DNA from: Amoebophrya sp. A120
Taxonomy: Eukaryota > Protista > Dinoflagellata
Length of the DNA stretch: 64,000 nucleotides
Reading direction: 5' to 3'
Assembly (NCBI GenBank): GCA_905178155.1
Contig: CAJINV010000011.1
Span: 2,437,331 to 2,501,330 of the forward strand
Positions 1 through 64,000 of this stretch are shown in pieces. Every line of letters starts with the position of its first letter. Position 1 is the first letter of the stretch. Position numbers and translations under genes: made by a program. The notes under the pieces were generated by a model that saw only the letters and a list, made by a program, of their open reading frames with translations, had not been told where the DNA came from and made no database searches.

Positions 1-3000
1 AGCGTTTTAGTACCAGTTCCTATGAAAATTCCGACTGCAGCTGCAGCAGAACATGTAGTTACCGGTCAAGCGCAACGAACAGGACAGCGCGGGGACGGGA
101 TGTGCAAGAACGTGGAGATCGTGCATGATGAACTACTATGCATTGCAAATATGTCTGGGTCTGGAAGATTGTAACTTGTAATGCGTATTTCAGAACACAG
201 AAAAGTCTCGCATGCATACGTAGCAAAGGCTCCCACTTTTTGTCTGCAAAATAGGGGCTTGTCATGCGGATTCGGCATTGCGGAAGGTTCTCGAAACCTG
301 TGATGCTAGAGCTTCCATGCCAGACCTTCTGTGTCATGCAAAAACAGCATGGCTCTTCCAGACCCAGACATTTTTGCATTTGATAACTACAACCGTCGCA
401 GGACGTGGTCACCAGGACTGCAGCGACGACCAACCAAAATGCGGAACTTTCCACCGGTCATGACAGCATACTGCTATCTAGCAGACCAGAGCAACAGAAT
501 GTCCTTCGGCAACAGAATGTTTCCTCGGCGACAGTAGATCCGCAGAAACTTATAGTACAACAGCCGGCTCCGGTTGTGGAGCCTGAGCGATCAGACGTGC
601 CAGCGCAAGTGATGTGGATGGGAACTACAACCGGCGCAACTGGTGAAGACGACTGTCCGTATGTTTCCTCCACACCAGTGAACAACAGCAGCACTGCTCC
701 CGATAGCTTCGCCGCTGGTTCTACTTGCACGACCAGGACCAAGAACACCAGCATGTTTGATGACACAGCAACATCAACAACAGGAGCACGAACAACGACC
801 GGAGCTGCTGGTGTTGCGCAGCACGCAGCTGTTAACAAGCAGGACTTACTGTACCGGGACTTCGTCGTGGACCAGTCGCTGCACCTGCGGAAGCACCACC
901 AGAACTACACCGCGTCCCACCTCCTGCACGCGGACGACAACAGCACAACGGCAGACGGCAGCAAGGACGCGTTGTCGGACGACGAGACCTCGGCCATGAC
1001 TTTGGATATGGACCAGAGCAGCCCGCGGACCCGCGCCAGCTTCTACCGGGGGGCGCGCAGCGCCCAGATGGCGCGCGGGGTCGGAGGCGCGTCCAGCACC
1101 AGCAGTCGCACCAGCAGCAGCCGGGGAAACAGCGTCATGTTTCACCGAGCGGATCATACCACCGATCATCGAGCTGTCTTTGCGCCGTCAAGGTATGCAA
1201 GTTTTTAAATACCTGAATATACTATGTATCATTTTATTTCACACTTGTACTTATTCTTACATACGACACCTCTACGATCCGGGATCATCCTCTCTCCACG
1301 CCTCGACCTTGGTCCGCGGGCGACGCAGTTAGAGTTTTAGGATTTAGCATATTTCGGGTTCCTATTTTGATCTTCTAGTGATACACGACCACACAATCAG
1401 ATCTATTTTCGCTCCCAACGGCGCTGCAGCGTTCGCACCGGCGAACTTTGACAAGACCAATTCGACGATGTCCTCTTCCACCCAGCAGGCGTTACTGCTG
1501 TCCAAGCGGCGCCAGCAGCAGGGCAAGAAGAACTACGTGGACAAGCGCAAGTTTGCCTCGCGCATCGAGTCCACCGTCCGCGACAGCCAATTTGCCGAGG
1601 ATTTGGATTCGAGCTCGCTGGACATGCGACGACAAGAGCAGGTGATCAACGACTTCATCCTGGAGAAGACCACGAGCGGAGATGAGGAGGAAAATGTCCT
1701 CTACGCAGCCGAGGATTTGATGGACTGCGAGCGACAAGAACTTTTAGGAGGTGCCCGACAAACAGCGTTAGTTGTACCGGGGTCGACCACCATGATGACC
1801 AACAGCGCGACCACAGGAGCTGCAGGTGGAACAAATGACAGAACCAGCCCGGTGGGAACGAGAACCATATCAAGCGCTGCTCCTGCTCAGTCTTCTCCTG
1901 GCTCCTCCGCGCAGCGACCAGCCGACGCCGCGTTCGACCAGCCGACGGGGCGGCTGTGTCGCGCGGCGACCACCGGCGCAAATAGTAACCACGCGAGTGC
2001 GGGAGGCGAGGGCGTCCGACTGCTCTCCTCCGTGGAGGACCGACTGCGAGGCGGGTTGCAATCCCGCGACGCGGCGAACCTGGACCACATTCGCGCGAAC
2101 CTGTGCACGCCCCGAGTGCTGGCCGCCATGGCCAAGCGCGACGAAGTACGGGAGCATCTGTACACGCAGCAGCAAATGAAAAATCTGGTGGCAGCTTCTT
2201 CTAGTAGTTGTACAACATCGTCAAGCAAAGCAGAAAACAGTACACTGCACAACACCTCCGAGGACTTGCTCTTTTCTTCCGCTGCATCCAATGTTCATCA
2301 TGCCGAAGCGATGGACGATGATCTCTTTGACGAGGACAAGAGCTTCAAGACCGCAGACAACCGCAGTAGCACGCCGCCGTCCTGTGTGGGCAGTAGTGGA
2401 GGTAATATGAGCACCCGGAAGTTACTATTTTCCTCCGCGACGTCTCTGAAGAGCAATTCCGCTTCGAAACCCCCCGGGGGCCGTGCAACGACTTTCAGCT
2501 GCGGGACAACCACCGCCTCGACCGCCTCCGGCCGCGCTTCGAGCAGCAGCTGTTCCACCGCCTCCGAAGTGCGCTCGGTAGACAACGACAGCACCAGCGG
2601 AGGCGTATTAAGGCATCAGCATACTATGCCGCACAACCTCTTCGGCGGTTCATCTCGCGAGCACCACGATCATATGACTGTACTTGCACAACACCAACAT
2701 CACCGGACGTCGAACCTGTTTAACAACAGCGGTGCTTTCGGTAGTGGAACATGTGGTGCAACTACTTCCGGGTCGTCGTCTTTTATCCACGACGAGCAAT
2801 TTGACAGTGGCGTGCAGTATAGCAAGAGCTGGAGCAGCGGCACCAAGACGCAGCAACTACGAAATGCAGGAGGCGATTACGCCCTGCACCCGGTCTCGGA
2901 GACGTCTTCCGAAGGCGGGGGCGGGGGGATGGGCTGCAGTCTCCGACGCACGATCAGCAGCACGGTGTCGGAAGCCCGCAGGAGCGGCAGCGGTCATTGG

Positions 3001-3423
3001 CAACAAGCAGACTTGTGGAGCGGTGCGGGAGCGGGTGCTGGACCACAGGCGGGTGGCAGAACGAAGAAGCCGGACTCCTGCACGTCCACAGTGTTCGGCA
3101 ACACCGAACAAGACTTGCAACCAAGTTCCGCTTGTTCCTACACGACAATGAAAACCGGTCTGAAGAGCAGCGAGGACCACTGCTACCCAGAAGTAGAGTG
3201 GGAGACTTCTCTCGTCCGATCTTCGGTGCACAGTGGCGGCAGTTGTTCCTCCGGCGAAACCTTTCTCTTCGGCGAGGAATGTGGTACAGACCATCTGCCA
3301 AGATCAACATCAGCGGGCCAAGCGACGTATGGCACTAGAGACGCGCAAGAAGTAGATCATCAACTGCCTCATGAAACTTTTCTATGGGAGAAACCAGATC
3401 CTAGTATCGCTTTGTCAAGATAA
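1..3423 (+). CDS. 5'-truncated, low-complexity Ser/Thr/Gly-rich protein of unknown function (exons <1-136, 391-1192, 1401-3423)
   Basis: Frame 1 is open from base 1. Removing the introner joins it to ORF 405-1208 (DEL|QPSQDVVTR). GT-AG intron 1193-1400 joins ORF 1378-3423 in phase. Confidence 0.75.
137..385 (+). mobile_element. Introner family A (subfamily A1), non-canonical intron
   Basis: TIR tatgcattgcaaatatgtctgggtctggaag / cttccagacccagacatttttgcatttgata; 5-bp DR actac on both sides; excision restores frame. Confidence 0.93.
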
Positions 3424-6400
3424 GATGCGGTTCGAATTGTATACTATTCCGAACGTAGTCTAGAAGTATCGAGAGGAATACGACTAACCGCATTTTGCTG
3501 GCGCAGTTGTAGCAACATCCGTATCTGCTCAAAAATCCCAGAACCACTAAGTCTACAGTGAGTTGATGAGCCTCTTCTTTTGCGCGCCTGCATAAAGGAA
3601 GGATTTCCAGCACGGGAGGCAATTTTGACAAGGTAACTATGCGAATTTGAAGCATTATTTGGATTTGCATTACTACTTGCGGATCATGATTGATCCACTT
3701 TGACTTTTCGTTCGATGGAAACTGAGGCCTCACCGTCCTTTTACTTCGGGGTTATCATCGCGCGCGCACTGAAAATGAACCTGTGATAGGTACAACGAAT
3801 GGAAATGAAAGGAACTTTGTTTTATGCAAGCAGAAGCTTTTTCGCTTTTCATGCCTAGAAAGCGCTAGAAAGAAGCTCGACTTCGAGACATACACGACGC
3901 ATGAGAAGTTGCAGTTGTACGATTTCATGTTGTAGAATATGTCTATATGCCTCAGCAGCAAGGAATCAAACTCAAAGTGAAGGAAAATGAAGCATCGGAA
4001 AAAGATACGTAGGCTGCGTCTGCCGCAGTGCCTATTTATTTGCATGGCTCTGTTCTACTTGTCCGGGCAGTTACGTTAGAGCCAAGCGTGCTTCTTCAAG
4101 CAAACAACTGACTACTTACGTTCGTGCCCACTTGACCGGGAGGTTTTGTAAATGAACTTGAAAGTTTTGGTAGCATCAGACCCATGTTCCCATGTTAGAA
4201 CAACAATGGGAACAAAGACAAACGATGTAAAGAAACATTTCTTCTCCAGGTAACCCCGTCGTCGTTTCCGTCGCACAATGTTGTCGCGCCGCGTGTTGCT
4301 GTTTGACGGATGTTGCTTCATGTGGTGCTCGTCGTCGTCGTATGGAATGGTTTAGTACCTGCTTTCTTGCTTCTTTTGTTTCCGCTTGTTCTTGATACGC
4401 GTTTCTACTAAATCGAAACTAATCAGAAGAATCTTGAAGATACGAAACTAAACGCGAGAAAAGTCACAAAGGTCAAAAAATATGAGATAAGACACAACAG
4501 TAGAAGTTCAAGTTCTTGATCTGGAAATAAATCGGTTTATTTCACATCTGCCGTACTTTCGCTGGGGCTGGGCTGCTCGGTGCTTCCTTCCTCCTCCGAA
4601 TGCAGGATATCATTATTCGATTGTAGTATAATTGTTTGGAAGAAAATTATCACATTAGAAGTTTACAATTTTCGTATGAAATTTATACAATACTTTTTCG
4701 AGTTCTTGTTTTCTGCCTTCTCTATTGCCGGTTCGGCTTCTTGATGCAATCAGTCGTTGTGTTGACAAAACGACATACAGGTGGGAACTTTAGGAATAAG
4801 AATAACTACTCTCTAGCATCGACTTTGTTTTTCATCGCCCAAAAAACCTGGGGAACGTTTCACATTGTTTTTTTCAGCCTTCGGTGCGACTATTGTCTAC
4901 TTTAGGGTCTAGTTGCAATTGGTTTTACTATCTGTATCTGTTGCGTAATACTGTCAACCTGTAGCTATGTATCTTACGTACTTCTTTTCTTTTCAGCATC
5001 GAACTCAGTTGTCCTATTTACTGAAGATAAATAATTGTCGACAAAATAGATATTATGCGAATAGTGATGATTCATTTTTAGCGTAAACCGTAAACCCTTT
5101 TTCGAGTCGGCCTCGGAGTACTAGCATGATCGAAAGTAGGAGGTCAAATATTTATCGCTAATTCTACCATTTTCAAAAAAAAAATCTACTACTTCATCGC
5201 AAAAAAATTGCCTTATGCTCTTCTTGCCAGATGACTTTTAGCAGTATTTGGAGGTAAATTATTCTGAAGTTTTATGCGTTTCGTCACAACTTTTCTATAA
5301 AGTATTTTTCCTTTTCCTCGCTAATTCTGCATCGATGATCTGAAATCGGATCTATCTACTAGTGATTTTCTTTTTTTTAGAAAGTGAAATTTCGTTGTTG
5401 TGGTGTTGGTTCTTGAAAGTGCTTCTATTTATTCTGCAGATCTTATTTCGTCCCCTCTTTGACCTCGTGCCGCTTGCTGACTGTAATTTGCGTTTTTCAA
5501 TTTCGTTTCAAGCTGGTGCACGGGGTGCTGTTGTCCTAGCTTATGCCTAGGCGAGACCGCGTGCCGTGCTTGTTCAGGAACGAAAGCTAGAAACTCGGCT
5601 TATTGATCTTCAGTGTTTTTACGATAAGATTCGGCTTCTTTGTCTCTGCTTCTACTTTTTTCACTGTATTGTCTTTCTTCCAATTATGCTGACTATTTCA
5701 CACACAAATTATCGCTGCAAGTGACAACTATCTGATAGGGCACACTTGATAGTGGGCTTTATCTCTGACGTTGCGCGCGATGAAGGAGTAGGTACTTAAT
5801 ATCCGTTGCGAAGATGGTCTGGTACATACTGCAGGTTCATAAATGTCATTTCTGCTTCTTCAGGATAAGCTGAAACCACGCTAGTCCTCGTTTTCTCAAT
5901 GCGGCTACGCGCAGCCTCTGTAGAAGGGCGGGAGACAGATATGATGCAAGTTTCTCTTCTTGCAAAGGTAACGGACCACCAGCGAAACTAACAGGTGGTG
6001 TTATTGACAGCAGATGATAGACGATCCAGGCACTACTTACTTTAGAACGACAGCTATGTGCCGAGCCATATGTCGTTCGCACCTTCAGCATGAACTCAAG
6101 CAGCAGATGAAGAAAAGCCAGAACGTGTCGTCGCCACCAATTACCTGCTTCTGCCTTATAACTCGAGAACTTCACCACACTTCAAGGAGCCGATGTCTAT
6201 TACGCGTACGATCGCCAAATCGAATACACACTTTCGTACAAAATGAATCCTGAAAAATATGCGCGAACTTCTTGCAAACATCATTTTCAGAGACAAAAGC
6301 CTCGGTCTACGAGCCGAGGTCTTTTGGCTCTTTTACTGTTTCAACCTACGGACAATAATGCTTTTGTTTTAGAAAGTTAGAACTGCGAGCTCGATTGACT

Positions 6401-6932
6401 ATCTACTCAAAATAAAAAGGTGCTTAAAGTTGTTCCCGTGGTGGATTCTTGATTGTTTGGACATCGAAGTCCATGTAGCAGGTTTTGTTCGATAAAGCAA
6501 GTTTTTCGCCCTGTGGGTGGCCCACAAAAAAGTCGTGGCGAAGTCGTGTCGCCAGCCCTGCGTTTTGTTGAGATCGACAGCTGCGGAGAGACACTTCTTG
6601 TCAATCCGAGTGGAGCGCGGACTTACTTTGCTACCATCGTAGTATGCATCAGGGAGAGAAGATGATATTGACAACAACTTGTCTGCGCGCTTGATGAGAG
6701 TAACAAGCATGCGACCGCTCCGAGCACCAGAACACAGAAGCAATTAGAGCTGTGTCGACATTAGGCAAATCTGAGCGAATACTTACTATACTTTCACATT
6801 TTCTGTTTCGGAAGAATGAAATAAATGAGCAATTTATTATGGAAGAACTTTTGATGCGTATGCAAACCGAGCCTCTGCTTAGCAAAAGTAAAAGAGCGAG
6901 TACACGAACACGACCGAACACAAACGAAAACT

Positions 6933-7331
6933 ATGCGACTCGAGGAGTTCACGCAGCAGCTGCTACTCCCCCGGCAACTTCAGCAGCAGGTCGTGTACAA
7001 TGACAATATGATGCGCGGGGCGAAGTATTTGAACGAGCTTGCCTCGAAAGCCGACTCTTCCCTCAACATGCTCCGCATCTACACGGGAAAAGCAAAAACG
7101 CAGGCGGAGGCGGCCTACAAAAATCCCATGGTGAGTACGGACTTGGAAACCCTGCAATGCAACGATGAGGTGATGGAGAAAAGCTACGAGGACGCGGAAC
7201 AGGCCATGCGGGCCATCCAGATTCGCAGAATAGCACGGGAAAACGCGGACACGGCGTACGAGGAACAGAAGGCGGTGAAAAAAGCAGCGAATGAGGGAAA
7301 AAGTGTCAAAGACCGACTACTTCGTCGATAG
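6933..7331 (+). CDS. Coiled-coil protein of unknown function, paralog 1 of a local family (5' end uncertain)
   Basis: GC3-rich codon usage; aligns by eye with 7782-8183 (LRIYTGKAKTQAE..NPMV..LQCNDEVMEK vs VRHYADKSKLHAE..HPVV..LSCGDSTIEK). Confidence 0.55.
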   Translation: MRLEEFTQQLLLPRQLQQQVVYNDNMMRGAKYLNELASKADSSLNMLRIYTGKAKTQAEAAYKNPMVSTDLETLQCNDEVMEKSYEDAEQAMRAIQIRRIARENADTAYEEQKAVKKAANEGKSVKDRLLRR

Positions 7332-7781
7332 CAGATACGATGATATAACTAAGTACTACATTTCGCAAAGGAAGGTAGAGTCACGGGAACCACAGCAAGT
7401 CAGAATGATTCGATCAACAAGGCGAAAAAATCGGTGGTCGCAGGAGCGTACCATCAACCGAAGAAATGAAGCCGTGCGTTCGACGTTTTCGTGATGTGTG
7501 GGGCATTTAAGGATCGTACCGTAATTGAATCCTCGTAGGCTTTGTCATCTACTCCTCGCAGACATTCTGAGAATTGCAGCGAATCGACGAACATCGACAG
7601 CGTTGCTGTGGAGTTTATTGTGACGAGGAAGTTCGCTCGTGTATCCACCCTGCTCAATCGTTTATGTTTTCGGAGTCCTGTTGCTTCGATTCGACTTCGA
7701 TGATCTTCGACATCTTCTTCGCACTACTTAAATTAAGCACCCACGCCAGCACAGGAAAGCAGTAGCAGACCAAAGAGGACC

Positions 7782-8183
7782 ATGACGTCTGGGTCTGCAT
7801 TTCTACTGTCAGCCGATCACCTGATATCGCAATTACAACAAATTTGTCTGCCAACATCATCCACTGGTGGTTTTTCCTCTACTCGTCCGACAACATCGAA
7901 AGTTTTCACGACTTCTTTCGCGTCCGCATCACCTACGACAGAATTATCGGACGATTCTCCGCTTCTGGAAAAGCAACTAGAGACTGCGGCGGCCTACCAG
8001 AGCAGCGCGGCGGCGGGGATCGTGAAGTTGCAAAATCAGGTGTCGCAATTGGTGCAAGACCTGCAGCGGGTGCGGCACTACGCGGACAAAAGCAAACTCC
8101 ACGCGGAATTTTTGGAGACCCACCCGGTAGTACGGGAGCCCTTCCTGAGCTGCGGAGACTCGACAATCGAGAAAGCGGCTTGA
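7782..8183 (+). CDS. Coiled-coil protein paralog 2, ending at the first bases of an inserted repeat (possibly disrupted)
   Basis: Stop TGA 8181-8183 is the first 3 nt of the repeat shared with 29978; similar to 6933-7331, which continues further. Confidence 0.5.
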   Translation: MTSGSAFLLSADHLISQLQQICLPTSSTGGFSSTRPTTSKVFTTSFASASPTTELSDDSPLLEKQLETAAAYQSSAAAGIVKLQNQVSQLVQDLQRVRHYADKSKLHAEFLETHPVVREPFLSCGDSTIEKAA

Positions 8184-9351
8184 TCTGGTAACCAAAGCGT
8201 GCGCAAGCGCTCGCAAGAGCGCTTTGCGCGCGGGCTTGCCCGCGCGCAAAGCGCTCTTTGCGAGATGCTCATCCATCGCAAACGCAGCGCGAAGGCTTTG
8301 CCGTTGCCATATGGGAGGGACTCGGGGGTATGCAATCACTGGAAAAATCGGGCATTACCAAGCGTGTTTTGCCTTCAGAAAGCGGATCGGGCAGAATTGG
8401 TGGGAATTTTCCGGAAAGCAGCCAAAACAGCAATTACTAAGTGGGAAAAGGGTAAAAAAGAGCATTTTTGCAGCTCCGCCCGGTCTGAATCTGAAAAAAG
8501 ATTGTGGCACTTTCGGCAAGGGCCGGTGGTGTGATGCGTTTTATAGCGGAAAATGCGTCACCTCCGGGCAGCTCCAGCCGCTTGAAAATTGAAAAAAAGC
8601 GTTGAAAAAATGCAATTTTTCGCAGCATGCAAGCGGCCGACAAAATTTACCGATTTTGTCCAGTCCCCGGAAGCCGCTTGAAAATTGAAAATGACAATTT
8701 TTGCTGAAAAAGCAAAAGCCGCTTGGAAATTGCCGCTCCAAGACGGCTTTTCAAATTGTCACACGGCCCACACCGTCGAGATTGGACGAAAAAAAACAGC
8801 TATCAAGCCTGCGGAGGTGTGTCACACGGGCACGGTTTTCATCCTCTCTGAGGGTCGCGAAATGAGATCTCCTCCCGCTTGGAAATGCCCGATCTGGGTG
8901 GCCCAAAAGGGCAGCAGGAAATGAAGAAAATTGCATCACTTTTTGAAATTTGTGTATTTTACCTGGCCAGCGTGCCCCCGTGCGTAACGTTATGTGGGGC
9001 GGTATAGTGGCCTCCAGAACAGACTCGTTTTTTTGAAGAGGCATCGAAAGGATGTCCCGCTGCGAAGTAGCCGGATTTCGCCTTCAATGCTTATCGCAGG
9101 AGCCTGCGGGCCGCCGCGGGCGACAGTAGTTGTCCGCGGCCCTTTAGGGCCGCGGGGAAGTGGTGGAGCCCGCGGCGGCCCGCAGGCTCCTGCGATAAGC
9201 TTTGAATAGAAATCCGGAAGCCCCCGATGACCCGAACAGGTCAGGGCCAGGGGTCAGCTTGAACAAGGCTGGCGGGCCTTCGCGCTGGCTAGATCGATGT
9301 TCGCGCACGCTTTTGGTTACCAATATCGCCCTCCGGGCGCGACCTTAATAG
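8181..9351 (+). mobile_element. Non-autonomous Helitron2/Helentron-like element, family H1 copy 1
   Basis: About 810 bp of 5' sequence and about 48 bp of 3' end shared with 29978-31029; asymmetric IR tggtaaccaaagcgtgcgc (8186-8204) / gcgcacgcttttggttacca (9303-9322); 3' hairpin cgccc-tcc-gggcg (9327-9339); no target-site duplication (TSD). Confidence 0.7.
9071..9217. repeat. About 147-bp GC-rich fold-back palindrome inside H1 copy 1
   Basis: gcttatcgcaggagcctgcgggccgccgcgggc pairs perfectly with gcccgcggcggcccgcaggctcctgcgataagc; inner stem ccgcggccct-tt-agggccgcgg. Confidence 0.9.
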
Positions 9352-9366
9352 ATTGGTATTAGAAAG

Positions 9367-10546
9367 ATGGCCGCCCGGGTAGTTTTATTTGATGATGTTC
9401 TTCAACATCCTGGGACGATGCTTTCTTCCTTCTTTTCCACTGGAAATGTGGACGGTGACGAGACCAACAGCCACGCAGCTGCGACCTCCTGGCGGTTCTT
9501 CCATGATAGGGAACGCGCGGATGCATGTCCTTCGGTCGCTGCAACCAGAACTTCTTTTTCCAGTAAACTAACACATCTGGAAGGGCCCCCGGGGAAGATT
9601 ACATCGCGAGGCAGCCACCCAGGAAGAAATTGCAGTTTTTTCCACGACTCCCACTCGAATTTGCACCTGCAGAGCCAAGAAGATTTTCTCGAAACCGAAA
9701 ACCAAGAATCTCACAACATGAACAGCTCCCGTCCAGTCTGGAAAAACTCGAGAAACAGGATCAACAAATACTCAGCTGCGACCAACACATCCACCCCCAC
9801 GTCTTTCCTTTTCGGCGCGATTAAATCCGGAGCGGCCGCCATCGCGGGGAAAATTCCAAACCCGATGGACTACACGATCGGAAAAAAATATGGGAGTGTC
9901 AGAATCGAAATTGACAAAATTGAAAAATTTGTGATGCACAAAATCAATGTCAGTCGGAGCCTCAGTTTTCAAGTGGTGCGCGACAAATTTCTGGAGCACC
10001 GAAATCCAGTCTGTCATGCTGTTTGGGGAAAGAAGGCTGGGCTGCTCCTGTCATGCTACTCTGGCAGCACATTGCATACCCCTAAACAGGCTTACAATCG
10101 CCCTCATATGCCTGCTCACCAATACAGGCCTTCAGTGCTCTACATTTTATGCATCACAAGTTTTTCGATTTTGTCGATTTCGATCCCGACACATCCATAA
10201 AAAACGTAAACGCGACCTGATGTGCGACTGCCAGGAGGCGATCAAGCAGCACGACGAAGAGGCGAAGATGCACGAGAACCCGCGGGACGAGCCGCTGCCG
10301 CGAACGGAGGCGCAGGTCGCGGCCAATGCGCGGAAAGATCTGGAGGAACAACTGGAAACGGAGGTGATTTTCACCACCCACGCGAAACGGTACGCGGACG
10401 CCCTGCAGCAACAATTGCAAGAAATCCTCACAACCGCGCAGCAAGTACACAGCGACGCGCAGCGGAGTCTGGAGCAGAGCGCGGCGGCGTTAGCGAACGC
10501 GCAGGAGTATCGGAGAGTGAATGGGGTCGGCGTGGAAAAGGAATGA
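9367..10546 (+). CDS. Protein of unknown function with C-terminal coiled coil (exons 9367-9888, 10205-10546; start uncertain)
   Basis: Removing introner D joins ORF 9367 to the frame of ORF 9947 (YTIGKK|RKRDLMCDCQEAIK); LEEQLET resembles LEKQLET in 7782-8183. Confidence 0.7.
9889..10199. mobile_element. Introner family D (311 bp)
   Basis: About 55-bp imperfect TIR tatgggagtgtcagaatcgaaattgacaaaattgaaaaatttgtgatgca / tgcatcacaagtttttcgattttgtcgatttcgatcccgacacatccata; DR aaaaa; frame restored. Confidence 0.88.
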
Positions 10547-11485
10547 AGGAAGTGAGTTTTTGAGGCGTGTATGGTGTCATGCTCAATGAATTGCGATGAT
10601 TTATTTCTTTGTTCGTTGCTCCGGGGAACAAACAAGGGAAAGAAGCCGCTGCGGACAGGCACATTTGCACGAATCCTGCTGCAGCAACAGCTTTCTTTAT
10701 TTTACTTACTTTAGTCCACAAGTACAAGTAGGAGATGCGGCTGGGGCTGTGCACCACAGCACGTTCTTCAGTGCGAAAACGTAAAGAGGTTCTGTTTCAT
10801 CCTGTTAAAGAAATGCAAGGCAAATTATTTTCGGCACACGCACTGGGCGTAGGCTTTCAACCGTTGTTTGAGCTTTTTTCAGGCCAGCGCAAAATTCTAC
10901 ACCGGTTGTTGCTGCGAACTGTCGTCGAAGAAGCGTGCTGCAATTCTTTTTTTTTTTTGGCCAAGTCGGTAGTCGCTCTGAATCAATTCATAATTGCCAA
11001 GAGGCGGAACAAGAGCTTCGCTTGTTGACAAATTTCGTATCAATCTAGCGAGTTTCAGAGTATGAGTCCATCTGTGCGTGTCCCTGATCTCGAAAGAAAT
11101 GCTAGACGTACGTCGTTTGTTTCTCGAATAAACCAGTTGAGCGAAGCACGAGGAGTAGAAGTAGGAGATGAGAGGGGTCACTTGAAAACGCACAAAAGTC
11201 GCGAGTGTTTCGTATGTTCACATTGAGTTCTTCGCACCTCAACATTTTTTGAAGAAGAAAAATCTAAGGTTCGACGCTTCCTCTGTGTCTGCCAGAACAT
11301 CATCATCAACCAAACCGCAATGAAATAAACACTGCGTAGGGAGGACTACTTTGTGTGCCAAAAGAGGGGATGAATTTTTAACAAGTAAAAAACCTGAGTA
11401 TAAAAAGTATTAAAGTAAAGATAAAGTCAAGTTAAAAAAAAACTTCAAAAAGCGAAACAAACTGATATCCCACTACGACTTCTGT

Positions 11486-14400
11486 ATGCAAGAGAAATTT
11501 CATCCGGGCATCATGCCGCGCAACACATTTCCGGTGGAGATGAAGATGTTCGAGCCGCTGCTCGCAGCGCTGCACGAACTCAGCTGCCACAATCCGATCC
11601 ACGTCGACGCTTTCTTGATGGGTACTAATATGGATGTTTTTTTTGTACTTGTCTACTTTGTATGTAGTGAGGTCACCGAACGGTTCTAACCAGGGAGTTT
11701 TTTTGACAGCTCCCGTGAAAAACGACCGGCAGTTTGCAAGCGGCCGGAAGTGTTTTTGCACATAAAAAATTTGCAATTATCAAGCGGCCGGGGCGTTTGC
11801 GGCAAAAAAGCCCGAGCGGATTCTATCGATTCGCACTGAATAAAACGACGCAGGGGAGCCGGCAAAAGGGGCGCCCTTCTGAGGCGCCCACCGCCTTAGT
11901 TTCTGGCGATTTGGGGCGCCCAAAAAGGGGCGCGCAAAAAACGCGCCCAAAATTAGAACAGCGAAACAGCATGGCACGGCCGCGATTTCGGAGCATTTTG
12001 GGCGGCCGCGAAAGCGGCCGCCTTTTCGCCGGTTTCAGAGCCTGGGAAGCTTTGCAAAAAGCGCCGGCGTTAGTAATAAAAACGCGAAAAAGAAAAAGCC
12101 TCCCAGACGCGCAAAGCCAATCCGCATGCTATGGGCCCGATTTTTCTTCGCTTTTTGGGCGCCCTCCGTGGCACCCGGATCGGCCCCATAGCATGGGGGC
12201 TGGCCTTCGGTAAGGAATTTCGGGAATTTGCCAAAATTTGCGATGTTTATCAAGCGGCCGCCATACCGTGCGGCCTAACGTTACTCACGGCGGTATGGCG
12301 GGCCCAGAAAAAGCAAAGTCGCGGCCAAGGTGATGGGTGGCCGGCAAGAAAACGCCCACGACCTCACTACCTCCGCCCCGGCGGCTATATTTGGTAATAG
12401 TTATTGTTATTCGCATTGATTCGTCATCATCTCAGATGAGTAAAGGAAATTTTCGAGCGAAAAATAACGTTCGGTCCGACATCGCAAATATTAAACAGGT
12501 TTGTGGAACCCATCGGAGCGGCAAGAGCTGTTCCAGTGGTTGAAGATGATACTGGAAACGTCGGAAATTCCGTCCTCGGTCTTTTTCAAGACTTATGCAT
12601 TGCAAATATGTCTGGGTCTGGAAAGTTGGAACTTGTGATGCTACCTTTGGATTCTGAAAAAATCTGTATTGCGCGACCAGCAAGAGGAGCCCAGTTTGTG
12701 CTCCACGGGGAGGGCATTTGTCATGCGGAATAGGCATCAGGAAGCCCGCTAAAAATCTGTCATGCTAAAGCATATATCACAGAAATTATGGCTCATGCAA
12801 AACGTGCATGACAAAGACAAAGTTGCACTCATCCAGACCCAGACATATTTGCATTTGATAAGACTACCCAGATGTTCGACCGCTTTCTGGAGCACACCGT
12901 ACTGAACAGCAGCGGTCTCGGCCACAGTACATTGCTGCAGAACAACGGATCCTCTTCGCTGCAAGGAGGACACAATGCCGGGGGGTTCGTGAACAAAGCC
13001 GGGAAGGTGATCTGCCCGTCGCCCATGTCCGCAAGCGTGTCCACAGTGGCCAGCTCGCCGAAAACGCCGGACCAGGCGCAAGGTACGAGGATTTGTTGAT
13101 AAAGTGGCTTTCTCAAGCTGCATGATGATGTTTTCTGAAGTATGTACGATTTTTGCATCGAAGAGTTCAAGTTCTCATTCAAAGGAAGGTCCTTCACCTT
13201 CTTCTACCCACAAAAAATAAATACGACACTTACCAGGCACACCGTCTCCGCTGAACCCTTCGAACATCTTATCCGCGGTGCACCAGCAGCAATCGGAGCT
13301 CTACGGCAGGCAGATTCCCACCGTCCTGGAAGATCTGCACCAGGATATCGCGACCCAGCTCGGCTCCCAGTTCATTGTCCAGGACTTGCCAAATCCGATC
13401 GGCGAGGGCGGCGAGCTGACGCCGCAGCACGTGGCCAACCCGGTCTTCAACTCGAACTGGTCGCAGACCATGACGCACCGGGCGTTAGGCCTTGCGTGCA
13501 CCAGTCTGGTGATGAAGCTGGACTTCCGGAAGCACTACAGCAAGCACTACGACTCGCTGATTCAAGCGGCCGTGCCGTATTTGTTTCCGAGTAACAACAG
13601 CAACAGCGGTAGCGGGGGAGCAGCAGGTGGGAATACGAATAGCAGCAGTGGGAACAACAATGCGAACAACAACGCGTCTTCCGCCAACCGGTCGAATTCT
13701 GCTGGAAACAGTTACGAAATGAACACCAGTTCTTCCGGCGTCGGTGGCCCGGACTACAATTCTGCGTCCAGCGTATCCGCGGAGCAGTATGGAGGGATCG
13801 ACAACGTCGGGAATTACGTGACCACCGCCCCGGTGCCGGAAATTCGCTACGCGTTCAGCTGCGCGTCGGCGAAAGCCTTCATCCAGAGTTTGGAGTGGCC
13901 CATCATCAAATACCTGCGGTTCCGGCTGTCCGTACCCTGCTTGATCGACTTCTTGGACTACTTCGACACACAGTGCCAGGTATATCCAAACTTCCCTTTG
14001 GGATTTTACTTTCTATATAGAAACAGCGAAGTAGAGAATCTCCCTGCTTTTTTGTGTTAGTCCGTGGTTTTGCGATGGGGATGCATGGTGATTGTAGATT
14101 GAAATTCATACAAGACTATGTATCAATATCAAATTGAAATTTACGCATGAGAATGAGCAAAACGAAAGTTCTCTTTCACTGAACAACTCCATAGATCCGG
14201 TCGAAAAAGTCGTATGCGGTGGATGTGATTCTGTACCACCCGGAGCTCCTCTACGGCAACAAGATGACGAGCATCGCGCTCGCCATTTGGTTTCTGTCCC
14301 ACAAGAATCAGGACTACGTGCACGCGATTCTGCAGAAAATGCAGACGTTTGACTCCTTCGCCCCCTCCAAGCGGCTCGAGGAGAAGCGAAGACTGATGCA

Positions 14401-16330
14401 GGAAGCCCCGGGGTCCCAGTCGCCCGCTACGGCGCAAATCTCGGAGCACGCAATTTCGACGGCGGACTTGCGCGCGCTGGTCTCGCAGCTCCGCGATGGT
14501 TTCCGTAGTCACACGATTTTGCACCGGGGCGTCGTGAACGGGGGCAGCAGTGCAACTGGAGCTGCAGGAGCTCACGGACAAGCTTCCACATCTGGTGCTC
14601 TGGGCGGTCATAGCGGTTGTGTTACGATCCCGCAGGGCACTCCGCCGGGGGTTTGCCCCATCAATCCGCATGTCAGTGGGGCGCAGCACTTGGTGGCGCA
14701 GCAGCAGCAGCAGTCTAGTAACCACAACTGTTCCGCCGCAACATCGCAGCAACAGGACGCAATCATGTCGGAAGCAGGAACTACGGCTCCTGCGCCTCCG
14801 CCGGTGGCAAGCATCCCCACACCCTGCAGTAACACAACCATGAACTCGTCCTCTCAGCAACAACACGGTGGTCACAGTGGCCAACACGCGACGGAACAGA
14901 ATCAGCAGCAACATCTCCGTGGGTCGTTCAGTGATGCGACCACCACGGTTCTGGGCGGTGCCGGTGGCTCCTGCAGTGTGAGTATGAACAACCAGCACCA
15001 GGCAATGGAAGTGGTACAGCAGTCGATGGAAATGGATGTCGTTGGACAGCAGCAGCACCTCGGAACAAGTGCCGGCACAGCAACTACTGCTCCCCGTAAC
15101 GACTCGTACCACATTGTGATGCACCAGCAGCAGGACCAGTTTAGCCAACACCGAGATTCTATGTCCATTTCGTCCAGTACCTCGCAGTGCAATGGTACCA
15201 GTCTTCGAGACCAATTTAGTACCCAAACCTCGCAATCGTCGTCGCAGCAGATGTCGGATATCGGGGGAACCTCCAGCGGGGGCCAACAGCAGCATCAGCA
15301 TAACAACATGGGGAACAATCAGCAATCTCAGTTTAATATTCACCAGCAACACAATCACAATGACACTGGCGGATTACAAGCCAGAACGTCTCTCGGTGGT
15401 GGCGGAACAACGACCACAGGAGCTTCGAACGGCGCAACTGGTTCGCTGTTTAACCCTTCCGAAAGCTCGACGCACCGCATACGCGCAACGGTGGGCGAGA
15501 TCAACCAGCGACACCACAGTGCGACGGCGTCGGCGGGACAAGGACAACTAGTACACCAAAACTCTGCTTTCGGAAGCATGCTGAACGGAGGTGGTTCGTG
15601 CACGACCAAGCCAGGACAACAACACCAACAGCACAACAACTCTTTATCTACGAACACAACAGCGATCTCTTCCGCGGGGGGCAGCAATTCATCGTTCCAC
15701 AATAGCAGCACGCACCAGGTGGACGCCACAATGCTCTCGTCGGGCGGCTCCAGTTGCAGTACCACGTTGCACAATCGGGGGAATAACAGCTTTTACAACT
15801 CTTTGCAACAGCTATCCACTTCTACAACTTCCGGAACAACTACAGGAGCAAACAACAACGGACCGCAGCACATGAGCATCGATTTGACGACGTCGAACTC
15901 CTCCTCTCAGTCTGCGGGCAATGGCTGTGGCAGTGTGAATGTCACCATGAAACAGCAGCACGATCATACAAGTACAACTAATTCGCTGTTCTCGATCGCG
16001 GGCAGTAGTACGACTAGCGGACAACACCTTCCTTCGTGCGGCAGTGCTACGGGGACCACTACCGCTTCCACTTGGGCGGCGGGTGGTCAGCCGGCGCAGC
16101 ACAACAACTCCATGCTAGATCATTCGATGCAGCAGCACTCGGACCTGCCCCCCCGGAAGCAACCCCGGGGCCACAGCGGCACCACGAGTGCTGGTGCGAC
16201 GGGCGGCTACAACCGGGGTTCTGGGAATGCTCCCACTACTTCTGGGCAGTACAGCGGGCAACTCGCACAACCAGCGAACGCGGCGACAATGCAGACCTGT
16301 TGGAACAAGAGCAAGTACACCTACAAGTAA
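11486..16330 (+). CDS. Cyclin-family protein with long Q/H/S/T/G-rich tail (exons 11486-11621, 12499-12593, 12866-13082, 13237-13979, 14195-16330)
   Basis: Spliced product has cyclin-box motifs ERQELFQWL..VFFKTTQMFDRFL, LGLACTSLVMKL, LEWPIIKYLRFRLSVPCLIDFL; three phase-compatible GT-AG introns plus one introner. Confidence 0.85.
11661..12400 (+). mobile_element. Helitron2/Helentron-like element, family H2, in cyclin intron 1 (ends approximate)
   Basis: Perfect 11-bp asymmetric IR gtagtgaggtc (11664-11674) / gacctcactac (12360-12370), followed by hairpin ccgccccggcgg; GC blocks with A/T runs as in H1; single copy in window. Confidence 0.5.
12594..12860 (+). mobile_element. Introner family A (A2) in the cyclin box
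   Basis: TIR tatgcattgcaaatatgtctggg / cccagacatatttgcatttgata; DR agact; gives FFKT|TQMFDRF. Confidence 0.93.
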
Positions 16331-19300
16331 CAACAACAAGTGATAGTGGAACTGGGAAGATGAACAGAGGTGCTGATGATGTGTGTATCTTCACAATCTT
16401 CACACGGAGTCAGAGCCTCGATCACAATTCTATTCAGTAGTACTACTTTTAATCACGACTTGTAGATAAATGTTCGTAGTTGTTCCGCTTTCGCTGCAAG
16501 TCATCGAAATGTTGAGCTCCATTGAAGATGCAGTTGCAGACCGTTTGTACCCGCTCTAGCTGCTCTGTGCGTGCACCGGCACCGCGATTCGACGACCTGT
16601 GCGACGGAGGTACTTACTACAACCCTGTTTTTTCTTGCATTTTCGCATCGCATGATTTACTATGAATGAATGATCCTCTGATGTAAGAAACGGTAGTTCC
16701 CGAAGAGGACATATGACAGAATCACTTGTAGCTTCTTCAAATCAATGACGATCCCAATCAAAAAAACATCAAAAACTAAAACCCATATCATGACCACAGG
16801 TATTATAATCTTCAACCTCCTCTGCGTCGTCACAGCTCCTGCGTGCATTGCACAGAAGCGGTCGTGGCAAGTAGTTGCTTGTGACGTTCCTGCAGCGGCG
16901 GTGCAAAGTTTTGACTGTTTTGAAGGTCTGCACACAACTTCCATAAGTAGAGCTCCAGCTCGCGCACGCGCTCGTGCTGTTATTTCTGAATGACTGAGAT
17001 AACGATAAGAGACCGCTTGTCGTCAGTTCTGAGGAGTCGTGGATAGAACTTTTTCTTCGTTGTCGTCCGATTCGCATATTATGGGGGATAGTTGCTAACT
17101 CAACTTATCGAACCGTGTCGAGCGTGCTTATGCGACGCGATACGATGAGTTGAGAAGGAAAACACAGTATTTTGAAAGTAAAGATCAGACAAGACTACTT
17201 CACGCTTGAAGTAAACAATCCAGAAGTTTTTAGTGACAAGAATTCTAGCAAATTATAAAACAGTTTTAGGATAAAGTTACAGTTCAAAACCTTGAGAAAT
17301 TTTACAAGTTTTCTTTTTCGCATCACGTATTACACGTCTTATCACTGGATAAATTTTAGCAGTTTACAGCAAAATATCTTTTAGAATACAAATCGTGCTA
17401 CAACTCAGTACAAGAACTCGAAAAAAAACAGGTCTTTTTAAATCGACACTTGACACTCATAGTCGTGGTCGAAAAATTATAGAAGGTAGACAAGAAATTA
17501 GTAATGAAAAACTAAAACCAGTAAATAACTCTCGTCGCCGTCGGTACCAGGAGTCAAAAAGATGAAGAGTATAGGAGCTGCCACATCACACCGGGGAAAG
17601 TAAGCCTGCTGACTCCTGGGAGCCGCGAAATATAGCACCAGTAAAACAAACAGAGTCACCCTGCCTATGATAATACAGAAATTAGAAAAAACACGACCCC
17701 ACTTCTGAATGATTAAAAAATGCACTTCACATCTAGAGAAATAAAGAGCTATGCTCTGTATGCATTTTTTATTCGTCGAAGGTGGTGAGGCGACTACGGA
17801 CGGCGCCAACAAAATTTAATGACCACAGTTTACTACCTCTCCGCAGCTCCCTTTCTTCACTTAGACACTACTACTCCGCCGACGAAATTAGAACTGCAAG
17901 CCTGTTTTTACTATCCACACTTAACCTTTATTTGCCGAGAACTTTCTTCTACCTTTTAGTTTTACACCTACACTACACCACTATCTACGCCTTTGGAATT
18001 TGCGAAGTCAGCACTTTGGGTAGAGATCGCTTTATGTGCATAATATTTTGTCGTTCCGTTTTTATGTGCATAAGGAGGAGGAGATTGATGATTAAGGAAT
18101 CTGCTTCGCAGCAATGAGCTAATCATGCCGATAAAGAGAGTTGCCAAGAAAGTTTCCTTCTGCTTCAGGAGGAAGCGAAAAAAAGTTTTGTCCGTGAACT
18201 TCCCCAATTTTTTTTTCTTAATACTTCTTATACACAAATAGCGAGACGAGCTATTAGCACCGGTGCAGCCGATACCTTATTTGGAAGAGGCGATATTGAA
18301 ACTATGAGTGACCTGAAGGTGCAGCTCACAGCACCATCCGGTGGTGTGAACAAGCTACAACCTGGTGATCCAGTTAGTCAGCGCCTTTTCGTAGACATAG
18401 GTAGTTGCAGCCACCGCTAAAAAATACAGTGTAGGAAAAGACTCTCCGTTACATCGCTTGTCGAATGAATTTTCGACAGTTCAATAAATCAGAGCTTTCT
18501 TCTACATAACCTGATAGTTAGTTCGGGATCGCTACAGAAAATATGAGCTCACCAGCACAACTCGGAGGATTGCAAGGGCGAGCGGAATTATTAGTAGACC
18601 GATAGAAAAACGTTAATGAAAGTGTACAATGCAGGAAGAGCAGTAGTCTATGAAAATAGAGTATAATTTGTTTCGATGCCACACAACCTCATGAAACGTA
18701 CAAGAGCGACCTAACTTATGATGCTAGTTTCGTATGATAGTTTCCGTTTCGAAAGTTTGTTTCGTACTAGTCTGTAGTGTCAGTTTCTTTCTATGTTCGA
18801 AGATTATACCTCGCGGTCGCGCCACCACTAAGTTCGTGACATGTGAGACACACAGAAATGTTGCCTTCGCAGTCACGTGACTACTGGTAAGGTATGATTG
18901 ATGCAAAGATATTGCTCGATGGAACACGAAAAATATCGACGAGGACGACGTCACACGAAAAGCAATACTCTTGTATCCGCAGAAGATAATATGGCCAAAA
19001 TTCGTGTAGAACTTCGGTTTTAGAAATAAGAACAGGTCACTGTACAGCTGACTCGAAGGTGAGCACAGGCATGGGGCTGCGAGAGCAAAGGTGTGTAAAG
19101 CACCTTTATTCCTAGGACGTAAAAGCTGCTGCAATGACTGAAGCTACTATGCGAATTTAAATAGGTCGTATTTTTACTGTGGGACGAAAAAATAAATCGA
19201 GCTATTTATGATGTCTGAAGATCTTTTTCTCTGCAACAAAGAAAGTCAAAGTATATGATTTTTAACTCCTATCGGAAGACAATATGTGTTGGGCCGTCCA

Positions 19301-19878
19301 ATCGCCAGATCAGTTGACTCTGCTGTAGCCATGAAATGAATCCGGGTCTCTCTCCTTCTTTCGCAGTGGTGAAAAAACTTTTTAATAACCGAAGTGGCGC
19401 GACGAGACCTGCTTCTTGGTCTTGCCGAGCCACGCGGCGGCCTCGTGCGGGGTGCCAATTGGTGTGGTGTTTCGCTGAGCGACCGTCCGTTCGTGAGCGT
19501 CGTGCAGAGGATGGCGTCGAAGCTGAATGCGTTCGTTCATTGAGATCCTCGTATCAGCATCGTTGATGAATTGGAAATTCTAGGTGAGAAGTCCTGGCGC
19601 CATGCAAAAGCGTGGCTTATTTGAGTGATTTTGGGAGAGTCCTGTCAAGGAGTAGCATAGCTCTTTAGTAGCTTGCTCACGACAGGTGATTAGCATCGTT
19701 CTCGCTGCTTTCTGATGTCTACTTCTCAAGCGACGGTTTCGATTTTTTGCAAATCCTGGAGAGGGACCAGGACAACCTACCTTGAGGCAAAAACAACGTC
19801 CGACTACTTTATGTTGAAGAAATAGATCCTAATGTAGTCATAAAGTAACTCTAACTTGTTCACCCTCGTCACAACGAC

Positions 19879-20968
19879 ATGTTCTTCGCCGGCCGCTTCC
19901 TCCCGCTGTTTTTAACGCTCGTCTTGTTCTCGCCCGGCGAACATGTAATATTTTCGTCGGCGTTGTACCTGCGCCGGGAGAAAAAGACGGAGGAACAGGA
20001 GCAGGTGCCAAAAATTTCCAGTGATACGATCGAGCGCGACATGAATCGCCGGGCCTACATGCACGAGCCGGTGCGAAATATGGAGAACCTGAAGCCCTCC
20101 TCATCCGCGTCGGAGCAACGACGCCGACTGAAGTACTTGGCACACGAGTACGGCGCCGGGGAGCAAGAGCACTACCACAAGTTTCTTGGTAAGTACTTAA
20201 AAATTATAGTTGGCTTTACTTTATTGAGGATTTGAGTTGTGCCTCAAAATCGTTTTGATTTGCACTTTTAATCGATGCTCATTTCTCAACATCGTTTTCA
20301 TTACAAAAAAACAATTAGAATTATCCCAATCACCACTCTACAAAACAGAGGAAGTCAACGAGTCTCTGAACGGCCTCTCCACGGCGGATGACGCGGAGCA
20401 CCAACTTCTTTCTGCCGCGAAGGAGTGGAACGACAAAAAGAAGCAGGTGGACCAGAAGTACCGGGCAACGAACCAGATTTCCGCGATGAAGCAGCTGTTT
20501 CATTCCATTGCGGCTTTTGTGAGTCGCGACATCGTGGACCGGTGGACGTCGACGGAACCCCAGGAGCGTGCCAGGCAGCTCGCGCACGCAGCGGAGAACG
20601 CACAACCAAAGGTGGATAGCACCGAGCAAGTCCAGCTGGATCAGAAAAACATGGAGAACACGTCGCCTGCCGGGACAAGAGAAAAGCTCGGGGAAGGTGG
20701 CGAGGGGATTGTGGACAAGAAGAAAAACACCGCTGATAGTACTTCGGCAGAGGTGGCGAAAGGTGTAGACAAGGGGTCGCTGTTGAACAAGGTGGTGGAA
20801 GAAGCAGCTGCGGGTAAGGAGGAGAAAGGCGACGAAGCTGCAGGAGCTTCGTCATCTGCGGACGAAGATGCTGAGAAGAAGGAAGAGAAGAACGAAGAAA
20901 CCGAAACCTCCAAAGAGAAAGACCGTGCGGAACAAGCGGCAGCCGCTGCGCTGGAGATACCGTTGTGA
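19879..20968 (+). CDS. Putative secreted protein with acidic/Lys-rich C-terminus (exons 19879-20188, 20319-20968)
   Basis: Hydrophobic N-terminus MFFAGRFLPLFLTLVLF; phase-1 GT-AG intron 20189-20318 joins two ORFs. Confidence 0.7.
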
Positions 20969-22059
20969 TATGCAGGGTCGGGTTTCCGTTTCGTAGAAGC
21001 TTAGAGAAATGCTTGTGCCTCACATATCTTTTTAACCTTTCAGATGATTTTTATTTGCTTGTAATCTTTCTAATGTATCCAGGCGTTCCCGTTCTTGATG
21101 CGATCACTTGTTCACGCTCGGTTTTCGCTGTGTATGTACAGTAAAGAGTAAGAACCCGCCTTCCCTATTGTATCCCTCCATTCATTCTTTTACTAGAGGT
21201 AGAGTAGTCTTTGAAGCCTGTAGTTCGATACCACCCTGTACAAAGACAAATTTGTATAAATTTCTTTCAATATGATGATGAACAAGAACAAGAAGTCAGT
21301 CTTTTGCACTTGCTTGAAGATGCTGCATGTACAGCATTCCGCGCGGAAGACCGAGTACCCATTCGATATTCATACATAGATGCTTCTTTTTGTAAAACCT
21401 CGAGGATGAAAGAACGAAAAACTGAGGGATCGATGAGGATGCGCAGATTGAGTGTGAGAGAAGTTAGAGCGAATGACATTGAGAGAGAGAGAGACGGGGA
21501 AGGAGAGAGACGGGGAGTAGAGACGTAGTTGCGAGAATTTCATCCTGATTTGTCGCTGTTGAGGGGAGAAATTGACGTCGTACAACATCCCGTGACGAGA
21601 GCTCATAGTATGTGATTGGTTTATCGTTTTGCGCATGTGCAGAAAACTTCTTTCGAATTTCGCAGTTGCACACGACTAAAAATCGCACCAGGGTGCAGAG
21701 GTGGCCGCACAATAAAGGACAGAGAAATAAATACACAGTGAATTCACAAATAAAATCGCCTGACTCATCTGAATTCGTATTTGATTGCACGTTACGAAGT
21801 GAAGATCTTCAGCACAAACTAGTACTAGTAGCGTTGAATTGACACGCGGCATTTGGTACAGATTCGCACCATTCATCGTGCCTGTGACTCCAAAAGAATG
21901 CGACAGCCAGTCTCCTCCTGGGGTCGCCACGGGTGAAATTTTAACGTACGCGGGAAGAGAACTCTTCGCTGTAAGGGGACAACATCTACGGTCAGACGAA
22001 ACCCTACTTCTTTCCCAAAGCAAGAAAGAAACCGCCAGCGCAAATAAACATAGAGCGAG

Positions 22060-25000
22060 ATGCGGGCCGGCAGCAAGCAGTCGCAGACGACTACGCTGGC
22101 GAGCACGAAGCCAGAGGATGAGGAGGACGATATTCTGAGTAAAAACGTCCCCACCCCAGAGTCAAGATGGGGATTTCGCAACACAAACCTAGAAGTTTTG
22201 GTGGTCACGCATGACAAATGTCAGTCCGTACTGTAGTGCAGATTAGCGTGGACAGCCGCATTACAAATCCATCTGCTTATCCTGTTTACAGCATTACAAG
22301 TTTTAGAACACGATTGGAAATGTCTACCATGGGTATGCGCATCACAAATGTTCCTGTCATTGGAAATCAGCATTACAACTCTGGGGTGGTGACGTTTTTA
22401 CACAGGATAGACGAAGAGCCAGAAGAAGAGGAGGAGGAGAACCAGGATGATTACTCCGATGCGAGTACCGAGACTGCCACCGTCGCGTCCGTGCACACCG
22501 GGTTCCGTTACTGGGTTATCGAATGCAAAAATGTCTGGGTCTGGAACAAAGCAACTTGTCATGCTACATCTGAATCATTTAAAAATCTGTGTTGCATGAA
22601 TACCAAAAGCTGTCCACTTTTGACCTAATCGAGAGGCAGTTTCTCATGTAGGATAGGCATGATAGAACTCATCTCACAGAATCTGTCATGCTATCTCCTA
22701 CATACCAGACCTTATGGGTCATGGAAAACCTGCATGACAAGTCTGGCACTCTTCCAGACGCAGACACTTTTGCAGTTGATATGGGTGACGGACGGTGAGA
22801 TTGTGCGCAGCCGGGGGTTCACCATCTTTATCAACGTGACGATCGCAATATGCATTGCAAAAGTATCGTACTACTATAAATTGCATCACAAATTTTTTCA
22901 AGAAGAAAAATGGAATTTGTAATGCTGATTTACCTAAAAAGGGACATTTGTCATGCATGATAGCAATTACTACGAGTACGATACTTTTGCACAGGATACG
23001 CAATCAACGCGGTGGTGATCGGATTGGAAACCGATCTCAGTTGCCACGTATACTGTGATTTTTAGGCACAGAATTGCCATATTGCAGGATTCGTTCGATT
23101 TGAATTTGTTCGCAAACAAGCTTCAGCTAGAGTTGTGTCAGGGCTTTTATTAATTTGTGATGTCATACGTACTAGAACTAGTGCATGACAAACCTACTGC
23201 AAGAAAATAAACAGTCCACCACAAATTGCGAACCGTCGGAGTACGTGATATGGAACGTTTTCGAGTACGTGTTTCTCATCATCTTCTTGGGAGAAATGAT
23301 TCTGAAAATCATTGCCTTCTCATGGCCAGGCTACTGGGCAGACGACTGGAACAAGTATTTTTTAACACGTTTTTTTCTTTCCGATTCATAAGCACGAGTG
23401 TTTTACTTTTAGCACGTGCACGAGCACCCAAATTTATGATTCGTGACGCAAGAGGACCCGCACAGTTGTCATGAACGAAAGTCATCCCAGGAACGTCTTG
23501 TGTGTGTCAAGCTTTCTTCATTTACCACGACAGGTTTGATTTTTTCCTGATCATGATGGCTATTCTGGACACCTGGGTGATGGCCATCGTCGGCGGGGGC
23601 GGAGGTGGTCTGAAGATTTTCTCCGTGCTCCGTGTCTTGCGTGCCTTCCGATTAGTCAGGCTGGTCAAGCTGCTGCGTCAGTTCAAAGAGCTGTACCTTT
23701 TGGTGAACGGTATGGTGGAAGCCTGTAAAACGCTCGTCTGGGTCGCCTGTCTGCTGCTCATCATCCTGTATTAATTTTTTTGTTTGATGTTTCTCGCTCG
23801 ATCGTGGTTGCTTTCGATTCGGATCTTCTTGCAGTACTCGTCAGAACCATAAAAGAGCTCTTTCATCTTCAAAAGGTGTTGGGGCTGTTGTGGTTACATG
23901 AAATTGATGTCTCAATAAACATACCCCCATCCCCTAGGTACGTGATCGGCATCATCTTCACGATTTTGATCGGCCAGAACACGGACCCGGCGCTGCGGTA
24001 CCTCGGTACTTGGAGCAAGGAGGATTACTGGGGATCGGTCCCAAAGTCGATGTACACTCTGTTCCAAGTGACGACGGGGGATTCCTGGGGTAGCAAAGTG
24101 GCGAGACCAATTATCAAGGAATACCCGGCCTACACGATCTTTTTCCTGGTTTTCATCTTCCTGATCTCCTTCGGTCTGATGAACATCGTGCTCGGGGTGA
24201 TTTGCGAGAACGCCATCTACGCCGCCAGTAAAAACACGGAGAACATGCAGAAGATCGTGCTGCGACACCAGCAACTGGTGATCAACTCCATAACGGCAAT
24301 ATTCGAAGCCGCAGACACGGACGGGAGTGGCGAGCTATCAAGAGAAGAATTCGACGAGGCGCTTAGCAAGAAGACGGTATAGTACGGGTGGTTCATCGTG
24401 TTGATGTTTCTATATGCATATGCCTTTCAGGGTCGAAACTCACATGTCGGTAATCTCGAGGCCCGAAAGAAAAAGAAATGTGAGTGTAGTTGCAATAGTA
24501 CAAAGCACTCTGAGATAACAGCGACTTGCATGAAATGCAATATCAAAATCCATCTCAGGTGAAGCAAAAGTTAGAATTAATCGACGTCCCGCCAGAGGAC
24601 CTCCGCATGCTCTTTGACCTCCTCGACGCCGACGGCAGCTATCAAATGCAAAAGTGTCTGGGTCCGGAAGGCTGCGAACTTGTGATGCGTGTTGCGCATC
24701 CTACAAAAATCTGTATTGCATGGCGTGCAAAAGCTGTCCATTTCTGGCCATGCTGAGAGAGCATTTCTCATGCAGAATAGGCATCACCAAGGGGCTGCAG
24801 AACCTGTGATGCTATGCCCTGCATTGCAGACTTGGCGGAGCTTGGAAAAACTGCAAAACAAAACGCGGAATCTTCCAGACCCAGACATTTTTGCATTTGA
24901 TAGCAGCGGCGAGATCACGATAGACGAGTTCCGAAAAGGCTGTCTGAAACTCCAGGGTACGGCGAAGTCGAAAGAAATGATAAAACTCGCGGTACACGTG

Positions 25001-26062
25001 TCGACATACAACAGCAACTTGGACGACATGCAGGACGCTATGGAAGAACAAAACCGAACCTTGAAGAAGATTTACAACAGGTAAAAGTTTATATACCTAG
25101 AAATTTTTGGTCGAGAGTTTGTCATGCATCTTGGTACGAACCGATTCCAGTCGCATTCAGTATAACAGTGTGTCATGGACGAGATGCTCAGGTATTCGTT
25201 TTGCAAACATCACCAAGACTGAAAAATGAAAATGTTAACTTGTTAAACAAAATCAGGCTTTACGACCTGGAGAAGCAGTATTTCCGGCACGATGCCAGCA
25301 AGAAGCCAAAGCGACACGAGGAGGAGGAGGCGGAGGCCCGCGTATCAAATGCAAAAATGTCATGGTCTGGAAGAATGCAAACTTGTGATGCGCATTTTAC
25401 AACCCAGAAAAATCTCTCATGCACAGGCAGCAAAAGCTGGCCACTTTCTGTCACCAGGATGGGGCATTTGTCATGCGGATTCGGCATTGCGGAAGCTTCT
25501 CGAAACCTGTGATGCTAGAGCTTCCATGGCAGGCCTTCTGTGTCATGCAAAAGCAGCATGACTCTTCCAGACCCAGACATTTTTGCATTTGATACCGTGC
25601 GACCAGTGGCAAGCCCGTGAGCATCCTCGGCGCCGTGGCTGCGGCGGGCAGGCACATTGCACAGAGAAGAGGCGCCATGGAGGACGGAGAAGAGGGGGGC
25701 AAGAAGGAAGGCGAGGGGGCCGAGTACTTTTTACTTTTGCTTTTCTTTCATCAAGCCTAGCAACATGGTATGGTGTTTTTTCAAGTTGTTTGTGTAGACG
25801 GCAAATAAACAAAACCCACGATAGAAAATATACACACAAATTTTTAGAAGTAGCTCCTAATTACAGGAAAAACGGAATATAATCGAATAACAGCGGCGTC
25901 CGCAGGAGTAGCCTGGACGCGTTGAAGGGTTTCATGGGCCGCGGAAAGACAGTGAACAATCTCGACGAACATTTTGCGGAACAAGACGAGCAAAATAGTG
26001 GTGAGGGACCCGACCCCGCGGCAACCACCGACAAACCACCACCGCCGCCGGGCGGAAGGTAG
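22060..26062 (+). CDS. Single-domain (6TM) voltage-gated cation channel with two C-terminal EF-hands (start uncertain)
   Basis: Spliced motifs INAVVIGLETD (S1), WNKFDFFL (S3), LRVLRAFRLVRLVKLLR (S4), TLFQVTTGDSW (pore), DTDGSGELSREEF and DADGSGEITIDEF (EF-hands). GT-AG introns 23048-23214, 23355-23533, 23768-23937, 24377-24558, 25081-25256, 25724-25893, plus 4 introners. Confidence 0.9.
22517..22781 (+). mobile_element. Introner family A (A2)
   Basis: TIR tatcgaatgcaaaaatgtctgggtctggaa / ttccagacgcagacacttttgcagttgata; DR tgggt; gives RYWV|TDGEIV. Confidence 0.92.
22849..22998 (+). mobile_element. Introner family B (150 bp) in channel S1
   Basis: TIR tatgcattgcaaaagtatcgtact / agtacgatacttttgcacaggata; DR cgcaa; gives TIAI|NAVVIGLE. 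Confidence 0.92.
24640..24902 (+). mobile_element. Introner family A (A2) in an EF-hand loop
   Basis: TIR tatcaaatgcaaaagtgtctggg / cccagacatttttgcatttgata; DR gcagc; gives DADGS|GEITIDEF. Confidence 0.94.
25343..25594 (+). mobile_element. Introner family A (A1)
   Basis: TIR tatcaaatgcaaaaatgtc / gacatttttgcatttgata; imperfect DR ccgcg/ccgtg; frame stays open after removal. Confidence 0.9.
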
Positions 26063-27499
26063 GTAAAACGCAGTCCGCTGATGGGAAAAATATGCTTCAG
26101 CGACAAGTACGAATGACTGTACTTCATCCGAAATTAAACACTCACTTAAATTCTTCACTTCAGTTAATATCACTTTCACACACACTTTCACTTAAAAATT
26201 GCGTTAATACCAGAAATTGAAATCCAAATCCAAGAAGTTAATCGACTCGAGTATAAGCGGATGCAGAGAAAAAGTTGTAGTTCCAAGTGCTGTCCGCGCT
26301 CGTGAAGTTCGTTCATTGCGCGACAGAGGAGCAGCTTTCGTGCAGCACGAAAATGAAGTGCTGAAACAGTCACACCAGAAACCTGAGTAATCTGTGACTA
26401 TGTGGACACACACTTTTGAAACCTGACACTATGAAATTCCTATGGTAAAAACTATTTCTGCGTGAAGTTGCGTGTGCTAGCTTCCTTGTCGTGATCGGCG
26501 TGACGACACCCTGTGGGCTTTGATTTTACACTATGTATCAACTTGTGCTGCAATCTACAACCAGTGTCATGCCTTTACAATTTGATGAAAATGCTAAATT
26601 TGACAAATGAATTCGCGAAATTAATGTTGTAAGTCAGAGTCAGTCGTCGTTGCGGGAGCCGCAAGAACCGGAACCTATTGCACCTAAGCGAAGAAGCTCA
26701 ACATCGGACATAAGCAATAACAAACAAAAAGAGCCAGTCCGTGGTAATTCGAATTGATCCTGGAGGTTTGGAACTTTAAAACTGGTGCAGCGGTTTGAAT
26801 AAGTATGCTTGCAGTAGAAGAAAATGAACGGCGTCAGCACCACCATTATTTCCGCGGCTAGAGCAAACATAGAGAGGAACAGATAAGAGGTATAGTAGAG
26901 AAGTACAACCCGCCACTCATTTTTCTAGCGCACGTTCTCCCGTCGAGAATCAATTGGGATTTTCGTCTTGAGTGTTGCTTCTATTCGAGTATGGAATTCC
27001 GCTATTCAGTTCAAGTTTCTCGCAAACGGTCCTCGGTCCGCAGCAGACATGACAGACGATAAACACTTGAACTTTGTTGAAACCAGTACTGGACTTCTCA
27101 ATCAATTGTACACAAGAACACTGCACTGGTGTGCTGAAAGTAATAACCTGTAGAACTACTAGTATGAGCACTAGATGACGACGCTGCTATTTTTACCCTC
27201 TTGTACACTTGTCCAAACTACCAAATCGTGGTGTAACCCGTGGTCTGCTGGAGAGGAGTGCGACCTGCTCCGTCCTTATCCGTGAAAATGAACAAACCTC
27301 AAAGATGAACTTTGTCGTGACACCCTGTGATGATGCTTTTTCGTAGTTCTCCGATGAAAGAGCATAGTGAGACAAATTTGAGGAAAAGAAATCCGGAAAA
27401 GTCTTTCGAGTACTTAAATCGAATCACGTCTTTCGGCGTTGAATATCGGCGTGTTTTATTGTTGAGAGGAAAAATTAAAGATGTTGTGGTAAAAGGTCA

Positions 27500-28445
27500 T
27501 CCTATCCCTATCTGTAGTTTTGAATCGTTTCAATGGTCCGCTTGCTTCGCTTGTCGGTTTGCAACTCCTAGTTGATGATGGTAGCATCGCTTCAAGTAGA
27601 GGCAGGATCGATTTCTTTCGCTGCTTCGTTCTCTATCCGCTTTTTCAATGCATTTCGTTTCAAAGGAGTAATCATCCGAGGGGGAGTGCTCCACCTCTTG
27701 AAAACGCAATATGTCTGTCTCGTTGGTTTCTCATTCTCTCATATGCTTCCACTCTTTTCCGTTAAACCGCACGGTCAGTCTGAGTCGCCATCTTATTTGT
27801 TTTTTCGTATAGCCGGGTCTAGTTTTTATGTTATGTTGTCTAGTCTTTGATTTCTCACTACCATCATTCTCAATGCCACGTTTTGGGCTAAAGACTGAGT
27901 GAACCCACTTCGGTGGAGCGGATACTACCGAACGAATCGGACTTGTATCAGAATATAGAATAGTATGCGTGGTCGAGCTCTAGTTCATGAAAAAGTCGGC
28001 TGCACTCTTAAAGTTGCGACACGCCAAGCCCCCGATCAGCGATCAGCGATCAGAATTCCAATCCAAAAAACGGTTCTGTTCTTGTTTTTCAAGTTCTTTA
28101 CAGTCAAGATCTTTGTCTCCCCCCATCCCATCATGTCTCTTCGTCTTAGCTTTCCCCCAGTACTACTAGAGATTTCTCTTCATTCGTTTCCCCGATAAGC
28201 AGAACACGTACAGTCGAGCTCGTCCACCTAGCTGTTTTGCCCTTGCTTCACGTGAGTAAGTACGTCTTTGCGATTAATATGCACTTGGGCACGTCGCCGC
28301 GGCCGTCAGTTGGCAGTAAAAGTCAACACTGCTAGTAGTTCCACAGCGTGGACTTCGGAAACGCAAACGCACTTGAATTCACAAGATGGAGCGTTACCTC
28401 CGCGCCCCGCCTGTGAAGATGGAGCGTTACCTCCTGCCCCTGAAG
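27500..28445 (+). pseudogene. Diverged duplicate of the MFS gene upstream region and first 10 codons (left end approximate)
   Basis: Collinear similarity to about 32410-33003, including agaacacgtacagtcgagctcgtccacctag and cagttggcagtaaaagtcaaca; MERYLRAPPV at 28386, after which similarity stops. Confidence 0.8.
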
Positions 28446-29267
28446 TGCAGCACCTGTAGTTCCACCATCCACACCCTCCAAAAGATGTTTTCCGAAAAAC
28501 GACCTCATATCGCCGCGCTGCGAACTAGAATATCAAAAGACTACAAACGTCGTTAAGTGGTGTCAGAACATAGAACTGCAAAGTAAAACGTTTGTGCTGT
28601 CATCCAGCATTCGGTTTCGCTGTATGAGCATATTCTTACCACCTGGTTGGAATTTTCGGTTTGTTTTTTTTGTTTTTTGTTCTTCGGTTGTGTGTGAGTA
28701 TTTCGTTCAAGTGCTGCACCTGGATTCGGTTACGCCTCATAAGTCGTGATAAAGATGAATAAATCGGGACCGGCCTGTGATCGTCTATACGAGCTGGAAA
28801 ACGACCATGTAAATATGTGGAGCCGCCGCGTTTATGTAGCTCTAGCAAAACATCAAAACACACATCAACAAAGCATCCCATAAATACACACATCAAAACA
28901 CACAAAAGGACCCTTCTCGCCCGATTGCTTTTTGATGAAACTTTAACTTGTAATATTCTCTTTCAAAAGTCATAATTTTGATACCCCTGAGTGATATAAA
29001 TAGATGGGAAGTAGACCCAAGAAATTGAAAAAAGAAACTGCATCTTTTCAAAGTAGTCGCAAGAACTTACAGATGAACAAGATGTGTCTGGATAGTCTAC
29101 AACTATAGTTAACGGTAAGCTGGTCGTGCTCCTTATTCTCGTCGTCATTGTATTTCCAAAGAAAAAATTGAAATTTTGCTGATAACAAGTCCCTTCACTG
29201 TACTGCCTGGCTCAGCCAGCACGAAGACGGCAAATCTTTTGCCGAAAACGCCGCAAGTATCAGCATC

Positions 29268-31589
29268 ATGCTGCGACGAAAGGCAGCTGCGCGCGGGTTG
29301 TTGCTGGGATCGTGGTCCGCTTCTGTTTTCAGGGTGGGTGGCATCGGTATGAAAAGTAGAGTACACAACTTCATCCCCACGTCGTGCCCCCAGTTGCATG
29401 TTACTGATGGTTCCTTTCACAGCAAAAACAAAAGTGCCAGTAATGGTAAAGATGCAGGAGCTCCTGATGTGCTCCGTCGTGCGACAAAAGATCGCGACAA
29501 GAGGCACTTATTCTGTTATTTCGGAATTATTTTCCGGATCGCCCTGCTCCTTTCAAGCGAGCAGAGCCAAGAACAGCGAGAAAAAGTGTGACAATTCGAT
29601 ATTTATGTGCATGACGAAGGCTGAGGGGAAGTACAAAGGGAGGAAATTTTTGTGCACTCCGATAGAAGAAGCGGTGGACCACAGCACCAACTCGAACAAG
29701 GCACCTCGTCTCGTTCTTTTTGATCCAAATAAGAAGGGTCGTGATTCTATGGGTGGCAATTCCTGTCCTGTAAGGCGCTCTCAAACTCGTTAAGTACTAC
29801 ACTCTCAACTGTTGTTACATGAATTGCGATGCAAAACTAGCAAAAGTCGTGCAGGGAGGGAGCCTGATGCGTCGTGTCCCGCATAAATTTGGCACAGATT
29901 TACTTGTTCCCATGCCGTTTAATGGCGCTTCAATAATTTTTTTGTCATGCCAACTGGCGTCTTGATTGTGCGGAGGCTGATCTGGTAACCAAAGCGTGCG
30001 CAAGCGCTCGCAAGAGCGCTTTGCGCGCGGGCTTGCCCGCGCGCAAAGCGCTCTTTGCGAGATGCTCATCCATCGCAAACGCAGCGCGAAGGCTTTGCCG
30101 TTACCATATGGGAGGAACTCGGGGGTATGCAATCACTGGAAAAATCGGGCATTACGAAGTGTGTTTTGCCTTCAGAAAGCGGATCGGGCAGAATTGCTGG
30201 GAATTTTCCGGAAAGCAGCCAAAACAGCAATTGCCAAGCGGGGAAGGGGTAAAAAAGAGCATTTTTGCAGCTCCGCCCAGTCTGAATCTGAAAAAAGAGA
30301 ATGGCACTTTCGGCTGGGGCCGATGGTGTGATGCGTTTTATAGCGGAAAATGCGTCGCGTCCGGGCAGCTCCAGCCGCTTTAAAATTGAAAAAAAACGTT
30401 GAAAAAATGCAATTTTTCGCAGCATGCAAGCGGGCGAGAAAATTTACCGATTTTCTCCAGTCCCCGGAAAACGCTTGGAAATTGAAAATGACAACTTTTT
30501 CTGAAAAAGCAAAAACCGCTTAGAAATTGCCGCTCAAAAGGGGTTCGCAAAATTTTCCGCAGGCCCGTGCCACCGGGATTGGACGAGAAAAAAACAACTG
30601 TCAAGCCTGTGGAGGTGTGTCACACGGGCACGGTTTTCGACCTCTCTGAGGTCGCAAATTGGAACCCTTGCCCCGCTTGGAAAAGCCCGATCTGGGTGGC
30701 CCGAAAGGGCAGCCGGAAATGAACAGAACTGCGTTACTTTTGTAATTTGCGTATTTTTCCGGGCCAGCGTGCCCTCGTGCATAACGTTATGCACGACGGG
30801 GCGATGCTCGTTGAAAAACGCATTCTTTTGCGCGCCCTTGCTTCCTGGTTAGAGGATGAGAGCGCGGCCCGAAGCGGGCTGCAGTGTTGGACCGCGGCCC
30901 TTCGCACTGTAGCGGTAGCCTTCGCACTGTAGCGGTAGCCCCTTCGGATGCGCGGTAGCCTTCGCACTGACTGGGGTGGTTCGCACGCTTTTGGTTACCA
31001 ATATCGCCCTCCGGGCGCGACCTTAATAGGTTTTTTTGCACGACAAATTGTGATGCATTAACAGTTGTTGACTACAGTGTAGTAACCTTTGAGACCACTG
31101 TCATATCCTGGTTGCTGGGATTGTAAGTATGATTCTGGATGCGGACCGAAAACGACGTGCAAGGAGCTGTCTCTGCACATGAAGGAATCGAAGACACCGG
31201 AGGATTTGGGGATGAGCCATGACCAGTGGGCGGAATCACTGTGTGAACGGGCCGGCGAAGGCTTACAATACATGCACTACTCCGACACGAAGGTCCTGAT
31301 CAACGAGAACAACCCGGATTGGATGTTGAATGACAAGACCCTCGCGGAAAAATGCTGCACGAAGCCGTTTATGGTGCTTATGCATTGCAAAAGCTATGTA
31401 TCCAATACAACTATCAGTGATCGCATCTTCTTTGATGTCACAAATTTCGCCAGAAGGGGAAATGAAAGTTAACTTTACAAAAAAGTAGATTTGTCCTGCA
31501 TGATTAGTACGAATACGATACTTTTGCAGTGGATAGTACCCGCCGCCCGATCCACCTCTGCGTCCAGTACCTCCTTTTTGCAAGCATAA
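29268..31589 (+). CDS. Cysteine-rich protein of unknown function; 5' exon structure uncertain, last exons about 31089-31378 and 31541-31589
   Basis: Cys-rich ORF 31089 continues after introner removal to ...TSFLQA*. Upstream Cys-containing ORF has a donor near 29770; linkage of the upstream exons is inferred. Confidence 0.45.
29978..31029 (+). mobile_element. Helitron2/Helentron-like element, family H1 copy 2
   Basis: Same termini as 8181-9351 (tgatctggtaacc ... gggcgcgaccttaatag); different internal segment with tandem ccttcgcactgtagcggtag at about 30899-30969. Confidence 0.7.
31379..31535 (+). mobile_element. Introner family B, diverged
   Basis: tatgcattgcaaaag / tacgatacttttgcagtggata; degenerate DR gtgct/gtacc. 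Confidence 0.8.
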
Positions 31590-32971
31590 ATGAGTTTGCA
31601 CGGTAACAAGATGAACAACTGGAACCGCACTGAAAAAGTTCTTGAACTGCTTGAAAATAAACTTCCTGAATTGCTGCGACGTAGTACAACTAGCAGCCCG
31701 GCGCCGACCCAACGTCATCTACTTCACCAGTGCTCATCTCTCCTCCTTACAATTCAGAGCCACGTACGTCTTTTTCATCATCATTCGCATCATTCAAGAT
31801 TGAGCGACCACGTAGTGCTTCTTCATTTTCAACACCTAGGTGAAGATGAGCGTCAACGTACAATACCTTTCTAGTTTCTGAAAAGTTACGTAAAAATCCG
31901 TAAAAATCAATGGCGATTTGTTGTTCCGTATTAAGATTGTTCAATATAATCAGGAGAGCAGGTTTAATAGCAGTAGACCACGACATCACCGACATCGGCA
32001 CTGACTCTTTTCGTATGAACCTTGTGAATCTTTGTTTTGATGCAGTAAATTAATTATAATTTCATCTTCATTATTATTACAACTAACGAAGTTTGTCGCT
32101 TGTTTCAGAAGTCTTTCTCGATTCTCGTCGCGTTGGTTCTTCTGATGTGGTTGTCCGCCTTCTACACCTCTTAGTGGGGTTGAGGGCTTCAAATATTGAA
32201 GCATATCTAGGACTACATGTGACGACGACGAGAGAGGTCATCGACAACGAACAAGGCAGCTGATTGCTATAATTTTTGGTGCTATAATCCGTGCAATGGT
32301 GTTGTTCAGCAGCCAAGTTGTCAATGCGCTTAACTTGTTTTGTTATCTAGGGCATGATGTTTTGAGAGAGAAAATGAAAGAACTTCAACGTGTTTTAGAA
32401 AAATTACATTTCATCTGTTTTGAATCGTTTATTTCATGGTCCGTTTTCTTCGCTTTTCGGTGTGCAAATCCTAAATGCTAGCATCGGTTTAGTAGGCAGC
32501 AGGCGCTCTTGGTCTTCGACTGCTTCGTTCTTCGCCGTAATTTTCAGTGCATTTCGTATCAATGCCGAGGGGGAGTGCAGCTTCGCCTCTTGAAAATCTC
32601 TCGTTTGTCCTCTCACATGCTTGTTCTTCTGCTTTTCTCGTTAAATCACAGGCTTCTGTTCTTGTTTTTGAACCTCATATGAGCCAACAAGATCTCCGTT
32701 GTTTGTTCTCCACGATACCCCTTCCTCTTTTTCCCCAGTAGATAGTCCCCTTCATTTCTCGTTTTCCCGAGAAGAAAGTAGAACACGTACAGTCGAGCTC
32801 GTCCACCTAGTTTCTTTTGCTCTTCACGTGCGTACTTAAGTACGTCATGGCGATTATGCATGACTCGGGAACGCCGCGGCCGGCAGTTGGCAGTAAAAGT
32901 CAACAGTGCTAGATCCACAGTGCGGAGTTTGAAAAAGCAAGCGCCGCATCCGCACTCGATTTCAACACAAT

Positions 32972-35871
32972 ATGGAGCGCTACCTCCGCGCCCCGCCTGT
33001 GACGAAGTCCGGCGGTGTGAAGGGGCGGTATACCCAAGCGAGCGGCTACGAAATAAGCGATCATCACTCTAAGGAAATAGGACACATAACACCGACGGGA
33101 GGAGGGCTAAATGACGGCGTTTCCTCCGCGGACACCGCTTCGAATTCCACCTCTTCAACTGCCGCGTCAACCGCTAGCAAGAAGGTATTTTCCGGTGCGG
33201 CGCGGAGCCCCGACGTCGTGTATGGCGCTCGCGGGGCTAATGCTCGCGGTGGGACAACATCAAGCAAAGAAACAAGCGTTACGCAACTCTCCTCCAAGGG
33301 AAGTGCGATAGTACAGTCCGCCGCTTTGATGTCCTCGCGGGACTTGCAGAAGTGGAAGCCGGTTATCGACCCGAAAATCCTGATCATGCTGGTGAACATG
33401 GTGGACTCCGCCGACATGTCTCTCATTGCCTCCTGCATGAAGGCGTTCGAGCGAGATTTCGGGTTTCGCCCGAGCGATTTGGGGATCTTGGGTCTCTGTC
33501 AGGCCGCGAGCTTTTCCTTGACCTTACCTATTTGGGGCGCGGCGTTGCCGAAGTACGGGTGTCGGACGCTGTTGTCACTCGCCTGCTGGGTCTGGATGAT
33601 CACCACTTTCTTAACGCCGATGGGACACACGCTCGGTATCTATGTAGTAATGAAGATCAACATCTGTTCTTGTTCACATGATTAATATTTTAGTGTAGAA
33701 GTTTGGACGAGGTGGTCGTTCTTTCAGTGTAGTCCTTCGATCTTGGCAGCTATAGTTTTCTGAGGAAGGGGACCCAGCTGAAAAAAAAAACAACAAAACA
33801 GCGATGCAAGCCTGCCTGCGTATCCTGAACGGCGCGGCGCTGAGCGGGGTGATGCCGGTTTCCCAAGCGGTGCTCGCCGACATTGTGGACGAAGACCAGC
33901 GGGGCCAGGCTTTTGGCTGGGTCGGCGCGTTGCACTCGGTTGCAAAAGTGATTGTCACGTACTACGTCCTGGCGATGGGGGAAAACTGGGCGCAGTGCTT
34001 CTACCTGGTTGGTTTCGCCACCTTCTTGCTAATCATCCTGCTTTACACGCAACTACCCGACTCGTACGGGAAGCAAACGCAGATGGTGGACAGTGTCACC
34101 GGGGAACCCATCAGTTTCGGCGAGCAGGCGATCCGGGCCGCGAAACGAATTTTGCAGATACCCTCCTTCATGGTTTTAGTTGCGCAGGGGGTGGTTGGCG
34201 GAACGCCCTGGCAGGCGATGTCGTTTCTGAACATGTACTGGCTGACCCTCGGGTTCTCCAACACGGAAGCGGCGACCATCGCGGCCGTGATTAATTCCGG
34301 CGGGATCCTGGGTTGCCTGTTGGGCGGCACCATGGGCGATTTTTTTGCCCGGAATGTTTCCTCTGACCGGGGGCGCGTCATGGTTGCGCAGTTGTCGGTA
34401 TTATTAGGGATTCCCTGCTGGTGCGCGATGCTGAGCAGCACGCTGGTGGACGGCAGTTCTGTGTTCATGGCCTGCCTGTGTGGCTTTTCCTTCTACCTGC
34501 TCGCCACGTGGTGCAGTTTCGCCGCCAACCGGCCGATCTGCACGGAATTGGTGTCCTCCTCCGCCGACCGGGCGCAGATCGTGGGTTATTGGGAGGAAAA
34601 ATCCCCCCTCCCCATATCGAAAAGGTATGTTTCCGAAAATTTGTGTTGCTGATTTGTGACCACAGATCAGGTTTGTCTTGTAGGAAGACAAGTGCAGAGG
34701 CATCCGCCCAATTGTGGAAGCGATTTGGCGTGCTGTTGGTCCTAGAGCAGGGTAGCCGTTTGCAATGCTGAACAACTAGACCTGAGCGCTCCAACCTAGG
34801 CTGCGGATCTGGCCGCAGTGCCTTACTGCAAGACAGGTCGGATTTGTGTACGCAAATCAGCATCAGAAATTTTCATTTTGATATCGGGAGGGGGGATTTT
34901 TCGTTTTGATATGGGCTTGTGGGTGCTCATCGAGGGCACGTTTGGTGCTTTGTTCGGTGCTATCAAGTGCAAAAATGTCTGGGTCTGGAAGGATGTAACC
35001 TGTGATGCGCATTTCAGAACACGCAAAAATCTCTCATGCATGGGTAGCAAAAGCTGCCCACTTTCTGTCACCAAAATGGGGGATTTGTCATGCGGGTTCG
35101 GCATTGCGGAAGCTTCTCGAAACCTGTGATGCTAGAGCTTCCATGCCAGACCTTCCGTGTCATGCAGAAACAGCATGACTCTTCCAGACCCAGACATTTT
35201 TACATTTGATAGGTGCGCCGGTTGTTGGGTTTGTGTCGGAGGCGTTTGGCTACCGTTTGTCGAAAGACGTCCTCTATCAAATGCAAATATGTCTGGGTCT
35301 GGCAGAATGCAGATTTCTGTCATGCTGTTTTTGCATGACACAGAAGGTCTGTCATGGATGCTCTAGCATCACAGATTTTGAGAACTTTTCGCAATTCCCA
35401 ATCCGCATGACAAATCCTCCTTTTTGGTGACAGGAAGTTGGCACCTTTTGCTGCCTATGCATGAGAGATTTGTGTGTGTTGTGAAATTAATGCGCGTCAC
35501 AAATTCGCGTCCTTCCAGACCCAGACATATTTGCAATGCATATTCTTGCATCCGGCCACAGTGCGACTGCCGCGGAGACGAGCGCGTACAACCAGCAGGA
35601 AAAGAAGAACGCGGCAGCATTATCCTCCGCATTGACAGGATTAGGCGTGATCTGCTGGACCTTGTGCTTACTGATCTGGTCGGTGATGTACCTCACTTTT
35701 CCGGCGGATCGCGCGAACGCGAGGAGGCTAGAGCAGGAAGAGAGGCGGCGGCAGGAGGAGGAGCTGGGCATAGAGGGCGACGAGCTCGGGATGCCATTAG
35801 ATTTCGACACCGGGACGGGAGATGAAGACGCGCACGAAACCAGGCCTCTGGGGGCGGGGAATAGGCACTGA
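32972..35871 (+). CDS. Major facilitator superfamily transporter (spinster-like)
   Basis: Multiple TM helices; VDSADMSLI, LADIVDEDQRGQAFG, VAQGVVGGTPW. GT-AG intron 33636-33801 plus 3 introners; spliced 3' part reads IVGLWVLIEGTFGALFGAPVVGFVSEAFGY. Confidence 0.88.
34587..34911. mobile_element. Introner family C (325 bp)
   Basis: Long imperfect TIR tattgggaggaaaaatcccccctccccatatc / gatatcgggaggggggatttttcgttttgata; DR tgggt/tgggc; frame restored. Confidence 0.88.
34961..35211 (+). mobile_element. Introner family A (A1)
   Basis: TIRs as family A; DR ggtgc; gives FGA|PVVG. Confidence 0.93.
35275..35542 (-). mobile_element. Introner family A (A1), inverted relative to the other copies
   Basis: Interior is the reverse complement of 34961-35211 (e.g. 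ctctagcatcacag vs ctgtgatgctagag); DR tcctc/ttctt; gives KDVL|ASGHS. Confidence 0.9.
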
Positions 35872-36298
35872 GAATATATTCTCTGTATCTATAGCAGTTT
35901 GAAGATGCTTGGATACTACAGTCAGAATTTTCCCAGAGCTTTCATCTCTCAAGCGTCGTTGTGTAAGTATACTCGCTTCTGAAAGAAACGGTCGTTTTCA
36001 CCGATGAAGCGTGCGCTTCGTCTGTCGATGAAAATATTTCTAAGAAAAGAATAGAATTTCATATTGTTGCGCGGCCATTTTTCGCAAAAAGCTGCTCACA
36101 GCAACGGTGATATCGAAAAGCCATATGTTATATTGCTTCGCTTTGACACGACTTTTTGAAGGAAGCAGCATTGTGTTCGTTTGTCGCACGACTTTTTTTT
36201 GTTCGCTCCGGAACGACGTTTTTGCAAGTGAGACACTTCAAATTATTGTTCCCGAAGCGGTTCCGTTTTGACTTTTTCTCTATCGAGATCACGTGATC

Positions 36299-38395
36299 AT
36301 GCGCCGGAGCGGAGCTGGTGCTCCCAGGAGATCTTTCAACTCGGCAACGAGGCTCCTGCTGTCGCATTTGGCAGGAGCACTGCTCCGCGCGGCCTTATTT
36401 CCCAGTCCGATTTTCTTTTCCCTCTCCGCCACTGCCGTCCCAGTTCATCCGCCCACCGGCGCGAGCGACACACAGCACTCCGGCGCGACGAGCTCCACCA
36501 GTATTCATGTTATCGATCTTAAGGGCGTTTCCGGGAAAAGGTTTTCCGGCGACCGAATCCGGACGAGCAACGTGCCTTTGAATTTTCAGGGCGTCCGGCA
36601 ATCCGACCTGCGGCACGAGCGCGAACACAAGAATTGCGCCAAATGGATCGTGGTCACGAGCATTTTCCCGCCCTCCGACGCGGTGCGAAAGCTGGGCGAG
36701 ATGACGAAGAAGGGCTGGTGCTTCGTCGTTGTTGCGGACCAGAACGGGCCAAAAGATTACGACGACGTGGAAGGGGTTGTTTATCTCACCGTGGAGCAGC
36801 AGAAGCGATTGCACTACCACATTATCGACATCCTCCCATGGCGCCACTTCGGGCGGAAAAACATCGGTTTCCTGTACGCGATCGAGCACGGTGCGCAAGT
36901 GATCTACGACACGGACGATGATAACAGGATAAAGGAACTAGACATACCCATCTGGGGATCTTCATCTTCGGCAGGGGCTTCGACTGTTGCAACATCACAA
37001 ACACCAACTACAGAATCCTCCTCTAGTACTTTGGGCGCCAAAGAGTACGTCCCGTTGATGACGTACACGCCGGACCCCGCGTCTCGCCGGGGGAATTCCG
37101 CGGAGGAGTACTACACCAACGTGATTGAAACCTTCCAAAAGACCGGCGGTGCCGCGGGGAGGGTCGTAAACACGTACTTGGACTTCCAGCCGAGCTGCGG
37201 TTTAAGGATTTGGCCGCGCGGATACCCGCTGGACCACATCAACGACGTGCACGATTCGATTCTGATCCCGTATAATTCATCCATGAGCTCGACAAGTAGC
37301 TCTTCTCCTGGTCCGCAAGCTACTCGTGCCGCCGGTAGTACAGCTACAAGAAACAAACCCCCTGCCGTCCAACAGTTCCTCGCGGACGAGGACCCGGATG
37401 TGGATGCCATATACCGGCTGACGGGAAAACTCCCGTGCCGGTTCGAGGAGAAAAATAAGGGGATCGTCGTCCCGAAGGGCAAGTTCACACCCTACAACGC
37501 GCAGTGTGTGGTAAATCTGCAACCCGCGTTCTGGGCGTTGCTGTTACCGGTGACGTATGCATTGCAAAAATATCGCACTAGTGTGAACTGCATTACAAAT
37601 TCATGACAGATGGATATGCAATTTGTCATGCGGTTTTACCTTGGAATGGAGATTTGTCATGCATGATTGCGATTACTACGAGTACGAGCACGATACTTTT
37701 GCAATGCATATCACGGTGAACGGTCGCGTGTCCGATATTTGGCGGAGCTACATCGCGCAGAAATTGCTCTGGGATATCGACGAGGTATCTATCAAATGAG
37801 AGACAATTTCATCCTCAAGAACATTGATTTGTCATGCTGGCTGCCCGAAGTATCAACGACAACGACTCTTAGTCGTCCGCATGCAATACAAATCCCGTAA
37901 AAAAAAACAGCACGTCGCGTTCATGCCCGCCCATGTCGTCCACGACCGGGTCTTCCACGATTACCTGAAGGATTTCCAATCCGAATCGGATCTCTACCTC
38001 AAATCCGCCGCGCTAGTGAAATATGCATTGCAAAAGTATCGTACTAGTATAAATTGCATTGCAAATTTTGGCAAGAAGAGAAGTGGAATTTGTAATGCTG
38101 TTTTACCTTAGGAAGAGGATTTGTCATGCATATTAGCAATTAGTGCGAGTGCGATACTTTTGCACAGGATATGAAATTCCTGTCCCAGTGGACGAGCGCC
38201 GCGCCGACGCTCGTGGAACGGATAGAGCAGCTGTGGTCGGAGTTGTACGAGCGAGGTTTCATCGAAGTTACCGATTTAAAACTGGCCCAGGCGTGGATCC
38301 GGGATTTGCTCGCGCTGGGGTACCGTTTTCCGGATTTACAAATCCCGAAGATCCTGTCGCGCGAACACCTCGCGGCGCACCATGCGGAATTGTAG
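36299..38395 (+). CDS. STELLO-like (DUF288) putative glycosyltransferase
   Basis: WIVVTSI, RKNIGFLYAIEHGAQVIYDTDDDN, WPRGYPL, DPDVDAIYRLT, spliced LLPVTVNGRVSDIWRSY; GT-AG intron 37785-37910 and 2 introners. Confidence 0.88.
37556..37710 (+). mobile_element. Introner family B
   Basis: TIR tatgcattgcaaaaatatcg / cgatacttttgcaatgcata; DR tgacg/tcacg. Confidence 0.92.
38022..38171 (+). mobile_element. Introner family B
   Basis: TIR tatgcattgcaaaagtatcg / cgatacttttgcacaggata; DR tgaaa; gives LVK|FLSQW. Confidence 0.93.
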
Positions 38396-39141
38396 AGTGC
38401 TTTTTGTGTAGGTGTAGCTGAATGGTGAAGACAAATGTGACCATTCCGGCGCATTGCGATTGTGAAGTACGTATCAAAGAAGTTCTTGAAGTTCTTGTTA
38501 TTTCTGAGATGGACATAGGCACGATCTGAACCTTGTTAAGCGCGGGGAGACGCTATTGAACTATTCAGGGTTGACGTAGAATACGCAAGTTTTAGAAAAG
38601 GCTCATCCCCATTGCTGATGAAAATTGTACGATCATGTTCATCCCGAAAAGTCGAAATGCCGCAACGGTCATCGTGGCCGCGCGTCTTCTCAGGATCAAG
38701 ATTCACGACAGCTACGCCACAACACACAAGTGAGCCGCGCTCTGAAATATATAACAAGTGACACAAAGAACAAATGCACGAGCACGTCGTGGCCGCAACG
38801 ATCAGGTGATTCAACGAAGAGGCTGAAAATGAAATGCAAGTGGATACGAAATGATTGCATAGTTCCCCCGATGAACAATTCGAATCTCTTGCTGGATTGG
38901 TCTCTTCACCGCAAAAGGATTGCAGACAGGTGGATCGTTGAACTAAGAGGTGGAAATAGTGGATATTTTTTCTATGGTGGTCTTCATCCGTGGAGACAAG
39001 ATGGCCAAGGCTTTTTCTCTGACTGTAACGCATAAACGCGCCGCGATTTCTTATCTAGAAAGACATTCACATTCATTGACGCGTTAGATTATTTTCGTTT
39101 CTGCGATAGCCACACAAATCCGTTCGAATTCGTCCCACAAC

Positions 39142-41466
39142 ATGTCGCAGCTGTTCCGCCCCTCTGCTCACGATGAAGTCCAAACGGCAGAGAGTTTCGA
39201 CCTCTCGGCGGTCGCCGATGCCATCTGCAAGGAGATCTGTACCTTGCGAGACACTTCTCAACACGCGGGTCGTCCGCAGCGACGGTGGCGCATTGGGCTT
39301 CAGTTCCCGACGAGAAAAGGCTCAGTCACCGTGCACCGAGTTTTGATGGACTACATTCTGAATTGCCAGGCAGAAGATGATGAACATGCACAAGAGAGGC
39401 AGAGTAGAGATCGTCTCAGCACGTCCAGCGCAAGAGCACCAGGAGCTCCATCCACAAGAACAGCGTCTTCGTCGAGCCGTTCCCGTTCCACCCCGGAGCA
39501 TGAGCAAAAACCCTCTTGTTCACGACAAATAAACAGCAAAGTCACCGAGCATGATTTCCAGCTCTGCATCCTGGGCGACAGTGACTACGGCGCCTGCTGC
39601 GTCGACGAGGTCAGCGCGAAGCATTACAACTGTGATCGAATTGTGCACTTTGGGAAAACATGTCTGAGCCTACCCCAGAGCATTCCGACATTATTTGTCC
39701 CAAGAACAACGGGGCTGAAGCTGAACCGACGGACCGAACCTGCTTTGCTGGAAAGACTGAGGGAACTGCGAGACACACTGAGGGATAGTGTTGAAGGAGG
39801 AGCTGCAGTAGACGCAGACGACGCGGATGCCCCAGATGCTCGTGAAGGTCCAGATGAACTTCACACCAGCTATCGCAAATCGAAACTCGTGCTCGTCTAT
39901 GACGCTGGGTTTGAGGAAGAGGACCTGTGCAAGGCACTCCAACCCGATGTGGTCTTCTCCCTCCCTGAGGAAGTCCGAAGTTGGCGGTTTGTGTTGGCGA
40001 AAGGCAGTAGGGGGACAAGTAGGACGCACCATGGCTTGTACCAGTACAAGGGCCAGTGTGATGAAAAAGAAAATGCTGCTTTTGCTTCTCATCGAGCAGT
40101 ATCAGGTGGTGAAGCAACTTTCGGAGCGTCAACTTGCGGCTGTGGTCCGCACGACGGTAGCGACAGGCAGGCGAGCTACACCGGTTCTTCGATTTCTTGT
40201 GCGACTGATTCATCTTCCATGTGGTCACCTGCTGTCTACACGAGGGCGTTGCAAGCGCACGCCACCGGTTTGACCCCACTATGGTCCCGCTGGTTTATCC
40301 CGGATAATTCCCCGCTCGTCTGCGGACGCGTGTTGCAACGGAACCAGGTCGTTGTTGAGAGAGGATTTTCAACTTCTGAGAAAGAAGCCCAATCGCATCC
40401 AGATCTTCGACTACAGGCGTCGATTAAGCGGGGCTCTAATTATTTCCACTACGTCTACGTGGGGAACAGCCAAAGCCAGCTGGACGCGTTGGTTATGCGC
40501 TTCGGCTGCGTGCACCACGTGAAACTTCTGCAGGCTGTGGACAACAAGCAGCAAGCAACAGTTGAGCAAGTTTTTTCTACCAATTTGATGCAAAAACGCT
40601 ACAACGTCGGAGTGCAGGCGATCCGGAACGCCCGGCGTGTTGGGTTACTGTTCGCCACCGCGGATCGCCCATTCTTACAGACATTGGTTCTACATTTAGA
40701 GCACCACTTGCACCTCGCGCAAAAAGCCACCTACCGGGTTTCTATCGGAAAACTGGATGTGGCGAAGCTGTGCAACTTAGAAGAGGTCGATTGCTGGATC
40801 GTCCTTGCGTGTCCGGAGCGGTGCGGCCAGATCCTGGCGAAACAGCAGGAATTTCCGAAGCCCTTCGTCACCCCCTACGAGGCCCAGATCGCGCTCGACC
40901 TGCGATCTTGGGAGGGCGAGTTGGGGTATGTGACGGACCCCAGCGAGTTGGGGGCGGAATTGGATCGGGTTTTTAAAGAATCGGGCGCGAGTGGTGGCCC
41001 CGCGAATACGGGTGTTTTTGGTAGCGACAACGACGGTTCAGCGTCCGAGTACGAGGAAGAGACCGAGGACTTTCCGGAGATGGAGCGAGAAGACATGTCA
41101 GCTGTCACAGGCAATGACCCCAGAACAACAAGCACGGTGGTAAACGATCATCAGAATTTGAAGACGAACTACGATAGTACAGATGAGAATCGGCCCCCCG
41201 GATCGCCAGCAAACACTAGAAAACCTCCAAAGTGGAACTCGACCTTGCCGCAAAGTGGAAGAAAAAAACAGGAGGACACAGCATTACGTCGGAGAAAACG
41301 AAACTATCATCAAAAGATGTTGACCACCGGTAACGAGGCGCAGGATGCGCTCTTGTTCGAAAATTCCCGGCGCGCATGGCAGGGCTATGTCGACACACCA
41401 GCCGCGCCAGCGGTGCTCACGAAAGGAATGACTGGGATTGCGTCGAAGTACGAAGGGGAGGAATAA
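39142..41466 (+). CDS. DPH2: Diphthamide biosynthesis protein 2, with long insertions
   Basis: IGLQFP, ILGDSDYGACCVDEVSAKH..IVHFGKTCLS, GKLDVAKLCN, ACPE, PFVTPYE; DPH2-type C-terminus GMTGIASKYEGE. Confidence 0.88.
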   Translation: MSQLFRPSAHDEVQTAESFDLSAVADAICKEICTLRDTSQHAGRPQRRWRIGLQFPTRKGSVTVHRVLMDYILNCQAEDDEHAQERQSRDRLSTSSARAPGAPSTRTASSSSRSRSTPEHEQKPSCSRQINSKVTEHDFQLCILGDSDYGACCVDEVSAKHYNCDRIVHFGKTCLSLPQSIPTLFVPRTTGLKLNRRTEPALLERLRELRDTLRDSVEGGAAVDADDADAPDAREGPDELHTSYRKSKLVLVYDAGFEEEDLCKALQPDVVFSLPEEVRSWRFVLAKGSRGTSRTHHGLYQYKGQCDEKENAAFASHRAVSGGEATFGASTCGCGPHDGSDRQASYTGSSISCATDSSSMWSPAVYTRALQAHATGLTPLWSRWFIPDNSPLVCGRVLQRNQVVVERGFSTSEKEAQSHPDLRLQASIKRGSNYFHYVYVGNSQSQLDALVMRFGCVHHVKLLQAVDNKQQATVEQVFSTNLMQKRYNVGVQAIRNARRVGLLFATADRPFLQTLVLHLEHHLHLAQKATYRVSIGKLDVAKLCNLEEVDCWIVLACPERCGQILAKQQEFPKPFVTPYEAQIALDLRSWEGELGYVTDPSELGAELDRVFKESGASGGPANTGVFGSDNDGSASEYEEETEDFPEMEREDMSAVTGNDPRTTSTVVNDHQNLKTNYDSTDENRPPGSPANTRKPPKWNSTLPQSGRKKQEDTALRRRKRNYHQKMLTTGNEAQDALLFENSRRAWQGYVDTPAAPAVLTKGMTGIASKYEGEE

Positions 41467-42211
41467 GTAGTTGTAATTACGAGCTGAAGTACTATAGTTT
41501 TTCCAGCTTATTTGCGATTATGGTCCTTCTCATAAAAGGAAAAGCTTGTCGACTTCTCTGATGATTTCTGCAACATAACCCGCGAATATCTTTCGAACTT
41601 GAAGTAGCGACATGGCATGTACATGAAAAATAAAAAGGTTCTGAAAAATGAAATGCGACAATGTATTGCAGGCTGTAGGATTCTACATCTACCTTGCATG
41701 AGATTCATAGCGACGATGAGGTTTCTTGCTGTACTTACATAGGCTTCAGCTCTTCCTGATACATTCATGATCTTGCTGAGTTTTTCTGTTCCACTGTAGC
41801 CATGAGTATCTTTGTGAGGGCTGAAGCTCAAGAGTGACCACGGAGAGGCTCTCCTGTTAATGTTCTAGCAGATGTTTTGTTTTGTTGGTTGTTCGTCATT
41901 GTTTTCAGCGTCAACGGTGTGGTTGGAAGTTACTGCCGCTTCATTACCCTTAATCTCGTCTACGTTTTGCGTAGACAGGCAGGAGAATGAAAATGCCAAA
42001 GGCAAAGCAGAGCCCTCTCATCTGCACCCGCGGCGGTGATCTTGTTCTCCCGACCGCTGGCGCACGGCTACGACGTATGCTGAGAGAAGTCTGTCCCAGG
42101 AACGAGTAGAATGCACGAAGCTTACTAGACGTAAATCGCTGGCCTCTTTGGCTTTGTACGCTTTGGCAAGAAACCAAATGTGAATATTAGACAAAAAGCT
42201 GATAATCCAAG

Positions 42212-43318
42212 ATGACCGACCCCATGATGCGTAGTTCCAAGCAAAGCAACTCCGGCGCTGGAGGTGAGATCCCGACCGGACCGGAGAAGCTAGATCACGT
42301 TTTCGGGAGCAGTCAGGGAGATCACCTTACTTCGTCTGTTGCCAGCACGAGGAATAGTAGTTCTGCCGGTTCGGCTTCGTCCTCCTCGTCTTCAACCTCT
42401 AATGCGACGACAATTTCGGCTTCGAGCGCCACGAAAAACTACTATGTCGGGAAACACGGCAGCAACAGCAAGCCCCCAGCCACTCTTGTTCCCCGTCTGC
42501 AACTGGGGAGTAAGCTGCCACTTTCCGCGCAGAAGCCGCACTTTCGTGGCGGGGATGGATCCTCCGTTAGCGCTAGTCGCACCGTTGCGAAGAAAAAGGG
42601 CAGCTATCAAGACGCAACCCCAGCGACAATCTTCGACGAGGATGAACAAATAGATGAAGTCCAAGTTCATGTTGGACCACACGCAGGCGCAAAGGAACAG
42701 CTGCAAGAGGAAACCCACGCAACCTTCCACGGAGCAAGCGGTTCGGACGTCGCCACCGAATTCGACTTGGAAGAGGACGAAATGGCAATGACCAGAGAAG
42801 AACTCGCCCGGGACCTGGGCTTCTCCCCCCGAGCGATTTTCAGCGACTACCGCGAAGAACCGAGCGAAACGAGCAGCTATCACGATCGTACCGAGACGAG
42901 AAGTGGTCGTGGTCCGCCCGTAAGTGCGGGCAAGACGAAATTATCGTCGACGTCAACAAGAACTGGTTCTGGTAGAGGTGCTCGAGGTATATCAAGTAGA
43001 ATGGCGGCGGGTGATTTCTGGAACACGAATCCTGATGTTGTTTTCGAGCAAGCAGATGGCGTTGCAACCGAACTGCAGGACCACCAGCGATTGTACGACG
43101 ACGAGAAGCAGGAGGAGACCACCGAGCTACGGATCCGATACGTGGCGTTTTTCGTTCTTCTGCGCGTCGTCCTGTTTATCTTTCTGGAGCACGGCGGTGG
43201 TTCTCGGGCGGGGTTTCGGTGGGCACCGGACAGCGTACAGTTTTTGAAGAGCAGGAGGAGTAGAGCTGTGGGAAATGGAGGAGAAAAGCCTTTGGTTGAC
43301 CATGGGGGTGCCAGTTGA
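42212..43318 (+). CDS. Low-complexity protein of unknown function (3' end may be spliced)
   Basis: 368-aa ATG-initiated ORF; possible hydrophobic segment or intron near 43140. Confidence 0.6.
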   Translation: MTDPMMRSSKQSNSGAGGEIPTGPEKLDHVFGSSQGDHLTSSVASTRNSSSAGSASSSSSSTSNATTISASSATKNYYVGKHGSNSKPPATLVPRLQLGSKLPLSAQKPHFRGGDGSSVSASRTVAKKKGSYQDATPATIFDEDEQIDEVQVHVGPHAGAKEQLQEETHATFHGASGSDVATEFDLEEDEMAMTREELARDLGFSPRAIFSDYREEPSETSSYHDRTETRSGRGPPVSAGKTKLSSTSTRTGSGRGARGISSRMAAGDFWNTNPDVVFEQADGVATELQDHQRLYDDEKQEETTELRIRYVAFFVLLRVVLFIFLEHGGGSRAGFRWAPDSVQFLKSRRSRAVGNGGEKPLVDHGGAS

Positions 43319-44033
43319 CGAAATGGAATTGATAGTCTCTGACTTTTCTCCTGGTGCAAAGCATCAGACGTATCATTGGAAAATGTAAACAAGGCATCGT
43401 TTGTTCCCTCTGCTGCAGCGAAAGCGATCATTTTTTCACATCTGTGCGTTGAGCTGTTCTCGAGAACCCTGCAGTGGCAGGTCGAGGTAGACATTGTTGA
43501 TCTGCGACACCTGCTATCCTGATCTTCAGAGCTGATCATTCATATGCGATCGTGAACAGAATGACAAGTTTTTCTTTTTCCAGAGTTGTCAAGTTTTTCT
43601 TTTTCCAGTTGCTGTTTCTTAGAAAGCACTTTGAAGCTGATGAAGCGTCCGCGATTTTCATTGCTATGTTGGTCTCGGACGCAGCTTTACTTTGTCTGAT
43701 CGATCCGCGCACTTATTAGTCTCGCAAATCAATCTGTGTCTGTGCCTCGGAGGCTGCACGAGCAGAAAATACGTGGTAGCGCTTTTTGGTTATGCATCTG
43801 GATTTGAAAAAAAAGCACAATGTTGCGGTGCCTTTCGCTACAAGACAAAATCAATCCATTAACTTGTCGAAATTATAACCTCAGTACAGGTTTGTAGAGC
43901 AGACAGAATAAAAATTATGCTCGAATGAAAGGAAAAGGAGTTGAGTAGGAGGCCCTTCTTTTTGAATTTAAGTACTTTACTTTGCTTTTCTTTCTTGGTT
44001 CTTCGTAGCAATTCAATTACAGCTAGGAACAAA

Positions 44034-46830
44034 ATGCCATCTCCACCTAGTGCTTCCACTTCGAAGTCCACAGTTGTACCCACCACGAAAACCGGCGAGA
44101 AAGTTGATCCATTCGCCGCCTTGCCAAGCAATGTTGGGCTGCAAGTAGTGCATTTTCTGGACTTGCGCAGCGCAGACCGGTTCAGCAAGACCAGCGGTGC
44201 TTGCCGTCAAATTTTCGATGGGAGCGTGGAGAGCAGCACCAGTGTCAAATGCCCGGCTCTCTTCGTGTTGAATCTCTTGGACGGGTTTGGAGCCGACCTG
44301 GATTTTTTGGGTTGGTTGGACGTCACCAGTCTGGCGCGACTGCGGGAAGTTTCGATCATGTTCAAAACGTCCGTCGATGCGTATCTAATCTCCGACCGCG
44401 TGGTCCCGCTGTCGCCGCCGCTGCCGCCCGTTGAGGCGAGGGAGGAGCGCAGGAAGATCGCAGACGAGGACTCTCTCAGCCTGCGCCGCACGCGTCCGGT
44501 TCTTCACCTGCTCAGCATGCCGCATTCATCCAAACCTGAGCACGAAGACGCGAGCGTTCGACGGGTAGAACTCTTCAGAAACACCCGGTGCAGGACTGTA
44601 GCCGACCTCGATCGCGCCGGCGCGCCATGGTGCCGCTTCTACTTGTTGCGAGCCGGGTTGGACTGTCGCCAAGAAGCGGTTTGCAGGTTGATGTCGTTCA
44701 AAGAGGGAAACGACCGCTTCGCAGTCAAAAACGACTGGAGTGCGGCCGAAAAATGGATAAACCTGCGGAATAATATTTATCCTTTTTCGCTTGACCGCAG
44801 AGAACCTCACAGAATAAGTCTGCTGCGCGTGATCCAGAATCCGTTTTATTGTGCATGCGCGATGAAGCTGTCTTGGAACTACAATGACTACCCGCAACCG
44901 GCGCCTTTGTCGTGCTTTTTTGTAGTGCTGTTTCACTACTGTGCGTTGCTCAAATCGAAGCAGGCACAGGAGACCGCGGCTCCTTCGGGTTCGGACGAAC
45001 GAGGCGAAGAAGTACATAATACAGCAGACCCAGATCAACACAGCAAGCACCTCCTACAGGAGCAGGAGGAACACGATGTCACAATGAAGGAGCAAGAAGC
45101 TTCAAGTGGGGATGGAGGCGAAAAGGTCAATGAGGACGACGACGGCAAGACCAAGACACCAGACGAATCCACCAGCAAGCCCAGCAGCTTCAGCGACCTC
45201 GCGACGGACGCCAACCTTCAGGCCAAAGACCGGCTCGCCATTCAGCAGAGCTGGAGACAGTCTGGCTTTGCCCTTCTGATGCTCGTCATTGACTTTGCGC
45301 GCTACTTCTATCGTGTGGAGAATGGGCGGCTACCGGAAAGCGAGGTTGATGACGTTGTCCTGACTGAAGTTGGGGATTTTCTTCTGGACGCACTAGAAAA
45401 GGGGAAACCAGTTACAAGTTTTTGTGCAGACGGCTTCTTTTGGACTACAACCCCAGACCAACGCGTTTTGCAAACGGAAGCACCGACTTGGAGCAAAAGG
45501 CAGCGACGGACAGTAAATTCATCGATGTTCTTTTTCATTTTCATCGCACGGAAGACTACAAAAAGCAATTCTTTTTCATTCGTCCTATTATTTCATCCCC
45601 CTTGTTCGTGTACTACACGGAGCTTGGTTTCCTTTGATTTTATCAAGCGATGATGACGAACTTTATCCTACACCACAGTTATTGGACCACTGGTTACAGG
45701 CAGAGATTGAGTTTGGTTCGGAAGGGCTTTTTCAGATTCTTAGGCGACAGGAGCAGTTGACGCGCATACTGCCCCTACTCGCAAGCACCCTGTGGAACCA
45801 GACCCTTCGGTGGTTGCTACGGAGAAGCGCGCGGGGCGGCATGACCAGCGATGCACAGTTGTGCTTCCAGTTCCTCAATGTGCTAGATCCCTCCACCGCC
45901 AGTCTTGCTTACGATTTGAGGGATGAGGGCAGCGACCTGAGCTACAATTACGAGAGCGACAATGAGGCCAGCATGGAGGTCTCTGGTGACGATGAAGATG
46001 GAAGCGACGAGGGCGATGCGTGTAGCTCAGACGCGCCGGTGGAGTACGTGCTGAAAATTACCAACGAGGCAGTGCTAGCAACAGATTACGCCCATTGGTT
46101 TCATTGCCGGGCGAAAGCGGCGCGTACGGAAAATGACCCTGAAAACCTATTCATGATGCGTAACGAACCCCTGCGTCTGCGACGAGTAAACAATTTTAGC
46201 TACATGAAGAAATTCTCCCTCCGAGTCCGGAAGTACTACGAGCAAACAGAAGAGGACGCAAGGAACTTCTTCAAAAGTGCGGTTTTCTTGGAGTCGCCGC
46301 GCGTGCAGCAGTCTGTAGCCAAGTTTCTGGAAGCCTGCAGACCTGGCTTGGCAGCTTTTGCGGAAAACGAAGACGTGCGCTGGGGCTGTTCTGCTTTAAT
46401 TCTTTTGCCGTTACTGGACCTTTTGGTGGAGCTTGCGCCGGTGCTTGGAAAAGGGTGGGCGGCCACGATTTGTGGGTACATGTTTCCGTACGACAAGGAG
46501 GAGCTGGGGCGCGACGATTCCACACTTCCTCGTTGGCTGAAAGAACCGTGTAAGCGAAGAGTTGCGACCCTGGACGGCCAAAACGAAGTGGACCTGAACT
46601 GGATAACGGCAGCGCTCCATGGGAAGCAAGGTCACCTGTTCGAGCCGGAAGAAACGGAAGAAGACACAAATTCCATTCCCCGCGGTGTGCTGACTTCCCA
46701 TCAAGCGAAAGAACTTTGCCGAAAGCGACTAGCGGAGAATCCCTGGCTTCTGGGAGTTATGAAGTTGGACGCTAAAAATGTGCGGCTGCTATTGCGTTAT
46801 GTAGTAAGCATGTACGCGAAAGCGAATTGA
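44034..46830 (+). CDS. F-box-like protein, paralog 1 (exons 44034-45512, 45679-46830)
   Basis: FAALPSNVGLQVVHFLDLRSADRFSKTSGACR and a second motif LGWLDVTSLARLREVS; phase-0 GT-AG intron at the same position as in paralog 2. Confidence 0.75.
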
Positions 46831-47689
46831 AATTGTGCGTGGTACGAAGAGGAATCGAAATGCTCTTCGACGAGGAAAATACATGCAGCTACGACGCACG
46901 TGATTGAAGGCGAACATCGCCTTCGCAAGCTTCCGATACAGCTGAAATTGGTCTGTGGTTACCACGTTTGCATTCAAAATCCGTGCTGCAGCTCACGAAC
47001 CAATTCCAATAGCAGATGCGCGCATGAGACTTTGGCTTTCATAATTTCCCGTGCGCCGAAGGTAAAGAGGAGGGGGGCTATAGTTGTGGGAGGCGATTCA
47101 TCAGACTCGGAATTCGATTATGATGCAGCTCTAAGCGGCTCTGATAGAGATGAATAAGCTTGGAACTGCGACGCTGATAATGCAAAATGGTACTAGTCAA
47201 GATCTGGAAGTGGATGTTGTTGTTGGCAGATTATTTTCCTATACCTATTCCCCGATCACGTGTTTACAGTGCAGCAGCACGATCCACCCCATAGCAGATG
47301 CTAGGTGCTCAGGCACTTGTTGCACGAAACCGCTTTTGTCCCCTCATCATCAGAAACTGTTCGAGACAAGCTCTTTGTTTACGTTCGTTCGAGTTGCAGG
47401 TGCTTGCAGCCACGATCCATCGATATCCATCAAGACATGCTTCTTGCTAGGATCTCCATTGCCGAAAGCAGTAGCAAGACAAAATATGATCTTGACCTCG
47501 AGATCTTTGATCTGCGCCCTATTTTTGCTGATGTTCAATGTTCTCCTGGCTCTTGGGTTGCTTCGGTTGCATCAAAAAAAGCTGCGTGGTTCCAGAAAAA
47601 AAAGCTTAAGGTGAATGTAAAAATGTAAATGTTTTGATTGGTCATCGTCATGCCAACAACGTAGTACTCGCACATCAATCTTTATCAAC

Positions 47690-50191
47690 ATGCCGTCTTT
47701 CGATTCTCTTCCCGCCGAAGTTGCGGGTCGAATCTTTGACGGCCTAGATTTGAAGTCGATTGAGGCGCTGCGAAAAACCAGCCGCCAGGGCCGAGATGTC
47801 GTGAACGTTGTGGCGGCGGACCCGCAAACCAGCGTGACCCACAGCCACCTGTTCTTGCTCCATCTCGTGGGCGGGTTCGGAAAAGATTTCTTTCTCGACT
47901 TCTTGGATTGCCGCTCGTTGGCGCGGCTGCAAAGCGTGTCCGCGGTCGTCCGGGGACCAGTGCTTGATTACGTGCTGACCTACCCGGTAAGGCCATGGAA
48001 GAACTTGGCACTTCCCGCCGCAGTGCCGGTAGAAAAACCGGGCTCGGCGCGGTTCGAGCATTATCGCGAGGACCGGAGCTCCGCACACGGACGCACGCAC
48101 GCGGTCATGGCGTATTTCGGGCAGAAGCAAACCTCCGGGGAATGGCGCGGATTTTGTGGGGGCTGCACCTACCTGCATCTCGACGTTGGTGGCAGCGCGG
48201 TATGCTTAAACTTCTTCGCGCGATATGGGCTTTCCTGCTTCGACGGGCCGATCTATGAAAGCCGGATGCATATGCTGGCCTGGCTATGGATGTGCCGGGA
48301 GCGACAAGGAGACCTAGCCTTCGACGAAGACGACCCAGAAATCGCGCCGGAAGGTCGTCCGCGGGTTCGCACGCACGTAGGTGCCGGCCATTGGCGCACA
48401 CTACAGGCGCTCGTCGATGATCCGATGGTCTTTGGGCACGCCATGCGGTGGAGCAGATGCAGAGAGATGTCGACTTTTTTCGTGGTGCTTTTTTACTACG
48501 CGGCCCTATTGAAAATAGAGAAACCACCAGCCGGAGAGCAAGACAGCGCAGCTACAACAGCCCCGCCCCGATCGGATTTGCACTTGAGTGCCGCAGACCG
48601 CCTCGCAATACAGGCTGCCTGGAAGCGATCCGCGTTTGGGATTCTGTTGCTGTTACTCTGCTACGCCCGCTACCGCTTCCGCATTCAAGGAGGGAACCAC
48701 GGCCAAGGTGGTGTGACGCTCGACAAAACCATCTCAGCTGACGTCACTACATTTCTGTCGTCGGCGCTGGACAACGTCCAGACCTTCGTCGATCAGTCCC
48801 GACTCTGGAGCAAAGAGCTGCGGAGAGCGGTATCTTTTTCTCTGCTCGTGGTGTGTTTGTGTTTGTGATTCATGTTTCAGAGCGCATACTTGCATTTGGG
48901 AACTCAAGATCTTAAAAAAGTATCTTCTCCTTCACCAGTACAAAAAATAAAAATTAGCACTATATTATACAATTCTTCGCGGGGAGAGCATCATGGAAGG
49001 CGAAGGCACGGTTACTCATCATGACAGGTAATCGACTATTGGCTGCGGTGTGAGATGGAGATTACAAGCCAGGGCGGATCTGGAATCTTCGAGGTTCTGC
49101 GACAGGAGACGCAGTTCCACAGACATCTCCCTTTGGTGGCGCATTTGCTGTGGAACGAATCCGTCCGGTACTGGCTCCGGTGGAGTCGCACGCGGGAAGC
49201 GGAAACCGATTACCAAGACCGGGAGGGCGTTTCGCACTGCTTCCAAATACCGCTACTCGTCGACCCGACAACGGCGTCACTCGCGGCAAAGTTTTCGCGT
49301 GGCGAGGATCGGGACCGTGACGATAGCACTACAGGCGTGTGCGAAATCACAACGCGGATCGCGCTGAGTTCCGTCGAGATTAAAAACTGCGCCGCCCTTG
49401 CGCCGGACTACGTCGCGTGGTTTAAAGCCAGAACGGCGCACCCGGAGAACGACTGGGCGCCCCACAGTGGTGGGCAGTTTACCGACCACCTTCTGGAGGC
49501 GCTGGAGTGCCCGGACTACGCACATGCGTGGAGTGCGCATGATATTTCCGACTACGCCAGATCCGTACACCGCCGCAGACAGGGCGAGCAGTGTTCTGCA
49601 GAGCGGCTTGGCTGTTTTTCCGAGTCCCCGTTGTACAAGGACAGTGCTGAGGTGCGGGACGCTTTCTGGATTATGGTTGAGTCACACGGGAGGGATTTTT
49701 CAGAAGTCTTTACTGTGCAGAACGGAAATCACACAACTTTCGGCCTGCTGTGCATGTTGCATGTGCTTGCGAAGCTTGGCGGTGACAACCACCGGACGCG
49801 AGAAATGCCCGCCAAGATTTGCGGGTATATTTTTTCGGGGAACCACGAGACGCCTGGTTGGTTGCGACGGTTCGCAGACGCGGGGCACGACGAGGACGAA
49901 AACACAGAAGATTTCTTAATAACGACAACTTTGCTCTCGGGAAAGGGTATACTAGATCATATTCTGGGACCGAACGACCGTGACCACGAGGAGATGCTTA
50001 TCGGCCCTAACTTCCCGCCCAACACCATGGAAATTCCCCGGAGCACCTACAAGGCCGTCGCGCGGCTCATCCTCGCAGACAACCCGTGGCTCCTGTCCTG
50101 CAAGCCGGACGACTGGGACCTCACACAGATCGGTCAGGAGTCGATAAGCGACGCCGAGAGCGACGACGAGTTCGGGCTGGCGCAGCGATGA
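47690..50191 (+). CDS. F-box-like protein, paralog 2 (exons 47690-48829, 49028-50191)
   Basis: FDSLPAEVAGRIFDGLDLKSIEALRKTSR; LDFLDCRSLARLQSVS; shares FFVVLFxYxALLK, DRLAIQ, ICGYxF, LAxNPWLL with paralog 1. Confidence 0.78.
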
Positions 50192-50687
50192 ATAAGATGA
50201 GCAAACGAGATTGATGATATCTTGAAACTGAAATAACACACGACGATCCCGAGCTGCTTCCGCTGTAGAATACTGCTGGTTTACGCACTATGTTTGCTCC
50301 TTGCTTCGAGACGCGTGGTTGTGTTGTTTTCATCCTTTGTAGAAAACTTAAACTGTGGCGCCGATGACAACTGATGTAGCAATGTTGGAGCAGCAAGAAC
50401 GTCGAGATAAACCGCACTCGCCATCAGCATCATCGTCACTCGTGTTCGCAAAACCTTCTGGAAGTTGCTCCTCCTGGATTTCTTTTCAGGCAGACGGCAT
50501 TAGAAACAGACGTGCTAGTGAGCGGCGAGAGCGAGCATGAGTGACAAGACGAAAGCCTTGTAGAAATAAACTTCAGGCAGTAGAAAAAAGCCAAACGAAT
50601 CCAAAGATGTAGCTGGAGCTAGCTCTCCTGCAGCTGCTTCTCACTTACGTGCGTCTTTCCCTTTCCCTCCCGGCGTACCATCCAACC

Positions 50688-52301
50688 ATGATCGCCGGCG
50701 TCCTCGCGTTCGACCGCAGTAGCGGATTTTTACGTTTCCACAAGAAGTTTTCCCCGAACTTCGGGCTCCAAGGCGGCACTCCACTGGACCCGGTGCAACT
50801 GTGCCTGCAGCTGTTTGTCTTCCAGACCTACGCGGAGGCGGCGTTGTCGCACTTCGGGATGGTCACAATGCGGGTGGTGGCCGCCTCGAACCTGTGCCTC
50901 TGTGTGCTAGGTCCCGTGGCTGCGGCGCGCGAACGCGTCGTGGAATACTTGCTGGGTACTACGGATAGTTGTGGTGAACAAGACGCAAAGGACGACACGT
51001 TTTCCTCTACGCAGATGAATGCTGCTGGTACGGAAGGAACGAGTCTTCACTTTGCCAGCAAACCACCCACCTCCGCAGCTGTACGGGAAGTCGATTTGAG
51101 TGCGGTCTCGAAGCCTGCTTCTAATGTTGAAATCGTGCCACTTTGTTCATCTACAACACCTGCGACCTCCTCCGCAGTAGCTGCCCGTCCACCCGTGGAA
51201 CTGTCGACTGCAGCCGGGCGGAAAAAATTTGCCCTGCAGGTCAAGACCGCGGTTTTGCGTGTCACATTAGAATCGCTCTTTCGCGCCGAATGTCGCCGGT
51301 GCCCGGACGCAAAGTGGCTTGCGTTTGTGTTTTTCCAACCGGGAACATCAAAGGGGGAGAACGCAGGATTAACATTGTCCTCCGACGAACCCGGGACTCC
51401 GGCTGTTCCTTTCCACCCTGCCACACCGATGACGCAAGATTCCAATTCGAGTACAACTTTCGCGCGAACAAAGTCCGAGCCGGCTGGTGCGGCTGCTACA
51501 AGACCTGCTGCTACAGAGCAACAAAGACCCGGCAGCATTGAGCTCCTTTCCGCAGTGCTCCCAGAGGAGCCGGTTTCCGGCCGCAGCAAAATCACGACCA
51601 ACAGCGCAAACAGGACGCGGTCGCGAGGGTGGTGTGTGCCGTGCTTGAATCGGACCCGGTCGAGTTCGAACCCGAAAACACGGAACCTTGCCCGTAGCCG
51701 TGCGGGTACGGACATCGGACTGCTCGCAGTGACGGCGAACAACGCAGTGACGCGAGCGAATGTTGAAGGCGAAAGTGGACCAGCGACGTCTCAACAAGCC
51801 GTCAGTGGACAACATCAAAACGAGGAGCTGCCCTACCCGCAGAGCACCGCGACGCCAGTCATATCCACCACTCTTGGTGCTGCTCAGCCCCAGAACATGA
51901 CAGTGTTCTTGCTTCACCAGAGCACAACTCCAGAGGAGAACAAACCCGAAGCATCGCAAACAGACCAGATGAAGCTTGTTGCCTCAAATCCGCGGGGCCT
52001 CGTCCCCGACCACGCTTTGGAAAAAATCAAAGAACTGTGTGTTGCTGATGCCGGCGGCGCGAATAAACTGTTAAAGGACAAACAATCGCTAGCTTGGGCG
52101 GCTCCAACGGGACCTCGGTGTAGCTCGGAAGAAGCAGAGAAGCGGGAGACGGACTCGCTGGAGCGCGGTCTATACCGCACAACGTCGTCCGCGGCGCCCG
52201 GGATCATGTTGCTGTCTTCGCATTTTGTGGATTTTTCCTTCGAAAATTTTGTGGACCTGCATCAGTGCTGGTGCAACACATTGTCGAGCGGAAAGGGATA
52301 G
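50688..52301 (+). CDS. Protein of unknown function; N-terminus weakly longin-like
   Basis: Long ORF; MIAGVLAFDRSSGFLRFHKKF resembles longin-domain starts by eye only. Confidence 0.6.
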   Translation: MIAGVLAFDRSSGFLRFHKKFSPNFGLQGGTPLDPVQLCLQLFVFQTYAEAALSHFGMVTMRVVAASNLCLCVLGPVAAARERVVEYLLGTTDSCGEQDAKDDTFSSTQMNAAGTEGTSLHFASKPPTSAAVREVDLSAVSKPASNVEIVPLCSSTTPATSSAVAARPPVELSTAAGRKKFALQVKTAVLRVTLESLFRAECRRCPDAKWLAFVFFQPGTSKGENAGLTLSSDEPGTPAVPFHPATPMTQDSNSSTTFARTKSEPAGAAATRPAATEQQRPGSIELLSAVLPEEPVSGRSKITTNSANRTRSRGWCVPCLNRTRSSSNPKTRNLARSRAGTDIGLLAVTANNAVTRANVEGESGPATSQQAVSGQHQNEELPYPQSTATPVISTTLGAAQPQNMTVFLLHQSTTPEENKPEASQTDQMKLVASNPRGLVPDHALEKIKELCVADAGGANKLLKDKQSLAWAAPTGPRCSSEEAEKRETDSLERGLYRTTSSAAPGIMLLSSHFVDFSFENFVDLHQCWCNTLSSGKG

Positions 52302-52917
52302 AAGTCATGTTGGCATCAAACAGATTCACTACTTGCTGTCCTTGATACATCGTACACCATACTTTATTTATTGCATCGCCGTGAAACAAAAGTTGAGCTT
52401 GAGTACGACAGGCGGATCAGGTATAGGAAGAGGTACAAGTACAAGAGGCGCGCCGCAGTCGTGTTGGTATCCATCGTAGTCCAAAAAGGTCCAGCTTGTG
52501 TTCCAATCGCATCAGTAGATTCTTTACGCTACTGGATTCCATTGATTCGCATTCGCTTCGGAATTTCGCAGAGAAAGAGCGTGAAGGAAAGCAGCATCCA
52601 TCGTGGATGATCGAGAGAGAACAAGTTCTGTGCACATGGAGGAAAGGAGACTTGCGTCGCGTCGCTGACCTTTGGTTATTGATTTCTCATGTCCGTCGAC
52701 ATTGAGATGAACGCTGGCGCTCGGTCTTGGCTTTTTTGCGTATAATTCGTTTCTACTGCTACACTCCTTCGATAGTAGCCTCGCTAGGACGCTAATCTGG
52801 AACGTGCGTTGCTGGCTTCTCATCAACGTTGCTTTCGTACATCTTAGCGCCTCCAGGAACGTGAGCATTGCGTTTCACTGTTGTCCGTCTTCGTCACAGG
52901 ACGAAAAACTACGAAAA

Positions 52918-55800
52918 ATGCTCCTTCTCCCCCCACCGCTCAACTGGCGGACCTCGCCACTCGAGCCGCCGGAGCATCAACACGAACAGCACCAGCGCGA
53001 AACCCTGCAACCAGCAGCCAACGAGAACTCCTGTTCGCTGAATTTAGACGTTATGGAGGCGGAAGTGGAGGAATATGAGGAGAAATTGACCAGCAGCTAC
53101 TGCAGCACGCCCGCGAACGCGTTCCGGCGGAACAAAGTGGATCTGGAGCAGGTGAATGCGTTTCTCCTCGAGGAAAACCAGCGACTGCGGGAACAGCTGG
53201 GAGTAGACCGCGACGGCAAGAATCACGGGTGGAGGTCGAGTGCAGCCTCCTTTGCCAGCGACGTAGTTCATCCTACAGCTACCAGAAGCTGCGCTCGGAG
53301 TTTTAGCCGGTCCAGTTACAACTCGCCACCGTTCTTTTTCGAACGAGAAGAGGAACTAGGGTCTGCGCATGATACGTGCGGTTTACAAGAGCGAATGGAG
53401 AAAAGCAATAGTCGCCTTGTTGCTCCTGTGCCGCCGTCGTATTCTTGCACCGGAGACGGAGACGCCGGTAGTTCTTCCACTTCTGATTACAGCCAAAGCC
53501 AAACTTGGAGCGACTTTGAGGGTTTCGTGGTGTCGATTGGCGGCAGAACGGGGAGGAAACAAGGCTCGGCCGCGGAGGGACTCGGGAAAAACCCGAAAAA
53601 ACCACGACTGCAGCGCAAATTTGTACCGAGTAGTAGAGCTGCATCTCCGAACAAGCGGGAGTCATCAGAAAAGAAAGCGCTTTTTCCAGTGCCGAGTAGT
53701 AGACAGCAGGTCGTGGCTCGGGCTCGGGGAAGCCGGGGAAATTATAAACCGACTGCTGCTCCGTCTCCAGCCGTGCACACGACTTCTGAACCAGAACGGG
53801 CAGGCAGGGAAGCGAAAATCCGTGTGAGGAGCAACAAACCGGCACTGATCTTCCGATATGGGGAAAACAGTACGACGACGAAGAAGGTGCTTGATTCTGT
53901 CTCGGCGTCCCGCAGAAGGGCCAGAAATGACAGCTTCGCACAAGATGAAAGCTCTGTAGCAGCTTCGACGCCTGTGGGGGAAGATCCATTTGTGGTTAGA
54001 CGACGCCTGGATTTCGGACGCAAAACAGGGGGATTGCCGGCTGAAGATCACGGCGGGGTCATATTGATGGACGAGGGATCATTTGCGAACAGAAGCAGCT
54101 CAAGCTCAACATCGTCACCGGCTTCATCTCCTAAGGAAATTTCCTCACCCGATGAGATGTTTGCCATGTCGCCACGATCCAACTTTTCGCACGACAACAT
54201 AAGCGGAGGAGACCCAGACCGACAGCTCGTCGTGATCCAGAAAACCGTCCTAGCACCAGAAGTCAGCACGTCTACGGGCATCGAAATCCGAAGAAAAGCA
54301 AAAGGCAAGGGGAGGACTGCTAGGGAGCAAACAAACAGCTGGACCGACATCGTGCCCGTAAGTCACTCGGTTGCAAACTCTCGTGCGGCGACGGTGGTAG
54401 ATTCGCCGCAGGTGGAAGCAAAAAGTAGTGTAGTACCAACACCAACCCTTCCGGTCTCCGCTTCCCCAGGACCAAGACCTGAAATCGAGGCGACATCAGA
54501 AGAGCACCGCCCATTCCCCAGTTGCAGTCCGTTTCAGGGGCCGGGAGTGACAGGACGAGCCGCGACACCAACGATGGAAAGACCGGCCTTATCTACAACA
54601 AGCGCAAACAGAAGCTTCGTCGTGCACAACAGTGACTATTGGATCAAGCCTGCACCACGACCCTCACCCGGAACCACGGACAAGCTTTCCGCATCCAACA
54701 GAATTGACGACGACGACTTTCGCAGGGCGTTTGAGCGGGCACAGAATCGACACCAAATTGGTGTTGTGGCCGCGTCGCAATCACAAGCTAGTTCGGCTGC
54801 GAGGACGCGCGAAGAGCTGGCGCACGCTTCAAAGCTCATTATTTTGAAGAAACAGAAGGAGCGCGAGAGCGATTTGGTGCAGCGGAAAGAAGGAGATGTT
54901 GGTCCCAGCCAAGGGCTGGCCAGACCCAGCTTGTCTTCTTCGACCGACGGCGAAATAGCTGAAGTAGCGGCTACAACCCAGCCGAATCAACTTCCGGTCC
55001 CGAGCCCGCTGCCGATTAGGAGCGCCCCTCCAACGTCTGCGCAACTAACGACCACACAGCGAAAAGTCAACCTGCACCAAATGATGACTACTCGACCACT
55101 CACCAGAGGATTAGCCGCGCACAGTACGAGCGTACTTTCTGGCGCGGGCAAAATGAGAGCAGCGGAACTAGAACTAGAAACGGGTGGAAATTCACTTTCA
55201 CACACACCTTCCGCAGAACAGCCCTCTGTTGCCGACAACAAGCACGTGGACAAAATGAATGCAGTCGCACCACCCGGTTTAGATTATCTCCTTCCACGGC
55301 ACGATGTCGGAGCTGGAACACAGGCTGCACAATATTCTGCTGCACAAAACGAGAAAACCGCACCTGCCACTTCGCACGGCGCCGCCCTCATGAAGAATAT
55401 CTCAGCTCTTGTCGAAGATTTAGAGTACAAGAGCGCCAGCTCTCGGGTGAAAAATTTCGGGGCGAGCAACATCCGACAGCCGATGTTGCCGGACGAGGAA
55501 GGCCGGATTGCTGCGTCCGTTCCGGCGTTGGTTGGACCGTCTTCGGTTTGTTCGGGAAGTAGTGGTGCTTTTTTTGCCGGATCCGGTTCCGGTTTAGGAT
55601 CATCGTCTAGTTTATCTGGATCGTTTCCTTCCTCCGGTATGCCACCAAACAACAGTTTTGAGCCGCGGGATGCCCGGTCGGACGCGCTGCCCGGGCCGAA
55701 AAGTTCATATCTGCGGCAGTACCAGCAAAAAAGTGCGCCCTTAGCGGAGCCAAAACCAGCGGCGTCCCCGGGGCGGAAGATTCCAATGCGGAGTGAGTAG
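52918..55800 (+). CDS. Long Ser/Pro/Arg-rich disordered protein with a short coiled coil
   Basis: About 960-codon open frame; LEQVNAFLLEENQRLREQL heptads. Confidence 0.7.
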   Translation: MLLLPPPLNWRTSPLEPPEHQHEQHQRETLQPAANENSCSLNLDVMEAEVEEYEEKLTSSYCSTPANAFRRNKVDLEQVNAFLLEENQRLREQLGVDRDGKNHGWRSSAASFASDVVHPTATRSCARSFSRSSYNSPPFFFEREEELGSAHDTCGLQERMEKSNSRLVAPVPPSYSCTGDGDAGSSSTSDYSQSQTWSDFEGFVVSIGGRTGRKQGSAAEGLGKNPKKPRLQRKFVPSSRAASPNKRESSEKKALFPVPSSRQQVVARARGSRGNYKPTAAPSPAVHTTSEPERAGREAKIRVRSNKPALIFRYGENSTTTKKVLDSVSASRRRARNDSFAQDESSVAASTPVGEDPFVVRRRLDFGRKTGGLPAEDHGGVILMDEGSFANRSSSSSTSSPASSPKEISSPDEMFAMSPRSNFSHDNISGGDPDRQLVVIQKTVLAPEVSTSTGIEIRRKAKGKGRTAREQTNSWTDIVPVSHSVANSRAATVVDSPQVEAKSSVVPTPTLPVSASPGPRPEIEATSEEHRPFPSCSPFQGPGVTGRAATPTMERPALSTTSANRSFVVHNSDYWIKPAPRPSPGTTDKLSASNRIDDDDFRRAFERAQNRHQIGVVAASQSQASSAARTREELAHASKLIILKKQKERESDLVQRKEGDVGPSQGLARPSLSSSTDGEIAEVAATTQPNQLPVPSPLPIRSAPPTSAQLTTTQRKVNLHQMMTTRPLTRGLAAHSTSVLSGAGKMRAAELELETGGNSLSHTPSAEQPSVADNKHVDKMNAVAPPGLDYLLPRHDVGAGTQAAQYSAAQNEKTAPATSHGAALMKNISALVEDLEYKSASSRVKNFGASNIRQPMLPDEEGRIAASVPALVGPSSVCSGSSGAFFAGSGSGLGSSSSLSGSFPSSGMPPNNSFEPRDARSDALPGPKSSYLRQYQQKSAPLAEPKPAASPGRKIPMRSE

Positions 55801-56726
55801 TGCTGCGCATCGACGTCGTGCTTCATCTCGTGTTTCCGGGATGCGAATTGGCGATGTCGTCGAGTAACCACCCTAAATCTAAATGTACACACATTGATAT
55901 CGATCTCTTCACTCATGTTTCGGTTTTGTCATGTTCTGTTTCAAATTCAAACATCATGCACTGCGAATTCCATCGCTTTTGCAAAAACGATGACGTAACT
56001 ACTGCTCTCTTGTATGCCTCTTTTTCTTCTCTCACCTCAGTGAGACTGTAATCTAAATCTTGAGTAAGGGACGCCACGCGAAAGCAGATGAATGTAAAAA
56101 ATTTGCACGTCGAGAAAGTGAAGATGTAGCAGAAGAGTGATTTTTAAATGCTCTGCAGCCGCGCTGCGGCATTTGCAGCCACGCTACCAAGAGTCCTATT
56201 GATTTGAAAACTTGATGGATCAACAGCTGTTGTATCTGATGACCTCACAAATACTGTGCCTGTGATCCCTGGTGGTCTTTGCTATTCTAAATTGCGATCT
56301 GAGTTGTAGTTTAGAATTCGCAATTCTCAGAAGATCCAAGGAAGCGACGTTGTTGTGAGGCACAGGTGGGTTGAACATATGCAAAAGTTCCTCGAGGATG
56401 ATCATGAACTTAAATCTGGATCAAAATCGGTCAGTAGCCTGCGAGAAACGTGCGTTCATAAATTTGGCTCGTGTGAATGAAATGGATGCCGATGTAGGGC
56501 CAAGAGTTCTAAATCAGATCCAAGTGAAGTTCCGACACGAAAAATTTGGCCCAAAAGCGAACATGATCCACCTTATTTTATTATTTCACGCAACATTTAT
56601 GTCTGAATCTCTCTCCGGTTCTCATCAACGCCACATTTTCCAAAACTCTACTCTCAGGGAAACGAGTATTTAACTTCATTGCGAAGTAGTACAACACCTC
56701 ACAGAAACCTCTCGAAACAACACAAG

Positions 56727-58277
56727 ATGGCTATCGCTAAGAACAAGGGTCTCGCCAAGGCCGGCAAGAAGGGCAACAAGAAGAAGCAGGCCGATCCCTT
56801 CCTGAAAATATCAACTGTAAAAATGTCTGGGTCTGGAAGAATCCAACTTGTCATGCTGATTTTAGATTCTAAAAAAATCTGTATTGCATGAGCAGCAAAT
56901 AGAGTCCAAGTCTTGCTACACGGAAAGAGCATTTGTCATGCGGTATAGGCATCAGGAAGCTCTCACAAAGTCTGTGATGCTAGGGCATGCATCACAGACA
57001 TCAGGAGTTATGCAAAATGTGCATGACAAGCCTGGCAATCTTCCAGACCCAGACATTTTTACATTTGATAGAAAAAGGTCTGGTACAACATCAAGGCTCC
57101 GACCTACTTCAACTCCAAGGCCAACAAGGTCGGCCGTACGTGTGTCACGAAGACTCAGGGTACGAAGATTGAGACCGAGGGCTTGAAGGGCCGCGTGTGC
57201 GAGTTCAACATGGCCGATGTCCAGGACGGGTCCGAGGACGGGCACAAGAAGATCAAGCTGGAGGTCCAGGAGATCCAGGGCAAGAACTGCCTCACCGACT
57301 TCCACGGTCTCAGCCTGACCAGGGATAAGATGTGCCAGATGATCAAGAAGAAGCACTCTTTGATCGAGGCCGTTGCCGACTGCAAGACTCAGGATGGTAA
57401 AAGACTTTATATTTAGATTTGTGAGTAGGGCTGCATTTTCAACGGGCAGAAATTTAGATGCGCATGGTGCGCTATTGCGGAGTGAGTGCGTCGTTTCTAC
57501 TCATTTTAGTAGTCGGTGTCATCGTCATGCGTCTTCGGACACAGAGCGAACCTATATGAAAGTGGCTTTGAATAATATTGACCCGTCTTCAAAAAAAATG
57601 AAATTTGGTATCAAACCCTAAACCACAGGCTACGTCGTTCGCATCTTCGTGATTGCCTTCACCAAGGATGTCAAGGAGCACCAGGTTAAGGTTTTCACCT
57701 ACGCCCAGTCCGCGCAGATCAAGAACATCCGTAAGAAGATGGTCCAGACCGTGCAGCAGATCGTTGCCCAGGGACAGCTCAAGGACCTGGTATACTGATT
57801 TTTGAATTCACTTTTTTATCTTCCTTCTTTTTCGGCTTTTGGGGTTTTAGGATTTAGAAGTGCACCTTATCTTGCGGTCATGTTAGAGAGACTTCTTCTG
57901 CATCTGAGCGAGCTTTGCATTTCATGTACGGAGCGACTTCTGCGAGCGACGTTTCGAGCCATAAGTTTTCCATGATGAATGACTGTGCGACGAGGGATGT
58001 GTCGTGACAAAATTTTCTATCGAAGTCACCCTTTCAAATTTCCAAAAAACAGGTCAAGTACCTCGTGATCGACAAGATTGAGGGTGACATCAAGACCGCC
58101 ACCAACCGCATCTATCCCCTGGACCCGGTGCACATCCAGAAGGTGAAGATCGTCAAGAAGCCGAAGTTGGACATCGTCAAGCTGATGGAGATCCACGACT
58201 CCAACGATGCTGGTGACGAGGGTGTCGCCGTCGACGCCACCGAGCCGGAAGAGGCCAAGAACTTGCTGGCCGCCTAA
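56727..58277 (+). CDS. RPS3A: 40S ribosomal protein eS1 (S3a) (exons 56727-56808, 57076-57396, 57629-57789, 58053-58277)
   Basis: MAIAKNKGLAKAGKKG, DPFLKKVWYNIKAP, LKGRVCE, NCLTDFHG, YAQSAQIKNIRKKM, IYPL..KVKIVKKPK; strong codon bias. Confidence 0.97.
56809..57070 (+). mobile_element. Introner family A (A2) in RPS3A
   Basis: TIR tatcaactgtaaaaatgtctggg / cccagacatttttacatttgata; DR gaaaa; gives DPFLK|KVWY. Confidence 0.94.
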
Positions 58278-58869
58278 GTTATCCTGGAGCAGTTACGTTT
58301 TACCTGTAAAACAACTCTCACTGCAATTTAGGATACTTCTTGATGCGATCGTGCTGTTGTTGTGTCTGTATTGGAAGAGGAGAACAAGTCTTTTTTTGGA
58401 GGCCAACAAGAGACGAAATCTTGTCTGCACTTTTTAAACCGCGGAACTTGCTTTTGGAAAGCGAACAGAAGAGGTTGTTGTAAAAATGTGGGGCTATGTA
58501 AACTACTTCGATTTTGAAGAAGAGCTGGTGACGTCCACGTTCTGCCCTTGAGTAGAGGCTGGTGATTGATGTCCCGATATGTGGATGTTCAGGAAGGTTC
58601 TTTCTCTTTGGTGCATAATTTCCTGGTACAAACTAAAGCGCTTTTCGGTTTTGGTATTCTTCGCGCAGCTTGCGCCTGCTTCGGCATGATGGAATATCGG
58701 TCTGCCGGAAAATCTAAATCATGGTGCCGAAATACAAATAAGTTTGTCTAGCTTCTTAGTGCGTTAATTTCTCTGAGTCACACGACGCCGCCGGAACTCA
58801 CTTTTATTCTCGGTCATTTCGTGCTCACGCTCAGTTTCTAGGAGCGTTTCTGTGGTGCAGGTTTTTACC

Positions 58870-60507
58870 ATGGCCGACGACCGTGAGTTTCTTCGGAACG
58901 TTGATGCAACTTTTCCTGCTACCGTCCATCCCGATCCCGAATGGACGACCAGGACCATTACCAATCGTGATTTCCATCCGATTCCAGCCGCAGAGGCGGC
59001 AGACCGCGACCGGTTACATGGGGAATTCTACGAGACGCTAGACCTGTTCCGCCGGCGCGCGCGCGCGGGGCAAAGGGGGCCGCAGGACCAGCGGACGAGG
59101 AACCGGGACACTGAAAACCGCGCTCCAGAATTGACACCGGAGCTTCGTGAGGATGAAGGTATTCTTCCAGGAGGTCGCGGTCGCCGAGAGACTGCGGAAG
59201 ATTACTACCATCTGCTACGGCGGCAGAGACATGGAATTGACCCGGTCGTGCGGAACCGGACCGAGGGGACTCCCGCTGTCCCGCGTGATGTAACAAGAGA
59301 TATTGACTTCAATCCTCGCTTCGGACCGCCGCAACGACGACCGGCGGTTGTATTGCAACCGGCCTTGCGTCGAGAGGGCGAGGACCCCGTTGGTCTGCGC
59401 AACATTGACCGTGGGCACAGGAGACGTTCCCAACAAATCCCCCGACGAGATGTTGATCATCTCACGGTGCAACAGTTGCAATTACTCGAACCTCCAGCGC
59501 GGCAAAATTTGCGTGTAGCTTCGGAGTTGGACCTCGCGTTGGAGCGGCGCCGGGTGGAAGAAGCGTGTCAGGTCGTACGAGGACAAGTTTTCGGACAAAG
59601 ATGCACCCGACGGGCGCGAGGGACGCAAGCAGCAGGTGCTGCAGCAGGACCAAACAATCAAAATAATTCGCAACTTTTATCCCGTCCGGCGCGCCCTGCC
59701 CGTCGCAGCGCGCTGCGGCTTGCTGCGAGCGTCGCGGCGATGTTTAGTACTGCAGAACCGGTGGAATCGATGCTGTTTCGGCAAGATCCGGGAACCAAGG
59801 AGTGTTTTTTCGTGGAGTCCATGAACGGAGGACGGGAATTCCAGATTGATTACGAGGTGAACGCGCCGAATGACAACCTTCCGGAAATCCGGTTTTACGT
59901 GCAGAAGAAGGAGGATTACGACAAATTTTCGCCCTCGGCGATCCAAATGTCGACGGAGGTGGCCTGGAAAACCGAGCTGAACGCTTTTATCGGCGAGTAT
60001 AGTTAGAATTATGTTCGTCAACATTGTGTATAGTACTTAGCATCCTCGAATATCATTGCCCAGAACCAGTACCACCAACCTGCGGGGGAATCGATTTGCA
60101 TGACAAGGAGCAGGTAAGTGCTACTGTAGGACGAGAAGGCTTATGAAAATCATGAATGCGACTGTATCAGAACCTACGCCGTCTGCTTTGAGAGTCTGAA
60201 AGCGTCGGGGGAACAGTTCGTATCCGTCGACATCACCGAAGGCGACGTGTATTCGGACCTTCCCGCCGCCGCGACGCGGGCACAGAAAACCGCCATGCTG
60301 ACGGCGGAGCTCGCGCTGAAGGTGGAGCACGTGCGCGCGCAGCAGGACTTTGCTCTCACCCGGGAGGGATTCCAGCGGAAGATTGTCGCGGATCTCAACT
60401 CCCACTGTCTCTGGTGGACCGCGGTGGAAGCGCTGTGCACCGTCGGGTTTGCCATCATGCAAACGAAAGTGCTAAAAGGCTTCTTCGAAACCAAGGCGTA
60501 CGTGTAA
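58870..60507 (+). CDS. p24/emp24/GOLD (TMED) family protein (exons 58870-59996, 60171-60507; true start uncertain)
   Basis: PGTKECFF, spliced GETYAVCFES, C-terminal coiled coil, TM WWTAVEALCTVGFAIMQ and tail LKGFFETKAYV. Confidence 0.85.
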
Positions 60508-60964
60508 TTATGAGCGCTCCAGAAATTATTTGATTTATTGGAATCGGACCGCTTGCGAATGTGTTTTGCCTGCTGAACCTTGTCCCAACAACTAGAAGTA
60601 GTCGAGAATACAGAATCAGGAGCACAAGAAACGTCAACTTGTTTTGCGGGCAACGGCAAAGTTTGCTGCAGGGCAGACCAGCATTCGCCGTCGAAGGTGT
60701 TGTAGAAAGGGGGCAACGGATGACTATTTGAGTCTTTAGCTTCTTCATTTGAAGTTGAGCAACTGTCCGAATCAGGACCGCTCTCCTTGGGTTCAGGAGC
60801 ACGGCTCGCGCTCAGTTGTTTTCGGGCGAGTGCGAGTGAGGTCGCGTCTACTGTTTTCTACATATTCGTGGATCCGTCTCCTTTTGCTTTCTTGTCGTGC
60901 GCAGGCAAAATCCAATCTTGTTGACTTCTTAATCCAGCGTTGGCACTTACGCCTGCAAATAACA

Positions 60965-63754
60965 ATGATAACGGAAGATGATTCTTCCCCTGCCGACCTG
61001 CTTGAACTCGCACAGAACGCGGCGGCGCTGTTTGCGCGGTGTGGGCGCGATTCCCTGTGCGCGGCCACGCGCGTTGTGGTCGAGCGATTGCAGTTGGTCG
61101 CGTCAACATCCATCGGGACGGTGACTGACTCTTTGCAGAAAAACCGAATATTAACCACGGCCTCTTCTCCATTCAAGATTGACCTGATTCACGCGGAAGG
61201 CATTGCGGACGTGCTTCGATTTCTGCACTTGCTGGGAAATGTTGCGCTTCAGATCCTCCTCGCCGATCAGGACAAGAAGACGCGAATTAACGAGCCGCAA
61301 ACAGTGCCACAACGACTAGATCACTCTGCCCTCCCAGATCTCGCCACGCAGGAATTTTTTCGCGGCGAGCAAAAGCTGCGAGCTGTTGCGGATTTCTTGG
61401 AGCTGCAGCATCGTAGAACATCAAGTTCGGAAATAAGCGGAACAAGTGCAATAGCACAACCACCTGCAAAAACAACCGAAAACCTCCTTGCGGAAGATGC
61501 CGCGTTTCTGCAATCTTTTTTCGCATCCGGCGACGTATTGTGCTTCGTTCAGGCGTCTGGCTTATTTAGCCGGGGGAAGAAAATTGCGAAAGTTTCCGAG
61601 ATCCAAAGAGCGTTGCAGAACCGCTACCCAAACTCTGTAGACGACCTCAACAACGCTGTGCCGTTCAACGCAGCAGCAGGGGTGCTCGACCTGTTGCAAC
61701 TGTTTTGTGCGCGTAGTGGTGCGGAAGCATTTGGTATTCTTCTGTGTTGAAATTCAAATCTTCCATGATCTTGATCATCTTCTTTTGCAATAAGAAAGCA
61801 AAAGGGCCTCATACTGCTGGGTCACGTGTAAAATATGTCTATGCGATCGATGATCCTTGGAAATACCCACCGATCCGAAACTCCATCTTTCCTTTCGCAC
61901 GTGATGAGAAAACATGCGGCAATTTTTAAGCCTGGACTGAAGTGCTCGCGCTCAGTGTGGTTTAAACATGTAGGGTAAAAGCTGATGGTGCGGAAATAGA
62001 AACAGAAAGTAGGAGTACAGTGATCAGCACTCGACGTGAAATGAAAAATCTGATTCGTTGCCCACTTCAAATTCAAAATTTTTAGTGATCAAGCTTGATA
62101 GTAGAATTTGTTCTTACCGAGTGTAAAATCTGATCAATTTCTTGCGGTCCTCTCAGGCGACGATTCGGAGATTGACATCGCTACCTTCGCCCTGATCTTC
62201 GACACCGCGCGCCAAACCTTGTGGGCGTCTGTGGTTAGGAGAGATGAACAGTCTGATCTGGTGTCCTCCCCCGATAGAAGAATTGTGGAGAGCGAGGAAG
62301 ATCAAGATTCTCTCACCGCGGATTTGCAGCGCTACCAACAGATTTTACGATCTGGCGTTCAAGTGTTTTCTCCACCACCGACATGTGTTTGCTTGTCGCA
62401 TCGGGCGGGAAAAATAACCGGACCGCCTGTGGTCGGTATGGGGAACAACCAGAATATCACCGCTCTGAATGGCGACCACGCTACTAGCAGTCATGGCACC
62501 AACAGAAAGAGCTCGGGCCGCGCACTCTGGTATCTGCTCCGTCGTTTTGGAAGTCTAGTAGGAAGGGTGGCGCCGCGGCATGAAAACTCCACTGTAAATG
62601 AACAAGTACACGTACAAGGTCAAGGCGGACAAGGGCGAGGACCACCTTCTCAGACTGCAGAGCTAGATCGTACTGATCCCGAAGCAAAGTTCAGCTCCAT
62701 TTTCGTTTTAGACCGCAACGCGTGGGGATGCGGCCAGGAAGAACTGCAGCGGTGCTTCCGGGATGCTGTTGTTGTGACTGCGGCGAACAACGTCGGCTCC
62801 GCCGCGTGCAGCAGCACATCAAAGCAAGCTGCCCACTTCCTACAAATCCGGCCACCGGACCCGCCGCTTGCCTACGATTTGGTGGAAGAGATCAACGGGC
62901 GCAGTTCCCAGAGGACTGCGCTATTTGCGGGAATAGCAAATGCGGACAAAAATAAATCCAAAAAAAGCATCATCCTTCAAGACACCAACGCGGACCGACT
63001 CCGCTATATTCTACAAACCGCACCACACCTGGCGCCGCATTTCAACTCCAAGAATGTTGTGAACATGATAACGGAGGCGGAGGACAAGGCGGTGCATGCC
63101 CACATCAAGCTGTGTCGAACGTTGCTCGACGCGGAAAACGTTTTGTTTGACAAAAGCCAGCGGTTGGTGGAGCTGTATCAGCCGATTCATGATCATTTTT
63201 ATCGTGCAGGACGAGAGAAACAGCGGCCATCAACAACTTCCAGTCAGAGAAGACTCTTCCGTTCCGCGCACCGGCTGCCAAACCTGCTGATCCAGCACAA
63301 ACTCGACCTACGGACACTGGTTGAAGCGACGGGAGAGAAGCTTGGTGATGCCCGAGCCGCAGATCCGCACGGGGAGAACAAAGACTGGGTAGCTTGGCAG
63401 GCTGGACAGTTTTTGCAAGAGGAAAGTTCTGTTTACCCACTGGAAGGACACGGAGATAATCAAAATGATCCTTCGATGCAGTGTGCAACTGCTGTCGGGA
63501 CAAGGGCCGCTGCGGAGACCAGCGGGGGCGGTGGTGGCGCAGCGATTGCAGTGAAAAAACACACGGACGCCTGCGAAATCGAAAAGAACGGTACAGGGTT
63601 CGTGTATAAACTGTTTGATAGAAGTTGTGATGCTGATGTCTCTGTAGATGATGATGATGATCATGATGTAGTAGTTGATCCCGTAGTTTCCACCCGCGCG
63701 CCCTACTATCCACAGATCCTTGAAGCACTGTGCGAGCTTTCCCTTTGCCTGTGA
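60965..63754 (+). CDS. Protein of unknown function (exons 60965-61733, 62157-63754)
   Basis: Phase-1 GT-AG intron 61734-62156 joins two long ORFs. Confidence 0.7.
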
Positions 63755-64000
63755 CTTGACCTATCAGTGGTATAGCAACTTCATTTGTGGGGCTTTTACA
63801 TTCATCTGAGCGCTTTTCTCCGCTCATTTTGATTCCCTGCAATTGGAACAGAAATTTGATGTTTCTTTCTTTCGCCTTCCGTTTCCGCCCTTGCGCTCCT
63901 TCAATCGCAATTTCTGAATGGGTTCAATTGTACCCAGCCACAGATCCTTGAAGCACTGTGCGAGCTTTCCGTTTGCCTGTGACTTGACCTATCAGTGGTA
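63710..64000 (+). repeat. Direct repeat of at least 63 bp, period 228 bp, running off the window end
   Basis: 63710-63772 equals 63938-64000 with one mismatch. Confidence 0.92.

What the first reader, a model, noticed from the sequence alone, without database searches (positions are those of the whole stretch)
137..57070. Fourteen TIR elements act as precise non-GT-AG introns
Seen: 14 insertions (8 A, 4 B, 1 C, 1 D), each with TIRs and a 5-bp DR. Removing element plus one DR restores the frame in all 14. Sliding the junction through each DR gives GT-AG in only 1 of 14 and AT-AC in none. Ordinary GT-AG introns coexist in the same genes. Known: introners with inverted and direct repeats and non-canonical ends are reported in Amoebophrya, and the removal mechanism is unresolved to my knowledge. 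Inference: a second, hairpin-guided excision system operates, either at RNA level or as IES-like DNA elimination.
Basis: partly seen in the sequence, partly recalled or inferred. Interest (0 to 1): 0.88.

Follow-up and report, generated by a model that had tools for sequence, protein, structure and literature searches.

The report
Hairpin introns cut at fixed offset
These are the already-described transposon-like introns of the marine parasite Amoebophrya A120: they lack normal splice signals yet are removed exactly from the messenger RNA, likely at a fixed distance from their inverted-repeat ends, by machinery that is still unidentified.

Summary
Real but known. The window encodes Amoebophrya sp. 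A120 genes: two spliced models equal published A120 proteins letter for letter. The 14 elements are Farhat et al. 2021's introner elements (TAT-N7-AAA ends, 5-bp repeats); I found two more. Ten of the 14 repeats are perfect, four are not. RNA contigs (one sample, four runs) skip all 7 covered TIR elements by exactly element+5 nt; DNA contigs retain them, so DNA elimination is unlikely. What goes beyond the paper: the four RNA-covered imperfect repeats agree on one cut register only, 1 nt before the left TIR and 4 nt after the right (N-TAT...ATA-NNNN). That puts TAT at intron +2..+4, as in the window's ordinary GTAT donors. In 94 gene-oriented copies from another assembly, G+1 and AG are not enriched and family A lies 24:24 in both orientations, so the signal likely sits in the symmetric ends. 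The register rests on four junctions (chance of some agreement 0.35). I favour a modified U1-less spliceosome (0.5) over a separate Euglena-like system (0.35). The scan noted similar introns on other genomes before.

The parts
137..385 (+). Family A element, 249 nt, repeat ACTAC/ACTAC
   Evidence: ORF 986 aa with element+5 removed, <=95 aa otherwise; no RNA laid
9889..10199 (+). Family D element, 311 nt, repeat AAAAA/AAAAA; the one element without AAA at TIR 11-13
   Evidence: frame evidence marginal; no RNA laid
12594..12860 (+). Family A element, 267 nt, AGACT/AGACT
   Evidence: 1047 aa vs <=207; no RNA laid
22131..22409 (+). Family C element, 279 nt, GACGA/GACGA, in Ion_trans/EF-hand channel gene
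   Evidence: model identical to A120 protein P0040
22517..22781 (+). Family A element, 265 nt, TGGGT/TGGGT
22849..22998 (+). Family B element, 150 nt, CGCAA/CGCAA
24640..24902 (+). Family A element, 263 nt, GCAGC/GCAGC
   Evidence: skipped by 268 nt in 4 of 4 RNA contig sets
25343..25594 (+). Family A element, 252 nt, imperfect repeat CCGCG/CCGTG; cut after repeat base 4 or 5
   Evidence: skipped by 257 nt in 4 of 4
29771..31105 (+). Extra degenerate element (TAA...ATA), 1335 nt, TCCTG/TCCTG, carrying a nested ~1.05-kb repeat
   Evidence: one contig in 1 of 4 RNA runs skips 1340 nt (depth 2.7, short side 25); anatomy; weak
31379..31535 (+). Family B element, 157 nt, imperfect repeat GTGCT/GTACC
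   Evidence: no RNA junction; frame not decided
34587..34911 (+).
   Evidence: skipped by 330 nt in 4 of 4
34961..35211 (+). Family A element, 251 nt, GGTGC/GGTGC; the one that can be slid to GT-AG
   Evidence: skipped by 256 nt in 4 of 4
35275..35542 (+). Family A element in inverted orientation, 268 nt, TCCTC/TTCTT; cut after repeat base 2-4
   Evidence: inverted by BLAST; skipped by 273 nt in 4 of 4
37556..37710 (+). Family B element, 155 nt, TGACG/TCACG; cut after repeat base 2-5; in STELLO-like gene
   Evidence: skipped by 160 nt in 4 of 4
38022..38171 (+). Family B element, 150 nt, TGAAA/TGAAA
   Evidence: skipped by 155 nt in 4 of 4
56809..57070 (+). Family A element, 262 nt, GAAAA/GAAAA, in ribosomal protein S3Ae gene
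   Evidence: model identical to A120 protein P0007; junction conserved in 6 homologues
22060..26062 (+). Host gene: Ion_trans + EF-hand channel, 574 aa, 5 elements and 6 GT-AG introns
32972..35870 (+). Host gene: MFS_1 transporter, 624 aa, 3 elements and 1 GT-AG intron
36299..38395 (+). Host gene: STELLO-like (Pfam hits below cut-off), 551 aa, 2 elements and 1 GT-AG intron
56727..58277 (+). Host gene: ribosomal protein S3Ae, 262 aa, 1 element and 2 GT-AG introns

Best explanation
The elements are short transposon-like inserts with inverted ends and a 5-bp target duplication that are removed exactly from the RNA, likely at one fixed register (1 base before the left inverted repeat, 4 bases after the right) and likely by a modified U2-type spliceosome that reads the paired ends instead of GT-AG. 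Shown: presence in DNA, exact removal of element+5 nt in RNA contigs for 7 covered TIR elements, intact proteins. Inferred: (a) non-autonomous DNA transposons (no transposase seen); (b) one register, N|TAT...ATA-NNNN, so four duplicated bases are kept from the left copy and one from the right; (c) the TIR's TAT stands in for donor positions +2..+4, G+1 is dispensable, and the TIR stem brings the ends together so that the 3' site is set by distance, not by AG; (d) the catalyst is the U2/U5/U6 core in a lineage where U1 was not found.
For: RNA level: 7 of 7 TIR elements in covered genes skipped in 4 of 4 runs of one sample, next to 5 of 5 GT-AG introns; those contigs end in poly(A) and have no depth at 28068-29480. 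DNA contigs run into or through the elements at depth 24-33 without differences (table 8). Register: allowed cuts {4,5}, {0-4}, {2-4}, {2-5} intersect only at 4. Spliceosome link: all 14 modelled GT-AG introns begin GTA and 9 of 14 GTAT; all nine predominant non-canonical A120 motifs in Farhat's Table S4 have T at +2, and all nine A25 ones begin TT, with A25 repeats starting TTA-purine-purine; the degenerate 29771 element would begin GTAAG at this register; 83 of 89 spliceosome proteins and U2, U4, U5, U6 found, U1 not, in A120, whereas a canonical-intron Amoebophrya has U1; spliceosomal removal of TIR-derived non-canonical introns is reported for Fritillaria (review). End-encoded signal: strict 5-bp duplication in 144 of 177 copies, GT-AG reachable in 6 of 94, family A 24:24 in both orientations, inverted copy 35275 spliced.
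Against: No lariat, branch point or spliceosome association was observed; no raw RNA reads covered the genes. G at intron +1 (30 of 94) and AG at the 3' end (8 of 94) are at background, orientation neutrality leaves no room for a strand-specific branch or pyrimidine tract, and the last ~30 nt are predicted to be paired: all awkward for a spliceosome. The register rests on four junctions from one sample; independent random cuts would share some register with probability 0.35 and exactly this one with 0.09, and only one junction (25343) excludes cuts 2-3. Table S4's T at +2 may partly reflect aligner tie-breaking inside the repeats (my caution, not tested). The terminal TAT/ATA pairs are not predicted to form in 3 of 15 elements, two of which (35275, 38022) are spliced exactly. 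The 94 outside copies have no RNA evidence and their gene strand is inferred.
Confidence: 0.5

Rival explanations
1. A separate, spliceosome-independent RNA system (structure-measuring nuclease plus ligase, as proposed for Euglena nonconventional introns) cuts at fixed distances from the TIR stem and joins the exons.
For: No preference for G+1 or AG and no orientation preference; strong predicted stems in 13 of 15; Euglena introns follow a paired-motif-plus-spacer code, N3CDG...CHGN5-6|R, and are reported to leave as circles.
Against: The inferred cut reproduces +2..+4 of the ordinary donors, and A25's different repeat also gives T+2, A+3; no candidate enzyme is known, and none could be sought (no genome held); Farhat reports the same repeat layout in 15% of canonical A120 introns, which suggests a continuum.
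Confidence: 0.35
2. RNA-level removal is real but has no single register; the cut can fall anywhere in the duplication and the agreement of four junctions is chance.
For: Probability 0.35 of some common register by chance; Farhat calls the splice sites variable relative to the hairpin (Fig. 3 legend); 13 of 27 repeat mismatches in outside copies are synonymous between the two copies in the inferred frame (counted by eye), which either-copy use would favour.
Against: Each imperfect junction is the same in 4 of 4 runs; Table S4 motifs share T at +2; about 40% synonymous is also expected under a fixed register (my estimate).
Confidence: 0.08
3. The elements are eliminated from DNA before transcription, like ciliate IESs.
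For: TIR plus duplication anatomy; removal leaves one repeat copy.
Against: DNA contigs carry the elements at single-copy depth and no empty-site joint is among the 15 listed (1024 not shown; this run may be the assembly's own source). RNA contigs hold element sequence joined to flanks of other loci while a silent stretch has no depth, as expected of unspliced precursors. To my knowledge Amoebophrya has no separate germline nucleus, so deletions would be inherited (recalled).
Confidence: 0.03
4. The skips are reverse-transcriptase template switches across hairpins between direct repeats, and the mRNA keeps the elements.
For: Hairpin plus direct repeat is the known signature of this artefact (recalled); only cDNA-derived contigs were seen.
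Against: Retention truncates every tested conserved protein, e.g. S3Ae 54 vs 262 aa; spliced models match homologues without gaps at the junctions; skips also occur at repeats with 1-2 mismatches, identically in four runs.
Confidence: 0.02

Closest known systems
Introner elements (IEs) among the non-canonical introns of Amoebophrya sp. A120 (Farhat et al. 2021, PMC7789003)
   Same: Same organism (proteins identical); repeat ends TAT + 7 nt + AAA (14 of 15 elements); 5-bp direct repeats; 150-325 nt (paper: mean 240); RNA-supported; mixed with GT-AG introns in one gene; 29,850 copies reported.
   Different: Nothing in kind. The paper's text leaves the border position unknown and gives repeats of 3-5 nt; here the duplication is strictly 5 bp for these families, one register is inferred, and orientation neutrality is counted. 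Figures 3, 4 and S19-S25 were not visible and may show part of this.
Nonconventional introns of Euglena (Nomura et al. 2025, PMC12501133; review PMC11282704)
   Same: MITE-like origin proposed, inverted ends, direct repeats that blur junctions, position set by a paired motif plus spacer, coexisting GT-AG introns.
   Different: Code is N3-CDG...CHG-N5-6|R with a purine preference at the exon start; here N1-TAT...ATA-N4 with no such preference seen; circular products reported in Euglena, untested here.
Non-canonical TIR/TSD introns of the tunicate Fritillaria borealis (via review PMC11282704; PMC13326754 passages)
   Same: Transposon-derived non-GT-AG introns said to be removed by an adapted U2-type spliceosome.
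   Different: Fritillaria keeps preferred ends (AG-AC, AG-AT) and U1; A120 ends are free and U1 was not found.
Canonical introners of algae and core dinoflagellates (Gozashti et al. 2022, PMC9860276; 2025, PMC12130899)
   Same: TIR DNA transposons that make introns and lose one duplication copy on splicing.
   Different: Those carry or co-opt GY/AG sites from element or duplication; these need neither.

Membership tests
Amoebophrya A120 introner elements | Located in A120 genes | tested here: met
   Two spliced models identical to A120 proteins P0040 and P0007
Amoebophrya A120 introner elements | Removed from transcripts with non-GT-AG ends | tested here: met
   7 of 7 covered TIR elements skipped; GT-AG possible for 1; 8 others not covered by listed RNA joints
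Amoebophrya A120 introner elements | Inverted repeats starting TAT, 7 variable nt, then AAA | tested here: met
   14 of 15 at both ends; 9889 lacks the AAA
Amoebophrya A120 introner elements | Direct repeat of 3-5 nt at the boundaries | tested here: met
   5 bp, perfect in 10 of 15, 1-2 mismatches in 5
Amoebophrya A120 introner elements | Repeated families | tested here: met
   A copies 67-90%, B copies 76-87% identical over full length; C, D, E have relatives in outside loci
MITE / non-autonomous TIR DNA transposon | TIRs, fixed-length target duplication, no coding capacity | tested here: met
   144 of 177 perfect at 5 bp, at most 17 at any other length 2-9; short, stops in most frames
MITE / non-autonomous TIR DNA transposon | Cognate transposase with the same ends | not testable with these tools
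   No genome held; Farhat found no transposase in A120; superfamily not assigned
U2-type spliceosomal intron | GT/GC donor and AG acceptor | tested here: not met
   At the inferred register +1 is A5 C4 T4 G2 and the last base A5 G5 C3 T2 of 15
U2-type spliceosomal intron | Lariat intermediate and spliceosome dependence | not testable with these tools
   No raw reads on these genes
U12-type intron | AT-AC or U12 consensus ends and minor snRNAs | tested here: not met
   AT-AC in 0 of 15 by sliding; minor snRNAs not found by Farhat
Euglenid nonconventional intron | N3CDG...CHGN5-6|R code | tested here: not met
   Ends read N-TAT...ATA-N4; works alike, not a member
Euglenid nonconventional intron | Excision as full-length circle | not testable with these tools
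   Contigs only
Ciliate IES (DNA elimination) | Empty sites in somatic DNA | tested here: inconclusive
   DNA contigs retain elements; listed joints show no empty site but most rows were not shown and rare variants are dropped

The most novel reading that the evidence does not exclude
Amoebophrya A120 runs a dedicated, spliceosome-independent RNA excision system with a minimal symmetric code, N|TAT-stem-ATA-NNNN, that removes any correctly ended transposon from mRNA in either orientation regardless of flanking bases, convergent with Euglena and making coding-region insertions nearly free.
Probability: 0.3. Interest if true: 0.85.

Novelty: already known. Interest (0 to 1): 0.42.

Why it matters
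The elements themselves are published. The open question is how tens of thousands of introns without GT-AG are removed precisely. A fixed register turns that into concrete tests: it predicts every junction, the exact ends of the excised RNA (for lariat or circle searches in existing reads) and which bases to mutate. Either outcome is notable: a spliceosome indifferent to G+1, AG and orientation, or a second splicing system in an alveolate. It also gives a simple annotation rule for these genomes.

Tried and rejected
No whole genome is held, so no search for snRNAs, transposases or ligases. Rfam: 0 matches in the window. Element 31379 and the stretch 28068-29480 had no RNA junction or cover. 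A fifth register test through a non-synonymous repeat mismatch in locus L044 failed: no homologue found. The idea that the ordinary introns are decayed elements found no support: no BLAST match between 14 GT-AG introns and the elements, and the internal GT[CGA]ATGC motif is 13.9/kb in elements, 1.6/kb in GT-AG introns (4 hits), 0.4/kb elsewhere. Drift of repeats toward GT or AG was sought and not seen. A branch point in the right-end TTGAT (recalled yUnAy consensus) was considered and dropped: B, C, D ends and the inverted copy lack it. Invariance of TAT/ATA in the outside copies is not evidence, since my scan required it. In one search the start of 31379 was one base off; corrected. Folding energies had no shuffle control. 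Searches for a paper that fixes the A120 register or mechanism found none; subscription papers such as Roy et al. 2023 are outside the library and were not read.
Full report
Observation. A scan for TAT...ATA segments with inverted ends found 21 pairs with at least 20 of 30 matching bases, 10 of them flanked by a perfect 5-bp direct repeat, against none in 5 block shuffles. Families A (8 copies, 67-90% identical, 35275 inverted) and B (4 copies) are confirmed by BLAST. Sliding gives GT-AG for 34961 only and AT-AC for none.

Genes. Removing element+5 nt, with 14 ordinary GT-AG introns, gives full reading frames: an Ion_trans/EF-hand channel, an MFS_1 transporter, a STELLO-like protein (below Pfam cut-off) and ribosomal protein S3Ae, and unnamed genes. 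The channel (574 aa) and S3Ae (262 aa) models are identical to proteins annotated in Amoebophrya sp. A120, and homologues align across the junctions in conserved parts. For 137 and 12594 only ORF length speaks (strongly), for 9889 weakly, for 31379 not at all.

RNA and DNA. Four contig sets of one sample, labelled RNA by guess but spliced and ending in poly(A), were laid on 24300-38400. All 7 TIR elements in covered genes are skipped by exactly element+5 nt in 4 of 4 sets, as are 5 of 5 GT-AG introns; 31379 has no junction; the 1340-nt skip is seen in one contig of one set. A DNA contig set runs into or through the elements without differences at depth 24-33; it may be the window's own source, and only 15 of 1039 joints were listed. 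Two raw-read RNA runs did not cover the genes. Element sequence joined to flanks of other loci occurs in the RNA contigs while 28068-29480 has no depth, which fits unspliced precursors. Together this makes DNA elimination unlikely and RNA-level removal well supported.

Cut register. Perfect repeats hide the cut; imperfect ones show it. The four RNA-covered ones allow cuts after repeat base {4,5} (25343), {0-4} (34587), {2-4} (35275), {2-5} (37556): only 4 is common. The intron would be N-TAT...ATA-NNNN. Random independent cuts share some register with probability 0.35 and this one alone with 0.09, so this is suggestive. At that register TAT occupies +2..+4; the 14 ordinary introns begin GTA in 14 and GTAT in 9. 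In Farhat's Table S4 all nine predominant A120 non-canonical motifs have T at +2 and all nine A25 motifs begin TT, though aligner tie-breaking may contribute.

More copies. One motif scan of metagenome contigs returned 151 loci (about 520 stretches estimated), all 80 listed ones from one assembly, with elements at most 94% identical to the window's. Of 177 distinct elements, 144 have a perfect 5-bp duplication and 22 one mismatch; no other length from 2 to 9 exceeds 17. Six with more than 2 mismatches and 77 that could not be oriented were dropped, leaving 94 with gene strand inferred from a coding model trained on the window (16 of 16 loci with two or more calls agree). GT-AG is reachable in 6 of 94. 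G is found at the five repeat positions in 29, 26, 29, 29, 30 of 94 and AG in 7, 6, 8, 7, so neither is favoured. Of 69 assigned to a family, 34 lie as in the window and 35 inverted (family A 24:24). These copies have no RNA evidence. Folding predicts the TIR stem well in 13 of 15 window elements, partly in 31379, poorly in 38022; the terminal three pairs are unlikely in 137, 35275 and 38022.

Mechanism. The information for excision likely lies in the two symmetric ends. I put 0.5 on a modified U2-type spliceosome: donor +2..+4 is preserved in two strains with different repeats, the spliceosome core is present and U1 was not found in A120, U1 is present in a canonical-intron relative, and Fritillaria is a reported precedent. 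I put 0.35 on a separate nuclease-ligase as suggested for Euglena, because indifference to G+1, AG and orientation and a base-paired 3' end are hard for a spliceosome. Neither was tested directly.

Literature. Farhat et al. 2021 (PMC7789003: abstract, passages, sections 10, 11, 12, 25, 32, 35 and supplement passages; figures not visible) describes these elements in this strain: RNA-supported, inverted repeats TAT + 7 nt + AAA, direct repeats 3-5 nt, 29,850 copies, border position unknown, mechanism open. Henriet 2019, Guminska 2021 and Roy 2023 were seen only as citations. Seven searches showed no paper fixing the A120 register; the unseen figures may already show it in part. Three earlier scan notes describe similar introns on other genomes; none on this one.

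Verdict. The added value is a candidate splicing code and two neutrality results that sharpen a standing question. Interest 0.42.

Noticed in passing
window 29771-31105: A decayed element with a ~1.05-kb repeat nested inside still seems to be spliced (one low-depth contig); at the inferred register it starts GTAAG and ends CT, a hybrid of canonical donor and non-canonical acceptor.
   Followed up: partly
window 8181-9354 and 29978-31032: Two ~90% identical copies of a larger repeat with internal inverted repeats and palindromes, different middle parts, and no 5-bp duplication; a different mobile element type. The first sits at a stop codon between genes.
   Followed up: partly
all elements: The motif GT[CGA]ATGC recurs on either strand at near-fixed offsets (about 41, 125, 165, 200-215 in family A; 34, 70, 101 in B) also in families C and D; possibly a protein-binding site for mobilisation or splicing.
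   Followed up: partly
14 GT-AG introns, e.g. 23048-23214, 37785-37910: Ordinary introns have GTA(T) donors and A-rich acceptors (often AAACAG) without a pyrimidine tract, which may relate to the missing U1.
   Followed up: partly
window 11690-12340: An intergenic stretch with many short GC-rich inverted repeats and A/T runs, resembling a further repeat element (read by eye).
   Followed up: no
window 43929-46827 and 47621-50188: Two neighbouring genes with similar layout and shared motifs, probably diverged tandem paralogues (read by eye).
   Followed up: no
window 28200-28460 and 32750-33010: The upstream region and first codons of the MFS gene have a partial duplicate about 4.6 kb upstream (family D15), with no RNA cover over most of it.
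   Followed up: no
window 38500-56700: About 18 kb of long single-exon ORFs with no TIR element, while elements cluster in a few conserved genes; all modelled genes are on the + strand.
   Followed up: no
L001-L151: Insertion phase in 94 oriented outside copies is 47:24:23 (phase 0:1:2) at the inferred register; may be real or an effect of the frame calling.
   Followed up: no
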